Origin: an uncultured virus (IMG/VR IMGVR_UViG_2061766007_000905)
Lineage: Duplodnaviria; Heunggongvirae; Uroviricota; Caudoviricetes
Length of the DNA: 64,000 bases
IMG/VR virus record: IMGVR_UViG_2061766007_000905
Reading direction: 5' to 3' (one strand)
Shown here one piece after another: positions 1 through 64,000 of this stretch (the stretch's first letter is position 1; each line of letters begins with the position of its first letter). A model generated the notes under the pieces. That model had not been told where the DNA came from, did not search any database, and was given only the letters and a program-made list of their open reading frames with translations. Both the position numbers and the translations under genes were made by a program.

Positions 1-56
1 ATCTTTCGATAACGGATTAACAGTCCGCCCCCTGCTACCAACTCGGGTACACTAGA
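1..56 (-). tRNA. tRNA-Asn(GTT), 3' part outside window; Tyr-like D arm and long variable arm
   Basis: TCTAGTG TA CCC GAGTTGGTAGCA GGG G GCGGA CT GTT AA TCCGT TATCGAAAGAT. Confidence 0.8.
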
Positions 57-58
57 AT

Positions 59-97
59 AAAAAGAAATCCTGTAAGTTTCAAAGGTCTTACAGGATT
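59..97 (-). terminator. Attenuator terminator immediately 5' of tRNA-Asn
   Basis: AATCCTGTAAG-10nt-CTTACAGGATT then TCTTTTT. Confidence 0.85.
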
Positions 98-130
98 CAG
101 TTTAAAAATTCATCTAGTTATGAAACAAAA

Positions 131-196
131 CTAATCCTGTAGCACCTCAGGGTTATTATTAGGGTTGGTATTATTTGTGTTCATAACGAAAGTCAT
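131..196 (-). CDS. Asn-rich leader peptide MTFVMNTNNTNPNNNPEVLQD
   Basis: 21 aa, 7 Asn; 3' end TACAGGATT complementary to terminator 5' arm. Confidence 0.8.
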   Translation of the reverse strand: MTFVMNTNNTNPNNNPEVLQD

Positions 197-254
197 TTTT
201 ATTTTCTCACTGTTTTATTTATGTTTTTGTTTTTGTCTTTTTTGTTAAACTTTA

Positions 255-341
255 GGCGAGAAGTAATACTAAGGATTTGAACCTTATCCCTTCTTATCCG
301 AAGATAATACTAGGATAACCAAAATAGGAACTTCATATGCC
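255..341 (-). ncRNA. GTTCCTAT-helix ncRNA copy with UUCG hairpin and T-arm cargo
   Basis: GGC ATA TGAAGT TCCTAT ... TAAGG TTCAAAT CCTTA ... TT ACTTCT C GCC. Confidence 0.7.
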
Positions 342-348
342 AATTTAA

Positions 349-463
349 GCGGAAAGGCTGGACTCGAACCAACAACCCAAAGTTCCCCATTAATAGGAAC
401 AACCTTTGCGTGTAGCGGGTAGTAAAAATATTACTTTTGCTCTACCATTGAGCTACTTTCCGC
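349..463 (-). ncRNA. tRNA body whose anticodon loop is replaced by a permuted GTTCCTAT helix
   Basis: GCGGAAA/TTTCCGC acceptor, D and T arms; insert TTACTACCCGC TACAC GCAAAGGTTGTTCCTAT. Confidence 0.7.
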
Positions 464-474
464 ATGTAAATTTT

Positions 475-591
475 ATAGCGGGTAGTAACTTCTGGTAAGC
501 GTAACTGGACTCGAACCAACAACCTCCGACCATAAGGCCGACGCTCCGCCAATTGAGCTACACGCTTGGTGATAGGAACTACCTATGCTAT
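475..591 (-). ncRNA. GTTCCTAT-helix ncRNA enclosing a tRNA mimic with a shortened anticodon loop
   Basis: TAGC ATA GGTAGT TCCTAT [AAGCGTG...TACGCTT ACCA] TT ACTACC C GCTA. Confidence 0.75.
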
Positions 592-595
592 TTTA

Positions 596-671
596 TCTCC
601 CCTCTTGGATTTGAACCAAGGTTATTTCTGTTTGTAAGACAGATGCCATAAACCAGCTAGGCGAAGGAGAG
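596..671 (-). tRNA. tRNA-Val(TAC)
   Basis: cloverleaf, TCTGT CT TAC AA ACAGA. Confidence 0.85.
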
Positions 672-759
672 TTATGACCACTTTGTACAGTCATAGGTCG
701 TGGTCAATCCCTATGTAACGGCCTACTTTTTACTTCCCGTAGGCTGGCTTTTAAAAGTT

Positions 760-820
760 CGGCGGGAAGTAAACTTTGATAACCCATTCATCTTTATAAA
801 AATAGGAACTTCCTATGCCG
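760..820 (-). ncRNA. Minimal GTTCCTAT-helix ncRNA copy
   Basis: CGGC ATA GGAAGT TCCTAT ... TT ACTTCC C GCCG. Confidence 0.7.
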
Positions 821-931
821 TAAATTCAAAGAGGTGCGACTCTAATGGCTCCAGTCCGGAATGAAACCTGTTTAGCTAACCCAGATTTCAAACGATGTTC
901 GCCGAACATCTTCTCACCGTATTTCTTAACC

Positions 932-1002
932 CGCTGACGGAGGAATCGAACCCCGACTGCTTCATTTGCAACTTCCACAGCTTTTAAAGAAGAAGCGCCA
1001 GC
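932..1002 (-). pseudogene. Degenerate tRNA-like element
   Basis: GCTGGCG/CGTCAGC acceptor and GGGG TTCGATT CCTC T arm; no proper D arm. Confidence 0.4.
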
Positions 1003-1064
1003 TTATCGAACATAATAGAGTTTGCAACCACTATCATATCCTATCTTCACATCCCGGAAACTAG

Positions 1065-1111
1065 TAGCGGGTCCTGGACTCGAACCAGGGACTTCAAGGT
1101 TATGAGCCTTG
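1065..1111 (-). tRNA. tRNA-Met(CAT), initiator-like, 5' half in N gap
   Basis: CAAGG CT CAT AA CCTTG AAGTC CCTGG TTCGAGT CCAGG ACCCGCT A. Confidence 0.8.
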
Positions 1112-1278
1112 NNNNNNNNNNNNNNNNNNNNNNNNNNNNNNNNNNNNNNNNNNNNNNNNNNNNNNNNNNNNNNNNNNNNNTTTCTTGGAAACAAGTCGTC
1201 ATGTTCAATCCTTTCTAGTACGGCATGATATAAAGATGCAGGGAAACAAAACATCTATAAAAAGTTTGCGGTAGGCCA

Positions 1279-1351
1279 CAGGGTGTAGGCTAGTTGGTCA
1301 GTCACATGATTTGGGGTCATGGTCACGCAGGTTCGAATCCTGTCACCCTGA
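1279..1351 (+). tRNA. tRNA-Pro(TGG)
   Basis: CAGGGTG/CACCCTG, CATGA TT TGG GG TCATG. Confidence 0.9.
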
Positions 1352-1388
1352 TAGCAACCGAGCACACTACCAAATTTATAAATATGTT

Positions 1389-2042
1389 ATGGAAGAATAT
1401 ATTTGTAAATTTTGTAGGAAACCTTGTAAAAATTTGAATTCTTTACGTAATCATGAAAGACTATGTAAAAAGAATCCAAATAGACAAGAATCGTCATTTG
1501 TTAAATATAATGCAGAGCGTGAAACTGTATGGAATAAAGGTCTTACAAAAGAAACGGATGCAAGAGTTAAACAAATGGCAGAAACAATGAGTCGTGAAAT
1601 ACAAGCTGGTATAATTCATAATTATGACCATCAAAAAGTATGGACCGATGAATTACGTAAACGTCAATCTGAACAGAAAAAGGAATATTATAAAACACAT
1701 CCAGATAAACATCCAAATGTATTAGTTGCTGGAACTCTTGGAAAAATGACATATCCAGAAAAACTAACAGCCGAATATTTATCAGAACATAATATTGAGG
1801 CAAAACATAATTGGTATTTTAAAACAGATAAATTTACTAGATATATAGATTTTTACATTGAAAAATATAAATTGTTTATTGAAGTTGATGGCGAATATTG
1901 GCATAAAGATAAAGAAAAAGATATTAATAAAGATAAAGATGCATTAGCTAATGGTTATATCACATTAAGATTAAATCCAAAAACGGTTATAATACAATTA
2001 GAAGAATATTTTAAAAATATAAGTGCACAGGAGACACACTAG
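1389..2042 (+). CDS. Free-standing homing endonuclease, Zn-finger + Vsr/DUF559-like nuclease
   Basis: CxxC..HxxxC, WNKGLTKET, IDFYI..IEVDGEYWH; start moved to ATG 1389 after TATAAATA. Confidence 0.8.
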   Translation: MEEYICKFCRKPCKNLNSLRNHERLCKKNPNRQESSFVKYNAERETVWNKGLTKETDARVKQMAETMSREIQAGIIHNYDHQKVWTDELRKRQSEQKKEYYKTHPDKHPNVLVAGTLGKMTYPEKLTAEYLSEHNIEAKHNWYFKTDKFTRYIDFYIEKYKLFIEVDGEYWHKDKEKDINKDKDALANGYITLRLNPKTVIIQLEEYFKNISAQETH

Positions 2043-2104
2043 CTTCGGGAGCTAGAGAAGTTATATCCAGACGGAGGTCGGATAGATGGTGGAATTGTGA
2101 TAAT

Positions 2105-2177
2105 CAGAATGTAGCTCAGCTGGCAGAGCGCACCGTTCGGGGCGGTGAGGTCGGAGGATCATAACCTCTCATTCTGA
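2105..2177 (+). tRNA. tRNA-Pro(CGG), non-canonical T loop ATCATAA
   Basis: CAGAATG/CATTCTG, CACCG TT CGG GG CGGTG. Confidence 0.85.
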
Positions 2178-2185
2178 CGAAAAAT

Positions 2186-2241
2186 CGGCATAGGTCGTTC
2201 CTATTTAGCTCAAGTTAGAGCGTTTGATTGCTAATCAAAAG
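2186..2241 (+). ncRNA. GTTCCTAT-helix ncRNA copy with D arm and GCT anticodon arm, truncated by gap
   Basis: CGGC ATA GGTCGT TCCTAT TTA GCTC AAGTTA GAGC G TTTGA TT GCT AA TCAAA. Confidence 0.6.
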
Positions 2242-2251
2242 NNNNNNNNNN

Positions 2252-2383
2252 CAAAAGCTACTGTTACTGGAGGTCTTTGATTATACCAGCTCTTACTGTA
2301 ACTGATCTTACGTGTTACACCCGGTTTAGCACTATAAAGAGTCTGCAGCTTCTAAATAACGCCTAACAGTATTAGTTTTTTTC
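2252..2383 (-). ncRNA. Putative rod-like ncRNA with its own promoter
   Basis: promoter TTGACA-N17-TATATT at ~2391-2419 (-); nested stems TACTGTTA/TAACAGTA, CTCTT/AAGAG, TGTAAC/GTTACA. Confidence 0.4.
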
Positions 2384-2421
2384 GTTGACAAATATAATAA
2401 TTTTTATTCTATTTGTCAACC

Positions 2422-3078
2422 CTAATTATAAATCTTTTCACACACTTTATCTAACCAGTCATCCCCATATTTTTCAGTCATATAATTTATTTCTTTTGAA
2501 ACATCTTTAATGACTACTAGGTTATTTACTGATTGATATTTTGCTTGACATTTCTCATCTTCATAACCTTTAATTTCTATATAGTTACTACCGTCGAAAA
2601 AATCTGGCAAATATCTATGTGTTTTATTTTGGTATTCATAAAGAAATTCTTTAGTATTACGCTCTAGCTTATTACCGTTTTCTTTATTATAAAACCAATA
2701 TGCTACTTCCCAAGAACTATCAAAAAAGATTCCGTCTGCTATACATTTTTTACCATGACCAGATTTATGAATTCTATGACCACCTACATTTTTACCTTCA
2801 GCTTTAGCTTTATGTATTCCTTCAATTAGCTTCTGCTTATGTTCTTCAGTCATTGGACCATGCAAAACTCCTAATTTTGTTTTTGCTTGTTTTTCTGCTT
2901 GATTTTTAACAATATTAGATGTCTCTTTTGTTAATCCTTTATTCCAAGCAGTATGTCCAATTGTATGTGATACATAGTTTCTATCCGGATTATGCGGACA
3001 TAATCTTTCATGATTTCTATGTGAATTCGCATTTTTACAAGTTTTCTGACACCATTTACAAATATAACATATTTCCAT
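2422..3078 (-). CDS. Free-standing homing endonuclease, Zn-finger + PD-(D/E)XK nuclease
   Basis: same N-terminus as 1389 ORF; FDSSWE..YLPDF..IEIKGY. Confidence 0.8.
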   Translation of the reverse strand: MEICYICKWCQKTCKNANSHRNHERLCPHNPDRNYVSHTIGHTAWNKGLTKETSNIVKNQAEKQAKTKLGVLHGPMTEEHKQKLIEGIHKAKAEGKNVGGHRIHKSGHGKKCIADGIFFDSSWEVAYWFYNKENGNKLERNTKEFLYEYQNKTHRYLPDFFDGSNYIEIKGYEDEKCQAKYQSVNNLVVIKDVSKEINYMTEKYGDDWLDKVCEKIYN

Positions 3079-3121
3079 ATCATATTTATAATTTGGTAGA
3101 GCAGTTAACTTGATTTTTTAG

Positions 3122-3202
3122 AGCCGGAGAGAGGATTCGAACCTCCGTAGCTTGCGCGCTTGATTACAAATCAAGTCCTATTAACCACTCAGGCACTCCG
3201 GC
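3122..3202 (-). tRNA. tRNA-Thr(TGT) with extended variable region
   Basis: GCCGGAG/CTCCGGC, CTTGA TT TGT AA TCAAG CGCGCAAGCT. Confidence 0.85.
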
Positions 3203-3505
3203 AAAATGTAATTATGTTTGTCAAACTTAATTCGTTAGTTCATGTAAGCGATAGATCTTATAAATCGCATAATACACTCGCTAACAAATAATTCGCTTCA
3301 ATTACAAAGCGTTACGTTATTTCCGTACTTTCATAACCAGGTAACGAACCTCCTGCGCCCAAGTTTCATAGATTTCTCTATACACCGCGTTGGAACTCAT
3401 GTTTCCTTTTGGACAACTGGCGGAATATTTCCAGAGTTTTACTTTCGGAACAAGTAAGTAAGCAACTTGGAGGGTCACATTGCTATCGGCCCACAGGGTG
3501 ATTTC

Positions 3506-3579
3506 TCGGAGTAGCGAGATTCGGACTCACGGCCTCCTGATCCCAAATCAGGCGCTCCACCAGGCTGAGCTATACTCCG
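3506..3579 (-). tRNA. tRNA-Pro(TGG)
   Basis: CGGAGTA/TACTCCG, CCTGA TT TGG GA TCAGG. Confidence 0.9.
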
Positions 3580-3784
3580 CAAGTTTTTTAGGTGGTTCCG
3601 CCACCACTGGACTACCAGCATAACGTTTATTAAACTCAGCAAAGCAGTTAACGTTGTTCGCTATGTCTTTCGAATTTTAGCTACATTAACCGGTTGGCGC
3701 CACAAGTTTGGTGATCAACTCCAATGAGGGCACGTTGACGTTGGTGTTAACGCTTTGCTTATCTTGCAAGATAGAAATTTTTAG

Positions 3785-3897
3785 TAGGCCGGCGTCGGAT
3801 CGAACGACCCCTAGTTTCTCCACCTAAACTCCATGTTTTCTCGCGACCTAGCATGAAGGTTTGTTAGTGTTCTGTTACCCATTTGAACTATGGCCCA
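3785..3897 (-). ncRNA. tRNA-like RNA with ~55-nt insert replacing anticodon arm
   Basis: GGGCCA TA GTTC..GAAC D arm, GTCG TTCGATC CGAC T arm, CTTCATG/CATGGAG insert stem. Confidence 0.5.
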
Positions 3898-3905
3898 TAT
3901 TTTAG

Positions 3906-3988
3906 TCGCAGAGGATGGATTCGAACCATCGCGTGCTTTCGCATCGGGATTATGAGCCCCGTGACATCGTCCACTAGTCGACCCTGCA
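3906..3988 (-). tRNA. tRNA-Met(CAT) with long variable arm
   Basis: CGGGG CT CAT AA TCCCG A TGC GAAA GCA CGC GATGG TTCGAAT CCATC. Confidence 0.8.
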
Positions 3989-4017
3989 TCAAAATTTAAG
4001 ACTAATATAGTCTTTAG

Positions 4018-4332
4018 CTGTCCTTCCTGGACTCGAACCAGGGACCAAGCGATTCATACTACTATAACTTTCGTTACCAAGCATCCTCATGGGTGTTAAG
4101 CCCCCCACCGCACAAATTGGACACTCGTTTTGTAGTCCGGGCTTTGTCTTTACCATATTCTTTCGAACTTAGGTACTTCGTGTAAAGTCTCTACACACGG
4201 ATTATTTCTAATCCTTGCTCGGCGTTGCCATTTTACAGGTTTCACCGACTTAGCGAAGTTTGCATCTATACGTTTCCATACAGAGAATCTATTTTAAACA
4301 GTCGCTCGCTCTACCAACTGAGCTAAAGGACA
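4018..4332 (-). tRNA. tRNA-Asn(GTT) interrupted by an intron
   Basis: exons 4332-4297 and 4054-4018 join to AGCGA CT GTT AA TCGCT; TGTCCTT/AAGGACA acceptor. Confidence 0.9.
4055..4296 (-). mobile_element. Group I self-splicing intron (242 nt) after anticodon position 36
   Basis: 5' exon ends in U, intron ends in G; core-like segments GTCGGTGAAACC, GGCAACGCCGAGCAAG, GTAGAGACT, AAGACAAAGCCCG. Confidence 0.8.
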
Positions 4333-4344
4333 AAAAGGAGAATT

Positions 4345-4378
4345 AAAAAATCCTGTTGAGCTTGTCTCATACAGGATT
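4345..4378 (-). terminator. Attenuator terminator upstream of Asn/Met/Pro/Thr tRNA cluster
   Basis: AATCCTGT(A)TGAG acaag CTCA ACAGGATT TTTT. Confidence 0.8.
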
Positions 4379-4404
4379 CAAATGAAATCATGTAATGAAA
4401 CAAA

Positions 4405-4467
4405 CTAATCGAAAGTTACCTTTGGATTATTGACTGGTGTCATGTTTGTTGTTATTACTAATTGCAT
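4405..4467 (-). CDS. Leader peptide MQLVITTNMTPVNNPKVTFD
   Basis: RBS GAGGA; same layout as 131-196 leader (GAT TAG ttt gtttcat). Confidence 0.75.
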   Translation of the reverse strand: MQLVITTNMTPVNNPKVTFD

Positions 4468-4757
4468 TTTTATCCTCGTTTTATATTATATATAACGATA
4501 ATTTTTTAATTTTCGTTTTTTCGTTGATTTAAATATAGTAATTTATTTTTATTTTGTAAACCCTATTTTTAAAGTGATCTTGAAGGAATACCGATTCGTC
4601 ACCTTCATATAGACCCAGACTCTGGAAGGAATATCCAGACTCAACCCGTTACCACCGTGTCTATTTCATTTTATTGATCGTCTAGCAGACACTTTCTTTC
4701 AATCAACGTTATATAATATAGAATTTTTATTGTGTTTTGTAAACCCTAAAAATTTTT

Positions 4758-4988
4758 TTACTGAACATTAGTCAATTGAAGCGTAGTATCAGCTACCTGA
4801 AGATTTTCCGGCAAACGGACGACCAAGTTCTTTGAATAATCAACCGGAATCGGATTTGCCATATAGACATTAATTCCTTCAATCGTATTTACCTTTTTAA
4901 GTTCCTTATACGAAACCGTAGAATAGGTAACGCCGGCGATTGCAATGACAGAAGCGACCGCAAACGTAATCTTAAGATATTGCTTCAT
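4758..4988 (-). CDS. Small membrane-anchored hypothetical protein
   Basis: own promoter and RBS; N-terminal hydrophobic helix. Confidence 0.6.
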   Translation of the reverse strand: MKQYLKITFAVASVIAIAGVTYSTVSYKELKKVNTIEGINVYMANPIPVDYSKNLVVRLPENLQVADTTLQLTNVQ

Positions 4989-5097
4989 TTTGACTTCCTT
5001 TGTTTTATTTGTTTTAACGATGTTAATATAATAAATTATTCTCGTCTTGTAAACCCCTTAACTAATATAAATAATATATAAAATTTAAGGAGAAACT

Positions 5098-5406
5098 ATG
5101 AATTTAAAAGAAGCAAAAGAACAATTAGAGAAAAATGGCTATAAAATTCAAAAATTGAATGAATGTGGCAGCAGTGGTTGCGGCGGCGGAAGTGATGATT
5201 ATTCTACAGTATCAACCACAGCGCGTAAATCTCGATATAGCACATTAGAAAAACATCCATATTCCTTGCTTACCGCATTATGCAACATATATGATAAATT
5301 TGATGCATTATCAAATGATAACAAACACAAAGTGCTTAGAAAATGCTTGAATTTCTTAGATAATGATGATTTATTAGATTTTGAAAAATGGCTTAATACT
5401 CTTTAA
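5098..5406 (+). CDS. Late protein with putative capsid-targeting leader and CGSSGCG motif
   Basis: TATAAATA at 5066, AAGGAG RBS, MNLKEAKEQLEKNGY..LNE-CGSSGCGGGSDDY. Confidence 0.7.
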   Translation: MNLKEAKEQLEKNGYKIQKLNECGSSGCGGGSDDYSTVSTTARKSRYSTLEKHPYSLLTALCNIYDKFDALSNDNKHKVLRKCLNFLDNDDLLDFEKWLNTL

Positions 5407-5455
5407 ATTAAAAACTGGACTAAAAATCCAGTTTTTAAATTCTTTTAATTTCACA

Positions 5456-5653
5456 TTAACCACAACTACTATAATGGCCGCAATAATCTCTTACAACTCT
5501 GCCACAGCCAATATAGACAGTTCTCGGTTCTGAGCCGCAACCAGTATACATTGTTCTTCCGCAACCAATATAAACATAATCATCAGAAGAACCGCAAAGA
5601 TTAAATTGCGGGATTTGACTATGTTTCATTTTAATATTTTTCAATAAAATCAT
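5456..5653 (-). CDS. Cys-rich YxGCG-repeat peptide, putative RiPP precursor
   Basis: six CG motifs (YIGCG, YTGCG, YIGCG, DYCG, YSSCG, LCG); starts 2 nt after radical SAM stop. Confidence 0.7.
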   Translation of the reverse strand: MILLKNIKMKHSQIPQFNLCGSSDDYVYIGCGRTMYTGCGSEPRTVYIGCGRVVRDYCGHYSSCG

Positions 5654-5655
5654 TT

Positions 5656-6537
5656 TTATCCTTCAATATGATCTTCTAATTTTTCACCGTTCTTTTCAAG
5701 CAGCCATTTAATAAATTCTACATCATTTGCATATTCAGAAACATCATCGTCTAATATATATTCACCGAATACCCATCTTTCAAATTCACTGTCTTGAACG
5801 AAATCCCAATCATCATAAATCATTCCGTCAATAGTAATAAGAACATCATTTACATATCGTCTATTACCATACTTGACAAGAGAATGTTCTATTCCTCTAT
5901 GATAGCTAATTTTAAAGTCATCGTTATAAAATTGGTCATCGTTACAGACCATACAACCGCCAGAAACAGTGTAATCATATTTCATGATTAACTTTTCAAA
6001 TACTTCATCACGGTTCTTAAGATTGTCCTTAGTAATATTTCTATAATCAGCTCTAATACAGATATCAAGATTTTTCATACCTTTTAACGGCTGAATAAAT
6101 GCGTCAAATACATCTACATCAAAAGTTTCAGATAATACGACGTTCAATTTAATGAATTTCGTAATCTTCTTGAAATCTTCCATTGGCAAAATCGGTTCAT
6201 AAAATTTCTGGTGCATATGACGAGAGATATTGACACGCGCAATCTTGCTATTGTTTACGAAATCAATTCTTTTCTGAACATCGCCTTCCAATGGGAATGT
6301 AGTATTAACGAAGCATGGTTTCTCCATAGCATCGAGTAATATCTGACACTTTTCAATATCAGCTAACGGTTCACCGCCAGTTAATACAAATTCAGTGATT
6401 AATGGATTCTGATTAATCTTTTTAATCTGTGCTAGAATAGCATCCATATCACATGTTCTTTCTTTATACATGTGTTTGGATGTACAAAATTTACAATGGT
6501 TATGACAATCCCATGGAACAAAAATTGTGCAGCTAAG
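5656..6537 (-). CDS. Radical SAM enzyme (5' end in gap)
   Basis: in-frame extension LSCTIFVPWDCHNHCKFCTSK gives CxxxCxxC; FVLTGGEPL; extra CMVC. Confidence 0.9.
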   Translation of the reverse strand, partial: LSCTIFVPWDCHNHCKFCTSKHMYKERTCDMDAILAQIKKINQNPLITEFVLTGGEPLADIEKCQILLDAMEKPCFVNTTFPLEGDVQKRIDFVNNSKIARVNISRHMHQKFYEPILPMEDFKKITKFIKLNVVLSETFDVDVFDAFIQPLKGMKNLDICIRADYRNITKDNLKNRDEVFEKLIMKYDYTVSGGCMVCNDDQFYNDDFKISYHRGIEHSLVKYGNRRYVNDVLITIDGMIYDDWDFVQDSEFERWVFGEYILDDDVSEYANDVEFIKWLLEKNGEKLEDHIEG

Positions 6538-6586
6538 NNNNNNNNNNAAGACTGGTTGGATTCCAGTTGGATCCTTAAGAAATCAT

Positions 6587-6659
6587 GGTTCTATCGTCTA
6601 GAGGCCCAGGACAGTCGGTTCTCAGCCGTCTTACTTCAGTTCGAATCTGAATAGAACTA
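6587..6659 (+). tRNA. tRNA-Glu(CTC)
   Basis: GGTTCTA/TAGAACT, GTCGG TT CTC AG CCGTC. Confidence 0.85.
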
Positions 6660-6683
6660 CTATTCCATTAAAGGAAGTATTAT

Positions 6684-7010
6684 ATGATAACAGTGACACA
6701 AATCAACGATTTAAGAAAAGAAACCCAGGTAAGTATGCTTCTCTGTAAGCAAGCTCTTGAAGCAACAGGCGGTGATTTTGATGCAGCAAAAAAGTGGCTT
6801 CGTGAACAAGGTAAAGAAGTTACTGGTGATTCATCAGTTTTTGGTTATACCGTAATTGAGAATGCAATAGTATCAAATCAAGGTTCAGATAATAAATTTA
6901 TCTATTCTGACGGACATACATGTATAGATATTCGTGGATTTGGCGGTTTTTCTCCATATACTGTTTGGGGAAATACAAATACTCAGCTGATTTTAAATCC
7001 GGTAAAATAA
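6684..7010 (+). CDS. EF-Ts N-terminal (UBA-like) domain protein
   Basis: INDLRKETQVSMLLCKQALEATGGDFDAAKKWLREQG resembles EF-Ts N-terminus. Confidence 0.8.
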   Translation: MITVTQINDLRKETQVSMLLCKQALEATGGDFDAAKKWLREQGKEVTGDSSVFGYTVIENAIVSNQGSDNKFIYSDGHTCIDIRGFGGFSPYTVWGNTNTQLILNPVK

Positions 7011-7061
7011 TAAAAAGGATTGACTGATGTCAATCCTTATTTAATATATGCTTTATAATTA

Positions 7062-7508
7062 TTATAGAGCTTCTACATCATTAGTAACCATTTCGCGAAT
7101 ACGACGCAAAGAACCTTCTTCGTCATCTTCGTCATAAAATTCAAGTCCAGTTTCGCCAGAATATTCTATCAATGGATTTTCAATAAGAGTAATCAATTCT
7201 TTAACATATGGTGTATCGGCAATATCTATCTTTCCGATTTCTTTAAAATGTTTAGCTGTACTATCGTCTACTTCTATTACACCGCAAAACCAAATATCAT
7301 CTGGGCCAGCTTCAAACCAATCGGTTATCGCATTAATAATATCTTGTTTATTTTGTGATACTGCATAAATATATGCTGTTTCCGGGTTATTATGCGCACG
7401 GTCGCCATAAATGCTATAACATACGAAATTACGGTTTCCGGCTGCATCTTCTTTAATTAGCTTATAGCCAGCTGATTTAAGAGTTTTTAAAGCTTCAGTT
7501 AGATTCAT
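7062..7508 (-). CDS. Late protein with putative capsid-targeting leader
   Basis: TATAAATA at 7533-7540; MNLTEALKTLKSAGYKLIKE. Confidence 0.65.
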   Translation of the reverse strand: MNLTEALKTLKSAGYKLIKEDAAGNRNFVCYSIYGDRAHNNPETAYIYAVSQNKQDIINAITDWFEAGPDDIWFCGVIEVDDSTAKHFKEIGKIDIADTPYVKELITLIENPLIEYSGETGLEFYDEDDEEGSLRRIREMVTNDVEAL

Positions 7509-7629
7509 TTAATATTCTCCTTATATTTTATATATTTATAAAAATCATTTATATCAAATAAAAAATTTATTTTAGGGGTTTACAAAAGGAAAAAACTTTA
7601 CTATATTTAACAACGTTAAAACACAAGAG

Positions 7630-7749
7630 AACAGCAAAAGCGGTTCCTATCATTAATAGAGTAGCTTAATAGGTAGAGCAACCACTAGTTAATGTGGGAG
7701 GTTATTGGTTCGACTCCAATTTCTATTGCCATTATTACTGCTCGCTGTT
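7630..7749 (+). ncRNA. GTTCCTAT-helix ncRNA enclosing tRNA mimic (8-nt anticodon loop, encoded CCA)
   Basis: AACAGC AAA AGCGGT TCCTAT [AATAGAG..TTCTATT GCCA] TT ACTGCT C GCTGTT. Confidence 0.75.
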
Positions 7750-7803
7750 TATTTTGCGAAAAACAGGAAAATTAAAACATATATAATATAAAGGTTAAGA
7801 AAA

Positions 7804-7851
7804 ATGACTAAGTTTGTAGTTGACACTCATGATTGCAAGACTCGCCGCGAC
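7804..7851 (+). CDS. Leader peptide MTKFVVDTHDCKTRRD (variant copy, truncated by gap)
   Basis: identical to 23866 leader. Confidence 0.65.
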
Positions 7852-7884
7852 NNNNNNNNNNGCTTCTACCTTTAATAAATCTCA

Positions 7885-8178
7885 TTAATTTGCTTCCTTA
7901 CCAAATTCTTTTAAAATCTCATTTAATGTGTTCTGAAAAGCCAATTCACGACCTGGTTCCGGTTTTTTACCGAATATAGCTTCATAATCATGGAATGCTC
8001 CACAATCAGGATCATAATTGGTATCTTCTTCAAGAGTAAACTTATAACCCTGGTTTCCAAGACGTTGTACTAGCTTAGCATAAGCTTTTGACATTTTAGA
8101 CAGATTAGTCCCACAATAAATTGTGCAATTTGCATCAAAATGATTTTTTACTGCAATATAATAATGACGTATATTCAT
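7885..8178 (-). CDS. Hypothetical protein, related to 36397 ORF
   Basis: shared EDxNYDPDCG motif. Confidence 0.6.
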   Translation of the reverse strand: MNIRHYYIAVKNHFDANCTIYCGTNLSKMSKAYAKLVQRLGNQGYKFTLEEDTNYDPDCGAFHDYEAIFGKKPEPGRELAFQNTLNEILKEFGKEAN

Positions 8179-8205
8179 AATTTTATTCTTTCCGTAAATT
8201 CGTTT

Positions 8206-8559
8206 TTACCAAGTTATTACAGGTATTCCGTCATCTTTGTTTCTTCCTTTTGGCGTTTTACCGCACATTATATCGATGTAATCAAGCAATACGTTGATGC
8301 GTAACTCGGGATTGGAACTGCGTATACTAATCTGGCTTGTATTGCTAAAACTCATTTGTAATTCTGGCCCGTACCCGATCACCGGAAAGCTTGGCTCATC
8401 GGTACCGTATGTATTTTTCATATATTGTACAAACTGATTGGCAAAATCAGGATATTCGAACGTGGCACATACCATCATATCCGCATTACTGAAATCTATG
8501 TTGTATTTTGTTTCAAAATCATTGAAATTCATACTAGGTCTCTTCCGCACTTTGGACAA
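8206..8559 (-). CDS. Hypothetical protein
   Basis: ORF in minus-strand operon; C-terminus DDGIPVITW resembles 9197 ORF. Confidence 0.55.
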   Translation of the reverse strand: MSKVRKRPSMNFNDFETKYNIDFSNADMMVCATFEYPDFANQFVQYMKNTYGTDEPSFPVIGYGPELQMSFSNTSQISIRSSNPELRINVLLDYIDIMCGKTPKGRNKDDGIPVITW

Positions 8560-8866
8560 TTGTTAACGGGAAATAACATTAAGCCAGGACCGGTTAAATA
8601 CCATATAGGCGTTTTTTGTAATGTTTCAGGCGTATATCTGCGTTCGAACAGATAGAATTCATCCCTGTGCTCAGGATCAAGTTCATCCTGGACATATTCA
8701 GAAGCATACCATCTACGAACCATAGAACCTCTAGGTTCTTCGAAATCCTGAACTCTTTCATGAACNNNNNNNNNNAACATATTCGGACGCATACCATCTG
8801 CGAACCATAGAACCTCTAGGTTCTTCGAAATCCTGAACTCTTTCATGAACTACATGGGTACAGAAT

Positions 8867-9193
8867 CTACACATTTTCTTTTATCACCTTTTGTAAAATC
8901 GATTTAAACTTTTTAAATGTATTTGCGTGTTTATATTTAAGCATTTTTTCGTCAGACCATACGCCTTCAGGTCCCCAATATACAAAAAACACGCCATTAT
9001 ACTCTCGATCTACTACACTATAAGGCATTGTCGGACAAAAATCAATATCCATCAATAACCCATTTTCCAATTTATAATTATCAATATACCAAGCGCCGCC
9101 TAAATCAATTTTTGGCGTCGTATGAATTACTTCCTGACAAATCTTTATAAATTTCTCAGGTTCAGGCATTACTATTCTATATTTTTGTCGCAT
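8867..9193 (-). CDS. Hypothetical protein
   Basis: ORF in operon. Confidence 0.6.
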   Translation of the reverse strand: MRQKYRIVMPEPEKFIKICQEVIHTTPKIDLGGAWYIDNYKLENGLLMDIDFCPTMPYSVVDREYNGVFFVYWGPEGVWSDEKMLKYKHANTFKKFKSILQKVIKENV

Positions 9194-9196
9194 TAG

Positions 9197-9586
9197 TTAC
9201 CATGTAATTGTAGGTATATCATCTTCGTTGTCATTTACTGTAGCATTCTTTTCGGCGTCCATTTCCTTTTTTAGGTAGCTAGTGAACGTAGTAAAAATTT
9301 TATCAAACTTCGTATATCCAATGCCGTATTTATTAATAATATCATTAAAATCGGATATAATTATAAGCATTTCATGAAAGCTACTTCCACAAATAGTAAT
9401 ACCATTGTTGGCGTCAAGTTCATACTTGATACAAGGCATTCCTCTATAATCGATATAAGCTTTAGTTCTCACTTTATCATAGTCATGAATGTACTTATCA
9501 AAATCATTTTTAGCCATGACATTTTCAAAAGATGCCTGAAGTTCAAATACATCACAAGAATATGTTAAAACATTAGGTTTCATCAT
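9197..9586 (-). CDS. Hypothetical protein
   Basis: ORF in operon. Confidence 0.6.
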   Translation of the reverse strand: MMKPNVLTYSCDVFELQASFENVMAKNDFDKYIHDYDKVRTKAYIDYRGMPCIKYELDANNGITICGSSFHEMLIIISDFNDIINKYGIGYTKFDKIFTTFTSYLKKEMDAEKNATVNDNEDDIPTITW

Positions 9587-9599
9587 TTACCTTATAATA

Positions 9600-10229
9600 T
9601 TATGCAATCCATCTTACCATCGGATCCCCAGTATATCCTTTTTGCCAAATATACCATGCATAACAAATAGCAGACGACTTATTTTCATCAGTTTCCCCGC
9701 CAGGAATACAGCCGATTCGATTTACGAATACATAGATAAATTTAGGCGGATATTGTTTAAAAAATTCATACCTGGCTTTTGTTTCCAGGAACTGAATCTT
9801 AAGAAGCATACACATATAGCGGTTATCGTCAATAAGTTCTATGCCTTTCTTAGCGAAATCAAGACAAATCTTATATGGCGGGTTCGTAACGATATTGCTA
9901 TCATGAATAGGCTCCGACCTTTTAAGAAAATCGTGCTCTCCGGGATAAACAATAGAACTATCCCATAAATCAGTTCTTGATATTAAATCTGTTCCATCAA
10001 CATTAAATTTCTGGTCCCTGAACGGTTTTAAAATATGGCCTTTACCCACACATGGATCAAATATCGTTGCATTATCGATTTTCAATACAGAGCCGAAAGA
10101 ATCGATAAGTTTTTGAACTGCCATCGTAGGAGTGGCATAAAAATCTTCATCTTCTCGAACGGTATCATGATTTGCACCGCCGAGAATTTGAATTACGTCT
10201 GAACACTTTTCGCTTTTCTTTCTAGCCAT
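9600..10229 (-). CDS. DNA amino-methyltransferase
   Basis: DFYATP, FDPCVGKG (SAM binding), VTNPPY. Confidence 0.85.
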   Translation of the reverse strand: MARKKSEKCSDVIQILGGANHDTVREDEDFYATPTMAVQKLIDSFGSVLKIDNATIFDPCVGKGHILKPFRDQKFNVDGTDLISRTDLWDSSIVYPGEHDFLKRSEPIHDSNIVTNPPYKICLDFAKKGIELIDDNRYMCMLLKIQFLETKARYEFFKQYPPKFIYVFVNRIGCIPGGETDENKSSAICYAWYIWQKGYTGDPMVRWIA

Positions 10230-10233
10230 ATTA

Positions 10234-10737
10234 CTATCTCTTAAATCTATCTAAAATCATGTTTGACACATTAGCCGGTATAAATAACGATTTTTCACCA
10301 AGTCGTTCAAATTTGCCGTACTTAATGCATTCTTTTACAAATGTCGAACTAATGGCTGGAAATCTGCTGAACAATACGACTTCCTCCATATCATACTTAA
10401 GATTTGTATAATATTGATTCAATACATATTCATCTTCCATGTCTTTGGAATTACGAACGCCTCTGACTAATGTCTGAATATTATACTTGTCCATTACATC
10501 TGTCGTCATTTGGTCAGTAACACTGATGATTGAGACATTGCCAATTCCTTGAAATCTTATTGCCTCTTGAACCATCTTATAACGTTCGGGTTCGGTAAAC
10601 AAATAATTCTTTGCAGAATTAGTAGAAATGCCTACATAAAGTATGTCGAATAACTTTGCTGCTCTCTTAATAATATCCATATGACCGACAGTAAGCGGGT
10701 CAAATGAGCCGACATATAATCCGTTTGTTCTTGACAT
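10234..10737 (-). CDS. coaD: Phosphopantetheine adenylyltransferase
   Basis: YVGSFDPLTVGHMDII, VRGVRN..D, ISSTFVKE; start after AAGGAG. Confidence 0.85.
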   Translation of the reverse strand: MSRTNGLYVGSFDPLTVGHMDIIKRAAKLFDILYVGISTNSAKNYLFTEPERYKMVQEAIRFQGIGNVSIISVTDQMTTDVMDKYNIQTLVRGVRNSKDMEDEYVLNQYYTNLKYDMEEVVLFSRFPAISSTFVKECIKYGKFERLGEKSLFIPANVSNMILDRFKR

Positions 10738-10963
10738 GTTATTCTCCTTGTTTTGGCTCAGCGGTACTTCCGCCCCTAATAGTAAATTCGCCATTCTTGT
10801 CGATTTTATAACGGTGAGGTCGTTTTTCAGCATCCCAAACTTCGATATAAACCGTAGAATCTTGTGGCACTGGTTCTTTTTCTTTCTTTCTTCCCATAAT
10901 TTAAATATAGTAAAAAATAACCGTCTTGTCAACGGTTATTTTTACATTTAATACAGCTAGTTA

Positions 10964-11155
10964 TTATCTATGCTTAAATATTGCGCCGAGCACAGTCAAG
11001 CCGATGCACACGAAATAGATAATAAATACCCAGATTTCAAGGCAAAGGCAGCTCCATGTAGTCGGACCAGCAATAACAGGCCATTCCGCGAATGCGCCAA
11101 CACCACAGAAATGCAAAACAACAGCCAAAATTGACCAAATTTCGATTACACCCAT
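10964..11155 (-). CDS. Small membrane protein
   Basis: MGVIEIWSIL.. two hydrophobic helices, GAGGA RBS. Confidence 0.55.
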   Translation of the reverse strand: MGVIEIWSILAVVLHFCGVGAFAEWPVIAGPTTWSCLCLEIWVFIIYFVCIGLTVLGAIFKHR

Positions 11156-11408
11156 TTTATTTTTCCTCACTTTATGTTTTTTAATTTTATACATGTTAAT
11201 CTTCTGGTAGTTCTGGCAATTCCATCCAGTAAGTAACAGCCATGGTCTTATGATAACCTTCGCTATCATTTACCCACCACTACTTATTTATCACTGATTC
11301 AAAATCACCAATACATACCTTTCCGCAAGATACGACAAGAACATTTCTATTCGTATCTGGCAATTTATCTTTTACAGAAATCCATTTGTTCTTTTTCATA
11401 AGACTATC

Positions 11409-11858
11409 TTAGTTTGCTTCGTATTTAGCTTTTAATTTTTCATAAAGCGCTCGTTCTTCAGCTTCTTTCTTTTCTGCAGCACGCTTACGTTTCTCTGCTT
11501 CCGCTGCACGCTGGCGCTTCTGTACTTCTTCATGTTTTTCAATTTCAGACTTGATATATGCAGTCAGAGCTTCATCATTATAAAGGAATTCCTTTTTAAA
11601 GGTGCAAAAACCAATATAGTCACCGTCGCGATCATGGTCAGGAGTACCGAAATCAATATTTTCTGGATAATCTGAAGGCTTTACTTGCAGATAATATCCG
11701 CTTTCAATACCCTGGAAAAGCTCAGGCTCCATATCATATTGATTTCTACCGTACTTAGTGTATAATTCGGTATAAAGTCGATTATACACATGCTGGGCAC
11801 GTACAACTAGCTTTTCATAGCTTTCCAGAGTCTGTTCAACTTCTTCCTTAGTTATCAT
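11409..11858 (-). CDS. Hypothetical protein, paralog of 46823
   Basis: DFGTPDHDRDGDYIG, charged C-terminal coil. Confidence 0.65.
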   Translation of the reverse strand: MITKEEVEQTLESYEKLVVRAQHVYNRLYTELYTKYGRNQYDMEPELFQGIESGYYLQVKPSDYPENIDFGTPDHDRDGDYIGFCTFKKEFLYNDEALTAYIKSEIEKHEEVQKRQRAAEAEKRKRAAEKKEAEERALYEKLKAKYEAN

Positions 11859-11875
11859 TTCATAACCTTCAATAA

Positions 11876-12070
11876 TTAAAAATTGGTTACTACGTACCAT
11901 ATTGTCTTATAAGCCAGGTAGAACCAGTTAAGACAGCCATGAACAATAGCCCAAAATACAGAATGATTAAAATACCAGCTAGTGCAAACTGCGCCTGTGA
12001 TACCTATCAATAACGGCAGGCTACAACAACTGATTCTAATCGACGGCTGACGATTTGGAATATTTGACAT
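11876..12070 (-). CDS. Small membrane protein
   Basis: SWYFNHSVFWAIVHG..WFYLAY. Confidence 0.6.
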   Translation of the reverse strand: MSNIPNRQPSIRISCCSLPLLIGITGAVCTSWYFNHSVFWAIVHGCLNWFYLAYKTIWYVVTNF

Positions 12071-12079
12071 ATTGATTCC

Positions 12080-12670
12080 TTATTCTATAGTAATTAATGT
12101 ATAATATTTGTCCGCTGCTGGAACGTTAAAGAAGAATTCATACATATCATCGTTATGTTTCACATAACCTAGTCCAGAATCAGCATTTTTAATCCCGGTA
12201 TATGTAACTATCGCTTCGGGTTTTTCTCCGTCCAGATGCGAATTAAAGCAGTTTATGACTCCGTTAAAAGAATCTCTTTCTGCATTATAAATCGGCGCAA
12301 GTTTTTCAAGATACGGCTTAAACTGGTTATTGTAGACGATAACATTGCCAGATGTCCTTCTTGTACTGGTCGTAATTCTATTCAATTCCCTAAAAATAAA
12401 CGGACTTAGCTCGCTATCGTCCCGATAATCCTTTTTTACGTAATTCACTTTATTAGCAATATTCTTTACATTGTCCCATATATACTGGTTAAGTGCATTA
12501 TCGTCACCCGCTTCACGCTTCCAGAGTTTAGACAGACCGCCCCAAACCCAACCAAGATAAAGCGTATTATCTACACCGGCTACCGATACATAGCGTAAAA
12601 ACTTAATTTCATCTTCGCCAGTAAAATCGCCTAATAATTTTAAACATTCCGTATTCATAATTGACCTCAT
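12080..12670 (-). CDS. Possible truncated paralog of T4 gp23-like major capsid protein
   Basis: RELNRITTSTRRTSGNVIV and IVTYTG..DSGLGY recall gp23 C-terminal motifs. Confidence 0.45.
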   Translation of the reverse strand: MRSIMNTECLKLLGDFTGEDEIKFLRYVSVAGVDNTLYLGWVWGGLSKLWKREAGDDNALNQYIWDNVKNIANKVNYVKKDYRDDSELSPFIFRELNRITTSTRRTSGNVIVYNNQFKPYLEKLAPIYNAERDSFNGVINCFNSHLDGEKPEAIVTYTGIKNADSGLGYVKHNDDMYEFFFNVPAADKYYTLITIE

Positions 12671-13578
12671 AGTTCTATAATAAAATCTTCATGTGTCTTG
12701 CGAGTTTCAAGCCGTTGCAATTTTTCTCCAGTATAATCAAGAATATCACAGTATGGCATATAATCATTTGGATATCCAAAAGGATTACACATGATATGAA
12801 TTAAATTCCCTTTAGCATTCACATATTCAGCCATCCTCTTGCCATGAGTATGACCACATATCCAATATGTTTCATCATCAAGCTCATCAAGGAATTTTTC
12901 AGCATTGAAATAAAACACGTAATTCCATGTGTCATTGCGATACTCATGAGGAATTCCTAACTGAATCGGCATAAAATGAGTTACCATTACTTTTGGCTTC
13001 TGTTGAACAATGTCCATCATCAACTTTTCATAATGGTTCCAAATTGCACTCGGTTCTTGACGGAAATAACGCCAATACTTACCATCATACCAATTTCTTT
13101 TCCAGTTAGTAAATGGATCTATGCCATAATGTGGAATTTCGCACTTGAAATCGCACATACCCATACAACCGCCAATTCCATTAACAATATTACCTTCAAG
13201 GAAATGAACGTTAGGAATAGCATCGCAAATTTCTTTCATTTTTGCAATTTTTTGTTCAGAACAAGTAAATTGCAAATTTGACTTGGAACTGGTAGCAAGT
13301 CCTCGACAAGTTAAATCATGATTTCCTAATACAAGATAAACTTCCTTATATTTTTTAGCAATCCATGGAATAAACCGAGAGAACCGCAAATAATCGTTTG
13401 AATAATCACCACCAAGAATAATACCTTCTGTTTCAGGAAGAAAATGATTATTCCAAATATATTCCAATGTGTCGATTGTTACATCTTCTGGAGGATCAGC
13501 TTTCTTCAAACGTGCTGGTTCTACAGCATATGCTTCATAAAAATCAAAATGTATATCTGATATTACAAAGTATTTCAT
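12667..13578 (-). CDS. Calcineurin-like metallophosphoesterase
   Basis: SDIH, GGD, GNHD, VTH, GHTH. Confidence 0.9.
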   Translation of the reverse strand: MKYFVISDIHFDFYEAYAVEPARLKKADPPEDVTIDTLEYIWNNHFLPETEGIILGGDYSNDYLRFSRFIPWIAKKYKEVYLVLGNHDLTCRGLATSSKSNLQFTCSEQKIAKMKEICDAIPNVHFLEGNIVNGIGGCMGMCDFKCEIPHYGIDPFTNWKRNWYDGKYWRYFRQEPSAIWNHYEKLMMDIVQQKPKVMVTHFMPIQLGIPHEYRNDTWNYVFYFNAEKFLDELDDETYWICGHTHGKRMAEYVNAKGNLIHIMCNPFGYPNDYMPYCDILDYTGEKLQRLETRKTHEDFIIEL

Positions 13579-13925
13579 TTTTCATCTTTATCTTTTAATA
13601 CATAATTTTCTGGTTGTAATAATGCCTTATCTGGCATTTCATCCTTAAAATCACGTTTCAATAATTCTTCCAATGCCATTTTATCACAGTCAAGTTCATA
13701 ACGGATGATGCTTTTCCAGGAAATCGCCGAATTTTCTGGTTCTTCATCATGGCATTTAAGAGTTCGTGTTGCGGCTTCGATAGAGCCCTTGTAATACCAT
13801 GCAAGTGCTTCCTTTGAAATTTCACCTCTGCTATAACGGCATGCCGGACATGTGCAGTTTTCCATAAATTTTTCCTTATAATATAAACTTGTAAAAACAG
13901 AACGATATACCGAGATATAATACAA
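13575..13925 (-). CDS. Hypothetical protein
   Basis: ORF in operon, CTCPAC. Confidence 0.55.
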   Translation of the reverse strand: MYYISVYRSVFTSLYYKEKFMENCTCPACRYSRGEISKEALAWYYKGSIEAATRTLKCHDEEPENSAISWKSIIRYELDCDKMALEELLKRDFKDEMPDKALLQPENYVLKDKDEK

Positions 13926-14272
13926 TAACAGGTATCAAATAAGTAGACTTGTCAAAGAAATCAATTTTTAACTTGCTAATATTATAAACGCCTATAACCG
14001 TAACTGTCGTAATTAATACCCAACAAAATAATATAAACCAAAATATCATAAATTATCTATATCTACCAGTTGCATACTCCATGTCGGATGTATGCCATAG
14101 AACATATACATTATTACGTCCCACATAATTACATTTGATTTACCAACTTGCGGTACATTGTTCAGATATCTAAATTTTTCCCATGCAGTTTTTTCTTTTT
14201 CCCATTTAAGCTCTAAAAAATAAGCTAAACCATCAATCATCACTTTCCTCTTATGTGTACAATTTATTTAGT

Positions 14273-14935
14273 TTACATGCTACTATAATAATATAACCTT
14301 GACAAATTATCCAGTTTATATAAGTTTTCCACATTTATATAGGTATCAGTCTTTTTATAGACGTCATTAAACTCACCTATATCAAATAATGTAGTTTTTC
14401 TATTGGCCTGATATGTATTATATGCAGTTGTCAGCTTTCCAAAAGGAATATGTGTATAAGAAGCATTTGAATCTTTACGATACCAATCGACAAATACGCT
14501 CAAATCTTTAAATTCCTGATACGGTATTGCACATTTCTGCATGTTGAATAACCGTAAAAAGTTACATTTAGGCACATCTTCATAAATAAACAGTAAATCA
14601 TCCTTATAAATGGCTTCTTGTTCTTTAGGTGTAAAGCTTTTTGTAATAAAAATAGGCTTTGATGTTGTAAGCTTATATGTGTCAGACGATGAATCATCAT
14701 CCGTGCTGACATATAATAATTCATAGCCGTCTGGATAAATCATGCCGTCCTTTATTTTAGTTATATGAACAAAAAAGCGCTGATTATCCGGATTTACGAT
14801 TTTCTTATTGCACCAGGAAGAAGTAAAGCATCCTTCTTTTTTAAAATCATTGAAGCTATTAAAATTAAGAAATCGTTTTTCCAGTTCCCTAATTTTATGG
14901 GTCTTCATTTCTTTCTTATTCGCCAAATTACGCAT
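14273..14935 (-). CDS. Hypothetical protein
   Basis: 220 aa ORF behind TTGACA promoter. Confidence 0.65.
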   Translation of the reverse strand: MRNLANKKEMKTHKIRELEKRFLNFNSFNDFKKEGCFTSSWCNKKIVNPDNQRFFVHITKIKDGMIYPDGYELLYVSTDDDSSSDTYKLTTSKPIFITKSFTPKEQEAIYKDDLLFIYEDVPKCNFLRLFNMQKCAIPYQEFKDLSVFVDWYRKDSNASYTHIPFGKLTTAYNTYQANRKTTLFDIGEFNDVYKKTDTYINVENLYKLDNLSRLYYYSSM

Positions 14936-15018
14936 TAAATATACCGTAATATAAATATAGAAAAAATAAACAGTATTGTCAACCGTCTATTTAATTTTAT
15001 GGTATTAATTTATAAATC

Positions 15019-15627
15019 TTATTCAATATGACGGTCGCTACTGGCGCCCAGAATATATTTAAGATTATAGCCAATATAAATAACGGTATCATTACAGTAC
15101 CTGGTCCAAACAAAAGGCATATCACGACAAATATATCAACCGGGAGTAAACATACAACTATAGGTAATACAATAAGNNNNNNNNNNAGTCGCTACTGGCG
15201 CCCAGAATATATTTAAAATTATAGCCAATATAAATAACGGTATCATTACAATGCCTGGTCCAAACAAAAGGCATATCACAACAAATATATCAACCGGGAG
15301 TAAACATACAACTATAGGTAATACAATAAGAAGTATCATAAAATACGGTAAAAGTATAAATAGCTTCAAAACCGCCAATATATAATCCCATGGCGAAGAA
15401 TAGAAATTCCTAAAATAAAACCAAGCCGGCAATGGCGCCCAAATGGCATTAGTTAGTATTGCATATCCAAAATCTGCATTTGTAACGGCTTCCGGATCGC
15501 CTATCATTGAATCAATCATGAATAGTATAAACGGAAAAAGACATATAATCCAGTTCAATACGATTTTCGTATACCTAAGTATTTGCTTCAAATAATCGAT
15601 ATATTCTTCTTTAAACGTCTTATTCAT
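15019..15627 (-). CDS. Membrane protein (3' end duplicated across gap)
   Basis: multiple hydrophobic helices. Confidence 0.55.
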
Positions 15628-15886
15628 TTCTAGTCAACCACCGTTGCAAGTCCTTAACCAATTCTTTAACTTGATTATAGCTAAGATGCATTCTCGTATA
15701 TGGTCCAGAATCTGAAAATTCTTTTTTGAATTCTTCAGACTGTTTCTGATTTACACCCAGCCATATAGACGGATCTACAAGGGAACTTTCTTGTAGCGAA
15801 CATTTCGCGCCATATCTGTCAGTAAATTCCTTATAACAAAACCCGCGAATGTTCGGTTTACCGTTTTTAAAAATATTTCTTGACAT
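15620..15886 (-). CDS. Hypothetical phage protein
   Basis: FTDRYGAKCSLQESSL..IWLG..RMHL. Confidence 0.65.
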   Translation of the reverse strand: MSRNIFKNGKPNIRGFCYKEFTDRYGAKCSLQESSLVDPSIWLGVNQKQSEEFKKEFSDSGPYTRMHLSYNQVKELVKDLQRWLTRNE

Positions 15887-15888
15887 CG

Positions 15889-16125
15889 TTACTCCAATTT
15901 TGACATACTGCAAATTATAATTTTGTTAAATTTCTGTCCATTCGGCAAATCATCATGAACCATCTTTCTAGCATAGTTAACTAGTTTCTTGCCGGTCTCA
16001 GAAGTCAATATAGTAATATAGCCTTCGCAACTACGCCCAGTAGTTGTACCGTTTTCTTCCTTGAACGCCTTATAATATACATGCCAATGCTGACCGAACA
16101 AGAATCTTTTAATTAGTTCAAACAT
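15889..16125 (-). CDS. Hypothetical protein
   Basis: ORF with GGGG RBS. Confidence 0.55.
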   Translation of the reverse strand: MFELIKRFLFGQHWHVYYKAFKEENGTTTGRSCEGYITILTSETGKKLVNYARKMVHDDLPNGQKFNKIIICSMSKLE

Positions 16126-16137
16126 TATTTCCCCTAA

Positions 16138-16965
16138 TTACCATGAAAATTCAATCACTTTAGTATAATCAGCGGACTGGACTTTACACGTTACTTTAAT
16201 GCCTTCCTTTTCATAATATTCTTGTAATTTTGGAATCATATTTTCTGATACCCGTAAAACACAAGGATCGCCAGGTAAATAATAGTCGTTTCGTTGGTAT
16301 AATAAAAATTCGCCGTTTCTGATATAATATCTAAACTGTTTCGAATCTGATTCTTTTGCCGCTTCTCTTAAGTCTCGGTTAATATAACCGATACATTGGT
16401 CAAAATATTCAGGATCGACTTTATATCTAGTCGCTTGAATTTGCCTCAATTCATCCGCAAACATAATTTCCCCTAAAAATAATTCATAAGCTGAACGCTT
16501 TAACATATTAGAAACAAATACGTTCGGATAAAGGCACGGATTATTCGGGTTTAATGCCCATTGCCTATCCGGGTATTGCTCCTGGATATACTTTACAAAT
16601 GCCTGGCTTCGAGATTTACCGGCATTGCAATGAATGAAAAAATCAGAATTTTTATGCGCATCGATAAATTTTACAGCCTTATCAGCTTGTTCTTTTGTAA
16701 TACCGATGGCATCATAACCGCCTTCGCAATGACGAATTTCTTCAGTAATATCGTCAAAATCAAGGTTAAGTACATTTTCCTTGTCGGCAAAACGGTGAAA
16801 ATCTGTCTTGCCGTCATAATGCGCATGTACAAAATTTTCTTTTACCGGCTCAGTGCAGCAGATAGAAATGATAGCTACATCATTGGGCAATGTTTCATCT
16901 GTCCAATTCTGTATATCCATATACTTATTAAAATTTTGCCGGCTAAAACAATACAATATTGCCAT
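16138..16965 (-). CDS. Protein-tyrosine/dual-specificity phosphatase-like protein
   Basis: LDFDD and HCNAGKSRS (CX5R). Confidence 0.8.
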   Translation of the reverse strand: MAILYCFSRQNFNKYMDIQNWTDETLPNDVAIISICCTEPVKENFVHAHYDGKTDFHRFADKENVLNLDFDDITEEIRHCEGGYDAIGITKEQADKAVKFIDAHKNSDFFIHCNAGKSRSQAFVKYIQEQYPDRQWALNPNNPCLYPNVFVSNMLKRSAYELFLGEIMFADELRQIQATRYKVDPEYFDQCIGYINRDLREAAKESDSKQFRYYIRNGEFLLYQRNDYYLPGDPCVLRVSENMIPKLQEYYEKEGIKVTCKVQSADYTKVIEFSW

Positions 16966-16966
16966 A

Positions 16967-17494
16967 TTACTGCATCAACTCCTCAAAGTCAATATTGAGA
17001 AAACCCTTATAGTTTGTGACATAAACCAAAAACTTACGGCCCTTAAGAACATTAGCCGGAATCACATTTGAAGCTTCAGTTACTTCGATAAATCCATGCT
17101 TACGGAGTACCAAACGTAAAGCATTATCTGCATAGCCGCCTTCGAACGTAAGATATCCGGAATCCATCGATGCATGTTCCGGTGCCCAATGAATCTTGTT
17201 ATATTTGCCGTTGATAAAATCATCACCGGAAATTTCAAACTTAACCGTATCAATCGAATCCGCCTTTAACATAAGCGTATTTTTATTTTCTTCTTTGGAA
17301 AGAATATCACTGATTGAATTAAAAGAAAGTTCGCCAGTGTAAATCTGATGATCGCCGTCAAATTCAAGATTTGAATTCTTGTTTTGACTGTTTATCCAAA
17401 TTGCGCCAGAACAATCGATCGTTTCGATGATATAGTCATACTTCTTAAGAAGCATCGCTAAATCAACAAGAAAATCATTATAGCGTGTAGTCAT
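16967..17494 (-). CDS. Hypothetical protein
   Basis: ORF in operon. Confidence 0.6.
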   Translation of the reverse strand: MTTRYNDFLVDLAMLLKKYDYIIETIDCSGAIWINSQNKNSNLEFDGDHQIYTGELSFNSISDILSKEENKNTLMLKADSIDTVKFEISGDDFINGKYNKIHWAPEHASMDSGYLTFEGGYADNALRLVLRKHGFIEVTEASNVIPANVLKGRKFLVYVTNYKGFLNIDFEELMQ

Positions 17495-17827
17495 TTAATT
17501 TACCTCTTCCTCAAATTCTTTACGGTCAACTTTTTCGGCGGATTTACGCTTATTATTTTGAATCATTTTACGAATACCAAGAGTTCTACGTTCACGGTCA
17601 TGCTTGATATTAGCGCGTCCATGATTATTAACGCCAATATGGCGAAGATAACGGCAGAATTCAACATAATCGAGTTTTTCATCGACATGATGGTTTTCGT
17701 AAATCTCGTCAATTAAATCAGACTTTACATCATAAGACTTAATATTAGGGTCATTATTAATATGACGTGCAAAACGGCGGACTTTACCGTAATCATGTTC
17801 TCTTTTATCTTTCTTTGATTCTCTCAT
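17495..17827 (-). CDS. Hypothetical basic protein
   Basis: MRESKK.. behind promoter. Confidence 0.55.
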   Translation of the reverse strand: MRESKKDKREHDYGKVRRFARHINNDPNIKSYDVKSDLIDEIYENHHVDEKLDYVEFCRYLRHIGVNNHGRANIKHDRERRTLGIRKMIQNNKRKSAEKVDRKEFEEEVN

Positions 17828-17867
17828 GAAATTAAATATAATAAAAAAACCGTTTTTTGTAAACGGT

Positions 17868-18314
17868 TTAAACATTAATACCTAAGCAGTTCCATATAAT
17901 TCGGTTATGCCCGGCAATAAGGTTTTTCGCATGGTCTACATCCTTAAATGCAACTTCAATCTTTATGCTATAAAAATTTCCAACCTGCTCAGACATCAAT
18001 GAATCAACGAAAATATTATTCAATTTATCGGATGTAAACCAACAACGCATACCGTTCTTCATAACTGCTACTTTTTCCAGCATTCTTAGAACGGTATTTT
18101 TCGTGATAGAAATGCCACAATTTACACTTTTCGCATATCTAACAAAATCTTCAAAATCGTCAATAAAGAAAAAAATTTTATCCGCATTCGGTTCATCGAC
18201 TAATAAATCCACAATGCCGCGTTCGACATATTTCTCAAATATTACCTTTAACTGGTCTGCTTGATTGTTGCTCTTTTTACAAGCTTCAGCTTCAAGTTCT
18301 ACGAATGTTCTCAT
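17868..18314 (-). CDS. Hypothetical protein
   Basis: ORF in operon. Confidence 0.6.
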   Translation of the reverse strand: MRTFVELEAEACKKSNNQADQLKVIFEKYVERGIVDLLVDEPNADKIFFFIDDFEDFVRYAKSVNCGISITKNTVLRMLEKVAVMKNGMRCWFTSDKLNNIFVDSLMSEQVGNFYSIKIEVAFKDVDHAKNLIAGHNRIIWNCLGINV

Positions 18315-18682
18315 TTCTTAATAAACTTCCACTTTAAAATGTGATTTGTAAAATCGATTTCAGATTCATATTCGTCATTTTCATGCTTATCAAATGCAAA
18401 CCAATACTCTGAACGCCCGTTATTTGAAATACAGTCTTGTTTTACTGTTAAGCGCATATCGAATTCTTTGCCGTTGTCCATACAGACATGAATAAGCTGA
18501 TCCGGATTAGACATCCAATATTTTTTATCCACATGCGGAGAATTAATTATCTCATTAATGGCATCGAATGGCGTATATTTCTTATAATTCTTATATGTAT
18601 TGTTTAAGCCTGAACTGTGAACTATATGATCTTCATGGTGAACCGGATATTTATCTTTTTTATGCCATAAAAAATTAAACAT
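18311..18682 (-). CDS. Hypothetical protein
   Basis: ORF in operon. Confidence 0.6.
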   Translation of the reverse strand: MFNFLWHKKDKYPVHHEDHIVHSSGLNNTYKNYKKYTPFDAINEIINSPHVDKKYWMSNPDQLIHVCMDNGKEFDMRLTVKQDCISNNGRSEYWFAFDKHENDEYESEIDFTNHILKWKFIKK

Positions 18683-19061
18683 CTCTCAGTTCTCCGACCA
18701 TCTTGTATAATATACTACGCTTATATTTCTTATTATACATTATATAATAAATAAGCCTGAACAACGGTTCAACAATGATAATGGTAGGGGAAAATATCAC
18801 CGCAATTATAAGTTTAACTGTTTTACCAAATTCGTAATCATCATCATGGACAGTACCTACGACCAAGGGTATACACCAGCCTGGAAAAAGCGTTCCCACA
18901 AACCCGTATGCAAAAAAATCGCCGACTGTTCTAATTACGCCGCTATCAAATATCATTAATATAAGCGGCAATATAACAACAGCAAGTACCATCGAATTAA
19001 CTACTCTTACATTAGTCAACACGTCTTCAAATTTTTTCGTATTAAATACAGAAATACTCAT
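18675..19061 (-). CDS. Membrane protein
   Basis: three hydrophobic segments. Confidence 0.55.
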   Translation of the reverse strand: MSISVFNTKKFEDVLTNVRVVNSMVLAVVILPLILMIFDSGVIRTVGDFFAYGFVGTLFPGWCIPLVVGTVHDDDYEFGKTVKLIIAVIFSPTIIIVEPLFRLIYYIMYNKKYKRSILYKMVGELRDV

Positions 19062-19080
19062 AATATAATAATATAAAAAA

Positions 19081-19470
19081 TTAAAGTGTTTTTGTAAACC
19101 CCTGCTTCGATTCAAGATTTTTAATCTTTTCTTCAAGCCGGGCAATCTTTTCTTGATTCCATTTATCTAGCCATGGGCCATTTACTGCCCAGAATCGTTC
19201 ATTGATACTGCAATTAACTAGCGGTCCATATTTCTTACTAAGAGAAATTTGCTTACGAACCCTTAGTTGTTCTTCTGTTATTGGCTGAGCGTCTTCAGCA
19301 TTAATTTCTAAAATTGATACGCCTTCTACTTTATGGCCGTCATGGTTATATAATGGGGTAATTCCGCTAATGCCTAAAGTATATTTACCCCATGCCTTAT
19401 TTAATCCAATACCGATAACTGGATTTCCTTCAATTTTCTGTAATTCAGCAATAAGTTCTTCTTTATTCAT
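19081..19470 (-). CDS. Hypothetical protein
   Basis: GAGGTG RBS, own promoter. Confidence 0.6.
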   Translation of the reverse strand: MNKEELIAELQKIEGNPVIGIGLNKAWGKYTLGISGITPLYNHDGHKVEGVSILEINAEDAQPITEEQLRVRKQISLSKKYGPLVNCSINERFWAVNGPWLDKWNQEKIARLEEKIKNLESKQGFTKTL

Positions 19471-19720
19471 TAATCACCTCGATTTTATCAATATAAAAAA
19501 ATATAGGGTTTTTGTAAACCCTATATTAAATTTAGTTATCTAAATGAACTGTCATAGTCAATAAAAAAGAAATCTTTATTTGATGGCATATGATATCGTG
19601 ATTCTGGTATACCATCACTATTATAGCTAAACGGCTGAGATGCGACAACAAAAGTTGTTCCGTTATCTACCATCTTTTTTGCTATTGATTTAATATGATT
19701 ATACAATTTTTCATATTCAC

Positions 19721-20098
19721 TCATACTATTGCCTTTTGACAGAATACATTATCATCCCAATATTGACACGAATTATGAAACCACATTATATCATCCATAG
19801 AAAGTGGCATATAATTATGATAATCAGTTCCAAGGTCGATTCCGTTCATCTTTGCAAAATCCCTACCATGAATATGGCCAAACAATACAAATTCGTTAGG
19901 ATATGTCGGTTCATGGCCAGATTTTATCGTATCGAATGTTTTTGGCTCGTGGACAACATAGAACGTAATTTTTTTACCTTTTTCTTTATCTGTATGGGTA
20001 AACTGATAATCATCTTTAAGCTCGATGTCTCGCTTAGTTTCCTTGATGATCTGCCTGATAAATAATGCTTCAGTTCTGTCATAGTTACCCATGACCCA
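19721..20098 (-). CDS. Metallophosphoesterase, C-terminal part (5' end in gap)
   Basis: GNYD, VHEP, LFGHIH. Confidence 0.7.
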   Translation of the reverse strand, partial: WVMGNYDRTEALFIRQIIKETKRDIELKDDYQFTHTDKEKGKKITFYVVHEPKTFDTIKSGHEPTYPNEFVLFGHIHGRDFAKMNGIDLGTDYHNYMPLSMDDIMWFHNSCQYWDDNVFCQKAIV

Positions 20099-20115
20099 NN
20101 NNNNNNNNTATAAAT

Positions 20116-20188
20116 GCTCGCATCGGCCAATGGTTTAAGCCAACCGACTTTCTATCGGTTAATTCCAGTTCGACTCTGGATGCGAGTA
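20116..20188 (+). tRNA. tRNA-Glu(TTC)
   Basis: ACCGA CT TTC TA TCGGT. Confidence 0.85.
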
Positions 20189-20199
20189 CTAAAAATTTT

Positions 20200-20271
20200 G
20201 GGCCATTAGTATAGTGGAAGTATCTTTGGTTTGCACCCAGAGGGCATCGGTTCGAATCCGATATGTGTCCA
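20200..20271 (+). tRNA. tRNA-Ala(TGC), bulged acceptor stem
   Basis: GGGCCAT/ATGTGTCC, G3.U70, TT TGC AC. Confidence 0.8.
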
Positions 20272-20281
20272 TAAAAATTTC

Positions 20282-20355
20282 GGCGCTGTCGAATAACTGG
20301 TTCAGTTCACCGGCCTTTCAAGTCGGAAATTCGGGTTCAAGTCCCGACAGCGCTA
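20282..20355 (+). tRNA. tRNA-Glu(TTC)
   Basis: CCGGC CT TTC AA GTCGG. Confidence 0.9.
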
Positions 20356-20367
20356 CTAAAAATTTTC

Positions 20368-20440
20368 GGGCTCGCATGTACCCTGGAGGCGAGCTGGCCT
20401 TGCAAGCCGGCTGAGATGGGTTCGACACCCACCGGGTCCA
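20368..20440 (+). tRNA. tRNA-Ala(TGC), atypical D arm
   Basis: GGGCTCG/CGGGTCC, CT TGC AA. Confidence 0.75.
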
Positions 20441-20442
20441 CT

Positions 20443-20568
20443 AAAACTGATAACGCATTTTGTTCGGTGGTAGAACAGGCGGTGTGAAGGCCGCTGGTCA
20501 CAGGTTCGAATCCTGTATGCGCTTACTGAAAGTCAATAGTACGCGTTGAGATGAGTAAGGTCAGTTTT
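20443..20568 (+). ncRNA. Composite RNA: tRNA-like domain plus 3' hairpin in a closing helix
   Basis: AAAACTGA..TCAGTTTT encloses cloverleaf with non-7-nt loop (TGTGAAGG) and CTTACT/AGTAAG stem. Confidence 0.55.
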
Positions 20569-20574
20569 ATTTTT

Positions 20575-20646
20575 GGGCCATTAGTATAATGGTAGTATCT
20601 TTGGTTTGCACCCAAAGGGTATCGGTTCGAATCCGATATGTGTCCA
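20575..20646 (+). tRNA. tRNA-Ala(TGC), bulged acceptor stem, second copy
   Basis: near-identical to 20200 copy. Confidence 0.8.
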
Positions 20647-20706
20647 CGAAATGAATTTGCAATTAATATGTTACAAATTCGAAGAACGAAAAATTATATA
20701 TAATAT

Positions 20707-21501
20707 ATGGATTACAAAGCTATATATTATAAAATAATTGAAAATGCTAAAAAGGAGAATGAAAATGGGAACCGATATGTAGGTTATTTTGAAAAGCATC
20801 ATATATTACCGAAATCATTAGGCGGTAATAATGCTAAAAATAATTTAGTTAAACTTACTGCGCGTGAGCATTTTATTTGTCATTGGTTACTTGTTAAAAT
20901 GTATAATAAAGGAACTATTGAAAGATATAAAATGTTATGTGCGCTTTGGAGAATGCAAAGTAATCCTACAAATATAAATTCACGTTATACTAATGCAAGA
21001 ACATATGAAAAATTAAGACTTGAATATATACAATCACTTAAAGATTGGCATAAACAAACTAATTTTCAGCAAGGCAAAAATAATTCGCAATATGGAACTC
21101 ATTGGTATACAAATAGAAATACAGGAGAATCTAAAAAGTTTAAGGAAATACCAGTTGAAGATTATTGGATTTTAGGTAAAAATCTTTTTAATGGTAAAGA
21201 ACTTTGGTCAATAGATACTAAAACTAAAATAAGTTACCATAAAAAAAGAATAACTACAGAACAATATTTGATATATAAAGAACAGGGTTTAATTGCAAAA
21301 AACGGTAGAATAAACGAAGTTGGTATATCAAATGATGAATGGAATAGACGTAAAAATTTAATTCTAAATTCTGGTGTTGATTTAACTAAATTTGGTTGGG
21401 TTAAAAAAGTATCAAAAATAACAGGTTTAAATAGAACAACAATAAATAATGTAGTATTGCATTTTGATGATTTAAAAGAAAAAGTATACTATAGAAAATA
21501 A
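20707..21501 (+). CDS. HNH homing endonuclease
   Basis: EKHHILPKSLGG.N..NLVKLTAREHFICHWLL. Confidence 0.9.
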   Translation: MDYKAIYYKIIENAKKENENGNRYVGYFEKHHILPKSLGGNNAKNNLVKLTAREHFICHWLLVKMYNKGTIERYKMLCALWRMQSNPTNINSRYTNARTYEKLRLEYIQSLKDWHKQTNFQQGKNNSQYGTHWYTNRNTGESKKFKEIPVEDYWILGKNLFNGKELWSIDTKTKISYHKKRITTEQYLIYKEQGLIAKNGRINEVGISNDEWNRRKNLILNSGVDLTKFGWVKKVSKITGLNRTTINNVVLHFDDLKEKVYYRK

Positions 21502-21504
21502 TAT

Positions 21505-21578
21505 GGGCTTGTGGTGTAATTGGCAACATGTCAGATTTGCATTCTGAAGATTTACGAGTTCGAATCTCGTCAGGTCCA
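21505..21578 (+). tRNA. tRNA-Ala(TGC)
   Basis: GGGCTTG/CAGGTCC, TCAGA TT TGC AT TCTGA. Confidence 0.9.
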
Positions 21579-21582
21579 CTAT

Positions 21583-21655
21583 GGGGGCAAAGGTTACTTT
21601 CCGCAATCTTTGCATAGACGGTTCCTAGATATTAGTTCGATTCTAATAGCCTCCA
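21583..21655 (+). ncRNA. Degenerate Ala-like tRNA mimic
   Basis: GGGGGC/GCCTCC A acceptor with G3.U, T arm intact, no D stem. Confidence 0.5.
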
Positions 21656-21660
21656 CTAAA

Positions 21661-21756
21661 AATGTTTTCAGGGGTCTAAAGTGAGACTGTTGGACACGTA
21701 GCGCCGTGAAAGCGCTAAAAGGTCGGTTTAATTCCGGTTGGATTCCTGAAAATATT
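21661..21756 (+). ncRNA. tRNA-like RNA with extended acceptor helix (variants at 21794-21887 and 6548-6583)
   Basis: AATGTTTTCAGGGGTCTA/TGGATTCCTGAAAATATT; TAGCGC CGTGAAA GCGCTA; T loop TTTAATT. Confidence 0.6.
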
Positions 21757-21887
21757 AAAGGGTTGACGAAAGTCAACCTTTTTNNNNNNNNNNTGTTTTC
21801 AGGGGTCTAAAGTGAGACTGTTGGACACGTAGTGTCGAGAAAGCGCTAAAAGGTCGGTTTAATTCCGGTTGGATCCTTGAAAATATT

Positions 21888-21921
21888 AAAGGGTTGACGG
21901 AAGTCAACCTTTTTCTATATT
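21888..21921 (+). promoter_or_regulatory. Representative terminator/early-promoter cassette (recurs >12 times)
   Basis: AAAGGGTTGAC-N4-GTCAACCTTTTT then TATATT. Confidence 0.75.
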
Positions 21922-21928
21922 CATCGAT

Positions 21929-22333
21929 ATGGTAAATTTATTGACAGATGTCAATGCGGCTGAGCAATTCCTAAAAGAAATCGGAATGGTTGTTGTAAAT
22001 AATAGTACTCCGATGTATTCAACTATGCCTTGTAAAGTCGCTGGTGCAATTACACATCCTGAATTGGATGACTTTCTTACATCGACAGCGATATTTGTCT
22101 ATTTCTTACCAAATATAGGTTATCAGATTTTTAAACTTGCCGGTTTAAAACCTAACGGTACCGTTACGATTGACCGTATACCGGCGCATTCTACTTATAT
22201 AGTTCCTGGAAAACCGGGATGGAAAGAAAAAATGATCAAGCAAATTGAACAGATTAGATATGACCTTACAAGATATTATAAAATACGTAAAAATAGAGAA
22301 CTTGACGAAACCTTGAAAATATTAAAGGGTTGA
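21929..22333 (+). CDS. Hypothetical protein
   Basis: ORF between promoter cassettes. Confidence 0.6.
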   Translation: MVNLLTDVNAAEQFLKEIGMVVVNNSTPMYSTMPCKVAGAITHPELDDFLTSTAIFVYFLPNIGYQIFKLAGLKPNGTVTIDRIPAHSTYIVPGKPGWKEKMIKQIEQIRYDLTRYYKIRKNRELDETLKILKG

Positions 22334-22387
22334 CAAATGTCAATCCTTTTTTATATTTAAGAAAAAAATGAAACAAGAGAAATAATA

Positions 22388-22981
22388 ATGAAAAAAGAAT
22401 GGAATAAGCACATCGACCGACTGATTGAGATCGCTGACTCAATCGAACTTGGAAAGCTCACTATTCTCACTGGATCTAACGGCTCTGGAAAGTCTGTGAT
22501 CCGCAAGCTTCTTCCCACTCGAATTCAGGAAAAGCTAGGAAAGGACAGTCCTGAACGTCTGGTCAGCTCTCTGTCCTTCATGTCTCGCTGTGCTCTCAAT
22601 AGCATGTGCGGGATCAACTTCCTTCGCGACTCTGAATGGACTTCTACCGGCGACAACACTGTCCACTTGCTCAAGTCAGTCGTCAACCACGAAGAGCGCT
22701 TCATCGTCCTTGACGAAGTAGAGCTCGGCATGGGAGAAGAGCTCCAGCTCTCTATCGCCAACTACATCAACTCTATCAAGGATGAAGTGCTAAAGAAGTC
22801 TTACGGTCTGCTTGTTATCACACACTCTCGAATCGTCGCCAAGACGCTCAAGGAAGACGCTTTCTTCAACATTGACGGCATCAAGACAAAGGAAGAATGG
22901 ATCGACAGAGAGATCGTTCCGACAGATCTGGATCAGTTTGAAGAAGACTGCGATGAGCTCTTCATCGCACTCCGCGATTGA
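22388..22981 (+). CDS. ABC/AAA-type ATPase
   Basis: GSNGSGKS, STGD signature-like, IVLDE, ITHS. Confidence 0.8.
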   Translation: MKKEWNKHIDRLIEIADSIELGKLTILTGSNGSGKSVIRKLLPTRIQEKLGKDSPERLVSSLSFMSRCALNSMCGINFLRDSEWTSTGDNTVHLLKSVVNHEERFIVLDEVELGMGEELQLSIANYINSIKDEVLKKSYGLLVITHSRIVAKTLKEDAFFNIDGIKTKEEWIDREIVPTDLDQFEEDCDELFIALRD

Positions 22982-23023
22982 TCTGAGAAAAAATAAAATT
23001 AACCTTTTTCTATTTTTAACTAT

Positions 23024-23338
23024 ATGACACGTTTTCAGGAAAAAATCGATAAATTGCTGGCCAAGGAAAACTTCTCTAAGAGCTATAGCAATGATTACTA
23101 TGTATATCGTAAGTATAACGATATTACTATCGGTATTCATGATACCTATATCGATTTTTACCAGACTATTGAAAATAGTAAGATGGTTTCCGGAAAAAGT
23201 ATCATGATCAAGTATACTGAAGGAAAGAAGCTTATTCTCCGTTTAATTCCGGAAATTCATAAGTGCAAGACTTATGACCGACTCGCTGCTAAATACGAAA
23301 ATCTATATAATGAAATTCTATTGGATAAGCTGCTATGA
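23024..23338 (+). CDS. Hypothetical protein
   Basis: ORF. Confidence 0.55.
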   Translation: MTRFQEKIDKLLAKENFSKSYSNDYYVYRKYNDITIGIHDTYIDFYQTIENSKMVSGKSIMIKYTEGKKLILRLIPEIHKCKTYDRLAAKYENLYNEILLDKLL

Positions 23339-23628
23339 CAAAAGGAAATTTTAAAAGAGCCTATTCAAGATTTTCAAAACTTCTAGAAATCGTCAACGGA
23401 GAAGGTTCTAATCTGAGATTATTTACCTGTGAAGACGGTTCTTATTTGAAGCTTATTGCACTTACTAATCAGATTGGTGGAAAATATCCGACTCTCTGGT
23501 GTATAAGGTTCGACCGGTTCAAGGACAGACATTATGTCGACGACATTTTAAGTTTGAAGGATCCAGAGAAAATCCGTAAACGAATAATGTCATTCGGAAC
23601 GGAATACATATTAGACAAGAACCTATAA
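23335..23628 (+). CDS. Hypothetical protein
   Basis: ATGA overlap with previous ORF. Confidence 0.55.
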   Translation: MTKGNFKRAYSRFSKLLEIVNGEGSNLRLFTCEDGSYLKLIALTNQIGGKYPTLWCIRFDRFKDRHYVDDILSLKDPEKIRKRIMSFGTEYILDKNL

Positions 23629-23701
23629 AAAATTTTTCCATTTAGGGGTTTACAAAAGGAAAAAGTTTTACTATATTTAACAACGTTAAAATACAAGAGA
23701 A

Positions 23702-23812
23702 TAGCAATAGCAGTTCCTATGAATCAGTGGAATAGCTTAACTGGATAAAGCGTTTACCGTAAGGTAAAAGATTATCGGTTCGAGTCCGGTTCCCATTTCT
23801 TACTGCCCGCTA
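23702..23812 (+). ncRNA. GTTCCTAT-helix ncRNA enclosing tRNA mimic with GNRA-capped anticodon arm
   Basis: TAGC AAT AGCAGT TCCTAT..TTTACC GTAA GGTAAA..ATCGG TTCGAGT CCGGT..TT ACTGCC C GCTA. Confidence 0.75.
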
Positions 23813-23865
23813 CTTTTGCGAAAACAGGAAAAAAATTTTTATATATAATAGAAAGGAAAAACGAA

Positions 23866-23939
23866 ATGACTAAGTTTGTAGTTGACACTCATGATTGCAA
23901 GACTCGCCGCGACNNNNNNNNNNATCATCTAGTTTTTAA
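23866..23939 (+). CDS. Leader peptide MTKFVVDTHDCKTRRD.. (gap inside; end uncertain)
   Basis: AAAGGA RBS; followed by terminator and tRNA-Asp. Confidence 0.7.
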
Positions 23940-23957
23940 CTGTAAAGTTTTAAAAAT

Positions 23958-23988
23958 GATTCCTGTGCAACTCACAGGAATCTTTTTT
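23958..23988 (+). terminator. Attenuator terminator 5 nt before tRNA-Asp
   Basis: GATTCCTGTG caact CACAGGAATC TTTTTT. Confidence 0.85.
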
Positions 23989-23993
23989 AATTT

Positions 23994-24064
23994 GGTCTCA
24001 TCGTTTAATGGATGGACACTAGCCTGTCACGCTAGAGGTACGGGATCGTGACCCGTTGAGACCG
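23994..24064 (+). tRNA. tRNA-Asp(GTC), T loop ATCGTGA
   Basis: CTAGC CT GTC AC GCTAG. Confidence 0.9.
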
Positions 24065-24122
24065 TTAAATCTGTCTAATTATATTTAACAGGTTCGGAAA
24101 ACAAAAAATTATATATAATATA

Positions 24123-24746
24123 TGGATTACAAAGCTATATANNNNNNNNNNNNNNNNNNNNNNNNNNNNNNNTAAAATGTTTGATAAAGGAACTATTGAA
24201 AGAAATAAAATGTTGTGTGCTTTATGGAGAATGAATCATAATGGTTCTAAATCGCAAAAATGCCATTATATAAATTCAAGAGCATATGAAGCATTACGTG
24301 TTGAATTTGCAAAAACCATAAGTGAAATAACAAGTAAGAATCAACAAGGTAATAAAAATTCACAGTTTGGAACTAAATGGTATACAAATCGTAATACTGG
24401 AGAATCTAAAAAATTTAAAGAAAAACCTATAGAAAATTTTTGGATTGAAGGCCGAAATCTTTTTCATGGTGAATCAAATAAAATTGTTTATGGTGTAAAA
24501 AAGGATAAAAAACATAAAACAACATTTACAATTACAAGATATAATGAATCTTTGAAATTATCTAGGGAATTATGGGACAAATATCATTCAGGAAATTATT
24601 ATAAACTTGAAGATTTTGCAAATGAATTACATGTTCTAAAAAATGCAATTTATATGCGATTTAAAAAATATATACCAATTTTTAAATCTAATACAAAAAG
24701 AAGACATTTTAGTTCTAATAAAGATTTAATTGGTAAATATGAATAA
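24123..24746 (+). CDS. HNH homing endonuclease (gapped), paralog of 20707
   Basis: same start MDYKAI, KMLCALWRM, KNSQFGTKWYTN. Confidence 0.75.
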   Translation, partial: WITKLYXXXXXXXXXXXKMFDKGTIERNKMLCALWRMNHNGSKSQKCHYINSRAYEALRVEFAKTISEITSKNQQGNKNSQFGTKWYTNRNTGESKKFKEKPIENFWIEGRNLFHGESNKIVYGVKKDKKHKTTFTITRYNESLKLSRELWDKYHSGNYYKLEDFANELHVLKNAIYMRFKKYIPIFKSNTKRRHFSSNKDLIGKYE

Positions 24747-24749
24747 TTC

Positions 24750-24824
24750 GGGGTCGTAGTTCAATTTGGTTAGAGCGTCAGATTGTCGATCTGAAAGTTG
24801 AGGGTTCAAGTCCCTTCGATCCCG
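24750..24824 (+). tRNA. tRNA-Asp(GTC)
   Basis: TCAGA TT GTC GA TCTGA. Confidence 0.9.
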
Positions 24825-24832
24825 CTAAATAT

Positions 24833-24912
24833 GCACCTGTAGCCGAGCCAGACTACGAATCTGGTACACGTAACTGGAGCTGCAAATGGGAGTTCGATTC
24901 TCTTCAGGTGTA
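24833..24912 (+). tRNA. Rearranged tRNA-Arg(ACG)-like RNA
   Basis: GCACCTG TAGCCGAG CCAGA CT ACG AA TCTGG TACACG TAACTGGA GCTG CAAAT T-arm CAGGTGT A. Confidence 0.65.
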
Positions 24913-24979
24913 CTAAAAATATGCGGTGGGAGTTTTACTAATTTCTCGTGTCCGACACCGGGAAGATAANNNNNNNNNN

Positions 24980-25063
24980 TCGACATAGACACAGGGTCAT
25001 TTAGTATTAACTATATAAAGAGTTTATAAAAATGATTCCTGTGTAAAAACAGGAATCTTTTTT
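24980..25063 (+). promoter_or_regulatory. Variant Asp attenuator (leader 3' end, antiterminator, terminator)
   Basis: GAC ATA GAC ACA GGG TCA; ACACAGGGTCAT can pair ATGATTCCTGTGT; GATTCCTGT/ACAGGAATC T6. Confidence 0.75.
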
Positions 25064-25068
25064 ATTTT

Positions 25069-25139
25069 GGTCTCATCGTTTAATGGATGGACACTAGCCT
25101 GTCACGCTAGAGGTACGGGATCGTGACCCGTTGAGACCG
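25069..25139 (+). tRNA. tRNA-Asp(GTC)
   Basis: identical to 23994 copy. Confidence 0.9.
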
Positions 25140-25142
25140 CTA

Positions 25143-25201
25143 AATAGCATATGAAGTTCCTATTTTTGGACTGCAAATCTAGTATTTTACTTCTCGCTAT
25201 T
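25143..25201 (+). ncRNA. GTTCCTAT-helix ncRNA presenting an isolated Cys(GCA) anticodon stem-loop
   Basis: AATAGC ATA TGAAGT TCCTAT..TTGGA CT GCA AA TCTAG..TT ACTTCT C GCTATT. Confidence 0.7.
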
Positions 25202-25206
25202 AATTT

Positions 25207-25281
25207 GGTCGCGTCGGATAGTGGTCCATTCCACCTGACTGTCTCTCAGGCTTTTCGTGGGTTCGAATCCCACCGTGATCG
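25207..25281 (+). tRNA. tRNA-Asp(GTC)
   Basis: CCTGA CT GTC TC TCAGG. Confidence 0.85.
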
Positions 25282-25288
25282 CTAATAT

Positions 25289-25368
25289 ACACCAGTAGCC
25301 GAGCAAGACTACGAATCTTGTAATCGTAATTGGAGCTGAAAATGCAGGTTCGATCCCTGTCTGGTGTA
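25289..25368 (+). tRNA. Rearranged tRNA-Arg(ACG)-like RNA, second copy
   Basis: ACACCAG TAGCCGAG CAAGA CT ACG AA TCTTG TAATCG TAATTGGA GCTG AAAAT T-arm CTGGTGT A. Confidence 0.65.
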
Positions 25369-25389
25369 CTAAAGAAAATTTACATTTAT

Positions 25390-25462
25390 GCCTCAGTGGC
25401 GCAATTGGTAGCGCAGCTGACTCTTAATCAGTGGGTTGAAGGTTCGAGTCCTTCCTGGGGTA
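25390..25462 (+). tRNA. tRNA-Lys(CTT)
   Basis: GCTGA CT CTT AA TCAGT. Confidence 0.9.
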
Positions 25463-25470
25463 CGAAAATT

Positions 25471-25542
25471 GGGAGTATATGTCAATGGCTAGACGAGCAG
25501 ACTCTTAATCTGTGGATCCGGGTTCGAATCCCGGTACTCCCA
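25471..25542 (+). tRNA. tRNA-Lys(CTT)
   Basis: GCAGA CT CTT AA TCTGT. Confidence 0.9.
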
Positions 25543-25625
25543 TAATAACTAGCCTTCTGTTTTTGACAAGCGCAGATGGGTTTACGAAGGCCGGTAGATG
25601 TAACCGTTGGCGCAACATCATTTAT

Positions 25626-25698
25626 GCGGTAGTAGCACAACTGGTAGTGCGATTCCTTGCCATGGAATAGGTTGTGGGTTCAAGTCCCATCTACCGCT
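25626..25698 (+). tRNA. tRNA-Gly(GCC)
   Basis: ATTCC TT GCC AT GGAAT. Confidence 0.9.
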
Positions 25699-25707
25699 CT
25701 AAAATAT

Positions 25708-25778
25708 GCGTCTATGTTGTAGTGGTAGCAAACGACCTTGCCATGGTTGAAGCTCCGGTTCGAACCCGGATAGACGCT
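25708..25778 (+). tRNA. tRNA-Gly(GCC)
   Basis: CGACC TT GCC AT GGTTG. Confidence 0.9.
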
Positions 25779-25786
25779 CTAAATTA

Positions 25787-25860
25787 TCCCAGATGTAGTG
25801 TAACGGTTGCACGACAGCGTGTGAGGCTGTTAGATTGTGTTCGACTCACAACTTGTGGAC
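25787..25860 (+). tRNA. tRNA-His(GTG)-like, irregular acceptor stem
   Basis: ACAGC GT GTG AG GCTGT; TCCCAGATG/CTTGTGGA. Confidence 0.7.
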
Positions 25861-25868
25861 TAAATTAT

Positions 25869-25943
25869 GCGGCTATAACATAGTCAGGTTTAATGTGCTA
25901 GACTTCCACTCTGGAAACGTGAGTTCGAATCTCACTAGCCGCT
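25869..25943 (+). tRNA. tRNA-Gly(TCC)
   Basis: CTAGA CT TCC AC TCTGG. Confidence 0.9.
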
Positions 25944-25952
25944 TAAAATTTT

Positions 25953-26024
25953 GGGCTTATATTTCAAATGGCAGAAAACTGGACTCTTAATCCTGGAATT
26001 CCGGATCGTGGCCGGATGAGCCCA
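25953..26024 (+). tRNA. tRNA-Lys(CTT), T loop ATCGTGG
   Basis: GGGCTTA/TGAGCCC, CT CTT AA. Confidence 0.8.
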
Positions 26025-26070
26025 TATTTATATAGTGCAATAAACTCTAGAGTAAAAATATAAATATATT

Positions 26071-27027
26071 ATGGAATTAAAATATATTTGTAGTTTTTGT
26101 AATAAAGAATATGACTCTGCCCATGCGCAAAAAACGCATCAGCGTTTTTGTAAAATGAATCCTAATCATGAAGATAGTGCTTTTATAAAATATAATAAAA
26201 ATAAAGATACTCCATGGAATAAAGGTTTATCAAAAGAAACAGATGAACGTTTAAAATTACGCGGCGAAAAATTGCATAAACGCTATGAAAACGGTGAGTT
26301 AAAACCCTCACAAACAGGTAAATCTGTTTCTGAAGAAACAAAAAAGAAAATCTCAGAAAGTATGAAGAAAGCTCAAAAAGAAGGGCGAGCTTATAATATT
26401 GGACAATCAAGATGGAATAATGAACATAGTATTCCTGAAAAATGGTTAATAAAAGTTTTAAAAAATGATTTTAATCAAATAGAAAATATAGATTATAAAA
26501 CTGAAATGTCTTTTTATAGATATGCCCTTGATTTTGCATGGCCAGAAAAGAAGCTATGTATTGAAATAGATGGTAAACAACATTTGTATGATGAAAAACA
26601 AATAGCGCGTGATAAAGAAAAAGATAGGCTTTTAAAAGAAGATGGGTGGAAAGAGCTACGTTTAAAATGGGGTTATATAGTTAAAAATACACAAGAAGCA
26701 TTAAAAATTATTATTAATTTCTTAAATGAATGTGGTGATACTACAATACCAATATATAAGTCACAATCAGAAATTTGGGAAGAAAAACGAAAAGAAAATG
26801 AGTTAAATGGCGTTTTAAAAGATAAGTCGGGTAAATTTAATAAAAAGAAATTATCAGAAAGCCAATGGTTAAAACGTAAAGAAATAATTTTGAATTCTGA
26901 TATTGATTTAACAAAGTTTGGTTGGAAATCTGAAGTTGAAAGAAAAACAAAATTAACTAGAAAAGAAATTGTTAGAACTATTGAGCATTTCCCAGACTTG
27001 CAGGAACAGACATATAAAAGGGGTTGA
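26071..27027 (+). CDS. Homing endonuclease: Zn-finger, NUMOD3-like, Vsr/DUF559-like nuclease
   Basis: SEETKKKISES, LDFAWP..IEIDGKQH..RD..KD. Confidence 0.85.
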   Translation: MELKYICSFCNKEYDSAHAQKTHQRFCKMNPNHEDSAFIKYNKNKDTPWNKGLSKETDERLKLRGEKLHKRYENGELKPSQTGKSVSEETKKKISESMKKAQKEGRAYNIGQSRWNNEHSIPEKWLIKVLKNDFNQIENIDYKTEMSFYRYALDFAWPEKKLCIEIDGKQHLYDEKQIARDKEKDRLLKEDGWKELRLKWGYIVKNTQEALKIIINFLNECGDTTIPIYKSQSEIWEEKRKENELNGVLKDKSGKFNKKKLSESQWLKRKEIILNSDIDLTKFGWKSEVERKTKLTRKEIVRTIEHFPDLQEQTYKRG

Positions 27028-27058
27028 CATTTGTCGACCTTTTTCTATATTATAAAAT

Positions 27059-27355
27059 ATGAGCCTATATAAAGAAAAAATTTTAAAGANNNNNNNNNNN
27101 NNNNNNNNNNNNNNNNNNNNNNNNNNNNNNNNNNNNNNNNNNNNNNNNNNNNNNNNNNNNNNNNNNNNNNNNNNNNNNNNNNNNNNNNNNNNNNNNNNNN
27201 NGAATAAAAATATCGAATTCAGTAAATGTAGCATGGATTGTTATTGGACTACAAGTTCTGATTTAAGGCTTAAAGACTTAAAAGTTACATGTTATAGAAT
27301 TACTCCAGAACATAAGACTCTTGATGATGTCGTAGATGTTCCTTGGAAAAGGTAG
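27059..27355 (+). CDS. Hypothetical protein (gapped), variant of 53448
   Basis: near-identical to 53448 ORF. Confidence 0.55.
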   Translation: MSLYKEKILKXXXXXXXXXXXXXXXXXXXXXXXXXXXXXXXXXXXXXXNKNIEFSKCSMDCYWTTSSDLRLKDLKVTCYRITPEHKTLDDVVDVPWKR

Positions 27356-27409
27356 ACTAAAATAAAAAGGGTTGACATTTGTCAACTCTTTTATTATATT
27401 AATGGTTAA

Positions 27410-27520
27410 GGCGAGCTTAGTAAGGGAGCTGAAAACGGTTCGATTCCGTGTTCTCTTGGTGTGTGGCCGTTCAAGTCGGCGTAGATATGGTGTCTGGCGG
27501 TTCGATTCCGCAGTATTGCC
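27410..27520 (+). ncRNA. Triple T-arm structured RNA, variant 1
   Basis: ACGG TTCGATT CCGT; GCCG TTCAAGT CGGC; GCGG TTCGATT CCGC inside GGCGA/TTGCC. Confidence 0.7.
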
Positions 27521-27736
27521 CTAGAAACAAACAAAAGGAAGAATAATTATGGCAAAACTCGATTATTNNNNNNNNNNGAAGACGGTGATTCAACATTGAA
27601 TGATTGGCGTTTTCAAAATGCAGGGCATGATATTCGTGAATATATTCGAGAAATGGACTGGGATGAAGACTTAATTTATGAAGTCGATTTATCNNNNNNN
27701 NNNGAATGTCAACTCTTTTATTATATTAATGATTAA

Positions 27737-27851
27737 GGCGAGCTTAGTAAGGGAGCTGAAATTCGGTTCAAGTCCGATTAATCCATGGTTGGTAGCCGTT
27801 CGACTCGGCATTGACGTTGGTTGTCTGGCGGTTCGATTCCGCAGTATCGCC
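27737..27851 (+). ncRNA. Triple T-arm structured RNA, variant 2, 5' of HD hydrolase
   Basis: TCGG TTCAAGT CCGA; GCCG TTCGACT CGGC; GCGG TTCGATT CCGC inside GGCGA/TCGCC. Confidence 0.7.
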
Positions 27852-27879
27852 CTAGAAACAAACAAAAGGAAGAATAATT

Positions 27880-28419
27880 ATGGCAAAACTCGATTATTCA
27901 ATCATTTATGAACGTATTAAACCGAAAGACTTCCCGGTGGAATGTCTCGGAATGTACTGTCTCTGCAAGGTTGCTCATGCTCACCAGGTTCGTAAGGGAA
28001 GTGGACTTCCATATTATATTCATCCTCGTGGTGTGGCTATGATTGTCAAACTTTGTGGTGGGACAAATGACCAGATCAGTGCCGCGCTTGGCCATGATCT
28101 TCTGGAAGATACTGAATATTCTTTTGCTGATATTGCCACTGTTGCGAATTCTATTCATGTCGCTGAACTGTGTTCTGAACTCCGTAATAACAGGCATGTT
28201 ATCCAGGAAGTAGGAAAGACAGAATATATGACTGAAAAGTTGCTCAAGATGAGCGAAGAGGCTCTGCTTATCAAGCTCGCCGATATGCTCTATAATTCTT
28301 GGGACCAACCGGCTGAAAAGGCAATGAACAGAATGTATAAAAACGTGTGCGAGCTCTTGCTCAAGCGAAAGATTAACGATAAGTGTCGTGAACTTGCACA
28401 GCTTATAATTTTGGCGTAA
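27880..28419 (+). CDS. HD hydrolase, Mesh1/small alarmone hydrolase-like
   Basis: AH..QVRK..PYYIHP..VA, HDLLEDT, IKLAD..N. Confidence 0.85.
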   Translation: MAKLDYSIIYERIKPKDFPVECLGMYCLCKVAHAHQVRKGSGLPYYIHPRGVAMIVKLCGGTNDQISAALGHDLLEDTEYSFADIATVANSIHVAELCSELRNNRHVIQEVGKTEYMTEKLLKMSEEALLIKLADMLYNSWDQPAEKAMNRMYKNVCELLLKRKINDKCRELAQLIILA

Positions 28420-28420
28420 T

Positions 28421-29140
28421 ATGAAATTTGGATTAATCGGAAGTAATATCGGATATAGCAAGTCGAAAGAAATTTTCGAATCTAAAGGTATCGAATATCA
28501 TGTTTATGATGTTCCGTATGTCGAACAAGGACTTGAACAGGCTATAGCTGATAAGCTGGACGGTTTCAACGTAACGAAGCCGTTTAAGAAAGATATTGTC
28601 AGATACATGGATTCATTGATGCCTGAAGCACAACGTATCGGGACAGTGAACTGTGTTAAAATCCTGAACGATTGTTTTATCGGCGAAAACTTCGATGGCG
28701 AAGCATTCCGGATTTCTTTGGATCATTATGTAGACAATCATGACGATTGGGAATTCGATTATCCGCATCGTATGGCTATTCTTGGAAATGGCGGGGTAGT
28801 TCCGGCTATTCTTACTGCTCTTCATGACGCCACCGATTTGGCTATTTCCAGTCATGAAATGACAGTATTCGCCCGTAATCCAAAGGGAGATGAAAAAAGT
28901 ATTTCGGAATTCGATGCCAAGAAATTCGATCTTATCGNNNNNNNNNNTACTATTCCGTTCGAAGCCAGAATTGACATAAATTTCAATAATAAGAGCAAGT
29001 TCATCTATTATGACCTGAACTATGCGGACAGGACGCTTGTCGAAAAGGCTGAAAAGAATAAACACTGTTCCTGGTCGCTTGACGGGATGGATATGCTCGA
29101 ACGTCAGGCAGAAATGGCCCTAAACTGGTGGAAAGAATAA
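28421..29140 (+). CDS. aroE: Shikimate dehydrogenase-like protein
   Basis: YSKS, GFNVTKPFK, GTVNC, ENFDG, ILGNGG, YDLNY, GMDML..QA. Confidence 0.8.
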   Translation: MKFGLIGSNIGYSKSKEIFESKGIEYHVYDVPYVEQGLEQAIADKLDGFNVTKPFKKDIVRYMDSLMPEAQRIGTVNCVKILNDCFIGENFDGEAFRISLDHYVDNHDDWEFDYPHRMAILGNGGVVPAILTALHDATDLAISSHEMTVFARNPKGDEKSISEFDAKKFDLIXXXXTIPFEARIDINFNNKSKFIYYDLNYADRTLVEKAEKNKHCSWSLDGMDMLERQAEMALNWWKE

Positions 29141-29179
29141 AAGTCTTCGTTATAAATAATAAAAACGGAGATTTTTATT

Positions 29180-29905
29180 ATGGATTTAAACGAAGCTAAA
29201 GAATTATTGAATCAGTATGGTTATTCTCTTGTAGAAGCCTATGGTGATGCTTCTCCTGCCCAGATGGCCGGAATGAAGCAGCGTCTCGCAAATTATATCA
29301 AGACAGGTGGTGAATTCAAGATTAAGAGCAAGGCAAACCCGCTCGGCTTGGTCGTTACCATTGAAAAGGGCGAGGACGGTATCTTGACTCTTCTTAATGC
29401 AAATACTTACGATGAGCTCGCATGGGCACATGACGAAGACGAAATGATTAAGAAGATTTACGACATCCAGGCTAATCTCGACAATATCCAGAAGGCTGAA
29501 TCCTTCAAGATGGACATGGTTGGTGATGTCAACGAACTTCTCAATGACGGTCAGATTGTTGTTATTCCTGACGCTTTATATTCTAGCGAAGTTTTTGGTA
29601 AGTTCAAGTCTGCTGGCGACATGGTTTACCTACATGGTGAAGCGGAAGATGATGCCGGTTTTGATATTTGTCGTATCTTAACAAAATCTGGAAAGCCGTT
29701 TACCGAAGAAAAGCGTTACGATTGCGTTGTCGCTTGTCCGAAGAAAGGCTATGTTCCGAGCTATTTCTACTTCTGGTATGATGCGACGTTTGCCAATAAG
29801 GATTTCCCGTACGGCTTGCCTCGTGGTCTCGTCTGCTATAAGACTGATACCACATACTGTGCAGATGCTCAAAAGAAACTTGACAGCAAGAGCAGCAAGC
29901 TTTAA
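29180..29905 (+). CDS. Late protein with putative capsid-targeting leader
   Basis: TATAAATA at 29151; MDLNEAKELLNQYGYSLVE. Confidence 0.7.
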   Translation: MDLNEAKELLNQYGYSLVEAYGDASPAQMAGMKQRLANYIKTGGEFKIKSKANPLGLVVTIEKGEDGILTLLNANTYDELAWAHDEDEMIKKIYDIQANLDNIQKAESFKMDMVGDVNELLNDGQIVVIPDALYSSEVFGKFKSAGDMVYLHGEAEDDAGFDICRILTKSGKPFTEEKRYDCVVACPKKGYVPSYFYFWYDATFANKDFPYGLPRGLVCYKTDTTYCADAQKKLDSKSSKL

Positions 29906-29968
29906 TATAAACAAATATTTACAATAAAAAGGCTGACGCAGGTCAGTCTTTTTTCTATCTTTAGATTT

Positions 29969-30625
29969 ATGTACGATTTAGTTGAAAAGTGGCGAGAATC
30001 TGGAAAAGATCCGGCTGACATGCCGGCTATTGTTGTTAGGGTACATTTTGGTCATGATTTGACCTGTATTACTCAACAGTCAAATCGTGAACGATATGGT
30101 ATTGACTGGAAGCTTTCATTAGATGATCCGGAGGATTTACATATTAAAGCAAATTATTTTCCGGTATATGCAGTGAGCGACGTTAGAAGCAGTCCAAAAG
30201 AATTTCAATATTCAGATATATCCCATAAGTTCAAGAGCTGGGTATATAATACTCCGCACTTCAGTGAATATGGTAAAAAATCAAAACAATATGGTAAAAA
30301 ATCAAAACATGAACTTTATGTACCTGGATTCTGTCTTCAATACAGAAATAACTGGTGTTGGACTACAAAGAAACCTTTTGGCCCGCAGAGAGAATTATCT
30401 TGTGGATATGAATCGAGTGCAATCTTTGTCTATCCGAAACCAACATTAGACCCGACGCATAAAGATGATGATTTTTTCTTCGGCGAAAACTGGATTGAAT
30501 GGTATGGAAAACGACATTACCTAAGAACACCTGAAGAAGTCATGAAGGCACAATATGAGCTTGATCTTGACTTGCACATGTTATATATCGATGGTGACGA
30601 TGAAAATAAGGTTGACAAACCTTAA
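29969..30625 (+). CDS. Hypothetical protein
   Basis: ORF behind promoter cassette; internal YGKKSK duplication. Confidence 0.6.
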   Translation: MYDLVEKWRESGKDPADMPAIVVRVHFGHDLTCITQQSNRERYGIDWKLSLDDPEDLHIKANYFPVYAVSDVRSSPKEFQYSDISHKFKSWVYNTPHFSEYGKKSKQYGKKSKHELYVPGFCLQYRNNWCWTTKKPFGPQRELSCGYESSAIFVYPKPTLDPTHKDDDFFFGENWIEWYGKRHYLRTPEEVMKAQYELDLDLHMLYIDGDDENKVDKP

Positions 30626-30665
30626 TTGTTTTACTATATTGTAGGTAAACAATAAGGACAAACCA

Positions 30666-31217
30666 ATGGAAGAATTTAACAAAATCATCGAAACTATCGA
30701 AGCTGCGCATCTTGAACTTAGACAGGCAGCAAAGATTGTATTTAAAAATATGGCCACTGTTAGAAATGCGCGTGGTTTACCAGAAGACCATTATAAGGGT
30801 GAATATTGTTTTCCGTTTTACGAAGGTGGCTCTTATTATTACGAAGGTCCTGACACGCACTGGCCAAATGAACATTATTGTTTTTTGCCGAAGAAAATCG
30901 ATGATGACATGCGTCGATTTATTAATGCGCTCCGTGACCTTGATACTAAGATTCGTCCCATGTTCGCGTGGAAGATTGAAAAGTCTAAACATAATGATGA
31001 TAAGGGAAATCTTGTTTTTGGAGACGTTCGTGGTTGGTGCTATCAAGGACACGGCGTAAGCACACGAAGATTCCATGGTCATGCAGCTCTGGTTGGCTCT
31101 ATTGTTCGTGGAGTATATAAGGATGCATTTCTTTTTGAACTTATTGAACTTGCCAAGAAAAAAGGTGCTCCGCTCAATAAAAATGATTTCGCTTCTGTTC
31201 AGGCATTTTCTCACTAG
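30666..31217 (+). CDS. Hypothetical protein
   Basis: AAGGA RBS, own promoter. Confidence 0.65.
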   Translation: MEEFNKIIETIEAAHLELRQAAKIVFKNMATVRNARGLPEDHYKGEYCFPFYEGGSYYYEGPDTHWPNEHYCFLPKKIDDDMRRFINALRDLDTKIRPMFAWKIEKSKHNDDKGNLVFGDVRGWCYQGHGVSTRRFHGHAALVGSIVRGVYKDAFLFELIELAKKKGAPLNKNDFASVQAFSH

Positions 31218-31225
31218 GTAAGAAT

Positions 31226-32419
31226 ATGGTAGATAATAAAAGTTGTTTAAAATACAAATATCTCACATTGAAGGTTACTGTTGAACGTAATCCGGCCGGT
31301 GCATTATATGCGTGGACATATACCGTAACCGGTATTGATACTTTTGAAGGTATCAATGTTCTCGGTTTTTACGATAAGAAGAACATATGGCCTGTTACGT
31401 TGATGAGCAACAAGACTATCTATGAATATGACTGGACTACGATCGCTTCCCGTATTCGTACTGGTACCTTCAAGAACTATATGGACTTGTTTAAGGATGA
31501 AAAGCACATCATCATTGTCAGTGATGCGATTAATTTCGAAACTGGTTCTGTAGGAACTGAAGTAGATAAATGTGGATTTAAGATTTCCAATGCTTTCGAA
31601 GGATATACTATTCAGTATATCAATTCTGACGTATATTCTATTGTCGAATCTGAAAACTTGCTTGCACCGACGATTTCTGAAGATGAACGTCGTCGAAAGA
31701 TGGAAGAAAAACTCGATAAGGAATGGCTAAAGCGTTATGGTAAACTTCCGAAAGAATCCCGTCCAACCATTGCTTTCGTAGATGAAATCAAGGAAGCTGA
31801 AAAGGAAATTAAGCCTCCGTTCTTTAAGCGACATGCGGGACTTCTCCAGTTTGCTGCTTTTTTCATTTTGTTTATTAGTATCGTGATTGCTTGTATTATC
31901 AGTACCAATTTCATCGGAAGATTTGAAGAATGGAACTATAAACGAAATTCTCCGGTTAAGAGCGCAGCCGTAACAACTACCGTAACCAAGAATCCGTATT
32001 CCCGTGCACAGGCTATGGCATTCGCAATCGATAGCATGTCAGTCTTTGAAGACAATATAAAGGATAGTATCGATGTCAAGGCATTGGCTGACTCTATCTA
32101 TGCTGAAGATTTGGAACGTAGGGCTGATTCCGTGACCCGTGAAGTCATTAAACACGACAGTCTGGTTTCCACATTGCCGAAAAATAAAAGAGTCCAGATT
32201 GAGCTTGTCGCGGTTATTGAAGACGGTGTAACTACACGTAAGGTTCAGACAGATGTCGTACTTGATACTATCCGAGAATCTGACATGAAGCACCTGACCA
32301 AGACTATTACGGCAATGGCTACGAACATGGCTAAGGACAGACAGACAGAAATCGATACGTCTCGTACATATTACCGTGTTTCTAAGGTGAAGACGGATAA
32401 CTTTATTACTATGGAGTAA
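31226..32419 (+). CDS. Membrane protein, DDG(I/V)T-RQxEID paralog family
   Basis: one TM helix; VIEDGVTTRKV..RQTEID. Confidence 0.7.
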   Translation: MVDNKSCLKYKYLTLKVTVERNPAGALYAWTYTVTGIDTFEGINVLGFYDKKNIWPVTLMSNKTIYEYDWTTIASRIRTGTFKNYMDLFKDEKHIIIVSDAINFETGSVGTEVDKCGFKISNAFEGYTIQYINSDVYSIVESENLLAPTISEDERRRKMEEKLDKEWLKRYGKLPKESRPTIAFVDEIKEAEKEIKPPFFKRHAGLLQFAAFFILFISIVIACIISTNFIGRFEEWNYKRNSPVKSAAVTTTVTKNPYSRAQAMAFAIDSMSVFEDNIKDSIDVKALADSIYAEDLERRADSVTREVIKHDSLVSTLPKNKRVQIELVAVIEDGVTTRKVQTDVVLDTIRESDMKHLTKTITAMATNMAKDRQTEIDTSRTYYRVSKVKTDNFITME

Positions 32420-32422
32420 ACA

Positions 32423-32974
32423 ATGAACCCGTTTGAAATCTTTAAGAGAGCAGTTTTCAAGACCGCAAAGAGTGGTGGTGACCCTATGTTGTTAATCGAC
32501 GGTCTAATCTTTGCCGGTGCGATTTGTAATATTCTTCTGTTTATTATCAGTCTTATTTGCTGTATAAGTACTCCGGCATCTAACGAAGCCAGAATTATAA
32601 CAGACGGTATTGCTCCGATTACATTGAAGACAAGTATCGCATTCATTATCGTCGGAGTATTATATATCGCATATTCTGGCGAAATATATGATGCCGAAGT
32701 AAAAACATATGACGAGTTGAGCGGTAAAGACTATGAAAATTTGGTACTTACATCAGTTTATACTTTTTTGGCAATAATCTTGTCCCCAACATCGTATATC
32801 TATTTTACTCTTAAATACACATTCATACTTATAGCTATAACCGGTAATTTAATCATTATTCGACTTCCCCGCATGATTATCCATTTATTATGTGGAAATC
32901 ACCGGCCAGCGAAGAAACTAAAGAAAGAAGACACCAACTTATTGTACGATTATAATAAGCTGTTAAGCAAGTAG
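32423..32974 (+). CDS. Multi-pass membrane protein
   Basis: 4 TM; related to 33057 and 36722 ORFs. Confidence 0.65.
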   Translation: MNPFEIFKRAVFKTAKSGGDPMLLIDGLIFAGAICNILLFIISLICCISTPASNEARIITDGIAPITLKTSIAFIIVGVLYIAYSGEIYDAEVKTYDELSGKDYENLVLTSVYTFLAIILSPTSYIYFTLKYTFILIAITGNLIIIRLPRMIIHLLCGNHRPAKKLKKEDTNLLYDYNKLLSK

Positions 32975-33056
32975 TATCAAGGACATGTAAATAAAAATAC
33001 CCATTGACAATATGGGTATTTTTTATTATATTATAGCCATAAACAAGAGGACTAAG

Positions 33057-33560
33057 ATGATTTTCAAAGATATTCAAATGTCTCAACTACATGCATACAG
33101 AAAAGAAGAAATGAACTCATGGTGTGCTATTTGGGGTATTAATTTTCTTGTATGGGTTGGAAGCGTAATTTTTAATGTCTGGTTCTATTTTCAACCTGAC
33201 TGCGTTGGTTTGTATCTTTTGTTGAACCGAATTTTTAGTGGTATGCTTTTTATTGCACTTGGTGGTTTCGTTTGTACTTGTGTAGTCGAACGCGAGTTTA
33301 TGAGTTATATTAAATTTGACAATTATGAAGACCTTCCTGCAGAAGGAAAAAAGACAGTATTTCTTTATGTGCTATATTATGCTATCTGGGTATTCTGTAC
33401 GCCGATGATTGTAATCTTGTTGCCTATTTTGCTTATGAAAGTCTTTTTCTATGATATTCCTAATAAGGTTCTTGACAGTTTCTTTGCAGAAAAACCGAAT
33501 AAGACGGATATTCTAAACGATTATGATACACTTCTTAAAAAGAAAAACGGTAAGAGATAA
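33057..33560 (+). CDS. Multi-pass membrane protein
   Basis: NVWFY..C.G motif shared with 36722. Confidence 0.65.
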   Translation: MIFKDIQMSQLHAYRKEEMNSWCAIWGINFLVWVGSVIFNVWFYFQPDCVGLYLLLNRIFSGMLFIALGGFVCTCVVEREFMSYIKFDNYEDLPAEGKKTVFLYVLYYAIWVFCTPMIVILLPILLMKVFFYDIPNKVLDSFFAEKPNKTDILNDYDTLLKKKNGKR

Positions 33561-33562
33561 TC

Positions 33563-33946
33563 ATGGAACGAATACTTAAAAACTATCTAGTTATCATTTT
33601 GTTCTTAAGTGCGTGTGGTTCATTCTATTTCATTGGTGAGCTCTGGCACCGCCCGGCATTCCAGAAGGAAATCGTAGAGGACAAGAAATTCTCCATGCCC
33701 GTGACTATCGAAATGTATACGGTAATCAATGACGGTGTTACTCGCCGAGTAGTTGCTTCCAAGGTCGTTACTGATTCTATTACCCACAAGGACACAGAAA
33801 TCGTCAACCGAGCAATCAAGGAAGCTACTCACCACATGATTGCAGTCCGTCAGCAGGAAATCGATAAAAACGACCACTACTGGCGAAATGCTAAGTTCAT
33901 TGACCTAAATAAAGAACAGACTCCTATTGACTTTATTAAGGAATAA
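33563..33946 (+). CDS. Membrane-anchored protein, DDG(I/V)T-RQxEID family
   Basis: VINDGVTRRV..RQQEID. Confidence 0.7.
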   Translation: MERILKNYLVIILFLSACGSFYFIGELWHRPAFQKEIVEDKKFSMPVTIEMYTVINDGVTRRVVASKVVTDSITHKDTEIVNRAIKEATHHMIAVRQQEIDKNDHYWRNAKFIDLNKEQTPIDFIKE

Positions 33947-33948
33947 AA

Positions 33949-34599
33949 ATGGATAATAAAGAACATCATCCGCATGTAACTTATTCTAGCGAATTCGGTC
34001 AAAAAGAACGTTATAAGCAGGATTACTATAATTCCAAAGCACCTAATCCTGATGATTATTCCGAAATTTTAGGGATTGGCGGTCTTTGTCTTTGTATAAT
34101 GCTTGTGGTCATAGTCGCTTCCGTAATTTTCTTCGGGAAATATGTATTCAAAAACATTACACCCGAAAGTCGTAACATCGGCAACTTCTGTCTTGCTACT
34201 GACAAACCATGTAACGACGCCAAGGAAGAAGAACGTCGACAGGCACTTGAAAAACGAAAGCAGGACAGTATCAAATATGTCCAGGACAGTATCGAAAGAT
34301 ATAACCGGTTATATGACAGTACGTTGACCGCTATTCGAATTCAGGACAGTATCGATGCCGAATTGGTGAAGACTCAGAAGGTTAAGACTGAATATATCGC
34401 GTTTATTGATGACGGTATTACTTCCAGAGAAGTAAAGATAAATGCGGTCACAGATTCCCTTACTGAAGAAGGATTGATTGCAATGGGAATGTCCTTTAAC
34501 GAAATGGCTTGGAACACCACACAGGACCGTCAGAGCGAAATTGACAATAACAAAAACTACTACACAAAATTTGAAAGGATAAAAACAGATGACGAATAA
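33949..34599 (+). CDS. Membrane-anchored protein, DDG(I/V)T-RQxEID family
   Basis: QDSI repeats; FIDDGITSREV..RQSEID. Confidence 0.7.
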   Translation: MDNKEHHPHVTYSSEFGQKERYKQDYYNSKAPNPDDYSEILGIGGLCLCIMLVVIVASVIFFGKYVFKNITPESRNIGNFCLATDKPCNDAKEEERRQALEKRKQDSIKYVQDSIERYNRLYDSTLTAIRIQDSIDAELVKTQKVKTEYIAFIDDGITSREVKINAVTDSLTEEGLIAMGMSFNEMAWNTTQDRQSEIDNNKNYYTKFERIKTDDE

Positions 34600-35302
34600 T
34601 CATTATAACGAAACGACTGACTCACCCTGGGTTCAGCCGGATCCAGTTGATTACGGTACTCCGAATATCGGTTATAAAACCATTAACAAACACTCTGAAA
34701 AAATCAGCGCAATCTTTTTCATTTTTATTCTGGTTTGTACGGTTATTACCTGTAAGTTCTTTTATGAATATGGTCAGAAAAACGAATCGATTTCCACAAA
34801 GGTTAACGTTAACGCAAGTTCGAGCGTCATATATCACAGTTCTGATAACGGTTTCGACTTCTTTAACAAGCGTTTTGAAGTTGATCCGAAAATCAAGGCT
34901 CTTATCGATTCCATGGAACAGGCAAAACGTGAAAAGCGTCTGGCAATGGAAGCTGAACAGCGTGAAAAACGAAAGCAGTTCATACGTGACAGCATTCAGG
35001 CTTATGTCCACATGCGAGACAGTATTAGACATGAAATTCTCAGGCAGGATAGTATCAGTGCAGAACTGGAACGTCAGAGAAAAGCCCAGATTGAATATAT
35101 TGCGGTCATCGACGACGGAATTACTAAACGTACCGTTAACGTGAATACGGTGTACGATACGTTGCCCGAAACCGTGACCAAGCATCTAGGCGAGGCGTTT
35201 GAAACAATGGCCCTGGAGGCTGTCCGTGAGCGACAGAACGAGATTGACAGGACGAAGGACTATTACAAGCGTCTTCGTCTACCAACAGAACGTATTTTAT
35301 AG
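34589..35302 (+). CDS. Membrane-anchored protein, DDG(I/V)T-RQxEID family
   Basis: RDSI repeats; VIDDGITKRTV..RQNEID. Confidence 0.7.
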   Translation: MTNNHYNETTDSPWVQPDPVDYGTPNIGYKTINKHSEKISAIFFIFILVCTVITCKFFYEYGQKNESISTKVNVNASSSVIYHSSDNGFDFFNKRFEVDPKIKALIDSMEQAKREKRLAMEAEQREKRKQFIRDSIQAYVHMRDSIRHEILRQDSISAELERQRKAQIEYIAVIDDGITKRTVNVNTVYDTLPETVTKHLGEAFETMALEAVRERQNEIDRTKDYYKRLRLPTERIL

Positions 35303-35311
35303 GAAAATATT

Positions 35312-35500
35312 ATGAAAGCTTCTGAACTTTTAGAACAGGTTCAAGATATTATCGCAAAATACGGTGACATTGAAGTTGTGAAACCGTATCGCGAAGAGGG
35401 ATGGTTATATCCTGAATATGAATCTGTTACTGACGCGTCAGTTACGCGTAAAGTTGTTTGTCATGAAGAAACAGGTCCTTATCTGCTTTCCATTGATTAA
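35312..35500 (+). CDS. Hypothetical protein, variant of 52973
   Basis: near-identical pair. Confidence 0.6.
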   Translation: MKASELLEQVQDIIAKYGDIEVVKPYREEGWLYPEYESVTDASVTRKVVCHEETGPYLLSID

Positions 35501-35525
35501 ATAAGCGGGCAATTAGCCCGCATTT

Positions 35526-36317
35526 TTATTCTTCTATGAATTCACCATTAAATTCGTGCTTGAAGAAATCTTCTCCATAGTCACGAATCATCTTTTTCTT
35601 CCATTTGGTATCACGTCCCTTCGTGCAGTTCCAAGGAATTTCGATAGCATTAAACGAATTCAGGTTCATCTTTGCCTTGGCGTAAAGCATACAGAACGGA
35701 TGATTAGTTGTAGTCGGCGTAGAACCGATAATCATCTGAGCTCGCATACGTGAAGCCTGAGTAGGAAATACTGACATCATAAAATCATCGGTTTCTCGAC
35801 CGCCCATGTGTGCGAAATCGTCAATCAGCAAAAGGTCTACTGTTTTACCCCTTACGCTTGACGACGAAGCAGCACATGCGAAAATCTGAGTATTGTTTTC
35901 GAATCTAATACAGCTATTGTTATTGGTTTTAGTTTTTGGACGTAAGAATTCAGGAAGATGCTCGTACATATCTCGAACTCGAAATAGGATTTCAGTCGCC
36001 TGCCCATTTTTCGGTGCCATGATACCGACACATTTTTCTGGATGGAATATTGCGAACCAGAGAGCATATACGGTCAGACCTGTAGTAAAACCAGATTGTC
36101 TTGTGTTTTTGACAATATAGTTTCGTTTGATACCAAAATCATCACTTTCGTAAGAATTTACGAAACCGTTGAGCATATCTTTCTGGAATTTACGTGGTTT
36201 GAATGATTCGTAGCCATTTTCAGATATAATCTGTGTATACTGATAAAACTTGTTTATGTCTTTTGCACATTCGGCGACGATTCTGGCTTCTTCGATAGTT
36301 AACTGTTTTTTAATCAT
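35526..36317 (-). CDS. Terminase large subunit ATPase-domain-only paralog, degenerate active site
   Basis: RQSGFTT (Walker A K lost), LIDDFAH, GSTP; ends at FKHEF; late promoter 36350-36357. Confidence 0.75.
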   Translation of the reverse strand: MIKKQLTIEEARIVAECAKDINKFYQYTQIISENGYESFKPRKFQKDMLNGFVNSYESDDFGIKRNYIVKNTRQSGFTTGLTVYALWFAIFHPEKCVGIMAPKNGQATEILFRVRDMYEHLPEFLRPKTKTNNNSCIRFENNTQIFACAASSSSVRGKTVDLLLIDDFAHMGGRETDDFMMSVFPTQASRMRAQMIIGSTPTTTNHPFCMLYAKAKMNLNSFNAIEIPWNCTKGRDTKWKKKMIRDYGEDFFKHEFNGEFIEE

Positions 36318-36396
36318 AGAGTTTTTCCTTTTATAATGATAGTTTTATTTATTTATAAGGGTTGACGATTAAAGGAAAAACTATTATATTTTTTAT

Positions 36397-36729
36397 ATGC
36401 ATTATAATATTTTATTGGTCGACAAAAGAAAACATCCGAATGAATCTCAGTGGTGGACACGCTATAATATGTTCATAGAGGAAGACTTGGAAAAGATGTC
36501 CAAGTTTTACGCACATCTTTATACTCAATTCAAGAATTATATTGTAGACTGTGATGATTACCAAATGTTCGATTTGATTTTGGTGGAAGATCCGAATTAT
36601 GACCCGGATTGCGGTTCGTTCAAGTTTACGGAGGTTAACCTGTTCCAGCCGTTAATCAATAAGGAACTTGATTTCCTTATCGAACACTATGATGAATTCT
36701 GCAAAACCTGGAGTAAGCAAAATGTTTAA
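36397..36729 (+). CDS. Hypothetical protein
   Basis: EDPNYDPDCG motif shared with 7885. Confidence 0.6.
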   Translation: MHYNILLVDKRKHPNESQWWTRYNMFIEEDLEKMSKFYAHLYTQFKNYIVDCDDYQMFDLILVEDPNYDPDCGSFKFTEVNLFQPLINKELDFLIEHYDEFCKTWSKQNV

Positions 36730-37252
36730 AGAATTTCAACAACGTCTTTTACTGTCTTATATTCGTAATGAACAATCAACGGGTTTTGCTATATGGATTG
36801 CGACATTAGTATTTAGTCTTTGTTCTATAGCAATCAATATATGGTTTTATACCAGTGAATCATGTACCGGGATTTTTGAGATTATGAATATTGGTTGGTC
36901 TTGTATATTGACTATAGTCATTTTTACGTTTGCCGCTTTCTGTTCAGATGAAACTAAAATTATAAGCATGTCATCTCGTTACAGTGGTCATGTAAAATAT
37001 AACGATATTTCTATTGAAGACAGAAAAATTCTGGCTTTGAATGCATTTTATATGTTATTCTCTTGGACATTTAGCGGAGCTATTTTCATATATATCCCAT
37101 TTATTATTTTAAAGGCCATTGGAAAATTTTTAGTAGTTGTCATCCCTAGTCTCGTTATCGACCATTTTATCGGTGATATAAAACCGAAGAAAACAAAAAC
37201 TACCCTCCAAGAAGAATTTAACGATTTAATCGAGAAAAATAATGCGTTGTAA
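36722..37252 (+). CDS. Multi-pass membrane protein
   Basis: paralog of 33057. Confidence 0.6.
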   Translation: MFKEFQQRLLLSYIRNEQSTGFAIWIATLVFSLCSIAINIWFYTSESCTGIFEIMNIGWSCILTIVIFTFAAFCSDETKIISMSSRYSGHVKYNDISIEDRKILALNAFYMLFSWTFSGAIFIYIPFIILKAIGKFLVVVIPSLVIDHFIGDIKPKKTKTTLQEEFNDLIEKNNAL

Positions 37253-37529
37253 GAATTGTCCATACGAAAGTTATGACTATCAAGAAGGCTATTCGATTTG
37301 TAGCATATTTGGCGACAACGAAGATTATACCTATGAAAACGCGAAAGGCGAGCTCGGTTGTAAGTATAACCGTAAAGGGTTACAAAAATTCATCAGACTC
37401 AAGCAGCTTGAAGAAGAGGAAATCGTAAGGCAGATGGGTGACATGGCAAAATTCTGGAAAGAACAGGAAGAACTGGAAGCATCTTCTAATCAAAAGGAAA
37501 AGAAAGATCCATGCGAAACGACGACGTAA
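37242..37529 (+). CDS. Cys-containing hypothetical protein
   Basis: CKNCPY..C..GC. Confidence 0.6.
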   Translation: MRCKNCPYESYDYQEGYSICSIFGDNEDYTYENAKGELGCKYNRKGLQKFIRLKQLEEEEIVRQMGDMAKFWKEQEELEASSNQKEKKDPCETTT

Positions 37530-37966
37530 AATGCGTTGGTGACGCTAATATTTGGTATGCCGTAAACCAGGACAAATATGCAGAAACACTGGATTGGGAA
37601 TACAAATATGTCATCAAGTATAGACTTCCTGATAAATACGACCATAAGAAATTTTATCAAGAAATTAAGAATGTCCAGAAATATTATGGATATGCACAAC
37701 CATGCATACAGATGGTTCAGTTCAATGTTCATGACTGGATGTATTTTACCGATTATGAAATCGAAATACATTTCCGCGAATGGGGTTCTAACCGAAAATA
37801 CCGTAACTGGCCGACAACAATCCAAAATATTGAAGAAAGTATTCAGAGCTATATAAAGGCAATGGATGCTGAAATTACCGGACGTACGCTTTATGAAACG
37901 CCGTTAATGTATAATGATGTTTCTTACACTCTGGATTTGCCGCTCCAGAAAAAAATTCCTCAATAG
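37511..37966 (+). CDS. Hypothetical protein
   Basis: ORF in operon. Confidence 0.6.
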   Translation: MRNDDVKCVGDANIWYAVNQDKYAETLDWEYKYVIKYRLPDKYDHKKFYQEIKNVQKYYGYAQPCIQMVQFNVHDWMYFTDYEIEIHFREWGSNRKYRNWPTTIQNIEESIQSYIKAMDAEITGRTLYETPLMYNDVSYTLDLPLQKKIPQ

Positions 37967-38056
37967 GGGTTTACAAAAGAAAAATTATTTGCTATATTTA
38001 CAACGTAAAAACAAAAACACCAAAAAATTTTTTATATATAATAGAAAGGTTAAAAA

Positions 38057-38143
38057 ATGAAATTGCTTAGTTTGACACTCCTTCTACTCAGTAGCCTGCT
38101 CCTTAGCTGGTTATTGCGTCGTAGTCTAGTGGGAACTAAGTAG
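38057..38143 (+). CDS. Leu/Ser/Trp leader peptide MKLLSLTLLLLSSLLLSWLLRRSLVGTK
   Basis: AAAGGT RBS; 13 Leu using all six codons; Ser only AGT/AGC; GTGGGAACT antiterminator. Confidence 0.85.
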   Translation: MKLLSLTLLLLSSLLLSWLLRRSLVGTK

Positions 38144-38171
38144 TTCGATTGTTTAATCGTACGAGAGTTTA

Positions 38172-38205
38172 TAAGGTTCCCACAAGTTGGGAGCCTTAAT
38201 TTTTT
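38172..38205 (+). terminator. Attenuator terminator 4 nt before tRNA-Trp
   Basis: TAAGGTTCCCA caagt TGGGAGCCTTA A TTTTTT. Confidence 0.85.
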
Positions 38206-38209
38206 ATAT

Positions 38210-38283
38210 ATCTCGGTGGTGTAACGGTTTAAGCATGGCTGGCTCCAACCCAGCAGATTAGGGTTCGAATCCTTACCGGGGTG
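38210..38283 (+). tRNA. tRNA-Trp(CCA)
   Basis: GCTGG CT CCA AC CCAGC. Confidence 0.9.
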
Positions 38284-38289
38284 CTAAAA

Positions 38290-38373
38290 CGGCTTGTGGT
38301 GGAATGCAGACACAACTGACTTAAGATCAGTCGTTGGGGAGCCAGCGTGAGGGTTCAAGTCCCTCCAGGCCGA
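38290..38373 (+). tRNA. tRNA-Leu(TAA)
   Basis: ACTGA CT TAA GA TCAGT, long V arm. Confidence 0.9.
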
Positions 38374-38378
38374 TATAA

Positions 38379-38460
38379 CGGTATGTGATGGAATGTATAC
38401 ATGCGGGCTTGAGAGGTCCGTGCCCGAAAGGGATTGGGAGTGCGAGTCTCCCCGTACCGA
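38379..38460 (+). tRNA. tRNA-Leu(GAG)
   Basis: CGGGC TT GAG AG GTCCG. Confidence 0.9.
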
Positions 38461-38468
38461 TAAAATAA

Positions 38469-38525
38469 CGTCAGGTGGAGTAATTTTGGTAGCCTCGCGA
38501 GAATGAGAGTCTCGTGGTAGAAATA
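38469..38525 (+). tRNA. tRNA-Leu(GAG)-like, truncated by gap
   Basis: CGAGA AT GAG AG TCTCG. Confidence 0.6.
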
Positions 38526-38535
38526 NNNNNNNNNN

Positions 38536-38618
38536 CCTTAGGTGGTGGAATGGTATACACGGAAGTTTCAAAAACTTCTGCCCGAAAGGGCATGTGGGTT
38601 CGAGTCCCACCCTAAGGA
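38536..38618 (+). tRNA. tRNA-Leu(CAA)
   Basis: GAAGT TT CAA AA ACTTC. Confidence 0.9.
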
Positions 38619-38622
38619 TTAA

Positions 38623-38705
38623 CCCTGTGTGGCGGAATCGCAGACGCGTCGGACTTAGGATCCGATGATAGAAATATCGTCCGAGTTCAAGTCTCGGCAT
38701 AGGGA
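38623..38705 (+). tRNA. tRNA-Leu(TAG)
   Basis: TCGGA CT TAG GA TCCGA. Confidence 0.9.
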
Positions 38706-38718
38706 TAATAATTTTTAT

Positions 38719-38807
38719 CCGCTGGTGGTGGAATAGTTTATGGTAGACACAGAAGATTCAGACGCTTCCGCCTTAATGGCTTGTGGGTTCGACTCCCACC
38801 CAGCAGA
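38719..38807 (+). tRNA. tRNA-Leu(CAG), mismatched 31-39 pair
   Basis: GAAGA TT CAG AC GCTTC. Confidence 0.75.
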
Positions 38808-38825
38808 CTAAATATAGAGTATTAA

Positions 38826-38914
38826 CGAAGGTTGGCAGAATGGTAATTGCAGAAGTTTGCTAAACTTCCGAGGCTGTCAAAGGTCTCACACAGGTTCGAA
38901 CCCTGTACCTTCGG
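38826..38914 (+). tRNA. tRNA-Ser(GCT)
   Basis: GAAGT TT GCT AA ACTTC, long V arm, G73. Confidence 0.9.
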
Positions 38915-38956
38915 TTATTTTACGGAACTGGCAGACTCATCCATTATATATAATGT

Positions 38957-39540
38957 ATGGGTTCGAATATAAAACTAAATAAATGGAAATGCAGACATTG
39001 TAATAATGTGTTTGATACAAAGATGTCATTATATGAACATATGCATATAATGCATCCTGAAAATTGTTTTAAAACAAAACATAAAGAATGGATTTGCCAA
39101 TATTGCAATCAAATATTTTATTCACGACGAAAATTATATAAGCATTATTTTGGAGATATTCAGAAAAAGAAAATTTATTATATAAAATTGATAAAGAAAA
39201 AACTATTGAAGATATTAAACAATTTGAAATTAATTATCCAAATATAATAATTAAAATACAAGAAAAATTACAAAAAATAAAAATTAAAAACGAAAAGAAA
39301 CCAAAAATTAAAAAAGAATCAATATATCCAAAAGATAAATCTGGTAAAGGTAATCCAAGTATATTATCTGAAGAAATTTGGATAGAACGTAAAAATCTTA
39401 TTTTAAATTGCGGTATTGATTTAATGAAATTTGGATGGGTTGGCAAAGTTAAAAAACTAACTGGATTAACCCAACGTGAACTTGAAAATACATTGGAACA
39501 TTTTGAGTCTGAATTTAACGGAAAGTATTTTCGTAGAAAA
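38957..39540 (+). pseudogene. Internally deleted/frameshifted homing endonuclease remnant
   Basis: two C2H2-like fingers, then out-of-frame RKNLILNCGIDLMKFGW domain shared with 20707 and 26071. Confidence 0.65.
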
Positions 39541-39541
39541 A

Positions 39542-39904
39542 TTACAGATACGCCTTGATATTGTTCGCAATAGAAACGTATGCAGCAAGATAATCGGTAA
39601 TCATACCGAATAGTGGCTTTCGGATAATATCTTCTTTGGTCCAGCCATTTGTACCAATACGTGCAATCTGACAGCCATAATCTGAATCTTTGAGTTCAAG
39701 GCCGCAAGTGAACATAAATCGATTGTTAACCAATACTTTTGCGTAAAATCTTCCACTCTTATATCGACCTACGGTAATATTACTTTTACTGGAAATAGTA
39801 GTCAACTTATTGACCGTACGCGTCAAAGAATTAAGATTCGCTACAGCGATCTTGTTTGAATACGGAATTTTAAGACCGTCGATAGAAATATTTTTAGTAA
39901 ACAT
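39542..39904 (-). CDS. Hypothetical protein
   Basis: ORF with own promoter. Confidence 0.55.
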   Translation of the reverse strand: MFTKNISIDGLKIPYSNKIAVANLNSLTRTVNKLTTISSKSNITVGRYKSGRFYAKVLVNNRFMFTCGLELKDSDYGCQIARIGTNGWTKEDIIRKPLFGMITDYLAAYVSIANNIKAYL

Positions 39905-40000
39905 AGTAAATATAATTATAGAAAAAGATTCATTATTTGTAAATGGTTTTTGAAAAATTTTTACAGGCTGACAATATGTCAGCTCTTTTCTATATTAAAT

Positions 40001-40309
40001 ATGATGTTTAAGAAAGAAAATAAGGTTCATTATAATTTCATGGGTCAAGGCGCATGGAATGACCTTATCCTGTATGATATATTACAGTTGAAACCGATTC
40101 CGGAACAGATTAACGGTAATATGTTCTGGTTAAAATTCTTGATGAGACTTAAGAACGAGACTAAGATTACTGACGGTTGTCTTGCAATCGGATGCAAGGG
40201 AAGCTATATCGACTGGAATAACAAGCGTTACGAAACAGAAGAAGAATTAAAAACCCTGTGGCGAGAAATAGAAAACCGAAATATTGAAAGGATCCTGGAT
40301 ATTTTATGA
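40001..40309 (+). CDS. Hypothetical protein
   Basis: ORF behind promoter cassette. Confidence 0.55.
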   Translation: MMFKKENKVHYNFMGQGAWNDLILYDILQLKPIPEQINGNMFWLKFLMRLKNETKITDGCLAIGCKGSYIDWNNKRYETEEELKTLWREIENRNIERILDIL

Positions 40310-40608
40310 AACAAACAGACATGCCTAATTGTATATACTTTTCATTGAGTGACAATGAAATTGTATATAATTTAAAATATTTCGATAGAATCACAAGTCT
40401 TGACTATATTAAAGATTCGGATAAGCCGTTTTGGGCTGTTTATTATTATGATCCTGAAATTGAACGTGCACGTTTGGGTACCGTTGGTGCATCTTTTGAT
40501 TCTTATATCGTTTATAAAGGTGTAAAATATGAAAACACGGAAGATGTTTTTAAGCTTCAGGCCGTATTGGAAAAAGAAAAAATAGAATGTGCAATAAATG
40601 CACTATAA
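40306..40608 (+). CDS. Hypothetical protein
   Basis: ATGA overlap. Confidence 0.55.
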   Translation: MKQTDMPNCIYFSLSDNEIVYNLKYFDRITSLDYIKDSDKPFWAVYYYDPEIERARLGTVGASFDSYIVYKGVKYENTEDVFKLQAVLEKEKIECAINAL

Positions 40609-40650
40609 AAACGGTTGACAAAAGCAAACCATTATTCTATATTGTATATC

Positions 40651-41091
40651 ATGACAAAGTACGAATTCAGAATTATTAAAACAACTTCGAAACCCGTTTA
40701 TTTTAGTAATATGCTCAACTATCATAAAAATCTTAGTTCGAAGCAAAAGGAATTTTATATTGTACAATATCGGCATCCGGTATTCTTTGGGTTGTTTAAT
40801 CTTTCTTGGAAAGATGTCAAATATAACGAAGAGGAATATGCTAATTGTTATAATGTAAATATTGCTCTTAGGCCATATAAATATCCGGCATTGTATGAAA
40901 ATCTCGGAACTATTCTTCCGTCGTTTGATCAGGCACAGACGCTTCTTACGATATTCAAAAACAAGTTGAATCAAAGTACCATTTCGGAATCTGATAACGT
41001 TGTATACTATGAAGGTAAAAATCCGCCGAATAAACCTATTATTAACATCAGGTCTGAATATGACGCATTGATAGGAAATGAACAGAAGTAA
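40651..41091 (+). CDS. Hypothetical protein
   Basis: ORF behind TTGACA promoter. Confidence 0.55.
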   Translation: MTKYEFRIIKTTSKPVYFSNMLNYHKNLSSKQKEFYIVQYRHPVFFGLFNLSWKDVKYNEEEYANCYNVNIALRPYKYPALYENLGTILPSFDQAQTLLTIFKNKLNQSTISESDNVVYYEGKNPPNKPIINIRSEYDALIGNEQK

Positions 41092-41327
41092 TATGACTAC
41101 AGAATATATAGATAAGTTGCTTGAAGATTTCGAGAACTTCAAGAAAGAACATCCTGGATGTGGTCCAGCTGACAAGGCTGTATTCTGGGAAGAAAAAGCC
41201 AAAGAGCTCGCTGAACATTGCGACTGGCTGAGCGAAAGAACACCGTTAACCTAATTATCAGATTTTTTAGTTAATAAAAATTATCTTCATAGGTAATTTT
41301 TTTATATTTTACGCATAAGGAAAAATT

Positions 41328-41873
41328 ATGTGTAAATTTTGCGACAATACTTCAGATTTTAATATTGGAGATGAAAGAGACCTTCTTTACGGGCATGGAC
41401 TTACAACAAAGATGTTCATAGTCAAGGACGGTTTCAATGACGATTATTATCTTCAGATTGTAAACGACTTGACCGGAGAAAAGATTAATTCAGTAAAGAT
41501 TGTTTCTTGTCCGGTCTGCCACCGTGGACTTGGAACTAATTATATAGCTAAAGATAAAGAAAATAAATCTGAAGCCGATAATTTCTTCTCGAGCCTGTAT
41601 AATCATGGACATGATTATTCTGGCAGCAATACAAAGGAACTTGTAGAAGAAGCATGGCGAGCCATTCCGAAATATGAGGGATATTGTGGTTCTACTTATA
41701 CCAGTGACGACTGGAGAGCACTTCCTCCGACAGGAATATATGCCAACACGGCATATAAAGCACCGGAAGTTAATCATGAATATGGTTCATACAACAATGA
41801 CGCTTTGATGGAACTTATCAACTCGGCATATAAGTACATGGGTAGTGAAATCGACCGCGAGACATTAGAATAA
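41328..41873 (+). CDS. Zn-binding hypothetical protein
   Basis: MCKFC..CPVC. Confidence 0.6.
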   Translation: MCKFCDNTSDFNIGDERDLLYGHGLTTKMFIVKDGFNDDYYLQIVNDLTGEKINSVKIVSCPVCHRGLGTNYIAKDKENKSEADNFFSSLYNHGHDYSGSNTKELVEEAWRAIPKYEGYCGSTYTSDDWRALPPTGIYANTAYKAPEVNHEYGSYNNDALMELINSAYKYMGSEIDRETLE

Positions 41874-41911
41874 GCATTTACAAAATAGACTCTTTTTGTT
41901 ATATTCGTAAT

Positions 41912-42451
41912 ATGAATAAGAAGAACGAAAAAATCGCTGTTTATCCAGGTTCATTTAATCCAGTACATCCAGGGCATCTTCATGTAATCCGTCAGGCCGC
42001 ACAGATTTTTGACAAGGTTATCGTGCTTATCGCCGACAATCCGGCAAAGCAATACGATATTCCGTCGATTGCACGCGGAATCTGGATTGATGAAATGACA
42101 ACTGGCTATGACTGGTCAAACAAGGTAGTCATTGCTACTACGCATGAATCTCTTGTAGATTATTGCAAGCATAATAACGTCAGCTTTATCGTTCGCGGAA
42201 TTCGTAACGGCACAGACCTTGATTTTGAACGTAGTCAGTGCGAATATAATAAGGTTCTCAGTGACGAACCGATAAATATTAATTACGTATATTTTACCCC
42301 GCCTAGACATGCCGAACATTTGTCTTCTACTTCTGTGAAACAGTTTATCAAGTATGCCACGTTCGAAAAACTCAGCAACCTTTATTTCCTTGGTGGCTGG
42401 GGTTCGTTTCCTGATACCGTTAAGAAAATCTTTGATTCTTATAAGGAGTAG
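41912..42451 (+). CDS. coaD: Phosphopantetheine adenylyltransferase
   Basis: AVYPGSFNPVHPGH, IVRGIRN..D, LSSTSVK. Confidence 0.85.
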   Translation: MNKKNEKIAVYPGSFNPVHPGHLHVIRQAAQIFDKVIVLIADNPAKQYDIPSIARGIWIDEMTTGYDWSNKVVIATTHESLVDYCKHNNVSFIVRGIRNGTDLDFERSQCEYNKVLSDEPININYVYFTPPRHAEHLSSTSVKQFIKYATFEKLSNLYFLGGWGSFPDTVKKIFDSYKE

Positions 42452-42454
42452 TCT

Positions 42455-43363
42455 ATGGCCAGATTTATTCTTATTACAGGAATGATGGGTTCGGGCAAGT
42501 CTGCTGTTTCTGAACTTTTGCGTAAGAAACATTATATCGTTATCGACAGCGATAGCGAGGTTAAGAAACTTTACGAAGATCCTGAAATCTATCAGTTCAT
42601 TGTTTCTCGTCTCGGCAAGGATTATCTTGACGAATACAATAAGATTGACCTGAAGAAAATGCGTATGGTCTTTGCTAGTCCTACGTTGTTTTCCGAAGAA
42701 CTTATGAATCGTTTGCTTGTCAAGTTTACAAAAAATGTCGACGACAAGTATTTGAACAGCAAGGAAGTTATCTTCATCGAAGCTGCACTTACAACGGATG
42801 TTCAGAAGGTAAGGGCAAGACTCAATATCTTCGATATGGTTATCGTTCATGCTTCTGCTGATATTCGTCATAACCGTCTTATCAAGAGAACGGGCTATGC
42901 GGATATGTACATGCAGAATCTTGAAGCCCGTCAGTCGTTTGAAAATTTGAATTCTACCACTTCAGGAATCAATGTTCCGACGCACAGAGTTTATCATTTG
43001 GAAAATAACGGAACTTTGGAAGAGCTGAATACTTCAGTTATTACCGCTCTCCAGAATCTCGATATTACCCACAATGAAAAGCTTGCAACGTATATTCGTT
43101 ATCTGAAGGAATCACCGACCTATTGTCATGACAATGCTTGGTGTTATAGTTTCTTTAACTGCGGCGGTTGTAATAATTGTCCGTTCCCGTGTAAGAATAT
43201 CGACAGGGATTACAAGAAATTAAACGAAAAGTTCATTGCCGAACAGAAGAAGGCTAATTCTCCTGAAAAGAAATGGTATGAATATATTGACGCTTGGGCT
43301 GATGAATATAATCAGGCCCAAAAAGAAACCAAAGAATTTTACATTACGAGAAGTGACCGATGA
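42455..43363 (+). CDS. coaE: Dephospho-CoA kinase-like protein with Cys-rich C-terminus
   Basis: ITGMMGSGKSAV, IDSD..V..LY, IDLKKMR..VF, EAAL, R..RL..R. Confidence 0.75.
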   Translation: MARFILITGMMGSGKSAVSELLRKKHYIVIDSDSEVKKLYEDPEIYQFIVSRLGKDYLDEYNKIDLKKMRMVFASPTLFSEELMNRLLVKFTKNVDDKYLNSKEVIFIEAALTTDVQKVRARLNIFDMVIVHASADIRHNRLIKRTGYADMYMQNLEARQSFENLNSTTSGINVPTHRVYHLENNGTLEELNTSVITALQNLDITHNEKLATYIRYLKESPTYCHDNAWCYSFFNCGGCNNCPFPCKNIDRDYKKLNEKFIAEQKKANSPEKKWYEYIDAWADEYNQAQKETKEFYITRSDR

Positions 43364-44034
43364 ATAAAAAAGATGAATTCGCAATCAACTGGCTTACACT
43401 CGAAAACGATATTGTAAAAGAACCGTCTGAACTTGAAAAGGAAGCTGCTGGTGTAGTAAACGAAATTATCGAAGAACAGAAAAATAAGAAAAAGTTAAAT
43501 CCGTGGCGAACAGTTTTCCTTTATAATATGGAACAAAATGTTGCGGAATATAAAAAGACTCATGCTTGGTCTGATTTAAGTTTTGATAAATTCAAAAACT
43601 TAGGACAGAAACGTGCAGATGAAAAAACCAGAAAACCTCATACTTATGAAGAAGAAGGGGATCGACGTAAAGCTAAAGCTATAGCGGAAGAACTCGTTTC
43701 GGCAAACTTGGTTGTCAATAGTAAAGAATTGACCGATTGGATTCAAGCATGTGTCGGCAATAGGGATTTTGATGTCGTATTTGTACAGGTCGGAAGAGAG
43801 GATTGCCATAATACAATCAGGCGTGAAGGTGGCGATATAAAAATCTATCTGTATTCTGGCGGATGGAAGGCTAAAGAAGGGGTCTGGGATATTCGACATA
43901 CGGCAGAATTAGCTAAGGAAGCTCTTACCGAATCTGGTTTTAAAACTGGCGAAATTAAAAACTATGATAGAAACTATGAACGTGGCGGTTATTGTTTCGA
44001 AATTGATTTAACCTCTATGTTTAAGGAAAAGTAA
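43360..44034 (+). CDS. Hypothetical protein
   Basis: ORF in operon. Confidence 0.6.
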   Translation: MNKKDEFAINWLTLENDIVKEPSELEKEAAGVVNEIIEEQKNKKKLNPWRTVFLYNMEQNVAEYKKTHAWSDLSFDKFKNLGQKRADEKTRKPHTYEEEGDRRKAKAIAEELVSANLVVNSKELTDWIQACVGNRDFDVVFVQVGREDCHNTIRREGGDIKIYLYSGGWKAKEGVWDIRHTAELAKEALTESGFKTGEIKNYDRNYERGGYCFEIDLTSMFKEK

Positions 44035-44035
44035 T

Positions 44036-44404
44036 ATGGCTACAATATCTGACGTTATCGAATGTATGAAAGAAATGCATTGGACAAATAAAACGCCCAA
44101 GCATATGGCAGAAAAGTTTTACAAGGAAACAAAAGAACGACTTGTAAATCTTGTATTGGAAGGCGTCAAGATACGGTTGCCGGAATATGCGGTATATTTT
44201 AATCCGAACGGTCAACAAAATAAACGTGCTTGTAAAGTTCGGGCCATGTATAACCTTGATACTTGTAATAGACAGCGGATTAAACGTTGTATGGCTACAC
44301 AAAGACTTGCCGGTGAAGGTTTGACTAAGGATGTAACTGTAAAGTATATGAAGGCTTTAATGTCAAAATATCATTTAGAACATAAAGATGAATGTAAAGA
44401 ACTT
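44036..44404 (+). CDS. Hypothetical protein (3' end in gap)
   Basis: ORF in operon. Confidence 0.5.
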
Positions 44405-45055
44405 NNNNNNNNNNATTTTCTGAAGAACTTATGAATCGTCTGCTTGTCAAGTTTACAAAAAGTGTCGACGACAAATATTTGAACAGTAAGGAAGTTATCT
44501 TCATCGAAGCCGCGCTCACAACGGATGTTCAGAAGGTAAGGGCAAGACTCAATATCTTCGATATGATTATTGTTCATGCTTCTGCCGATATTCGTCATAA
44601 CCGTCTTATCAAGAGAACGGGCTATGCAGATATGTACATGCAGAATCTTGAAGCCCGTCAGTCGTTTGAAAATTTGAANNNNNNNNNNGCTGAAAAAGTC
44701 AGAACATTGAAGACAATGGTCGAAGATACCCACCGTGAAGAAGAAATTCTGAAGAAAATTGAATATTCTAACGAATATCAGAATAAGAACGCACTGATGG
44801 CAATCTATCAGGTGATTTTTGATGAAATGAAGAAGATTCAGTCTAAGGAAATCACTCGTTCCGAATACTATGTGAAGTATAGCGGAAAAAATAAAAATAA
44901 TGGTGCTCCGTTCTATGCCGTTAAGTATTTCGATGATGAAGCTTCGGCCATAGCCGGAATGCATAAGCTTATCGATAGCGACACAAGTATCGACCAGGCG
45001 GCAGTAGTCGACTGTCACGATAGAATTATTCAATCTTATACAAGAGGATATTAAT

Positions 45056-45376
45056 ATGAGTACAAAGAAAGGTATTGACGATTTGGTAGTGGATCCACGT
45101 TACCAGGCGGTCGAAAAACGCGTTCAGGAAACAAAGCTTCAGCAGATGATGTGCTTTGATAACGACACGCTTTTTAAGGAGTACTGGAAAGGCTGTCCGA
45201 AGAGACTTAAAGACTATATCATATACTATGATACGGAACATGACTATTACGAATCCGCTACGTCATTCTGTGAAGGATTTCTGATGGAAAACGGTGACGT
45301 TACCGAGAAGTTCTACGAAGCTATGTTGACTTGGCTGTCAAATCTGAAAATCGTGTGCTACTGGCCGGAAAGGTAA
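45056..45376 (+). CDS. Hypothetical protein
   Basis: GAGGA RBS. Confidence 0.6.
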   Translation: MSTKKGIDDLVVDPRYQAVEKRVQETKLQQMMCFDNDTLFKEYWKGCPKRLKDYIIYYDTEHDYYESATSFCEGFLMENGDVTEKFYEAMLTWLSNLKIVCYWPER

Positions 45377-45436
45377 AATCAGTAAATTAAATGAAGGGGT
45401 TGACAAAACCCCTATTTTTTATTATATTGTACCTAT

Positions 45437-45685
45437 ATGAAATATTCCGACGAGATAATCCTTAGCAATATCTGTGACCTCATGGACAGAGCTAAGATTC
45501 CGCATAACTGTAACGGAGATAACATTATCGAAATCAATAAGGAATACAGGATAGAAATCGATAAATCTACTACTCCGTGGCGTTGCACGTTGATGAAAAA
45601 CGGTGAAAAGGTTTATTCCGCTAATCCGACAGGAATCGTTTTGGCTACTAAGGCAGTTCTCGCAAAGAAGAAAGAAAATGTTTGA
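45437..45685 (+). CDS. Hypothetical protein
   Basis: ORF behind promoter. Confidence 0.55.
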   Translation: MKYSDEIILSNICDLMDRAKIPHNCNGDNIIEINKEYRIEIDKSTTPWRCTLMKNGEKVYSANPTGIVLATKAVLAKKKENV

Positions 45686-45850
45686 TAGACTTGAAGAAAA
45701 TGAATACGGCCAGTTTGTTGAATGGCTCCGCATAAAGTGTAAACGTCCGAAGGGCGATTGGGAGAATACAATCGCTATGATTTGGAATAAGGATGGCGGA
45801 AAGCGTATCAACAAGTGTATCGATATATTTTTAAAGGAAAAGAAGTTTAA

Positions 45851-46225
45851 ATGATTGTACGAATGAATCACTTGACCGATCAGGAATATGACGTAGAAAT
45901 TGAGAATCTTCGTCTTGTTCCCCGTATCGAAGGACCCTGGTTTGAAAATATATTTATGTGTGATATGTTCAGAATTAAATACGAAGATACTTCTGTAAAG
46001 CTTCGTAGCGATTGGTCGGACGTTATCAATCACATAAAGCCGGATAACTGGATTACGTTGTTTAACATGCAGATGAAAAATGAAAAGGGAAATCCCATTT
46101 CAATTACGTTTGCTGTAACACCGATTAAGGTCAAGAAAGATTACATGTACTTTAATGTTAAACGTTGGGCAATTTTTGACCCGGTAAAGTCCAGGCAGGA
46201 AATTCTGGAAGAGGATGATGAGTAA
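45851..46225 (+). CDS. Hypothetical protein
   Basis: ORF in operon. Confidence 0.6.
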   Translation: MIVRMNHLTDQEYDVEIENLRLVPRIEGPWFENIFMCDMFRIKYEDTSVKLRSDWSDVINHIKPDNWITLFNMQMKNEKGNPISITFAVTPIKVKKDYMYFNVKRWAIFDPVKSRQEILEEDDE

Positions 46226-46227
46226 TT

Positions 46228-46839
46228 ATGTCAATGGTTATTCCTAATGCATATCTTTTTAAGAAGAATGCTGATTTTAACGACCTTAACAAGTGTATTG
46301 CAGAACTTGTAGACCTTAAGAAGAAATACCATGAATGGTTGCTTAAGGAATTTGCTGAACATGATTACATGAATAAGGATATTTGTCCTATGGGCGATTC
46401 TACGACCGACTGGAAACGTATTCGTTCATTCGGCAAGATGTTAAAGGAACGTTCTGAAACGGCAGAACGTGCAGTTGGTTTCGATTTAAGTTTTAATGCT
46501 ATAATTTATTGCCGACAGGTAAACGGCGTAAACTTTATTGTCGTTCAGTTCTTTCCCGGTATGCATGCCAACCAGTTTTTAAGGACTAAGCCGATTAACT
46601 GGCCGGAATATTGGTACACCAACCAGTGTACTGACGGATGCGAGGATATTCCAGATTATCCTGAACGCGAAGAATTTTGGGAAGGACTTTTTGAAAAGTC
46701 TGGTATTCCGTCTGAAAATGGGTTTAATTTTGAATTGATTCCGATGGCTGATTGGGATTTCATGGAATTAGCCCATGACATTTATGATGTAATTAAAGAA
46801 AAACAGGAAAAGGAGTCCAAAAATGCTAACCAAAAATGA
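46228..46839 (+). CDS. Hypothetical protein, distant paralog of 57354
   Basis: YH..ER..D.S..Y.Y..R.EFW..G..FE pattern. Confidence 0.6.
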   Translation: MSMVIPNAYLFKKNADFNDLNKCIAELVDLKKKYHEWLLKEFAEHDYMNKDICPMGDSTTDWKRIRSFGKMLKERSETAERAVGFDLSFNAIIYCRQVNGVNFIVVQFFPGMHANQFLRTKPINWPEYWYTNQCTDGCEDIPDYPEREEFWEGLFEKSGIPSENGFNFELIPMADWDFMELAHDIYDVIKEKQEKESKNANQK

Positions 46840-47278
46840 TGTTGATAAGACACTTGAAGACTACGATAAGCTCGTAGACCGTGCACAACACGTGTTTAAT
46901 CGTCTTTATACTGAACTTTATAAAAAGCATAATGTTCCGGGATTTTGCGATTGGTCTTGCGGTCAGCTTTTCAGAGGTCGTGATAACTATGATATGCATG
47001 TTCGCCAAACCGACAATAAATGAGATTACGTAGATTTTGGTACTTCCGATACCGATAGGGATGGTGACTTTATTGGTTATACCGAATTTAAAAAGGAATT
47101 CCTTTATGATGACGACGCTTTGACCAAGTATATCAAGGAAGAAGACGAAAAATATACAGAACAAGCGCGTCGTCAGCGTGAACGTGAGGCGAAAGAACGT
47201 CAACGCGCGAAAGAAAAGAAAGAAGCGGAAGAACGCGCCGAATACGAAAGATTAAAAGCAAAATACGGAGACAAGTAA
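46823..47278 (+). pseudogene. Paralog of 11409 ORF with one in-frame TGA (47021)
   Basis: frame continues DYVDFGTSDTDRDGDFIG..KAKYGDK after TGA. Confidence 0.7.
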
Positions 47279-48039
47279 TGAAAAATCTTCTTACCGGAAA
47301 AGAAAAGTTTTTGTGGTTTATTTGGGATCATAAGTCTGCAATGAATCATTCGATTGAACGATTCGAACAGGAATTCAAGGCTATTGACCCAGTAATCTAT
47401 GCACAGCTGAAAGAAAAGTATAATCTTCATTTTGAACATGCTAATATCTGGCCGGATAATTATAAACAGTTTGGATTCGTAGTTAAAATCAATTACAATA
47501 AGCAGAAGTTTAAGTTTATTTCACAAGTTGACGAATTCAAGATTCAGCGATTTTCTACATATTGCGACTTTGAAGATTATTTCTTGGATAAGGAATTTCC
47601 GAGCACAATGTATAATTCCATTCAGGAACTTTTCGATGCAGTTGTAAAGACCAAACAGGATTTTGATGAACGAATTTCGATGTATGAAGCAAATGCTGAA
47701 AAGTATATTAAGTATATGGATGCCGGCTTCATGTTTAACGATGTTCTTGACCCGAAGCGTGACGGTAATGCTGAGGTTTACTTGTATATAAATGAAGTCG
47801 ACAAGTATCTTGACATGCTTCCGGCAGATGCGGAAAAAGACGATTACAAGAAGTTCATTATTGAAACTTTCAAGGAAAACTTTACGGATGAAGGCGTTAC
47901 TGTTAATCACGATACTGGCTGCTGGGTAATTACGTACGAACAATGGCTTGTTATCCGTGATGAACGTGCAAAAGAAAAGAAAGAAATGGAAGAGAAGAAC
48001 AAGCAGTATAAAAAGCTTCTCGACGCTATAAATAAATAA
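47278..48039 (+). CDS. Hypothetical protein
   Basis: 253 aa ORF in operon. Confidence 0.65.
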   Translation: MKNLLTGKEKFLWFIWDHKSAMNHSIERFEQEFKAIDPVIYAQLKEKYNLHFEHANIWPDNYKQFGFVVKINYNKQKFKFISQVDEFKIQRFSTYCDFEDYFLDKEFPSTMYNSIQELFDAVVKTKQDFDERISMYEANAEKYIKYMDAGFMFNDVLDPKRDGNAEVYLYINEVDKYLDMLPADAEKDDYKKFIIETFKENFTDEGVTVNHDTGCWVITYEQWLVIRDERAKEKKEMEEKNKQYKKLLDAINK

Positions 48040-48442
48040 CATGAAATTTGATACTGACTGGCATACATTTAAAGATTCTAGCCCATGGGATAATCAAGAC
48101 CAATGGGATAAGTCTTGGTGTATTCTGGTCAATATTAAATTATATCCTTGGAATAAAGATGATCCTTACGAGATAGTCAACGCGAAGATTGTCTTTGATA
48201 AGGAACATAATTGTTGGGATTGGGCGAAGCCAGTAAAAGATAACGATTTTGATGTAGATTGTGACCATCATGTATATGATGCAGGTTGGTGGAGGTTTGT
48301 AGANNNNNNNNNNAAAGATTGTATTTGATAAGGAACATAATTGTTGGGATTGGGCGAAGCCAGTAAAAGACAACGATTTCGACGTAGATTGTGACCATCA
48401 TGTATATGATGCAGGTTGGTGGAGGTTTGTAGAGGAAGAACT

Positions 48443-48814
48443 GTGAAGAATAGGCAAAAAGACAGATATGAGAAGAAGCTCCTCCGTTTTATGAAAGAGC
48501 ATGATAATCTTTGGGAAAAGTCTAAAGATTCTAATGGTATTATCAATGTGGAAAAATGGCGACAACTTTCGGATGATTTAGAAAAACAGTACGGTATGAC
48601 CGAGGCTGACCGCCAGCGTGCTTATTCTTTGCACAGACATCACTCTGACAGGCATTATTGGCATGATACGCAGTTCTATAAGGGCGAGCAAAAACAAAAG
48701 GCCTACGACCGCGCAGAACGCAACGGTTCGCGTGCCCAATATTCAGATGAAACTTTAGAAGCCTTTGATAAGGCTGAACAGGATTGGATTTTAGATGTCT
48801 TCGACTGGCAATAA
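48443..48814 (+). CDS. Hypothetical protein
   Basis: GTG start after GAGGA. Confidence 0.55.
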   Translation: MKNRQKDRYEKKLLRFMKEHDNLWEKSKDSNGIINVEKWRQLSDDLEKQYGMTEADRQRAYSLHRHHSDRHYWHDTQFYKGEQKQKAYDRAERNGSRAQYSDETLEAFDKAEQDWILDVFDWQ

Positions 48815-49082
48815 AGAACCTACATGGTCAGAATGGTTGGATTGGAACCAGGATGACATTTATGATACAATCTATCATGAAGTTCCAGGTAGTAACTGGG
48901 GCGACGTTGAAATAGAATTTGAACATGAAGACGGTCATACAAGTAAGGCTTATATGGTTCCATGGGAAGAATACACCGACGACGATTGGTGGAAATCTTA
49001 TGATTTACAGGATGAGAATTACAAATGGCCGTGTGATACAAAAGATGTCAAAAAATGGCGTTATTTAAATGATTGGGAATAA
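48795..49082 (+). CDS. Trp/Asp-rich hypothetical protein
   Basis: ORF in operon. Confidence 0.55.
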   Translation: MSSTGNKEPTWSEWLDWNQDDIYDTIYHEVPGSNWGDVEIEFEHEDGHTSKAYMVPWEEYTDDDWWKSYDLQDENYKWPCDTKDVKKWRYLNDWE

Positions 49083-49085
49083 ATT

Positions 49086-49427
49086 ATGATTGATTTCAGT
49101 AAAAACGATTTCGCAGTAAATAATTTTTGTAAAAACCTCGTAACTTGGAAACGCATCGCGGAAGAAGCCAAGGGTAACGAAGACAAGATGGCATTATTCA
49201 TACTTCCAGAACCGATAATCCATGAATATAAAAAACCTGGTTCTGATGGCAGTGAAGTTATTAAAATGAAATTTCCGGCTATGACCATGCTCAAGCTTCC
49301 TAGCGGCCAGCAGATTTCTATCCTGGTTCGTTTTGACGAAAACGGTAAGCCTTTGTTTGGCGTTTCCGAAGACATCATGAAATTGTTTGTTGAAGAACAT
49401 AAACCAGAAGAATCTAATGGAAATTAA
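49086..49427 (+). CDS. Hypothetical protein
   Basis: ORF in operon. Confidence 0.55.
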   Translation: MIDFSKNDFAVNNFCKNLVTWKRIAEEAKGNEDKMALFILPEPIIHEYKKPGSDGSEVIKMKFPAMTMLKLPSGQQISILVRFDENGKPLFGVSEDIMKLFVEEHKPEESNGN

Positions 49428-49760
49428 ACACGAAATTGTCAAACAGTTGCACCAAGATACAGGTCATGGAATGATGGTCTGTAAACAGGCATTTATCAAT
49501 AATGGTTGCGATTACAATAAGGCCAAAGATTATCTGTTGAGACATAGGTATTCTCGGCCTTTATCTGGTTGTGTCTATACAGGACCAGACGAACACGATT
49601 ATGACTTTGAAGCATTTGACTATGACTTCTGGCATACACGTGTTTCTCGAAAAATCGATGTGTATCTGACAAAAGACGGAACTATCGATTATAAAAAGTC
49701 TCGTTGGCCAGAACGTATTTCTGACATTCGTGAACGCGAAGCCCGCGAACTGAGACGTAT
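49417..49760 (+). CDS. Second EF-Ts N-terminal domain protein (3' end in gap)
   Basis: VKQLHQDTGHGMMVCKQAF..GCDYNKAKDYL. Confidence 0.7.
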
Positions 49761-49831
49761 NNNNNNNNNNTAAATGAGTTCCTGGAGTTTGTAGGTAGCT
49801 TCTGCACAAAATCAAAAACCTTCATTTATAT

Positions 49832-49908
49832 GCTGTATTAGTTCAGTTGGTTTTTAGAACGACTCCTTGCCATGGAGTAGGTCACCAGTTCGAGCCTGGT
49901 ATACAGCT
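49832..49908 (+). tRNA. tRNA-Gly(GCC)
   Basis: ACTCC TT GCC AT GGAGT. Confidence 0.9.
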
Positions 49909-49917
49909 CTAAATAAT

Positions 49918-49990
49918 GTGTCCATGGTGTAGTGGTTTAACATCAGTGACCGCCAGTCATTGGTCGCCGGTTCGAATCCGGCTGGACGTT
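49918..49990 (+). tRNA. tRNA-Gly(GCC) with C33
   Basis: AGTGA CC GCC AG TCATT. Confidence 0.8.
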
Positions 49991-50000
49991 CTAAAAATTT

Positions 50001-50073
50001 GCCTCAGTGGCGCAATTGGTAGCGCAGCTGACTCTTAATCAGTGGGTTGAAGGTTCGAGTCCTTCCTGGGGTA
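50001..50073 (+). tRNA. tRNA-Lys(CTT)
   Basis: identical to 25390 copy. Confidence 0.9.
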
Positions 50074-50083
50074 CGAAAATTAT

Positions 50084-50174
50084 GGGCACGTAGGCTAAAG
50101 AGTGAATAACCGGATTACCAGGAGGCTGTACGCAAGGAAGCCACCGCATACGGGTTCGAATCCCGTCGAGTCCA
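50084..50174 (+). ncRNA. tRNA-like RNA with Ala-type acceptor and no canonical D/anticodon arms
   Basis: GGGCACG/CGAGTCC A (G3.U70), ACGGG TTCGAAT CCCGT. Confidence 0.55.
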
Positions 50175-50186
50175 CTAAAAATTTTT

Positions 50187-50259
50187 GCCTCTATATGATA
50201 ATGGCCTAGTCGAGCTGACTCTTAATCAGCGGGTCCTGGTTCGAGTCCAGGTAGTGGCA
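50187..50259 (+). tRNA. tRNA-Lys(CTT)
   Basis: GCTGA CT CTT AA TCAGC. Confidence 0.85.
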
Positions 50260-50267
50260 CTAAATAT

Positions 50268-50341
50268 GCGTCATTGGTGTAATGGCTTAACATGGCTGGC
50301 TTCCAACCAGCGGACTGTCGGTTCGAGTCCGACATGACGCT
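50268..50341 (+). tRNA. tRNA-Gly(TCC)
   Basis: GCTGG CT TCC AA CCAGC. Confidence 0.9.
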
Positions 50342-50350
50342 CTAAAATCA

Positions 50351-50423
50351 TCCCATACGTAGTGTAACGGCAGCACAACAAACTGTGACTTTGTTAGATT
50401 GTGTTCGACTCACAACTTGTGGA
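50351..50423 (+). tRNA. tRNA-His(GTG)-like, irregular acceptor stem
   Basis: ACAAA CT GTG AC TTTGT; TCCCATACG/CTTGTGGA. Confidence 0.7.
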
Positions 50424-50543
50424 TTATAAATAGAAAAACGGGACAGATGGTTGCTGCCATTTGTAAGGTATTTTATAGAAAATAAAATAAGGGTTGACGA
50501 AAGTCAATCCATTTTTTATATTATAAACAAAAAGGAGCTTATA

Positions 50544-51365
50544 ATGGGCGCATTGATTACAGAAGATTATGCAAAGGAATGTCTTAATGAACTTAACGAA
50601 GCGGTAAAGATTAACCCTTCCATGTTCCGCGAAGACAAAGTAAAGTCGTTCTATCAGGACCTTTACGGTACCGGTGACCAGAAAATTTATGATGTTTTCG
50701 GTGCATACAATAAGGTCTATGCGACCGAAATTCGTTTTACGGAAGACGAATTCAATGCGGTCAAAAATGTCGTTAAGGAATACGGTTTCGAAATTATTGA
50801 AGAAAGCAAGAAGGAATCTCGTGAAGAAGCGATGAAGCGACTCGGCAACGACTATAACCCGGTTCGTGACGACTATGCGATTATTCTCCAGAAAGGCGAA
50901 GACCAGTTTTATTTGCATGCGTATAAGTCCTGTCCGAATCCTGGGCATTTCGTGAAGCATGCGAAGGCGAACAAGCTTGAAGTTACTTATGGCTTTAACC
51001 GTTTCTGTGCCAACAAGGAAGATACACGGCATTTCTATACTACTCCGCAGACGCAGTTTATCATGGAGCAGTTTGACCCGAAGAATTTTAATGCGTTTAT
51101 CGATATTCTTCGTGCAGGCTTGGAATTAAGACAGTATACTCAGGATAATTCAGATGATTATCATGACGTATTGCGTGACCTGTATCATGAAGACGATAAG
51201 CGTAAGCGTTCTACCCTTAAGGGCCGTTTGCAGATTATTAAAAAGTATGAAGCGAAGCTCGTCGAGAAGGCCAAGAAGGCAGCTGAACGTGAAGCTAAGT
51301 TGGCTGCAAAGCAGGCCGAACGCGAAGCTAAGAAGGCAGCTAAGAAGGCAGCTAAGAAGAAGTAA
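50544..51365 (+). CDS. Hypothetical protein with Lys/Ala-rich tail, paralog of 55784
   Basis: AAGGAG RBS; EIRFTEDE..NPVRDDY; AAKKAAKKK. Confidence 0.7.
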   Translation: MGALITEDYAKECLNELNEAVKINPSMFREDKVKSFYQDLYGTGDQKIYDVFGAYNKVYATEIRFTEDEFNAVKNVVKEYGFEIIEESKKESREEAMKRLGNDYNPVRDDYAIILQKGEDQFYLHAYKSCPNPGHFVKHAKANKLEVTYGFNRFCANKEDTRHFYTTPQTQFIMEQFDPKNFNAFIDILRAGLELRQYTQDNSDDYHDVLRDLYHEDDKRKRSTLKGRLQIIKKYEAKLVEKAKKAAEREAKLAAKQAEREAKKAAKKAAKKK

Positions 51366-51551
51366 TATGAAACAAAAGTATAAGAGTATATGGTTGGATT
51401 GCCAGTTAATTAAAAAGAGTTGATATTTNNNNNNNNNNAAGGCAGCAAAGAAGAAGTAATATGAAACAAAATTATAAGAGTATATGGTTGGATTGCCAGT
51501 TAATTAAAAAGAGTTGATATTTGTCAACTCTTTTTTACATATAAATATTAT

Positions 51552-52436
51552 ATGGAATTGAATGAAGCTATTTTAATATTAAAAGAAAATAATTATATAG
51601 TAACAGAATCATTGGTATCTAATGGACCAAAACTTTTGGCTATGATAAATGATTATCTGAAGAAATCTGGTAACTATGAAGAGCCATTTAGAGTAGCAGA
51701 ATATATTTTGCACAAATCGACAATTAAAGGCAGTGAATCTTTTAGAGTATATAGGTCTGGCGAAAAACTTGCTTATAATGATGATTTTCTTAAAGCATTA
51801 AAACATGCATGCGATGTTTGCGGGTTCTATTGTAATTTTGACGCTCCGAGAGTAATTAACATTACGCCGAAACAAATGACGAAGCAAAAGAAAAGAGACC
51901 CGGGTAAATGTTTTTATCATGTTTCCAAGGCAGCGAACCTCGATAAGACTGGCATAAGAATTAAGAGTAGGCTAAAAGATGACATGTTTGACATATATGA
52001 AGGCCGAATCTATATGGCGATGATTAAGCCTTCTGGTGTAAAATCACTAATTACGATGATTACGAAAGAACATCGTATGAGAATGTCAGAGCTCAATATA
52101 TATAAAGTTGATGTTCCGGCGAATTATGAAATATATCAAGATCCTACTTTGGGCTCGGCGGTTTATGTTACCAATAATATTCCGGCGAAATATGTAACCA
52201 AGCTAGACGTGCTTGATTTTATGACGCCGCGATATTATAAAATGCATGATAAGCCGCTCGATTTCAAAAAAGATAAAGGATTCCATTTCGAACTTTCAAG
52301 AATATTTAGCGATTACGGTATAAGTTATGATTTTTATCAGGACCTTATTGAAAAAGAAGCTGACAAGATTCAAAAAATGTATATGAATGACGATACGCCT
52401 CACACGATAGTAAAAAAGCTTTTAGGACTTAAATAA
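51552..52436 (+). CDS. Late protein with capsid-targeting-like leader and possible ADP-ribosyltransferase (Tpt1-like) fold
   Basis: TATAAATA at 51540; MELNEA..YIVTE; FYHVS..GI..RIYM..IYKVD..DP..VYV..IP. Confidence 0.6.
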   Translation: MELNEAILILKENNYIVTESLVSNGPKLLAMINDYLKKSGNYEEPFRVAEYILHKSTIKGSESFRVYRSGEKLAYNDDFLKALKHACDVCGFYCNFDAPRVINITPKQMTKQKKRDPGKCFYHVSKAANLDKTGIRIKSRLKDDMFDIYEGRIYMAMIKPSGVKSLITMITKEHRMRMSELNIYKVDVPANYEIYQDPTLGSAVYVTNNIPAKYVTKLDVLDFMTPRYYKMHDKPLDFKKDKGFHFELSRIFSDYGISYDFYQDLIEKEADKIQKMYMNDDTPHTIVKKLLGLK

Positions 52437-52972
52437 TTTAAAAAGGGTTGACATTGGTCAACTCTTTTATTATATTAATATAATATAGGAAAACATTAGT
52501 ATGAAAAAGATTGTAAGGAAATTTTTTTATATTGGCGAAGTGTGTATCGGTTTACCGTTCATCACGTGTTTGTGGTTGATTTTTGACCTCATTCCAGCAA
52601 TCCAGGCATGGGCGTTCGATAATGACGACATCAAGTTTATTGATTTCATGAAAGCGCGGTTCCATAAGATGGTAATCGAGGATTTTGACTTTAATCTATT
52701 GATTAAATAAAGGGTTAACATTGGTCAACTCTTTTATTATATTAACGTATATGGATGGTTGTAGTGTATTAAAGCTTGAAGAATTTATTAAATATTGTAA
52801 AACTACATTTTTTATAGATTATGATGGCTATGGTTATTATAGTAATATCAAAGAAATAGGCGAAGACTGTAATGAACCTGAAGATTTAAAGGTATGGCCT
52901 TCAGAAATTTGTGACGGAAAAATTAACTATAATTACAAATACGTGCATTGGTATAATCGATAGGAGAATATT

Positions 52973-53161
52973 ATGAAAGCTTCTGAACTTTTGGAACAGG
53001 TCCAAAATATTATTATAAAATATGGCGATATCGATGTGGTGAAACCATATCGTGAAGAAGGCTGGTTATATTCCGAATATGAACCTATTTCTGATGCATC
53101 AGTTACACGTAAAGTTATTTGTTATGAAGAAACAGGTCCTTATCTGCTTTCTATTGATTAA
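52973..53161 (+). CDS. Hypothetical protein, variant of 35312
   Basis: near-identical pair. Confidence 0.6.
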   Translation: MKASELLEQVQNIIIKYGDIDVVKPYREEGWLYSEYEPISDASVTRKVICYEETGPYLLSID

Positions 53162-53220
53162 ATAAGGGGTTGACATTCGTCAACCTTTTTATTATATTAA
53201 AAAATTAGAGAAGTAAAATT

Positions 53221-53451
53221 ATGAAAATTAGTGAAATAATTAACGAGCTAACTGAATTAAAAGAATACATCGGCGACAAAGAACTTGAAGCATGCATTGC
53301 AAATGCTGTAACAGCAGGTGTCAATGTTATGTATCAGAACGATGATGGTGGCATTACTAGTACGTCGCTGGAAGGCGAAAAGATGGTCAAGCTAATTAAG
53401 GAAACTACGAGTGACCAAGAGGCGCTTGACGAGAAGGCGAATAATAAATGA
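53221..53451 (+). CDS. Hypothetical protein
   Basis: ORF behind promoter cassette. Confidence 0.55.
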   Translation: MKISEIINELTELKEYIGDKELEACIANAVTAGVNVMYQNDDGGITSTSLEGEKMVKLIKETTSDQEALDEKANNK

Positions 53452-53783
53452 GTCTGTATAAAGAAAAAATTTTAAAGAAAGTTTATATTGTTTCAGGACT
53501 TGACGAAAAAGATGGTGATTCGACACTAGATAACTGGCGTTTTCAAAATGTAGGCCATGATATTCGTGAATACATTCGAGAAATGGACTGGGACGAAGAC
53601 TTAATTTATGAAGTCGATTTAACTGGTAAAAATATCGAATTTAGTAAATGTAGCATGGATTGTTATTGGACCACAAGTTCTGAATTAAAGCTTAAAGACT
53701 TAAAAGTTACATGTTATAGAATTACTTCAGAACATAAGACTCTTGATGATGTTGTAGATGTTCCCTGGAAAAACGATAAGTAA
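53448..53783 (+). CDS. Hypothetical protein
   Basis: complete version of 27059 ORF. Confidence 0.6.
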   Translation: MSLYKEKILKKVYIVSGLDEKDGDSTLDNWRFQNVGHDIREYIREMDWDEDLIYEVDLTGKNIEFSKCSMDCYWTTSSELKLKDLKVTCYRITSEHKTLDDVVDVPWKNDK

Positions 53784-53816
53784 AAAATTAAAATAATATC
53801 TATAAGGAAATAAAAA

Positions 53817-54401
53817 ATGGCAAGAAAAAAGAAAAATACCACATCTGATGACGATCCAGTAGTATGCTATACAACTGATGGACCACGTACCAAGAGTCAA
53901 GAAAAAGCACGTCTTAAGAACCTTCGTGACGGTATAATTGAGGCGATGAAGAAGGCTGTAAAGGACGAGCCAGATGTGTATGATGCAAATCGACTTGAAG
54001 ATGCCATTAACGCTTTGAATAAGGTATCAGATGAAAATCTCGATGCATATTTAATTCTTGGTGAGCATTTTTCAATTTTGATGAAACAGATTGAATTCAG
54101 TAAAGCTGAAGTTGATAAACTGTATAAGATGTTAAAGAAAAATTTTGAAATAGTCAAGGACCAACAATGTGAAAAAGACGATAGAACACGTGATGACTTC
54201 CAATTTTTGATTAAGACCAAGAATTGTGATGGCGTTATTGTATGGGTAAATAAAATGAAACCTTTATTCAGCGATTACAAAAACGGATATTATAATATTT
54301 TAATGTGTGGCGATATGTTTTCCATGGTCGAAAAAAATTTTGACAAATTTGAAGACATGCTTGATGACCTCAAGGGTCGTATTGAAAAATGCAAGTTTTA
54401 A
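53817..54401 (+). CDS. Hypothetical protein
   Basis: AAGGA RBS. Confidence 0.6.
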   Translation: MARKKKNTTSDDDPVVCYTTDGPRTKSQEKARLKNLRDGIIEAMKKAVKDEPDVYDANRLEDAINALNKVSDENLDAYLILGEHFSILMKQIEFSKAEVDKLYKMLKKNFEIVKDQQCEKDDRTRDDFQFLIKTKNCDGVIVWVNKMKPLFSDYKNGYYNILMCGDMFSMVEKNFDKFEDMLDDLKGRIEKCKF

Positions 54402-54484
54402 AGCGGACTGAAATAAAATATTTTAGGAAAAAGGGTTGACATTTGTCAATTCTTTTTTTATTTTAATAAAAAAGGAGTAACAAT

Positions 54485-55091
54485 ATGTACGAAGCGCTTT
54501 TTAAACGAATCAAATCAACTGACTTTCCATTAAAGTGTAGAGGTATGTATTACTTCTCTAAAGGTCGTCATGCCCATCAGGAACGTAAAGGTTCTGGTTT
54601 TCCATATTTCGTACACCCTCGCGGTGTTGCTTATATTGTAATNNNNNNNNNNTCATCAAGAAAGAAAAGGCTCTGGTTTTCCATATTTCGTACACCCTCG
54701 CGGTGTTGCTTATATTGTAATGGAACACGGAGGTTCTGTAGACCAAATCAACGCAGCTTTTGCACATGACTTGTTGGAAGATACCGAAACTTCTTATCTT
54801 GAAATCATGGCTGTCGGTAATTCTGAGCATTGTGCTGATTTGTGCACTGAACTCAGGAATAACGAAATCCTTAAAGAAGAAATGGGCAAGGAAGCTTATA
54901 TTAGCGAAAAACTGCTCAAGATGAGTGAAGAAGCTTTGCTTGTTAAACTCGCAGATATGGTTTACAATTCTTTTGATCAACCTGGTGAAAAGGCTTTGAA
55001 CAGAATGTATAAAAATGTTTGCGAGCTTCTTCTGAAGCGCGAGCTTAATGATAAATGTAGAGAACTTGCAAACTTGGTTATTTTGGCTTAA
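54485..55091 (+). CDS. Second Mesh1-like HD hydrolase (split by assembly gap duplication)
   Basis: HQERKGSGFPYFVHP, HDLLEDT, VKLAD. Confidence 0.8.
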
Positions 55092-55247
55092 TTATAAAAG
55101 CTATATTTATTAAGGAGTACAAATGAAATCACAATCGTCACTTCAACAACTTTTGCGCTATAACAAATGGTATGAAAAGTGGTTGAAAAAGAACAAGAAG
55201 ATTAATAAGGGTTGACATGTATCAACCTTTTTTCTATATTATATAAT

Positions 55248-55666
55248 ATGGGAAAATTAGTCAAAATCGAAAAACTCTTTCCATTTACTAAAGAAGAAAT
55301 CGCTCAGATTAAAACAGGATTTAGTCCTTCACTAGATGAATTGTGGTTTCCATATTCTGATATTGATCCGAAGGATTTAGATTGCTTCTATGAGAAAGAT
55401 AAGCCTGAAGAAAATAAGAAGGTATACGTAAGCTATATCGGTAATCCTGCATATTGGGATTGGATGATTAAAGACCGTATTAAGCTCGATAGCTATGATT
55501 ATGGTTTCTGTGATAATGCCACTCAGGCTAGACTGTATGCAGAAGAACAGATGAAGAATGATGATAGAGAATATTGCATTGTTCTTGAAGCCTTTGATGC
55601 ACAAGCCGATTATGGTGAAAAGTTCTATTATAGAAATGGTCCTTATATCGGTAAGATTCCGCATCA
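55248..55666 (+). CDS. Hypothetical protein (3' end in gap)
   Basis: YGFCDNATQ..GPYIGK. Confidence 0.55.
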
Positions 55667-55753
55667 NNNNNNNNNNNNNNNNNNNNNNNNNNNNNNNNNN
55701 NNNNNNNNNNNNNNNNNNNNNNNNNNNNNNNNNNNNNNNNNNNNNNNNNNNNA

Positions 55754-56359
55754 CTTGAAGAAGCAATCAAAATTAATCCTGATATGTTCAATCTCGATAA
55801 GGTTGCAGAATATAGCAAAGAATTACAGAAATTTGAGGGCAACTTCTTTGAAACTTTAAAGAAGCTTGACCAAATTTATAAAGAAGAAGTTCGTTTTACC
55901 GAAGAAGAACGTAATTCAATTAAACAGGTCATTATTGATGTTGGTCATACAATTAAGGAAGAAGTCATAAAAGGAACTAAAGAAGAAATCGGCGAAGAAT
56001 TGTTTAATCCTTTACGTGACGATTATTACATTGTACTTGATAATAATACATTAATTCATTTTCTAAAAATTCATAAAAGACGCGGTGGTTTTGTTGTTGA
56101 TGCTAAAGAAGGTATTAAAGTAGAATATAATATTCTTGAATTTTTTACTCCAGAAACATGTCAACGTTTCTTTAATACTGCTGAACTTGAACACGTGCTT
56201 TATAAGCTATTTGATGCAGAAGATTATTCTTTAGAATCTAATCTTGATAATCTTCGTAAGGCGTTTACACTTAATTCTGAACCTGAATCTGACGATGATT
56301 ATTGGAAGCATCGTGATGAGTATGAAGAAGAACGTAGAAAAGAAAGAAAAACGTTATAA
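55754..56359 (+). CDS. Hypothetical protein, paralog of 50544 (5' end in gap)
   Basis: EVRFTEEE..NPLRDDY. Confidence 0.6.
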   Translation, partial: LEEAIKINPDMFNLDKVAEYSKELQKFEGNFFETLKKLDQIYKEEVRFTEEERNSIKQVIIDVGHTIKEEVIKGTKEEIGEELFNPLRDDYYIVLDNNTLIHFLKIHKRRGGFVVDAKEGIKVEYNILEFFTPETCQRFFNTAELEHVLYKLFDAEDYSLESNLDNLRKAFTLNSEPESDDDYWKHRDEYEEERRKERKTL

Positions 56360-56397
56360 AGATTATAAAGAATACTTATTGTCAACATTAAGAAGGC

Positions 56398-56934
56398 ATG
56401 ATGGAAACTGATCATATTTTTAAAAAAGAAATTAACGGTAAAATAAAATGGATTTACCAAAATAATAGCTATAACGGTTTTTATGACCGAGTATTTTCGC
56501 ATGAAACCGAGTTCGATACTTTTTATGATGCGGAGCATTATGCAAGAGTTCATAGCGATAATAAAAAATATAAAGGAACATTTACACGTCTCTATGACAA
56601 AAACGGCAATGTGACATATAAAAAAGAAGATGCCGTATTTGAGATTATTCCGCCGGATTCTAATCGATATTTTTACGTTAGAACGTTTAATGCTGACTTG
56701 GCTAAGGCAATTAAACGTTATGAAAATTCATTTTGGCGAAAACTATTTAAGTTTTTCTTCAAAATCACTGATGAACCTTTGGATTATCCAAAAACCAAAG
56801 TTAAAATGGTTCATAATGGTAACGAAATAACTATTTTCGAAGGCGAGGATTGGGGCAAGGCAGAAAACTATATTAAACAGTTTGTAAAGACCAATCCAAT
56901 TTATGACCTGTCGAATAGTGATATAATTATGTAA
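56398..56934 (+). CDS. Hypothetical protein
   Basis: ORF in operon. Confidence 0.55.
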   Translation: MMETDHIFKKEINGKIKWIYQNNSYNGFYDRVFSHETEFDTFYDAEHYARVHSDNKKYKGTFTRLYDKNGNVTYKKEDAVFEIIPPDSNRYFYVRTFNADLAKAIKRYENSFWRKLFKFFFKITDEPLDYPKTKVKMVHNGNEITIFEGEDWGKAENYIKQFVKTNPIYDLSNSDIIM

Positions 56935-56950
56935 AATAACGGAGTTATAA

Positions 56951-57346
56951 ATGGAATTTCTTAAATGCATGGGCATGTTGGCTGCAGGGTTAATGGTTTT
57001 TACCGTAGCTGGTGGCAGTGCAGATTTACAGCATCATCGTGCTATGGAAACACGAGTCGACAAAAAGATTGAGCGTTCGGAACTTAAACAAACTGGCAAA
57101 GTTCTTGTAGAAATGTATACCGTTATTGACGACGGCATTACAAAACGAACTTTAAAATCACAAATAGTAGTTGATTCTATTTATGATAGGGACGTCGAAA
57201 ATCTTAATATGGCGTTAAAAGACATGACATATAAGACCGTAGTTGAAAGACAGCGTGAAATCGATAATACACAATATATTCCTTTAGACCAGGCTGCAGA
57301 AAAAACAATAGATGACCTGCAGACAATTTTTAGCATAAAACAATAA
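56951..57346 (+). CDS. Secreted/membrane protein, DDG(I/V)T-RQxEID family
   Basis: VIDDGITKRTL..RQREID. Confidence 0.7.
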   Translation: MEFLKCMGMLAAGLMVFTVAGGSADLQHHRAMETRVDKKIERSELKQTGKVLVEMYTVIDDGITKRTLKSQIVVDSIYDRDVENLNMALKDMTYKTVVERQREIDNTQYIPLDQAAEKTIDDLQTIFSIKQ

Positions 57347-57353
57347 GTAAATT

Positions 57354-57947
57354 ATGTCATATAGATATTTAAACGCATTAATTTATGATAAACCAGAAGA
57401 AGATCTTATTCTTGAGCTTAATTCTGTCCGCGACGACTATCATAAGTATATTACAAAGCAAATTAAGCAGCATGCAAAAATTTACATAGATTTTGGCGAT
57501 AAGAAATATAAGCCTGAAGAAGATGAAAGCGGCGCTAAACTTTTGTCAAGAGCGCTTAGGACTATCGAAAAGGGTGCATATGCTGTCGAACGTGGAAATC
57601 CGGTAGATTTTAGCGGGAGTTGCGTCGTATTAAAAAGCTTAGGTAAGATTGTCCTTTGGTTTTTTTCTGGATATCATTTTGACGACTTTAAAAGAGGAAA
57701 TCCTATTCTTAGGCGTCTAAAAGATTATTCGTATATGGACAGCGCCGATATTGAATTTAATAACGAGGCGGAAGAAAAAGATTGGAATGAAAGAGGAGAA
57801 TTCTGGAATTCTCTTTATGAAAAGTATCAGACGGGTATTGCGTCAAGAATGGGTTTAGTATATGAATTCTTTACCCATGACGATATTTGGGATTTCGGCT
57901 GTAAATTAAGCGAAGAATACGAAAAGCAGACTAAAAAGGGAAAATAA
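57354..57947 (+). CDS. Hypothetical protein
   Basis: distant paralog of 46228. Confidence 0.6.
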   Translation: MSYRYLNALIYDKPEEDLILELNSVRDDYHKYITKQIKQHAKIYIDFGDKKYKPEEDESGAKLLSRALRTIEKGAYAVERGNPVDFSGSCVVLKSLGKIVLWFFSGYHFDDFKRGNPILRRLKDYSYMDSADIEFNNEAEEKDWNERGEFWNSLYEKYQTGIASRMGLVYEFFTHDDIWDFGCKLSEEYEKQTKKGK

Positions 57948-57948
57948 T

Positions 57949-58401
57949 ATGAGACGATTGTTTATTATTAGAAAAGATTTGAATCTTCATGCCGGTAAAC
58001 TTGCCGCTATGGTTGGACATTGTGCTGAAGGATATTGGATGAATATTATTCGTAACGATGCAAACACAGAACAGTTCTTCAAGGACGGTATTGTAACTGG
58101 CTACAAGATTTATATCGATAATGATATAGTTACGGATTATATCAACGGTATATTTACAAAAACTATTTGTGAAGCTAAGAATTTGAACCACCTTATGAAA
58201 GTGGTCGATATTGCTAAGGAACTTGGGCTTCATGAAGGTACTGATTATGGCTTTATCGATGACGTCTGTAAGACTGATTTGACGCCAGAATTTACCGATG
58301 AAAATGGTGTCGGCCGTTGCCGTGTCGGTATATGGTTTAAACCATTATCTGATGAAATTAGTCATAAACTTAGTAAAAAATATCAACTATATAAAGGTTA
58401 A
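57949..58401 (+). CDS. Peptidyl-tRNA hydrolase, Pth2 type
   Basis: IIRKDLNLHAGKLAAMVGH..K..IDD..T..G..P. Confidence 0.8.
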   Translation: MRRLFIIRKDLNLHAGKLAAMVGHCAEGYWMNIIRNDANTEQFFKDGIVTGYKIYIDNDIVTDYINGIFTKTICEAKNLNHLMKVVDIAKELGLHEGTDYGFIDDVCKTDLTPEFTDENGVGRCRVGIWFKPLSDEISHKLSKKYQLYKG

Positions 58402-58403
58402 TT

Positions 58404-58943
58404 ATGAGAGAACGTAAAAATATATCAGTTGAAGAATATAAAAACGTATGTAAAAAACTTGGATTAACACTGGAAGAATCCACAGATCCAAAAATTCCAG
58501 GTTTTTTAGGAATATATGCATATGTCTATAGTCCAATTTTTAAATTTGGAAAAGATAGTATTGCAGATTTATTAATTCAGGATGCGCATCAGGATCATCC
58601 ATGGGTTACATATTGCAATAGCGTTGAAAAAGACGATAATTATGGAAATTACATTGCAATCGATAAAGAATTGTCTGGCTGTTGGAATGCGCCATGGGAT
58701 GTAGATGATTTTGAATTGCAATTACGTAGAACGCTTGACAAGATAAAAGAAGTTGAAGAAAAAACTAAATGGCCAAAAAGACAACATATTCAAATTGATG
58801 TCTATTATGACCAAGAACGTGATAATCGATTCTTGCGTCAAGACTTAGATGAAGTCGTGTGGAAATTTTTTGATGATTTAAATGATAAAGTTTCGGTAGC
58901 AGTTCTTAATGCCGCAGGTAAAACATATTATACCAAGGATTAA
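58404..58943 (+). CDS. Hypothetical protein
   Basis: ORF in operon. Confidence 0.6.
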   Translation: MRERKNISVEEYKNVCKKLGLTLEESTDPKIPGFLGIYAYVYSPIFKFGKDSIADLLIQDAHQDHPWVTYCNSVEKDDNYGNYIAIDKELSGCWNAPWDVDDFELQLRRTLDKIKEVEEKTKWPKRQHIQIDVYYDQERDNRFLRQDLDEVVWKFFDDLNDKVSVAVLNAAGKTYYTKD

Positions 58944-58946
58944 TAA

Positions 58947-59198
58947 ATGACTGGCTACGATCCGAAAGACAGTAAAGAAAGACGCGTATTTAAGGCGTTT
59001 TGCTTTTGCAAATCAATGCAAAAGAAAGGACAGGATAAAAACGTAGCGCTACAAGTCGCCAGTAAGTATTATCATGTTCCTGAAGAATCAGTCCGCGAAT
59101 ATGTAGAAGGTGAAGATAACGACGATATTTATTTTATGCTAAATGGCGCCATACCGATTGCAGCAAGTGATATATTTGATCCGGGAGATTTTTGTTAG
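58947..59198 (+). CDS. Hypothetical protein
   Basis: ORF in operon. Confidence 0.55.
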   Translation: MTGYDPKDSKERRVFKAFCFCKSMQKKGQDKNVALQVASKYYHVPEESVREYVEGEDNDDIYFMLNGAIPIAASDIFDPGDFC

Positions 59199-59199
59199 C

Positions 59200-59919
59200 A
59201 TGAAAGTTGGATTAATTGGAAGTAATATCTGGTATAGCAAGTCCAAAGAAATATTTGAATCACAAGGAATAGAATATAAGATTTATGATGTATCTTGTGT
59301 AGAACAAGGACTTGAACTGGCTATAGCCAATAAGTTGGACGGTTTCAACGTAACGAAACCGTTTAAAAAAGATATTGTCAAGTATATGGATTCATTGATG
59401 CCTGAAGCACAACGTATTGGGACTGTGAACTGTGTTAAAATCATAAATGATTGTTTTATCGGCGAAAATTTCGATGGCGAAGCATTCCGAATTTCTTTGG
59501 ATCATTATGTCAGCAATCATGATGATTGGGAATTCGATTATCCGCATCGTATGGCTATTCTTGGGAATGGAGGAGTAGTTCCGGCTATTCTTACCGCACT
59601 TCATGACGCCACCGATTTAACTACTTCTAGTCATGAAATGACAGTATTTGCCCGTAATCCGAAGTGTATAGATGAAAAAAGTATTTCGGAATTCGATGCC
59701 AAGAAATTCGATCTTATCGTCAACACCATTCCTTTCGAAACCGGAATAGATATCAATTTCAATAATAAGAGTAAGTTCATCTATTATGATTTGAATTATG
59801 CTGAACCAAATTTACTTGTTAAAAAGGCTGAAAGGAATAAACACTGTTCCTGGTCAATCAACGGGTTGGATATGCTTGAACGCCAGGCAGAAATGTCGCT
59901 TAAGTGGTGGAAGGAATAA
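59200..59919 (+). CDS. aroE: Shikimate dehydrogenase-like protein, second copy
   Basis: near-identical to 28421 ORF. Confidence 0.8.
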   Translation: MKVGLIGSNIWYSKSKEIFESQGIEYKIYDVSCVEQGLELAIANKLDGFNVTKPFKKDIVKYMDSLMPEAQRIGTVNCVKIINDCFIGENFDGEAFRISLDHYVSNHDDWEFDYPHRMAILGNGGVVPAILTALHDATDLTTSSHEMTVFARNPKCIDEKSISEFDAKKFDLIVNTIPFETGIDINFNNKSKFIYYDLNYAEPNLLVKKAERNKHCSWSINGLDMLERQAEMSLKWWKE

Positions 59920-60176
59920 TGGCTAATACAAAAGAAAAATATTTTAATATCGATACTGATGAAGTTGTATGTCCATATTGTGGTGCTGAAGTAATGGATT
60001 CATGGGAATTGCCTGATTGTGATGATATTGAATGCTGGGAATGTGGAAAGAAGTTTCATTATGAAAGAGAAGTAACTGTAACTTATTGGTCACATAGAAT
60101 TAAAGAAGATGGTAAAGTCGATTATTATGACGATTTAATTAAGGAAGAACAAGAGAAAAATAAAGCGGGTATTTAG
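59919..60176 (+). CDS. Zn-ribbon protein
   Basis: CPYCG..CWECG. Confidence 0.65.
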   Translation: MANTKEKYFNIDTDEVVCPYCGAEVMDSWELPDCDDIECWECGKKFHYEREVTVTYWSHRIKEDGKVDYYDDLIKEEQEKNKAGI

Positions 60177-60187
60177 CCCGCTTTTTA

Positions 60188-61117
60188 TTATTCGAATTTT
60201 ATATCGTAAGTCGCATCTTCTACTTCTTCAATAGTTAGCTTTTTATTGAATAACTGTTTTAATTTTTCCATTAAACCTTTAGCTTCTTCCCTAGATAATG
60301 GGCTTGTATTTATGTTTAATGTAATCGTATTAGCTTCTTCTATTGGAGTAGAAAGAATAAATGCTGCATCATATTCTTGTGTAAAGAACTTTATACCATA
60401 ATCTCTAATAGTCTTATTTTTCCATGCTTCATCACGGCCAGGCATACAGTCATACCCGATATGCGTCGCGATAAATGATGATTTGCCAGCCTTGGCATTA
60501 GAATAGATTGTATAGAATTCATTATCTCCGTGCGGCGTGGACAGTAATATTACTTGCGAATTAACGCTGGCACTGACTGTTGGGAATACGGACTTCATAA
60601 ATTGGTCGAGCGATTTTTCTTTACAGTATGCAAATTCGTCAAAAACAATTAAGTCTATATGCTTGCCTAGAACTGCACTGCTTGAAAACGGCGCATTAAA
60701 GATATATGAACCGTTTTCGAATTCGATGCGTCCGTGTTTGCTTTTGGTAATTTTGACTTTAAGAAAATCCGGAAGATGTTCATATAATTCCATTACTTTT
60801 TCAAGTATAGATCTAGACTGGAGTTCTGTATTTGCAAGAATCGCGATAGTTCTTTGCTCGTTGAATAACGCGAACCACAAAAGATATATTATGGCAATAG
60901 TCGTTTTTCCACATTGCCTAGGAGCTACCACAACATGGTTATGCTTCATTTCTTTTCTATTAATCCAGCTCTTGGCAAACTTACGTAAAAGCTTTGCTTG
61001 AAACTGGTAAGGCCGAAATTCAGTAAAACCATCAGCGGTAAGTATTTCGATATATTGTATAAATTTGTTGATGTTTTTAGCACACGCTTTACGTATGCTT
61101 GATTGTTTGATATTCAT
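60188..61117 (-). CDS. Terminase large subunit ATPase-domain-only paralog
   Basis: YQFQ, PRQCGKTT, FDEFAY, LSTPHG, FTQEY; no nuclease domain. Confidence 0.8.
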   Translation of the reverse strand: MNIKQSSIRKACAKNINKFIQYIEILTADGFTEFRPYQFQAKLLRKFAKSWINRKEMKHNHVVVAPRQCGKTTIAIIYLLWFALFNEQRTIAILANTELQSRSILEKVMELYEHLPDFLKVKITKSKHGRIEFENGSYIFNAPFSSSAVLGKHIDLIVFDEFAYCKEKSLDQFMKSVFPTVSASVNSQVILLSTPHGDNEFYTIYSNAKAGKSSFIATHIGYDCMPGRDEAWKNKTIRDYGIKFFTQEYDAAFILSTPIEEANTITLNINTSPLSREEAKGLMEKLKQLFNKKLTIEEVEDATYDIKFE

Positions 61118-61341
61118 TTTTCACCTTAATTTTTTAATATTAACCTTCGGATAATCCATACCAAGTTAGATATATCAGTTTCCTCCGCTATGGGTTTTTA
61201 ATGGCTAACCCTTCCGCCTATATGGCGTACGGCATATTCAGTTTGAACTATGCTTTTGAAAACCTTTAATATATATGGTTTAAGTATTGACGAATATGGA
61301 AATTTTTACTATATTGTATTTACCAACTAAAGGAGTATCAA

Positions 61342-61947
61342 ATGGCAGAAATTTCTATCGTAGCATTTGTAATCAGCATTGTTATTACATTGCTTTATTA
61401 TTTCGGTATTAAGTTTCTTTATACATATCGCCTAAAGTCAACATTTATCATCGGCTTTCTTGTTTTCATTTCTATTGTCGGATATAATTTTTATAAGAAT
61501 TATCAAGAAGAAAAAAATGTAGAATCCGTATTGAATGAAGTAACTACGGAAATTAGCCATATTAACAAGAGTATGATGGCCGATGACGATTTCCATCATT
61601 TCGTCGAAACATTTATTCCTAAAAAGGACGGCGTAAAATTCAATGTCGTTCCAAGAATTGATACAGCAATCCTTAAGGTCAATAAGGTTTATCAAAGCGT
61701 ATTGAATGACCCTGACTATAAGATATTGATTACCAGTGCGAACGATTCAAAGTCACATTCTAAGAACTCGGCACATTATCGTGGTGAAGCAGTCGATGTT
61801 AGAATTAACAATATTAATCCAAAGTTAAAAAATGAAATTGTGCAAATGGTAAATGACGTATTGGGTTCGGACTTTTTTGTCCTACATGAAGATAAGGACA
61901 AGCCGAATGAGCATTTGCATGTACAGTTGAGGAATAAGAAAAGCTAA
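61342..61947 (+). CDS. Membrane-anchored M15-like (LAS) Zn peptidase
   Basis: two N-terminal TM; ITS..SAHYRGEAVD..HLHV. Confidence 0.75.
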   Translation: MAEISIVAFVISIVITLLYYFGIKFLYTYRLKSTFIIGFLVFISIVGYNFYKNYQEEKNVESVLNEVTTEISHINKSMMADDDFHHFVETFIPKKDGVKFNVVPRIDTAILKVNKVYQSVLNDPDYKILITSANDSKSHSKNSAHYRGEAVDVRINNINPKLKNEIVQMVNDVLGSDFFVLHEDKDKPNEHLHVQLRNKKS

Positions 61948-62181
61948 TGACGTTTGAAGAGTTATATAATAAATTGACATATATCAGATGGCTTGGCGAA
62001 GTTAAGCCAGATGCTGAAGTGTATTTAACCACTCATGAACATTTTGAACCGCATCATGTTCAATTACGCACAGTGACAACGATATCAAAAAATAAAATCG
62101 ACTTGATGGGTGTCGGCGAAATGTAAAAGGGATTGACAAAAGTCAATCCTTTTCCTATATTATTGATATCAAAGGTCGGAT

Positions 62182-62676
62182 ATGAAAAAAATTTTTTATT
62201 CTGGAACATATCGAGTTCAGCATCGTCTTATTACGGAAGAAAACGTCAAAGCCATGTTAAAAGATGATCTTCGTTCTATGCTCGTTGACAATATTGATGA
62301 TGTCATTTATGCAAGTGAAGGCATAATAACGAAAAATCCCAATGTAACATATGTTGGTGGTTTTTATTATGAAAAAGGCGAAGGCGCAACTGTGACGGAA
62401 AAAGTTGTCAATGCGGAACTTAGCCAGATTGAACGTGCTGATTTTGTAATTGTTAACCTTCTTGGCCATGCAGCTATTGGAAGCCTTGCTGAAATTATGT
62501 ATGCGGCATCCATTAATAAGCCGATGGTTATTTTTGTCAAAAACGACAATAAGTTGTTTGACGTAACCGGGGAATATTGGTTTCCGTTATTAACGCTTAA
62601 CAAAATGAATGTCGAATATATTTTGAAGAAAGTGGACAGCGAGCAAGAAATTATCGATTATATTATGAATCTCTAA
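62182..62676 (+). CDS. Nucleoside 2-deoxyribosyltransferase-like protein
   Basis: IFYSG..IERADFVI..GSLAEIMYA..KP. Confidence 0.7.
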   Translation: MKKIFYSGTYRVQHRLITEENVKAMLKDDLRSMLVDNIDDVIYASEGIITKNPNVTYVGGFYYEKGEGATVTEKVVNAELSQIERADFVIVNLLGHAAIGSLAEIMYAASINKPMVIFVKNDNKLFDVTGEYWFPLLTLNKMNVEYILKKVDSEQEIIDYIMNL

Positions 62677-62690
62677 TAAAAGGAATAACG

Positions 62691-63119
62691 ATGAATATCA
62701 TTATCGAAGGCACAGACGGATGCGGTAAGACAACTACAATCGAAGCGTTGAAGACAATGTTTCCAAAGGCGAACTTCTCCGACCGTAACCACGACACTAT
62801 CTGCAAATATATGTTGAAAGACGTCGACATGAAGACCCGTATTGACGCATATCAGGCTTTTTTAAAGGCAAATGATGTCAAGGTAGTATTCTTAATTAAC
62901 AATGACGGCGAAGAGCTCCTAAGGCGTATTAAAACACGAAATAAGCCTATTTCGGATTTCGATTTGGAAGCGCCGCTTTATAATACGTTATACCGTGATA
63001 CGTATGTTATCATGAAGGTCAATAATATGACGGAAGGAAAGCTGTTTATGGTTGACGTGACGGGTCTTTCTTTGTCTGAGCAGATTGACAAGGTAAAGAA
63101 AACGATTGAAACTTTTTAA
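62691..63119 (+). CDS. dNMP/thymidylate kinase-like P-loop protein
   Basis: IIEGTDGCGKTT, SDR, LLRRI..R. Confidence 0.7.
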   Translation: MNIIIEGTDGCGKTTTIEALKTMFPKANFSDRNHDTICKYMLKDVDMKTRIDAYQAFLKANDVKVVFLINNDGEELLRRIKTRNKPISDFDLEAPLYNTLYRDTYVIMKVNNMTEGKLFMVDVTGLSLSEQIDKVKKTIETF

Positions 63120-63204
63120 TGATATAGAATTTCTTTTACATTGTTCAGGGTTTACAGCTCTGAACCTTTTTTCTATATTAAAGATGTAAACGAGAGGTTT
63201 AAGA

Positions 63205-63756
63205 ATGGAATTAGTGACCGGTAATATTGTTAATACTGAACGTAAGTTCATCATCCGTCCGAATTCTAATAACTATTGGCTATATCGTGATTGGATTCAT
63301 CATCTTGGCGACGCTAAAGAAGACTATTGGATTGAACAGTTCTATATCGGTGACATCAAATACCGTTGTATTACGGTAGAAGAATCAAGTGGCTCTTTCT
63401 TTGATGACGGTGAAACCGAAACAAAGGTTGTTGGTTACACCAAGAATGTCAAGAACGGTAATATAACCAATGTAATGGAAATCAGCGAACAGGAATATAA
63501 TGAAGCTTATAAGTATGCAGACTGTATCGTTTCTTATAAGAATCGTATGAGCTATGTGACAACCATGAACGGGAATGAATTCCATATAGATGATGATTAT
63601 TATACTACGACTGGTGAAACAATTATTGAAGTATCTGGCGAACATCTGGAAGAATTCAATCCGCCGGAAATTTTCGAAGAAGTGACAGGCAATCCATATT
63701 ATTCTGCTAAAGCAATTTATGACCGTCTTGTTGAATTCGTAAAACGAAACCGCTAA
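63205..63756 (+). CDS. CYTH-like domain protein
   Basis: TERKF, IEQFY, KNR, IIEV, EEVTGNPYYS. Confidence 0.65.
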   Translation: MELVTGNIVNTERKFIIRPNSNNYWLYRDWIHHLGDAKEDYWIEQFYIGDIKYRCITVEESSGSFFDDGETETKVVGYTKNVKNGNITNVMEISEQEYNEAYKYADCIVSYKNRMSYVTTMNGNEFHIDDDYYTTTGETIIEVSGEHLEEFNPPEIFEEVTGNPYYSAKAIYDRLVEFVKRNR

Positions 63757-63789
63757 ATTAACTATACAACCATTAACAAAGGATAATAA

Positions 63790-63965
63790 ATGATTGAAAT
63801 CACCGCAACAATCTTCGGTCTGCTTCAAGGCATGCTTGTCATGCTTAATAAGCGTTGTAACTGGATTTTTTATGTAATCCAGATGGTATTGATGATAGTC
63901 TTTTCTGCACAAAATCATCTTTATGGCGACGTAGTGAACAGCTCTGTTTATATCGTCATCGGCAT
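63790..63965 (+). CDS. pnuC: PnuC-like nicotinamide riboside transporter, partial
   Basis: MIEITATIFGLLQGMLVMLNKRCNWIF..LYGD. Confidence 0.65.
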
Positions 63966-64000
63966 NNNNNNNNNNCAACTGGATTTTTTATGTAATCCAG

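Follow-up and report, generated by a model that had tools for sequence, protein, structure and literature searches.

An element at the left edge of the window (the whole 64,000-nt stretch of DNA that was analysed), lying on the minus strand directly in front of a tRNA-Asn(GTT) gene, is best read as a ribosome-mediated (leader-peptide) transcription attenuator of the trp/his type that would gate a block of phage tRNA genes; judged from its sequence, this reading is given a probability of roughly 0.75. Under such control the phage would probably make Asn, Pro and Thr tRNAs only when ribosomes read the corresponding codons slowly. An attenuator had been proposed here by the first-pass annotation, and the proposal is now supported by the conserved leader ORF, by the fold obtained with RNAalifold and by codon-matched leaders in four further classes.

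The source is an uncultured large phage, with related contigs of 410–424 kb and DNA matched in bovine and sheep gut metagenome runs. The window has a G+C content of ~35% and contains 40 tRNA genes, among which lie a terminase and HNH-like endonucleases. TerL is only ~36% identical to the nearest terminases among 50,697 phage records, which are from T4-like cyanophage. A blastn search of positions 1..1000 of the window against the same records matched the tRNA-Asn part alone, which resembles the annotated tRNA-Asn of phiKZ-like phages, and no culturable model phage was found. Viral contig L001, a near-identical relative, is identical to the window over the Asn leader region (offset 2935), and the flank beyond the left window edge was taken from it. 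The parts of the element, in window positions, are these:

206..210, minus strand: GTGAG, similar to an SD sequence and 9 nt before the ATG of the leader; putative ribosome-binding site in an A-rich spacer
131..196, minus strand: leader ORF MTFVMNTNNTNPNNNPEVLQD, 21 codons and a TAG stop at 133..131; conserved in relatives
149..181, minus strand: regulatory codon run N6-P16, with seven Asn (AAC/AAT), two Thr (ACA, ACC) and two Pro (CCT) codons
174..187, minus strand: region 1, GTTATGAACACAAA, 5' strand of the long-range helix P1, codons 4-8
148..155, minus strand: region 1', TAACCCTG, 5' strand of the local hairpin that would sequester region 2 (RNAalifold); invariant in 13 of 13 rows
128..141, minus strand: region 2, TACAGGATT-AG-TTT, with the stop codon inside; predicted to pair with region 1' or region 3
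117..129, minus strand: 3' strand of P1, TTTGTTTCATAAC, 13 nt directly past the stop codon
87..103, minus strand: region 3, AAACTG followed by AATCCTGTAAG; putative terminator 5' arm and antiterminator partner
66..76, minus strand: region 4, CTTACAGGATT, putative terminator 3' arm; the loop at 86..77 is 10 nt
56..65, minus strand: U tract TCTTTTTATT, its last T being base 1 of tRNA-Asn
1..56, minus strand: 5' part of tRNA-Asn(GTT), first gene of the block (ARAGORN on the identical L001); the remainder lies past the window edge

Seven Asn had been claimed for a run of 10 codons, and the ORF at 196..131 (minus strand) bears this out, with seven Asn within residues 6-15 (NTNNTNPNNN); 8 of the 20 residues after Met1 are non-cognate. 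The GTGAG of the window copy is a weak SD-like sequence only, and in relatives the corresponding element reads GAGAG or GAGGA, placed 6-9 nt upstream of the ATG (GAGAG at 7-9). At the other end of the ORF the last codons, TACAGGATT (141..133, minus strand), are an exact complement of AATCCTGTA (97..89) in the 5' arm of the hairpin, as stated in the earlier annotation, which gave 9 bp. The U tract was likewise correctly placed as ending 2 nt before the tRNA, with a TTTTT run at 63..59 and the tRNA starting at 56. A simple terminator scan, which allowed loops of 3-8 nt, did not list the hairpin at 97..66, whose loop measures 10 nt.

The genes behind the leader match its composition. On the same strand of L001, ARAGORN lists Asn(GTT), Asn(GTT), Pro(TGG), Pro(CGG), Pro(TGG), Pro(CGG), Thr(AGT) and Arg(CCG); the four Pro and one Thr tRNAs lie to the left of the window, where Thr and Pro anticodons had been suggested as worth looking for. 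The Asn, Pro and Thr of the block are the amino acids of the N/T/P run in the leader. Arg(CCG) has no codon in the leader. The anticodon loop of the first tRNA-Asn reads CTGTTAA, and both CCT codons of the leader require U34 wobble by Pro(TGG).

Mutually exclusive folds can be formed by the RNA of this region. The terminator is an 11-bp stem of -13.2 kcal/mol, and the antiterminator, in which TACAGGATTAGTTT (141..128) pairs with AAACT(G)AATCCTGTA, has 14 bp (9+5) and -13.0 kcal/mol. It reaches past the 9 bp first noted, with the stop codon (133..131) in its middle, and the extension is retained in relatives through differing sequences (AAACTG, AAACG and AAATT). Upstream, helix P1 (187..174 with 129..117) contributes -8.6 kcal/mol, and a local hairpin of 7 bp and -4.4 kcal/mol is formed between TAACCCTG and CAGGATTA (155..148 with 139..132), where TAA.CCTG of the last Asn and Pro codons faces CAGG.ATTA. 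Since region 1' pairs with region 2 in this hairpin, it is similar to region 3, and region 2 is similar to region 4, a relation also seen in classical attenuators. The minimum free energy structure of the full-length free RNA consists of P1, the local hairpin and the terminator, together -26.7 kcal/mol.

These elements were also recovered by RNAalifold run blind on the relatives, which returned P1, the terminator and the local hairpin. Out of the 13 pairs of P1, six are invariant, two are compensatory (CG 7/UA 6 and UA 9/GC 2) and five depart by unpaired cells alone; over the 13 rows, 86.6% of the P1 cells are paired, vs 34-45% with a slid partner. The covariation score of P1 and the terminator (24 pairs) was reached in 0 of 500 shuffles. 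The 11 pairs of the terminator and the 9-bp antiterminator are paired in each of the 13 rows and never vary, an invariance partly imposed by the search pattern in the metagenome rows, and therefore no covariation comes from them in the Asn class; support of that kind is provided only by other classes, for example by the Leu/Ser/Trp leaders described below.

The RNA was also folded with a ribosome mask, in which only the RNA 3' of the ribosome is available. With the A site at codons 1-13 the antiterminator was obtained, and from codon 14 to the stop codon the terminator, both as equilibrium folds of nearly isoenergetic states. In free RNA from the ATG onward the minimum free energy favours the antiterminator over the terminator. 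As the two are near-equal in energy and the free RNA favours the antiterminator, the outcome must presumably be kinetic. For most other leader classes (described below) equilibrium mask folding gave mixed results or no switching, and it is not counted in their favour.

The mechanism that we infer from this arrangement comprises translation of the ORF, termination at the hairpin, a switch between the two folds and a physiological trigger. Transcription would proceed from right to left, in the window probably reading through from a promoter at 4560..4532 past the upstream tRNAs. In ribosome-free RNA, P1 and the local hairpin would form, followed by the terminator at 97..66 and its U tract, and RNA polymerase would stop at the first base of tRNA-Asn. 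Unhindered translation is expected to have the same result, as the stop codon lies in the middle of region 2 and a ribosome at the TAG would thus cover it. A ribosome awaiting Asn-, Thr- or Pro-tRNA within the N/T/P run would instead keep P1 and the local hairpin open and region 2 free; free region 2 could then pair over 14 bp with the emerging 5' arm of the terminator, no terminator would form, and the Asn-Asn-Pro-Pro-Pro-Pro-Thr block would be transcribed. Since the regulated product would be the very tRNA whose shortage is sensed, the loop would be a negative-feedback controller of tRNA supply. Host tRNA depletion or a mismatch in codon usage is our conjecture for the trigger.

Conservation was assessed with three anchors independent of the ORF, namely a tRNA-Asn pattern, a hairpin pattern and a metagenome pattern running from the stop codon to the hairpin. 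With the first, the leader was found at 6 of 10 loci; at the other four (L004, L007, L008 and L011) a similar tRNA-Asn lacks the leader. With the hairpin pattern 11 loci were obtained, and in one of them (L018) the same hairpin is a plain terminator past a tRNA. The metagenome pattern gave 45 loci, comprising 16 of the PEVLQD type (type 2, that of the Asn leader), 8 of a sister PKVTFD type (type 1) and 21 unrelated chance matches. A tRNA-Asn(GTT) lies within ~100 nt in 14 of the 16 type-2 loci, and in the other two the contig end intervenes. In all, 13 distinct DNA versions of the Asn leader were obtained, which encode six peptide versions:

MTFVMNTNNTNPNNNPEVLQD
MTYVMNTNNTNPNNNPEVLQD
MTFTMNTNTVNPNNPEVLQD
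MTFTMNTNTNPNNNPEVLQD
(MIM)LFMNTTTNPTNNNPEVLQD
(MIM)TFVMNTNTNPNNNPEVLQD

In the 13-row alignment the only length change within the ORF is a whole codon. Past the stop codon there are indels of 1-3 nt, as also in the loop of the terminator, whose sequence and length vary freely among relatives. Within the ORF the synonymous changes include AAC/AAT, ACC/ACG, CCT/CCG/CCA, GAG/GAA and GTG/GTT/GTA, and replacements in the codon run are confined to N, T and P, except for one Val in the MTFTMNTNTVNPNNPEVLQD version. The array behind the version that has four Thr codons contains two Thr tRNAs. All 13 versions share the C-terminal PEVLQD. From these sequences, the leader ORF shows signs of coding constraint.

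Another reading takes the ORF as a conserved gene for a small phage peptide and the hairpin as an ordinary terminator between two tRNA sub-operons, with no switch at all, a view that the invariant PEVLQD terminus and the plain terminator at L018 would fit. Nevertheless, the variable part of the peptide stays nearly all N/T/P (one Val in one version), the peptides of the other classes are equally of low complexity and track their own arrays, and the part of the peptide that never varies is the part whose RNA forms strands of the local hairpin and the antiterminator. Furthermore, if the terminator before a tRNA block were constitutive and no promoter followed it, the block would be silent. Very little weight is therefore given to a mere peptide gene at this site.

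The composition of the leader was compared with that of the other reading frames of the window. At least seven identical residues within 10 codons are seen in 3 of 1443 ORFs (at least 10 aa, six frames), and two of the three directly precede cognate tRNA arrays: the Asn leader and MKLLSLTLLLLSSLLLSWLLRRSLVGTK at 38057-38143. The third is a TTG-started frame that overlaps a tRNA (7705-7791) and is taken as chance. By N+T+P content (0.60) the Asn leader ranks first of 1073 ORFs of at least 15 aa, against 0.146 in the long ORFs of the window (binomial 3.7e-6), and the second rank (0.47) is occupied by the sister leader at 4467..4405; in the same set, the Leu ORF has the highest L+S+W content. The complementary sequence TACAGGATT occurs five times in the window, vs 0.65 expected, a count reached in 0 of 100 shuffles. 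In a window of 35% G+C, frames rich in AAT and AAC are not rare a priori, and an Asn-rich frame might fall by accident in AT-rich spacer DNA beside a hairpin. The ORF ranks and shuffles, the whole-codon indels and the family-wide match between leaders and arrays all speak against this, and the ORFs of the relatives are neither broken nor out of frame, which leaves chance with a probability close to negligible.

Two further attenuators of this kind are found within the window:

4340..4560, minus strand: sister attenuator (type 1), heading the same operon; 8 distinct versions
37970..38208, plus strand: Leu/Ser/Trp attenuator of the same design; fold z = -6.5

The sister attenuator has a promoter-like TTTACA-17-TATATT (4560..4532), the SD sequence GAGGA, an Asn/Thr/Pro leader ORF at 4467..4405 (MQLVITTNMTPVNNPKVTFD) and terminator arms at 4379..4371 and 4356..4348. 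The same three fold states are seen, with the antiterminator strand placed just past its stop codon. The Leu attenuator has the same promoter-like TTTACA-17-TATATT (37970-37998) and AAAGG before the ATG, and its leader ORF MKLLSLTLLLLSSLLLSWLLRRSLVGTK precedes a Trp-Leu x4-Ser(GCT) array. Each of the six codons for Leu occurs in this leader, together with a single Trp codon and five Ser codons, all AGY, and the array behind it has the anticodons Leu TAA, GAG, CAA and TAG, Trp CCA and Ser GCT. Region 2, GTGGGAAC (38129-38136, within the last codons), complements the terminator arm GTTCCCAC, and the terminator (38172-38198) has 11 bp followed by ATTTTTTATA, which ends before tRNA-Trp. Regions 2, 3 and 4 change jointly between the two versions of this leader (GTGGGAAC/GTTCCCAC vs GTAGGGAC/GTTCCTAC). 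The Leu attenuator had zero matches among the phage records.

A 5'-UTR motif common to several leaders, TTTTTATATATAAT, for which a role as second promoter was considered, was scanned in viral contigs and gave 80 distinct sites. A tRNA lies on the same strand within 400 nt of 23 of these, and each of the 23 has an ORF that starts 12-20 nt past the motif, one of these ORFs being cut to 8 codons. The remaining 57 sites belong to unrelated AT-rich viruses, save one locus that is too short. By amino-acid content the leaders divide into five classes:

EAF: Glu/Ala/Phe(/Val)
DKGH: Asp/Lys/Gly/His(/Arg)
YCS: Tyr/Cys/Ser/Ile/Met
NTP: Asn/Thr/Pro
LSW: Leu/Ser/Trp

When the five leader classes were set against the five arrays, the true assignment was the best of all 120 permutations, both by amino acid (3.02; next 2.29; mean 1.05) and at the codon level (2.75; next 2.03). 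As for serine, the Ser codons of LSW leaders are AGY (5/5 and 7/8), with Ser(GCT) found in the window array alone and none at the L089 locus, and those of YCS leaders are TCN (7/7 and 4/4), with Ser(GGA) or Ser(TGA) in the L048 and L057 arrays and none at L094. The end of the ORF or its stop codon complements the 5' arm of the terminator in all five classes, with 7-9 contiguous pairs, or 5 where the arm call was short. Per-class shuffles reach this complement in 24-138 of 2000 cases (962 of 2000 in the short-arm case), which makes it moderately rare only, and a cross-class matrix of ORF ends vs terminator arms does not discriminate between classes because the arms share TTCCTGT. Runs of N partly mask several leaders of the window. 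No leader was seen before the array at 20116 (Glu/Ala), nor a readable one before that at 49832; each has a 10-N mask just upstream, and absence of a leader is therefore not established at either.

The family-wide pattern bears on what these leaders may sense. The same attenuator could respond to slowed translation in general (as under antibiotics, host shut-off or defence-induced arrest), with the choice of codons a minor matter: any stall in codons 1-13 yields the antiterminator in the mask simulation, and drug-sensing leader attenuators of a similar general kind are described in the literature. Such a sensor would leave unexplained that the leaders of all five classes use the amino acids and codons of their respective arrays, with Ser as AGY before Ser(GCT) and as TCN before Ser(GGA/TGA), and we regard it as unlikely. 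The translated ORF might otherwise control the processing or stability of the tRNA precursor, for instance through access of an RNase, the hairpin being a processing or stability element. The element does lie within a multi-tRNA transcript that needs processing, and the free RNA is strongly structured at the Leu locus (z = -6.5). Against this, each of the 13 versions has a U tract behind the hairpin, reaching base 1 of the next tRNA, and in every one of the five classes the stop codon lies within the strand complementary to the 5' arm, a geometry of termination control, so a role in processing seems distinctly improbable.

Returning to transcription attenuation in response to particular codons, the position of the Asn leader in its operon suggests how the elements may be combined. 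In some relatives the Asn leader has a promoter-like site of its own (GGGGTTTACA...TATATT) together with the 5'-UTR motif. In the window and several others, upstream tRNAs stand in place of the promoter part and the transcribed spacer is retained, the window copy having no promoter of its own. As its promoter is replaced by upstream tRNAs, the operon apparently holds two attenuators in series. It appears to run from the promoter at 4560..4532 through leader 1 and its terminator, an interrupted Asn tRNA and Met, Pro and Thr tRNAs, and to continue with Val and odd tRNAs, leader 2 (the Asn leader) and its terminator, and finally Asn, Asn, four Pro and Thr. Metatranscriptome contigs from four runs, compared with positions 1..4700 of the window, cover 65-566, 133-558 and 137-300; they give no ends, strand or level, and DNA carry-over is possible. 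One contig stops at 65, and another matches it and extends into a variant flank.

We think it likely, with less assurance than for the Asn element itself, that in large phages every isotype-sorted tRNA block is gated by its own codon-matched attenuator, sometimes two serially per operon, and is transcribed only while ribosomes await those tRNAs. A modular controller of tRNA supply of this sort may also sense when host tRNAs are depleted (e.g. by anticodon nucleases) or when the codon usage of the phage does not match that of the host. If true, it would become clear how large phages that carry dozens of tRNA genes keep from expressing them all constitutively, and a sequence-readable rule, leader composition equalling array content, would predict which tRNAs a phage treats as limiting in the host. 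Why phages carry tRNAs at all, long a matter of debate, would become directly testable, because the leaders would reveal which codons are monitored. Compact, orthogonal and codon-specific sensors would be gained for synthetic biology.

Several known systems resemble the phage element in part. T-box riboswitches are also terminator/antiterminator leaders responding to tRNA status, but they bind uncharged tRNA directly and have no ORF; no T-box match was obtained in Rfam at E <= 10 in 40..260 or at E <= 1 in 1..8000. The Thr_leader family (RF00506) reached 21.3 bits (E = 0.053 on 221 nt), below its gathering score of 55; it was the only leader family listed on the element, and tRNA matches alone were found in 1..8000. 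Among long tRNA arrays of bacteria, the trn operon of Anabaena is comparable as an accessory tRNA block, silent and induced under translational stress, with homing-endonuclease genes among the tRNAs (PMC8421152, PMC10272220). It is reported to be controlled by the transcriptional repressor TrcR (PMC10272220), and a term search of the full text of the 2021 paper (PMC8421152) returned 0 occurrences each of 'attenuat' and 'leader'. A full-text search of the openly accessible literature found no published account of leader-peptide attenuation of tRNA genes. For amino-acid operons, leader-peptide attenuators are described in general terms in PMC1183508 and PMC3082878.

The closest likeness is with the enterobacterial attenuators, and it lies in their design. 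As in these, a short ORF behind an SD-like site carries the regulatory codon run and ends in a stop codon at which a terminating ribosome would mask region 2; alternative 1:2, 2:3 and 3:4 pairings are possible, and a putative intrinsic terminator lies immediately ahead of the genes to be regulated. The phage element has no sequence homology to the enterobacterial leaders. These comprise trpL, hisL, pheL and leuL, together with the multivalent thrL and ilv leaders, and as in the thr and ilv leaders several amino acids would be sensed by one phage leader. The pheST operon, a cellular locus whose product is an aminoacyl-tRNA synthetase, is attenuated through the pheM leader, which likewise senses the supply of charged tRNA and controls a component of the translation apparatus; unlike the phage leader, pheM senses a single amino acid and regulates a synthetase rather than a tRNA. 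The phage element further differs from the enterobacterial attenuators in being phage-encoded and modular, with one leader per isotype-sorted tRNA block, and in lying, at this locus, downstream of other tRNAs within the operon. Textbook cases of leader-peptide attenuation concern genes whose products synthesize or charge amino acids; here tRNA genes would be regulated in place of biosynthetic enzymes, outside the classical scope of biosynthesis, transport and synthetase genes, and the species sensed would be the product. The leader ORF with its SD-like site, the cognate codon run, the predicted terminator and the predicted antiterminator and anti-antiterminator pairings are all present in the phage element, and the new point is that tRNA genes are what it would regulate. 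If the reading is true, it would be the first ribosome-mediated attenuation whose product is the sensed tRNA itself.

The two tRNA-Asn(GTT) genes downstream of the main Asn leader (window 1-56, minus strand; 2813-2991 in L001, a near-identical viral contig) revealed an unusual architecture for tRNA-Asn, with a length of 85-86 nt and a long variable arm. In their 5' half they share 90-96% identity with tRNA-Asn as annotated in phiKZ-like Pseudomonas phages. In the related contig L017 the same leader precedes Asn tRNAs of ordinary size (75-77 nt). Further odd tRNA or tRNA-like genes are placed at:

349-462, minus strand
493-567, minus strand
7655-7731, plus strand
20452-20524, plus strand
23726-23799, plus strand

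This set includes a 114-nt tRNA-like gene (Rfam tRNA match, 48 bits), and for several of its members ARAGORN assigned anticodons of 2 or 4 bases. The motif TACTACCCGCT / TACTGCCCGCT is repeated immediately 3' of some of them. A near-palindromic motif, ATAGGAACTNCNTATG, was found five times in the window (0.04 expected), most copies having a tRNA gene nearby:

324-339, 572-587, 802-817, 2189-2204 and 25148-25163: ATAGGAACTNCNTATG

The motif might serve as a signal for processing or be the target of an endonuclease.

Two insertions could be seen among the tRNA genes:

1112-2251: 1.1-kb insert with N runs at its boundaries, containing an HNH-like ORF (1311-2042) and, on the plus strand, a tRNA-Pro gene
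4018-4332, minus strand: tRNA-Asn(GTT) gene carrying an interruption of about 242 nt (4296..4055) within the anticodon loop

The first looks like a mobile homing-endonuclease cassette within the tRNA array; it is missing from L001, and contigs from three RNA-library runs link position 1111 directly to 2252. The second scored 26.8 bits against the group I intron model, below the threshold of 50, and the gene is uninterrupted in relatives. In one RNA-library contig, from a variant strain, 4054 is directly linked to 4297, a junction that could come from spliced RNA or from an intron-less strain.

Leaders of other amino acid classes were also predicted:

37970-38208, plus strand: predicted Leu/Ser/Trp leader-peptide attenuator, upstream of a Trp-Leu x4-Ser(GCT) array
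7786-7851 and 23866-23932, plus strand: Asp/Lys/Gly/His-type leaders (MTKFVVDTHDCKTRRD...), partly masked by N runs
23958-23982 and 25034-25057: GATTCCTGTG-type terminators of this class

The Leu/Ser/Trp leader contains all six Leu codons, with Ser encoded solely by AGY, and its attenuator has a fold z-score of -6.5. Downstream of each Asp/Lys/Gly/His-type leader come a GATTCCTGTG-type terminator and then tRNA-Asp, the copy at 7786 being without a downstream array; a promoter and one odd tRNA precede two of these leaders.

At the head of the operon containing the main Asn leader, a second element of Asn/Thr/Pro type was predicted:

4340-4560, minus strand: predicted attenuator
4467..4405, minus strand: its ORF, MQLVITTNMTPVNNPKVTFD
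4379..4348, minus strand: its terminator

The ORF is preceded by a promoter-like TTTACA-17-TATATT and the SD GAGGA. This element looks like a paralogue of the main Asn leader. Its antiterminator strand lies just 3' of the stop codon and not, as in the main leader, within the last codons.

Follow-up and report, generated by a model that had tools for sequence, protein, structure and literature searches.

Candidate leader-peptide attenuators ahead of tRNA gene clusters in a lineage of large phages

Results

Organization of the tRNA clusters

The window analysed here, the whole 64,000-nt stretch of an uncultured virus (IMG/VR IMGVR_UViG_2061766007_000905), carries four units in which a promoter is followed by an ORF of 20–33 codons, an intrinsic terminator and, 6–15 nt further on, a tRNA gene (Table 1). 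Two of them (units 1 and 2) lie on the minus strand and the other two (units 3 and 4) on the plus strand, and all four are found where the initial annotation had placed clusters with a small ORF and a terminator 5' of the tRNAs. An identical copy of the unit 1 leader ORF occurs in L025, and in the nearest record (G001) the unit 1 cluster continues with Asn, Asn, Pro ×4, Thr. Upstream of the unit 2 leader lie TTTACA-17-TATATT, an AT-rich −10-like box and, as ribosome-binding site, GAGGA; the insert-bearing tRNA at the head of its cluster is called His by ARAGORN, and its exon halves joined by eye give a GTT loop (Asn). The leader of unit 3 is of the Asp type, the full 33-codon form of which, as found in relatives, contains 5 Asp, 5 Lys (all AAG), 4 His, 3 Gly and 5 Arg codons.

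Table 1. Positions of leader ORFs, terminators, tRNA genes and associated elements in the window
Feature	Position	Strand	Details
Unit 1 leader ORF	131..196	(−)	21 codons + stop; post-start codons include 7 Asn, 3 Thr, 2 Pro
Unit 1 intrinsic terminator	56..98	(−)	12-bp stem 98->65, then T-rich run
Unit 1 tRNA, anticodon GTT (Asn), 5' part	1..55	(−)	runs off the left end of the window
Unit 2 leader ORF	4405..4467	(−)	20 codons + stop; post-start codons include 4 Thr, 3 Asn, 2 Pro, 1 Met
Unit 2 intrinsic terminator	4343..4379	(−)	hairpin 4379->4348: 9-bp outer stem + inner stem, then T run
Unit 2 tRNA cluster	3121..4332	(−)	insert-bearing tRNA, CAT, Pro TGG, Thr TGT
Unit 2 first tRNA	4332->4017	(−)	~243-nt insert in anticodon loop
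Unit 2 tRNA CAT	3988->3905	(−)	
Unit 2 tRNA-Pro TGG	3579->3506	(−)	
Unit 2 tRNA-Thr TGT	3202->3121	(−)	
Asp-type leader, second copy, 5' half	7804..7851	(+)	identical to 23866-23913; stops at N run 7852-7861
Unit 3 upstream promoter-like site	23649-23677	(+)	TTTACA-17-TATATT
Unit 3 upstream tRNA-like element	23726-23799	(+)	4-nt loop in place of anticodon loop
Unit 3 Asp-type leader ORF	23866..23932	(+)	interrupted by 10-N run 23914-23923
Unit 3 intrinsic terminator	23958..23988	(+)	narrower limits 23958-23982; 10 nt 5' of tRNA-Asp
Unit 3 tRNA-Asp	23993-24065	(+)	
Asp-type leader, 3' half, with terminator	24980..25063	(+)	begins at N run 24970-24979; stop codon 25002-25004
Terminator after the 24980 half-leader	25034-25057	(+)	T run next
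tRNA cluster past the 25034 terminator	25069..26025	(+)	Asp, Asp, odd ACG-loop tRNA, Lys CTT ×2, Gly GCC ×2, His GTG, Gly TCC, Lys CTT
Odd tRNA with ACG loop	25289-25368	(+)	
Unit 4 promoter-like site	37970-37998	(+)	TTTACA-17-TATATT
Unit 4 AT-rich −10-like box	38033-38042	(+)	purine-rich ribosome-binding site also precedes leader (region 37970..38056)
Unit 4 leader ORF	38057..38143	(+)	28 codons + stop; post-start codons include 13 Leu, 5 Ser (all AGY), 1 Trp
Unit 4 intrinsic terminator	38172..38205	(+)	narrower limits 38172-38198; 11-bp stem, −15.8 kcal/mol, T run
Unit 4 tRNA cluster	38210..38914	(+)	Trp CCA, Leu TAA, Leu GAG, Leu CAA, Leu TAG, Ser GCT

The sites at 7804 and 24980, which the initial annotation had regarded as variants of the unit at 23866, are instead a 5' half and a 3' half of one leader type, the Asp type, each ending at a 10-N run. 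Upstream of the 7804 half-leader (7579–7731) lie the same promoter and tRNA-like module as in unit 3. Since 20 of the 24 N runs in the window are exactly 10 N long and such runs are located at repeated sequence, they look like scaffold gaps, and the window probably consists of several contigs joined together.

Terminators and ORFs at cluster heads

A consensus scan found 38 terminator-like sites, as compared to 12.0 ± 3.1 in shuffled sequence, and listed the terminators of units 3 and 4 together with the one at 25034. In a hairpin scan of 219 tRNA calls from the window and 12 related stretches, a strong hairpin with a T run no more than 16 nt 5' of a tRNA occurred 19 times, always at the head of a cluster. 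At 17 of these 19 sites the hairpin is preceded by an intact ATG ORF of 20–35 codons that ends 24–33 nt before it; the remaining two are the window copies broken by N runs. The terminator hairpins have predicted energies from −11.5 to −19.3 kcal/mol, with T runs next to them and the first tRNA 6–15 nt further on. In the four window units this gap is too short to accommodate a promoter between terminator and tRNA, the arrangement that had been named as evidence against attenuation. A purine-rich site is present 6–12 nt 5' of the leader ORF in every class except Arg, where a ribosome-binding site was looked for upstream and none is visible.

Spread and conservation among related phages

The search for small ORFs and terminators before tRNA arrays in related phages, which the initial annotation had suggested as a check, was positive, with codon/anticodon concordance above controls. 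Leader units were found in at least 25 related IMG/VR contigs and, by locus set, at 13/16, 23/23, 15/36 and 10/11 loci; no cultured close relative of this phage was found. There are at least seven paralogous leader classes, one per operon. In G002, a complete 415,750-bp phage genome among these contigs, 42 of the 51 tRNA genes called by ARAGORN stand behind six leaders and 9 have no leader in front. In the seventh class (Tyr), found in relatives, terminator and tRNA are ~110 nt apart with a promoter-like site in the interval, and in all three contigs of the G003 type the leader frame of this class is interrupted by TAA at codon 9.

The leader ORFs are kept as open frames across variants, lack of conservation being a further observation that would have spoken against the proposal. 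The reading frame is retained in 8/8 Trp-class and 10/10 Asp-class distinct variants, and the only indel within an ORF is of 3 nt, with indels of 1–3 nt occurring just past the stop. The position of the stop is constant despite changes of the stop codon itself, and the third codon position is the most variable.

Leader codons match the tRNAs that follow

The earlier observation that leader codons correspond to the anticodons downstream holds well beyond the window. Between 9 and 20 of the 19–34 codons of a leader are decodable by its own cluster, against a background of 0.10–0.22, and the enrichment extends to 8/8 units (binomial P 2e-13 to 3e-3). For G002, the true pairing of leaders and clusters is the single best among 720 permutations. 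The match extends to synonymous codons: where the cluster supplies a tRNA for the amino acid, 164 of 175 codons are readable by the cluster anticodons versus 142.4 expected from the synonymous usage of the phages, a count reached in 0 of 100,000 simulations (12 units, which are not independent). Accordingly spelled codons include Ser AGY ahead of Ser(GCT) and UCN ahead of Ser(TGA/AGA), Lys AAG ahead of Lys(CTT), and Arg AGA ahead of Arg(TCT).

Leader content tracks cluster content, also where tRNAs have been gained or relocated. Gln (CAG) and Cys codons are found only in the G002-type Trp-class leader, and Gln(CTG) and Cys(GCA) tRNAs only in that cluster; the G003 type has its Cys tRNA within the Tyr cluster, and its Tyr leader frame contains three Cys codons. 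Glu-class leaders have three core Val codons where the cluster has Val tRNAs and one where it has none, and two leaders of this class differ widely in sequence with the same Glu/Ala/Phe content. In the Arg class, unmatched ATA codons pointed to an unrecognised tRNA, in which a TAT loop was then seen by eye. A single leader would sense as many as five or six amino acids, and 30–60% of leader codons have no matching tRNA in the cluster, such as two CGT in the Trp-class leader of the window.

Complementarity between the ORF end and the terminator

In 7/9 units the 3' end of the ORF is complementary to the 5' arm of its own terminator to an extent equalled or exceeded by only 0–11 of 1000 shuffles. 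In unit 1, the final ORF codons form this complement, with 0/1000 shuffles as good, and in unit 4 it comprises leader bases 38129–38136. The complementarity is insignificant in the other two units, Arg of G002 (166/1000) and unit 2 of the window (709/1000). In only 4/9 rows does the ORF end pair best with its own arm, because the arms share a core. A single C-to-U change in a 5' arm is accompanied by compensating G-to-A changes at two places, the 3' arm and the ORF end; within-class covariation is weak, being matched by 55–69 of 500 shuffles for Trp and 249–400 of 500 for Asp, with sparse data.

These features bear on an alternative in which the hairpins are constitutive leaky terminators or processing/stability hairpins and the ORFs are translated without controlling them, the codon match having some other cause, for example a short test mRNA that reports on new tRNAs through its translation or decay, without transcriptional feedback. 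The promoter-like site past the Tyr-class terminator and the 3/9 units for which folding predicts no switch would fit such an arrangement. A free-standing ORF, however, needs neither complementarity to the terminator arm nor a fixed distance of its stop from the hairpin, and both are present, together with the three-way compensatory change; we consider this alternative unlikely.

Predicted folding around a stalled ribosome

In an equilibrium folding model of nine units, in which the ribosome footprint was masked, six units had a predicted terminator probability of ≤0.2 for stalls at some ORF codons and ≥0.9 with the ribosome at the stop. Without a ribosome the predicted probability was ≥0.85 in 8/9 units. 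Three units, Trp of G002, Arg of G002 and Gln of G003, always favoured the terminator, and for the Asp and Glu units a switch was predicted only for stalls within the first 6–7 codons. In a co-transcriptional proxy, the Glu, Gln and window unit 2 leaders departed from the prediction; in the Glu unit, the 5' arm was sequestered at 0.8–0.9 with the ribosome at the last codons vs. 0.6 earlier.

The behaviour of the Glu unit would fit the opposite polarity, in which efficient leader translation favours readthrough, either via ribosome–polymerase coupling or by disrupting a terminator-favouring structure, so that the operon would be expressed under efficient decoding and silent when decoding breaks down. 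Against this, the stop is too distant from the hairpin for a terminating ribosome to melt it, the segment lying under a ribosome at the stop is precisely the complement of the 5' arm, and termination with the ribosome at the stop is what the model predicts for 6/9 units, which together make a reversed switch quite improbable. That the ORFs encode small functional peptides (e.g. hydrophobic membrane peptides) with terminators of their own, resembling the tRNA sets through chance or composition, hardly merits credence: the Leu-rich Trp-class peptide would resemble a membrane helix, but the pairing was the best of all permutations and persists at the level of synonymous codons, the two divergent Glu-class leaders retain their amino acid content, and leader content follows tRNA gain or relocation.

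Discussion

What can be read directly from the sequence, namely a conserved unit layout, leader codons that match the cluster and an ORF end complementary to the terminator, agrees with the ribosome-stalling attenuation put forward in the initial annotation. We therefore regard the units as likely cases of ribosome-mediated (leader-peptide) transcription attenuation, each gating a phage tRNA operon and adjusting tRNA supply to demand. From these features we infer translation of the ORFs, termination or readthrough at the hairpins, and the polarity of the switch. Transcription would start at the sigma-70-type promoter, and the short ORF would be translated as RNA polymerase nears the intrinsic terminator 6–15 nt ahead of the first tRNA. 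If the matched codons are read quickly, the ribosome would reach the last codons or the stop and mask the segment complementary to the terminator 5' arm; the terminator would then form and no tRNAs would be made. If a decodable tRNA is scarce, the ribosome would stall on the matched codons and leave that segment exposed to pair with the 5' arm as an antiterminator, allowing the polymerase to continue into the tRNA genes. The new tRNAs would end the stall, making each operon a self-limiting, demand-driven loop for its own isoacceptors. As to the trigger, the initial annotation had invoked a shortage of specific charged tRNAs, whether through starvation or host anticodon nucleases. Shortage of decodable tRNA appears the more sensible signal; amino-acid starvation is unlikely to be a useful one, because extra tRNA cannot cure a missing amino acid.

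Leader-peptide attenuators are known from the trp, his, leu, thr, pheA and ilv amino-acid operons of enterobacteria. The phage units resemble them in having a promoter, a short codon-enriched ORF, an intrinsic terminator with which the end of the ORF may compete for pairing, and the regulated genes directly after. The multi-amino-acid leaders of thr and ilv are reminiscent of the mixed codon sets seen here. Unlike those of amino-acid operons, the phage units precede tRNA genes rather than biosynthetic enzymes, match at the level of isoacceptors (synonymous codons) for up to five or six amino acids per leader, are phage-borne in at least seven paralogous classes, and would yield a product that feeds directly back on the sensor. 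The pheST leader (pheM), an attenuator of phenylalanyl-tRNA synthetase, shares leader-peptide control of a gene of the translation apparatus but concerns a host gene, a synthetase and one amino acid. E. coli pheV (tRNA-Phe) was considered as a leader-controlled precedent and rejected, as its upstream sequence in K-12 contains a promoter only and no Phe-rich ORF.

As the phage units would, T-box riboswitches respond to the state of one particular tRNA by forming either a terminator or an antiterminator, but they bind the tRNA directly and without an ORF, whereas the phage units have one. No T-box or other riboswitch family was detected in the window at the Rfam threshold, all 38 matches being tRNA, and the T-box covariance model gave no match at E up to 1 within positions 1–8000. 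The tRNA region of phage T5 similarly has short ORFs and promoters among tRNA and homing endonuclease genes; there, the small ORFs abut the tRNAs, with no terminator annotated or visible in the T5 record, and 11 of the 12 that were translated had no enrichment for the amino acid of the neighbouring tRNA. The twelfth, T5.070, ahead of tRNA-Cys, has 6 Cys of 42 residues in a CxxC pattern.

To our knowledge, all described leader-peptide attenuators regulate amino-acid biosynthesis or synthetase genes. The initial annotation knew of no description for phage tRNA arrays, and we likewise found none in the literature searched; if correct, this would be the first case found in which leader-peptide attenuation controls tRNA genes. 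The units would, moreover, be natural modular devices for sensing decoding capacity at chosen codons, and they may serve as compact parts for synthetic circuits reporting tRNA availability. Leaders can further aid the annotation of odd tRNAs, as unmatched codons predicted the identity of a tRNA missed by the gene finder.

Phage tRNA genes are commonly viewed as constitutively expressed extras, which serve to adjust codon usage or to make up for host tRNAs lost in the course of infection. The units described here suggest that their expression may be regulated, codon by codon, by the very translation process they serve. The question of why phages carry particular tRNAs would thereby become testable, with the leader spelling out the codons that the phage treats as limiting. 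It seems reasonably probable that in this lineage of ~0.4-Mb phages most tRNA genes are held in separately gated operons, each with a multi-codon sensor tuned to its isoacceptors, giving an on-demand supply that shuts itself off, and that the same sensors would answer cleavage or depletion of host tRNAs, and so act as an automatic counter to tRNA-targeting defences.

Layout of the units

All four units, each consisting of a promoter, a short leader ORF, an intrinsic terminator and a tRNA cluster, were present where the initial annotation had placed them, two on each strand. Every unit starts with a sigma-70-type promoter-like site and/or an AT-rich -10-like box, followed by an ATG ORF of 20–33 codons, usually preceded by a purine-rich ribosome-binding site, and then by a G+C-containing hairpin with a T run, the tRNA starting 6–15 nt past the hairpin. 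What had been taken for variants of unit 3 at 7804 and 24980 is indeed leader sequence, but represents the 5′ and 3′ halves of the same Asp-type leader rather than separate variants. Both halves are cut off by a 10-N run, and another interrupts the copy at 23866; the complete 33-codon Asp-type leader was seen only in relatives.

The distance from stop codon to hairpin is 24–33 nt in all 17 intact units, so that a ribosome at the stop would cover the last ORF codons and not the hairpin. The gap between hairpin and tRNA in the four window units is too short to house a promoter, so that the tRNAs can be transcribed only through the terminator, and transcription from downstream promoters, which the initial annotation had weighed against its own reading, finds no space there. 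The Tyr class of the relatives carries, from terminator to tRNA-Tyr, a promoter-like TTTACA-17-TATATT site and about 110 conserved bases. These bases, found in L017 (a stretch of the related phage G002) and L023 (of G003, another related phage), are probably a structured RNA; a 26-nt pattern retrieves 11 such loci. Among 16 distinct ORFs recovered by a loose search for an AT box with an ORF, two fell outside every class: the ORFs near Ser(TGA) in L017 and near an Ile tRNA in L020 had no adjacent terminator, fitted no class and were counted as chance ORFs.

Positions of the features described in the text (window coordinates unless a stretch of a relative is named)
Feature	Position	Strand
Unit 1 leader ORF	196→131	minus
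Unit 2 leader ORF	4467→4405	minus
Unit 3 leader ORF, Asp-type	from 23866	plus
Unit 4 leader ORF, Trp-type	38057–38143	plus
G003-type Tyr leader	L023 6300–6398	
Conserved bases before tRNA-Tyr	L023 6460–6537	
tRNA-like genes without readable anticodon	23726–23799; 7655–7731; 20452–20524; also L005, L010, L012 and others	
tRNA-like gene without readable anticodon	493–567	minus
Insert-bearing tRNAs	4017–4332; 348–463	minus
Insert-bearing tRNAs, relatives	L018 (G002) 6757–6995; L019 7587–7689, 10987–11176; L020 5796–5890	
Terminator/promoter modules	21888–21913; 22324–22349; 27017–27044; 27365–27392; 29926–29953; 32993–33023; 45395–45413; 52441–52468; 53164–53189; 54426–54459; 55207–55230	
Runs of exactly 10 N (examples)	7852–7861; 20099–20108; 23914–23923; 24970–24979; 49761–49770	
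tRNA block and reordered repeat	25390–26025; 49832–50423	
Metabolic-looking ORFs	27880–28419; 10234–10932; 41912–42451; 42455–43363; 28421–29140; 59143–59919	
Terminase-nuclease ORFs (263 and 309 aa)	35526–36317; 60188–61117	minus

Leader ORFs and the tRNAs behind them

By their pattern of variation, the leader ORFs behave as coding sequence. The frame is kept in 8/8 distinct Trp-type and 10/10 distinct Asp-type variants; the sole indel within a leader ORF is of 3 nt, while indels of 1–3 nt occur immediately past the stop, whose position is fixed as the codon alternates between TAG, TGA and TAA. The third codon position varies most, at 14 vs. 9 and 9 for the Trp type and 12 vs. 5 and 6 for the Asp type. 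In all three contigs with the G003-type Tyr leader (L023, L093 and L096), codon 9 is an in-frame TAA, and the frame past this TAA still matches the tRNAs of the cluster, Cys included.

The claim that leader codons match the anticodons downstream was borne out by binomial, permutation and synonymous tests alike. Scored with simple wobble rules, 9–20 of the 19–34 codons of a leader are readable by its own cluster, whereas the background share in the phages' own long ORFs is 0.10–0.22 (binomial P from 2e-13 to 3e-3 in 8/8 units tested), and 30–60% of leader codons have no tRNA in the cluster. Leaders paired with foreign clusters gave 0–7 matches, homologous classes excepted, and when the six leaders of G002 were permuted over its six clusters, the true assignment was the sole best of 720. 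At the synonymous level, of 175 leader codons for amino acids that the cluster serves, 164 are read by its anticodons vs. 142.4 expected, a value reached in none of 100,000 simulations over 12 units, which include variants of the same classes and are therefore not independent; tRNAs with odd calls were excluded. For example, Ser codons are AGY in 5/5 cases in the Trp-type leader of the window, whose cluster has Ser(GCT), and UCN in 5/6 in the Tyr-type leader, whose cluster has Ser(TGA) and Ser(AGA); Lys(CTT) is preceded by leader Lys codons AAG and Arg(TCT) by leader Arg codons AGA.

Leader content follows cluster content also between relatives. Gln(CTG) and Cys(GCA) tRNAs occur in the Trp cluster of the G002 form alone, and its leader has two CAG and two Cys codons, which are lacking from all other Trp-type leaders. 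In the G003 form, a Cys tRNA lies in the Tyr cluster and three Cys codons in the Tyr leader frame; the G002 Tyr leader has none. Two Glu-type leaders of widely different sequence are both rich in Glu, Ala and Phe codons, with three core Val codons where the cluster has Val tRNAs and one in the other leader.

Predicted terminator/antiterminator switch

The hairpins have predicted folding energies of -11.5 to -19.3 kcal/mol. A segment complementary to a terminator arm, which the initial annotation had ascribed to all four window clusters, was found in 7/9 units of the window and relatives, where the last ORF codons are complementary to the 5′ arm of their own terminator (0–11 of 1000 shuffles as good), but not in the G002 Arg unit (166/1000) or window unit 2 (709/1000); in unit 2, the segment directly after the stop pairs instead. 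Across eight variants of the Trp class, both the terminator (97.7% of cells paired) and the antiterminator (100%) are kept, and one 5′-arm change has compensating changes in both the 3′ arm and the ORF end, a single event equalled by 55–69 of 500 shuffles. The Asp class is too uniform to add covariation information.

We then consider folding with a 28-nt ribosome footprint masked, bearing in mind that the models assume equilibrium whereas the process is kinetic. In 6/9 units, the predicted terminator probability is ≤0.2 for stalls at some ORF codons and ≥0.9 with the ribosome at the stop; in the other three, the terminator is favoured at every stall position. In the Asn-type units, the stalls that lower the predicted terminator fall at matched codons; in the Asp and Glu units, they are confined to the first 6–7 codons. 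With no ribosome present, 8/9 units favour the terminator, and a proxy for the moment before synthesis of the 3′ arm gave the predicted pattern in 6/9.

Distribution among relatives

All comparisons were made with IMG/VR relatives of the window virus, in which the arrangement of small ORF and terminator recurs and the codon/anticodon match beats the controls, as had been proposed as a check. A search with the terminator arms gave 16 loci, 13 of them with tRNA-Asp after the hairpin and the same leader before it. Pattern searches found a leader at 23/23 loci (13 Asp-type, 8 Glu-type, 2 Asn-type), the Tyr-type leader frame at 10/11 and the Trp-type leader at 15/36, the remaining 21 being chance matches without tRNA. 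All searches combined yielded at least 25 contigs with units, including G002 (complete, 415,750 bp, with terminal repeats) and G003 (411 kb). In three fetched stretches of G002, six leaders head clusters (Trp/Leu/Ser/Gln/Cys; Tyr/Met/Ser; Asp/Lys/Gly/His; Glu/Ala/Phe/Val; Asn/Pro/Thr; Arg/Gln/Ile/Lys) containing 42 of 51 ARAGORN tRNAs, while nine stand alone, one directly behind a promoter; G003 has a further cluster variant, Gln/Lys/Arg. Assembled contigs from two RNA runs cover the leader ORF (X2 record 3, and X4 records 11 and 13), and X4 record 13 crosses the terminator, although such contigs show no ends and DNA carry-over is possible.

The lineage is without a close cultured relative. 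The Trp unit matched only the tRNA-Leu of Listeria phages (about 77%), a 397-aa window protein had no match, and a phosphoesterase had matches in jumbo phages with identity below 30%. The promoter-region pattern had no match among genome contigs and thus gave no clue to the host.

Unusual tRNAs

Several tRNA-like genes that score as tRNA with Rfam have, in place of the anticodon loop, a loop of 4 nt (GNRA-like), 6 nt or 8 nt, and both the window and 13 relatives always have one such gene separating the Asp-type leader from the promoter upstream. Inserts are common: anticodon loops carry them at about 243 nt and 42 nt, an Ile-like tRNA has one of 27 nt and a D loop one of 13 nt; for the insert of about 243 nt, no group I intron of Rfam was matched at E up to 1. 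Unmatched ATA codons in the Arg-type leader pointed to a 103-nt tRNA, miscalled by ARAGORN, in which a TAT loop and a 27-nt insert are seen by eye.

Composition and assembly of the window

At 36% G+C the window is AT-rich; it is phage-like, with 40 ARAGORN tRNA calls (43 with introns allowed), 38 Rfam tRNA matches, homing-endonuclease genes interspersed with the tRNAs, terminase-like nuclease fragments and mostly unknown ORFs. Two of its short ORFs match large terminase families in the nuclease half only. Metabolic-looking ORFs amid unknown genes include one with an HD_4 domain (the family of ppGpp hydrolases), two cytidylyltransferase-like proteins, one dephospho-CoA-kinase-like protein and two with a shikimate dehydrogenase N domain. 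An alternative genetic code was rejected, the ORFs being dense and long under table 11 and no suppressor tRNA being found; an ARAGORN 'Stop(tta)' call in G003 reads by eye as a TTT loop with a D-loop insert. A recurrent intergenic module, a hairpin with the TTGACA -35 box in its 5′ arm and loop, then a T run and a TATATT -10 box, is a terminator fused with the next promoter in one element.

Of 24 N runs, 20 are exactly 10 N long. As several coincide exactly with repeat boundaries, the window was probably assembled by stringing contigs together with gap markers, and these contigs may stem from more than one strain, possibly two. One tRNA block is repeated in a different order.

Discussion

On sequence grounds, the simplest account is classical leader-peptide attenuation transferred to tRNA operons. 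A ribosome stalled on codons read by the operon's own tRNAs would leave the antiterminator free and polymerase would enter the tRNA genes, while smooth reading of the leader would bury the antiterminator and transcription would stop. As the tRNA products would relieve the stall, the loop would be self-limiting. T-boxes and other riboswitches had no model match in the window. A full-text literature search, in which older work in subscription journals could be missed, found no description of tRNA-gene attenuation in phages or bacteria, in line with the initial annotation's view of phage tRNA arrays. Neither the small ORFs in the tRNA region of phage T5 nor E. coli pheV shows the device; the K-12 sequence was checked for a leader before pheV and has none.

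Amino-acid starvation is the less likely signal, because extra tRNA would not cure it; a shortage of decodable tRNA is the more likely one and might arise from a host pool that does not match, from host shut-off or from defences that cleave tRNAs; the connection with such defences is our own suggestion. Cumulatively, while the mechanism is a known one, what is new is the regulated target, the tuning at the level of isoacceptors and the feedback logic.

Follow-up and report, generated by a model that had tools for sequence, protein, structure and literature searches.

Pairing of a radical SAM enzyme with Cys-Gly repeat peptides suggests an undescribed viral peptide-modifying system in a giant gut or rumen phage

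Does a phage radical SAM (rSAM) enzyme that is encoded immediately upstream of a small Cys-Gly repeat peptide modify that peptide after translation? The question is raised by a locus in a 64,000-nucleotide stretch of DNA from an uncultured member of the Caudoviricetes, which we refer to as the window. A sequence-only reading had described there an rSAM gene with the motifs CHNHCKFC, GGEP and CMVC, a 65-residue peptide with a Cys-free leader and six CG dipeptides 2 nt downstream, and a convergent ORF (ORF 5098) whose Cys-Gly stretch follows an LNE site and echoes the CGSSDDY of the peptide. Each of these elements is present: the three enzyme motifs (the second as TGGEP) are read in the minus frame from 6537 to 5656, the peptide starts 2 nt past the rSAM stop codon, has a Cys-free stretch as its first 19 residues and contains the six CG dipeptides, and ORF 5098 reads LNE-CGSSGCGGGSDDY where the peptide reads NL-CGSSDDY. 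The shared CGSSDDY motif uses the Ser codons AGC/AGT in one case and TCT in the other and is therefore not a DNA repeat. By contrast, the rSAM start codon, which was thought to have been missed by ORF prediction, is in fact displaced by a scaffold gap: it lies at 7885 on the minus strand, and N10, 1,304 bp and a further N10 separate the two halves of the gene, between which only the codon AAT is missing. In the near-identical contig L003 the gene is whole and lacks the 1.3-kb block, which reflects either an error of scaffolding or an insertion peculiar to this strain. AGGA-type ribosome-binding sites precede both small ORFs. The genes adjoining the rSAM/peptide pair vary from clade to clade, and comparison of neighbours across clades revealed no third gene conserved beside the pair.

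Table 1. Coordinates of features at the rSAM locus in the window.
Feature	Position	Strand	Remarks
rSAM gene, codons 1-8 (M-R-F-I-K-G-R-S)	7862..7885	-	3′ edge is an N-run; read against the uninterrupted relative L003
Interrupting block	6538..7861	.	N10 + 1,304 bp + N10, inside the rSAM gene
tRNA-like prediction (odd) in interrupting block	7655-7731		
Tagged 148-aa paralogue of ORF 5098	7062..7508	-	tag ends I-K-E; no Cys-Gly stretch
ORF in interrupting block	6684-7010		
tRNA-Glu in interrupting block	6587-6660		
rSAM gene, codon 10 to stop	5656..6537	-	CHNHCKFC, GGEP, C204-x2-C207, Y-H-R-G with H222
Cys-Gly-rich peptide, 65 aa	5456..5653	-	six CG motifs; last residues C-G
Terminator-like inverted repeat (hairpin)	5408..5438	.	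between the convergent genes
ORF 5098, 102 aa	5098..5406	+	N-terminal tag, Cys-Gly stretch and helical C-terminal part
ORF 5098 N-terminal tag, 22 residues	5098..5163	+	ends L-N-E; general tag of the phage group
ORF 5098 Cys-Gly stretch CGSSGCGGGSDDY	5164..5202	+	immediately after the tag

The enzyme is a member of the radical SAM superfamily, scoring above the gathering threshold of Pfam Radical_SAM (PF04055; 34.7 bits, cut-off 29.5) and matching Fer4_12 with 27.6 bits (cut-off 22). In the numbering of the L003 enzyme, which is used throughout (C20/C24/C27, C204, C207, H222), 29 homologues all keep C20, C24, C27 and G63-G64-E65, and outside the rSAM cluster conservation is confined to two Cys (C204 and C207) and one His (H222). 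The C204-x2-C207 pair, invariant within the clade, sits in a β-hairpin after the barrel; these are the only conserved Cys there, and the SPASM Cys motif is absent from the enzyme. Nor did Pfam detect an N-terminal RRE/PqqD-like recognition domain: the cluster motif is reached already at residue 20, and the barrel starts at residue 2 in the structure model. None of the NCBIfam rSAM models reached its cut-off for the enzyme. The PapB, SCIFF and StsB models gave E values of 0.04-0.07 (12-13 bits against cut-offs of 340-625), TIGR04078 (YydG/EpeE) gave 21.4 bits against 300 for the homologue L020 and was unlisted for the L003 enzyme, and TIGR02666 (MoaA) gave 15.3-25.8 bits against 284; the best match, NrdG2 (E 2.5e-6 for the L003 enzyme, 5.5e-9 for L020), scored 24.9-35.6 bits against 131. 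No curated family claims the enzyme beyond the superfamily. The ESM Atlas returned only clusters with no name beyond 'radical SAM / 4Fe-4S', the majority from viruses or Bacillota, and one source labels homologues 'organic radical activating enzyme'.

An AF2 model of the enzyme (pLDDT 91.2) was compared with known structures. VIA-align ranked MoaA highest (Z 14.4; 243 residues aligned, rmsd 4.0), ahead of SuiB (14.0), ChlB (13.9) and SkfB (13.4), and further down came PqqE (12.6), anSME (12.4), CteB (12.2), EpeE (12.0) and, as the 13th match, PFL activase (11.8). Foldseek likewise returned MoaA (E 8.4e-7), EpeE, SuiB and CteB, and a sequence-profile search of the PDB was led by the peptide epimerase YydG/EpeE (E 9.6e-6). 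The predicted fold is thus nearest to MoaA and the SPASM/twitch peptide maturases, a likeness that does not by itself show function. The family also has an extra conserved C-terminal domain, which activases lack. When the naturally fused homologue L020 was folded, residues 292-340 had pLDDT <50 and the tail was predicted to be disordered, so the model is uninformative, either way, on whether the tail docks.

The coupling of enzyme and peptide was assessed in rSAM ORFs from 182-186 related loci, 32 of them with Cys at both 204 and 207 and 150 without. The homologue searches reported 348 protein matches, 482 genome stretches (80 retained) and 270 metagenome stretches (80 retained). The thresholds of the partner scan were uneven, at least 3 CG being required for viral and close loci and at least 4 for the bacterial sets. 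Among the loci examined, a Cys-Gly-rich partner is adjacent or fused to 26 of the 32 C-x2-C…H enzymes, whereas none of the 150 enzymes lacking C-x2-C has a convincing one. The partner lies directly downstream on the same strand (L005-L012, L018, L019, L021, L034 and L111-L116), one gene off (L035), upstream (L118) or convergent (L006-L010 and L017), or it is fused to the C-terminus of the enzyme (L015, L020, L022, L171 and L182); five further fused tails were found among the protein-search matches (P0101, P0107, P0119, P0020 and P0022). In the remaining six loci (L013, L014, L016, L032, L033 and L117, the last with just ~540 bp of downstream sequence) there is no partner within ~3 kb. The 26 partner-positive loci are not independent, L005 being almost identical to the window and L006-L010 carrying nearly one and the same peptide. 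In 400 kb of the complete 415-kb genome G002, both segments with five CG flank the rSAM gene, and only one other of 5,835 reaches three. The complete genome G004 (348,671 bp), which holds L014, contains no Cys-Gly-rich ORF anywhere, and hence the enzyme can exist without a Cys-Gly peptide. The partners at 26 of the 32 C-x2-C loci and the segments that flank the gene in G002 support a functional link between the rSAM enzymes and the Cys-Gly peptides rather than a chance association. The neighbourhood comparison proposed in the sequence-only reading bears out the pairing for most C-x2-C enzymes but not for the rest of the family or for G004; of its proposed RiPP-like system the enzyme/peptide link stands, and membership of the known Cys-cross-linking SPASM maturases does not.

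Outside this sample, a GenBank phage set gave no DNA match and two protein matches at ~30% identity, in the unannotated human-faecal contigs L001 and L002, whose enzymes belong to a peptide-less clade and each follow a DUF5662 gene. A limited full-text literature search returned nothing on this group of enzymes or on phage peptides with Cys-Gly repeats, which is not proof that none has been published.

The peptide itself is exceptional in its surroundings. At a threshold of at least 3 CG per 45 residues it is the sole six-frame open segment in the window; in G002 (400 kb scanned) 3 of the 5,835 segments pass the same threshold, and in G004 1 of 5,506. Its gene has a 57-bp unit in 1.4 copies (2.4 in L005), and the 84-residue peptide of L003 is longer by one such unit; this change in copy number between near-identical phages (84 versus 65 residues) resembles, by analogy, that of multi-core precursors. 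Across 25 partners, Gly follows 103 of 128 clustered Cys (80%) and a further 14 are the last residue, and of the 21 Cys-Gly regions at a C-terminus, 19 finish with C or C-G. The long repeats have 8-10 Cys, frequent Tyr, variable spacing and no fixed metal-binding pattern. Neither the Cys-Gly peptides nor ORF 5098 had a named match in Pfam, NCBIfam or PHROGs. The N-terminus of the 65-residue peptide, previously read as a leader, does not form a detectable conserved leader. Partners in the G003 clade do have a conserved N-terminal module of ~30 residues, which occurs once in the 317-kb genome and is followed by an acidic linker and a variable Cys-Gly core, an architecture that resembles that of a precursor. 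We also considered a tyramine splicease, which acts at an X-Y-G motif, as a general reading and rejected it, since the peptide in the window has Y-I-G and Y-T-G, not Y-G.

ORF 5098 belongs to the same Cys-Gly set as the peptide, as is supported by its relatives, which keep a longer or shorter Cys-Gly stretch right after LNE. The junction [L/I/M]-N-E-C-G recurs in the distant loci L009, L017 and L116. Its N-terminus was tried as an rSAM-specific leader and rejected in that role: the tag sits on many proteins without Cys-Gly. In the complete relative G002, the ~21-residue tag has 26 matches at E<=10 and 16 at E<1e-3, and beyond the tag the sequences of these 16 ORFs are unrelated. Hydrophobic-x-Glu stands at about residues 19-22 in nearly all of the 17 tagged G002 ORFs listed, as judged by eye. 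The T4 prohead protease cleaves by the rule L/I-x-E, and some internal virion proteins are SLT transglycosylases. One tagged G002 protein is an SLT transglycosylase, with 'internal virion protein with endolysin domain' among its PHROG matches, and G002 encodes a gp21-type prohead protease (Peptidase_S77, E 6.9e-29), with weaker matches in G004 and G005. T4 capsid-targeting propeptides are described as short (10-20 residues), present on unrelated internal proteins and removed by gp21 (PMC5694885, PMC3012670). The tag and the S77 protease are circumstantial evidence that would fit a T4-like capsid-targeting propeptide on ORF 5098. We consider it possible, if on balance doubtful, that the tag directs ORF 5098 to the prohead, where a gp21-type protease would cleave behind L-N-E, that the mature protein, packaged or ejected, would thus start with the Cys-Gly stretch, and that this stretch is modified by the rSAM enzyme. 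The tag on at least 16 otherwise unrelated proteins, the S77 protease, the SLT-domain protein and the repeated N-E-C-G junction speak for it, but the tag model does not recognise the 65-residue peptide (the two ORFs that it matches in the near-identical contig do not include the peptide), and the G003 clade gave no Peptidase_S77 match and has an N-terminal module unique to its Cys-Gly protein. This reading is an addition to enzymatic modification of the repeats, which could precede or follow cleavage.

How might the enzyme act? We infer that the enzyme, which belongs to an uncharacterised rSAM clade found mostly in jumbo phages, modifies Cys-Gly repeats post-translationally, an explanation to which we give about an even chance. 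The targets would be Cys-Gly low-complexity segments: in the window, those of the 65-residue peptide and of the tagged ORF 5098; elsewhere, those on dedicated leader-bearing precursors or on the C-terminal tail of the enzyme itself. The N-terminal [4Fe-4S] cluster and SAM would generate a 5′-deoxyadenosyl radical, which would remove a hydrogen from a Cys that precedes Gly or the chain end, or from a position adjacent to that Cys. The C204-x2-C207…H222 site might then hold an auxiliary cluster whose open iron would bind the substrate thiolate, leading to thioether cross-links of the kind made by sacti- and ranthipeptide synthases; alternatively, a Cys of the site could act as hydrogen donor, the part played by a Cys in the epimerase EpeE. 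Several observations weigh against this explanation. Two Cys and one His outside the rSAM cluster are thin for an auxiliary cluster, the SPASM Cys motif and an N-terminal recognition domain are lacking, MoaA and viperin, which are nucleotide enzymes, are structurally equally close, and the partner is missing in 6 of the 32 C-x2-C loci and in the whole G004 genome. Moreover, a substrate fused to its own enzyme is unusual among known peptide maturases.

A rather unlikely alternative is that the Cys-Gly segments are not substrates but helpers: flexible thiol tails or mini-proteins that would carry or donate iron or Fe-S clusters, or pass reducing equivalents to the enzyme, whose real substrate would then be another molecule. 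C-terminal Cys tails act as redox helpers in class I ribonucleotide reductase and thioredoxin reductase, and metal-binding knuckles, too, typically have Gly after Cys. The fused tails lie at the extreme C-terminus of the enzyme after a variable linker, are predicted to be disordered and in some cases have just 2-3 Cys; in one subclade the tail is optional, being long in P0101, minimal in P0081 and P0077 and absent from L013, and G004 manages with no partner at all. A helper role is hard to square with the variable spacing and frequent Tyr of the 8-10-Cys repeats, with Cys-Gly segments placed inside larger proteins whose C-terminal domains are unrelated and whose N-terminus bears a general tag, or with the dedicated conserved module and variable core of the G003-type precursors.

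A nucleotide or nucleic acid as the substrate, as for MoaA and viperin, is very unlikely; under this reading the Cys-Gly ORFs would be low-complexity neighbours with no connection to the enzyme. MoaA heads the fold matches and viperin-like enzymes are near, about 150 homologues, mostly bacterial, have no peptide, and neither has G004; yet the association in 26 of 32 loci, the 10 independent fusions and the restriction of strong Cys-Gly ORFs in G002 to the rSAM locus would be left unaccounted for. We regard as most improbable that the enzyme resembles glycyl-radical activases and places a radical on the Gly of the repeats. NrdG2 tops the NCBIfam matches, the label 'organic radical activating enzyme' has been applied to homologues, and Gly follows most clustered Cys, but NrdG2 scores (27-36 bits against 131) fall far below the cut-off, PFL activase ranks low by fold and lacks the C-terminal domain of the family, and the 14 terminal Cys have no Gly after them. 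Furthermore, no glycyl-radical protein is encoded beside the rSAM gene, and the relative L004 has a separate NrdG-like gene upstream (identified by eye).

Modification of Cys-Gly repeats by the rSAM enzyme, the explanation that we favour, can be extended to a bolder and improbable proposal: that these phages package and inject rSAM-modified proteins, with one Cys-Gly cassette, in the lineage of the window, at exactly the N-terminus that a gp21-type protease would expose, the SPASM-less enzyme cross-linking or rewriting the cassettes, and anaerobic gut and rumen bacteria as hosts. If true, it would describe a viral, virion-delivered counterpart of RiPP chemistry. Independently of that proposal, the tag, which at least 16 proteins of the 415-kb phage carry, makes a testable candidate for a capsid-targeting signal and could define the set of ejected proteins in an uncultured megaphage group. 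Cross-linked natural products are known to come from pairs of an rSAM enzyme and a Cys-rich peptide, and the cases studied are nearly all bacterial and nearly all SPASM. The pairing described here, which suggests an undescribed viral peptide-modifying system, adds a clade centred on viruses, in which a minimal C-x2-C…His site replaces the SPASM domain, and G-C-G repeats that occur as free peptides, as enzyme tails or as cassettes in tagged proteins. Should the peptides be substrates, a very simple motif would be the target of new radical chemistry, and there would be a first clue to why phages of anaerobes with 300-440-kb genomes have systems of this kind.

Among known systems, the tag of ORF 5098 recalls the T4 capsid-targeting sequences of internal proteins (IPI-III and Alt; removed by gp21): it is a short N-terminus common to many unrelated small proteins and ends in hydrophobic-x-Glu, and the relative G002 encodes a protease of the gp21 family. 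The tag differs from the T4 sequences in that it is unrelated to them in sequence, applies to ORF 5098 and its paralogues and not to the 65-residue peptide, and is a putative rather than an established signal for packaging and cleavage. MoaA, the GTP 3′,8-cyclase with a twitch-type auxiliary cluster, is the top structural match (Z 14.4), and its C-terminal cluster motif, C-x2-C-x13-C, resembles the C-x2-C-x14-H spacing of the phage enzyme; however, TIGR02666 scores 16-26 bits against 284, the third ligand would be His rather than Cys, and the genomic partner is a peptide rather than the molybdopterin pathway. The epipeptide enzyme YydG/EpeE is the best PDB profile match, is among the best Foldseek matches, is comparable in size and carries a catalytic Cys beyond the barrel (C223 in EpeE, from PDB titles), yet TIGR04078 reaches 21 bits against 300, the match is limited to the N-terminal core (9-158) and the substrates are unrelated. 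With the sactipeptide, ranthipeptide and SCIFF systems (AlbA, SkfB, CteB and PapB; rSAM/SPASM), the locus shares an rSAM gene beside a small Cys-rich peptide, the fold (SkfB Z 13.4, CteB Z 12.2) and repeated, variable cores. SPASM maturases have a 7-Cys motif that binds one or two auxiliary clusters, and many of them also have an N-terminal RRE/PqqD-like domain that binds the leader; the phage enzyme lacks the motif, conserving only C-x2-C and one His, and lacks an RRE/PqqD-like domain, with maturase models at 12-13 bits against 340-625. It is, in addition, phage-encoded, its partners have G-C-G cores, and these partners also occur fused to the enzyme or within larger tagged proteins.

The sequence-only reading had placed at this locus a radical SAM (rSAM) gene, a 65-aa peptide rich in Cys-Gly and a convergent ORF with Cys-Gly directly after an L-N-E site, and all of these features could be read there. 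The Pfam Radical_SAM model matched the enzyme at 34.7 bits against a 29.5-bit cut-off. The peptide, which has no Cys in residues 1–19, contains six Cys-Gly dipeptides, and C-G is its C terminus. It shares CGSS…DDY with the convergent ORF 5098; because the Ser codons differ between the two genes, the likeness is not a DNA repeat. The peptide gene carries a 57-bp tandem unit in 1.4 copies, versus 2.4 copies in the near-identical locus L005 (3989–4124), and the peptide of that IMG/VR contig (L003/L005), with one extra copy, measures 84 aa versus 65 aa.

Features of the window discussed in the text
Feature	Position	Strand	Remarks
rSAM gene, codons 1–8	7862–7885	-	
Interrupting block	6538–7861		N10 + 1,304 bp + N10, inside the rSAM gene
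rSAM gene, main part	from 6537 downward	-	codon 10 onward; CHNHCKFC, TGGEP, CMVC
65-aa Cys-Gly peptide ORF	5456–5653	-	begins 2 nt past the rSAM stop codon
Terminator-like hairpin	5408–5438		between the convergent genes
ORF 5098, 102 aa	5098–5406	+	22-residue N terminus ending L-N-E, then CGSSGCGGGSDDY
'tRNA-???' calls	493–567; 7655–7731; 20452–20524; 23726–23799		2- or 4-base anticodons
tRNA arrays	25390–26025; 49832–50423		Gly-GCC, Lys-CTT, His-GTG, Gly-TCC; order differs
Terminase-matching ORF, 263 aa	35526–36317	-	PHROG 5989, E 3e-36
Terminase-matching ORF, 309 aa	60188–61117	-	PHROG 5989, E 8.5e-34

The rSAM start had been thought missed by the ORF track; instead, the gene is split in the scaffold by an N-bounded block. 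In the near-identical contig L003 the block is absent and the gene runs uninterrupted for 302 codons, a comparison that leaves a single codon, AAT, hidden in the window. The block, which could be an error of scaffolding or a real (possibly mobile) insertion, contains tRNA-Glu(CTC), a 108-aa ORF, a 148-aa ORF with the N-terminal tag discussed below and a tRNA-like call whose anticodon has four bases. An EF-Ts N-terminal/UBA-like model matched the 108-aa ORF below its threshold (E 6.3e-7; 29.7 bits versus 33.2).

The window is phage-like, with about 35% G+C, 40 predicted tRNA genes, 24 N-runs (mostly of 10 N) and PHROG matches that include terminase-like, methyltransferase and phosphoesterase proteins. 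Its source is a jumbo phage, since a protein identical to ORF 5098 lies on a 438,117-bp contig and relatives of the window occur in IMG/VR contigs of 317–416 kb. Among the 40 tRNA genes are four ARAGORN calls with odd anticodons, which might represent pseudo-tRNAs, genes with introns or unusual decoders; two tRNA arrays with the same gene set could reflect an assembly repeat or a genuine duplication, and two ORFs matching a terminase large-subunit family may be paralogous terminase-nuclease-like genes.

The sequence-only reading had named the neighbourhoods of the enzyme family as its check. We drew relatives from viral contigs (26 loci), species-representative genomes (80 of 482) and metagenomes (80 of 270); a profile search over 186 loci (L005–L190) returned 185 rSAM ORFs, in which alignment columns 204, 207 and 222 (L003 numbering) were read. 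His222 was present in all 182 ORFs covering its column. Both Cys204 and Cys207 (C-x2-C) occurred in 32, one or other was missing in 150, and three ORFs were truncated; in 143 of the 150 the motif is C-R-H, and most of these come from high-G+C genomes of Oscillospiraceae, Megasphaera and Acidaminococcus. A Cys-Gly-rich partner was found at 26 of the 32 C-x2-C loci; these 26 are not independent (L005 is almost the window, and L006–L010 have nearly one peptide). The partner was a small ORF directly downstream (L005–L012, L018, L019, L021, L034, L111–L116), one gene away (L035) or upstream (L118), a convergent protein (L006–L010, L017), or a tail fused to the rSAM C terminus (L015, L020, L022, L171, L182); five further fused tails appeared among protein-search matches (P0101, P0107, P0119, P0020, P0022). 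No partner was seen at L013, L014, L016, L032, L033 and L117, where no more than about 540 bp lies downstream.

No convincing partner was seen for the 150 enzymes that lack C-x2-C, with scan thresholds set at three or more CG per 45 aa in viral and close loci and at four or more in the other sets. The latter scan gave five isolated matches in the bacterial and metagenome sets (four and one), and L025 gave one more weak match at the lower threshold; all six were rejected as off-frame noise at unrelated positions. As a measure of the background rate, a scan of 400 kb of the related phage G002 (complete, 415,750 bp) turned up only three segments with at least three CG per 45 aa among 5,835 open ones, and the two that hold five CG lie on either side of the rSAM gene; the window has a single segment of this kind, the 65-aa peptide. 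The enzyme–peptide coupling is real.

Other neighbours were also recorded. In a peptide-less rSAM clade, a DUF5662 gene precedes the enzyme on two human-faecal contigs (L001, 2723–3277, PF18907, E 8e-39; L002, 3284–3844); it was not seen at three bacterial loci (L054, L090, L110). One phage has a second, distinct rSAM-like ORF (CNRNCPYC) directly after its peptide (L018, 4500–5423), and genes adjoining L018, L019 and L114 resemble NAD-salvage genes by eye. In the 67%-identical relative L004, an ORF of 170 aa (2818–3330), which lies upstream of the rSAM gene at a distance of two genes, appears by eye to be NrdG-like (anaerobic ribonucleotide reductase activase).

Across 25 non-identical partners and tails, the Cys-rich regions comprise 30% Gly, 15% Ser, 14% Cys and 8% Tyr. 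Clustered Cys are followed by Gly in 103 of 128 cases and are the last residue in 14; Gly precedes 53% of them and Ser 16%. C or C-G ends 19 of 21 C-terminal Cys-Gly regions, and no curated family in Pfam, NCBIfam or PHROGs matched the partners. Their N-terminal parts are of several types across clades. In the clade of the 317-kb phage G003 (L011, L012, L111–L113, L115), a conserved module of about 30 residues is followed by an acidic linker and then by a variable core; the module occurs only once in that genome, as would be expected of a dedicated leader. The L018, L019 and L114 peptides are leaderless (50–58 aa).

The N terminus of ORF 5098 behaves differently from such a leader. Its 26-column profile had 26 matches in G002 at E<=10, 16 of them at E<1e-3, clustered at about 67, 150–153, 183, 196, 207, 216–217 and 272–274 kb. 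The sequences that follow the tag show no relation to one another, and on visual inspection almost every tag closes with hydrophobic-x-Glu near residues 19–22. An SLT transglycosylase domain (PF01464, E 6.5e-20) was detected in one of the tagged proteins, whose PHROG matches include 'internal virion protein with endolysin domain'. Peptidase_S77, the gp21-type prohead protease, was matched in G002 (E 6.9e-29), more weakly in related phages G004 and G005, and not in G003. Capsid-targeting sequences of T4 are described as 10–20-residue N-terminal propeptides of otherwise diverse internal proteins, removed by gp21 (PMC5694885, PMC3012670); the tag, short, N-terminal and on unrelated proteins, fits this account. 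We therefore rejected an rSAM-specific leader, since at least 16 G002 ORFs carry the tag and only the two beside the rSAM gene are Cys-Gly-rich; the tags may form a family of capsid-targeting propeptides in this megaphage, which encodes a gp21-type protease. In the ORF 5098 family the tag and L-N-E-C-G are almost invariant, while members differ in the length of the Cys-Gly stretch and in their C-terminal domains; the [L/I/M]-N-E-C-G junction recurs at distant loci L017 and L116. That ORF 5098 might, as the sequence-only reading proposed, be packaged, cut after L-N-E and modified at its new N terminus is plausible on this circumstantial evidence and by analogy with T4, if on balance doubtful.

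That the enzyme modifies Cys-Gly peptides, in a RiPP-like manner, is the best available reading and has about an even chance of being right. Evidence against it comes from G004 (complete, 348,671 bp; the phage with L014), which has a C-x2-C enzyme yet no Cys-Gly-rich ORF genome-wide. The Cys-Gly segments could instead be redox, metal or Fe-S helpers, an explanation kept alive by G004, by a fused tail that is long, minimal or absent inside one enzyme subclade, and because substrate–enzyme fusions are unusual. A folded model of a fused homologue left the tail disordered and was uninformative on docking.

No NCBIfam model came near its cut-off for the enzyme (best NrdG2, 25–36 bits versus 131, then HxsC, MoaA, QueE and YydG). 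Its AF2 model, of high confidence (pLDDT 91.2, pTM 0.89), has beta-hairpins after a partial TIM barrel, with C204-x2-C207 at the turn of one hairpin and Y-H-R-G on a later strand. The top structural neighbours were MoaA (Z 14.4) and GDGT-MAS (14.3), then peptide and protein modifiers at Z 12–14 (SuiB, ChlB, SkfB, PqqE, anSME, CteB, EpeE) and viperin (13.3), with PFL activase lower (11.8); Foldseek agreed. Among solved structures, YydG/EpeE gave the best sequence-profile match (E 9.6e-6, N-terminal core only).

The enzyme can be likened to SPASM/twitch maturases in its working but is not a member, because it has neither the SPASM Cys motif nor the N-terminal recognition domain. MoaA bears an auxiliary-cluster Cys motif of spacing comparable to C-x2-C-x14-H. 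This resemblance and the co-occurrence of C-x2-C with Cys-Gly partners suggest an auxiliary cluster, whose open iron would bind a substrate thiolate, or a site in which a Cys would donate hydrogen. A full-text search on the enzyme clade and Cys-Gly phage peptides found nothing, which is no proof that none is in print. Pairing of rSAM enzymes with Cys-rich peptides is itself already known; what is new is this variant of it, which has its centre in jumbo phages of anaerobes.
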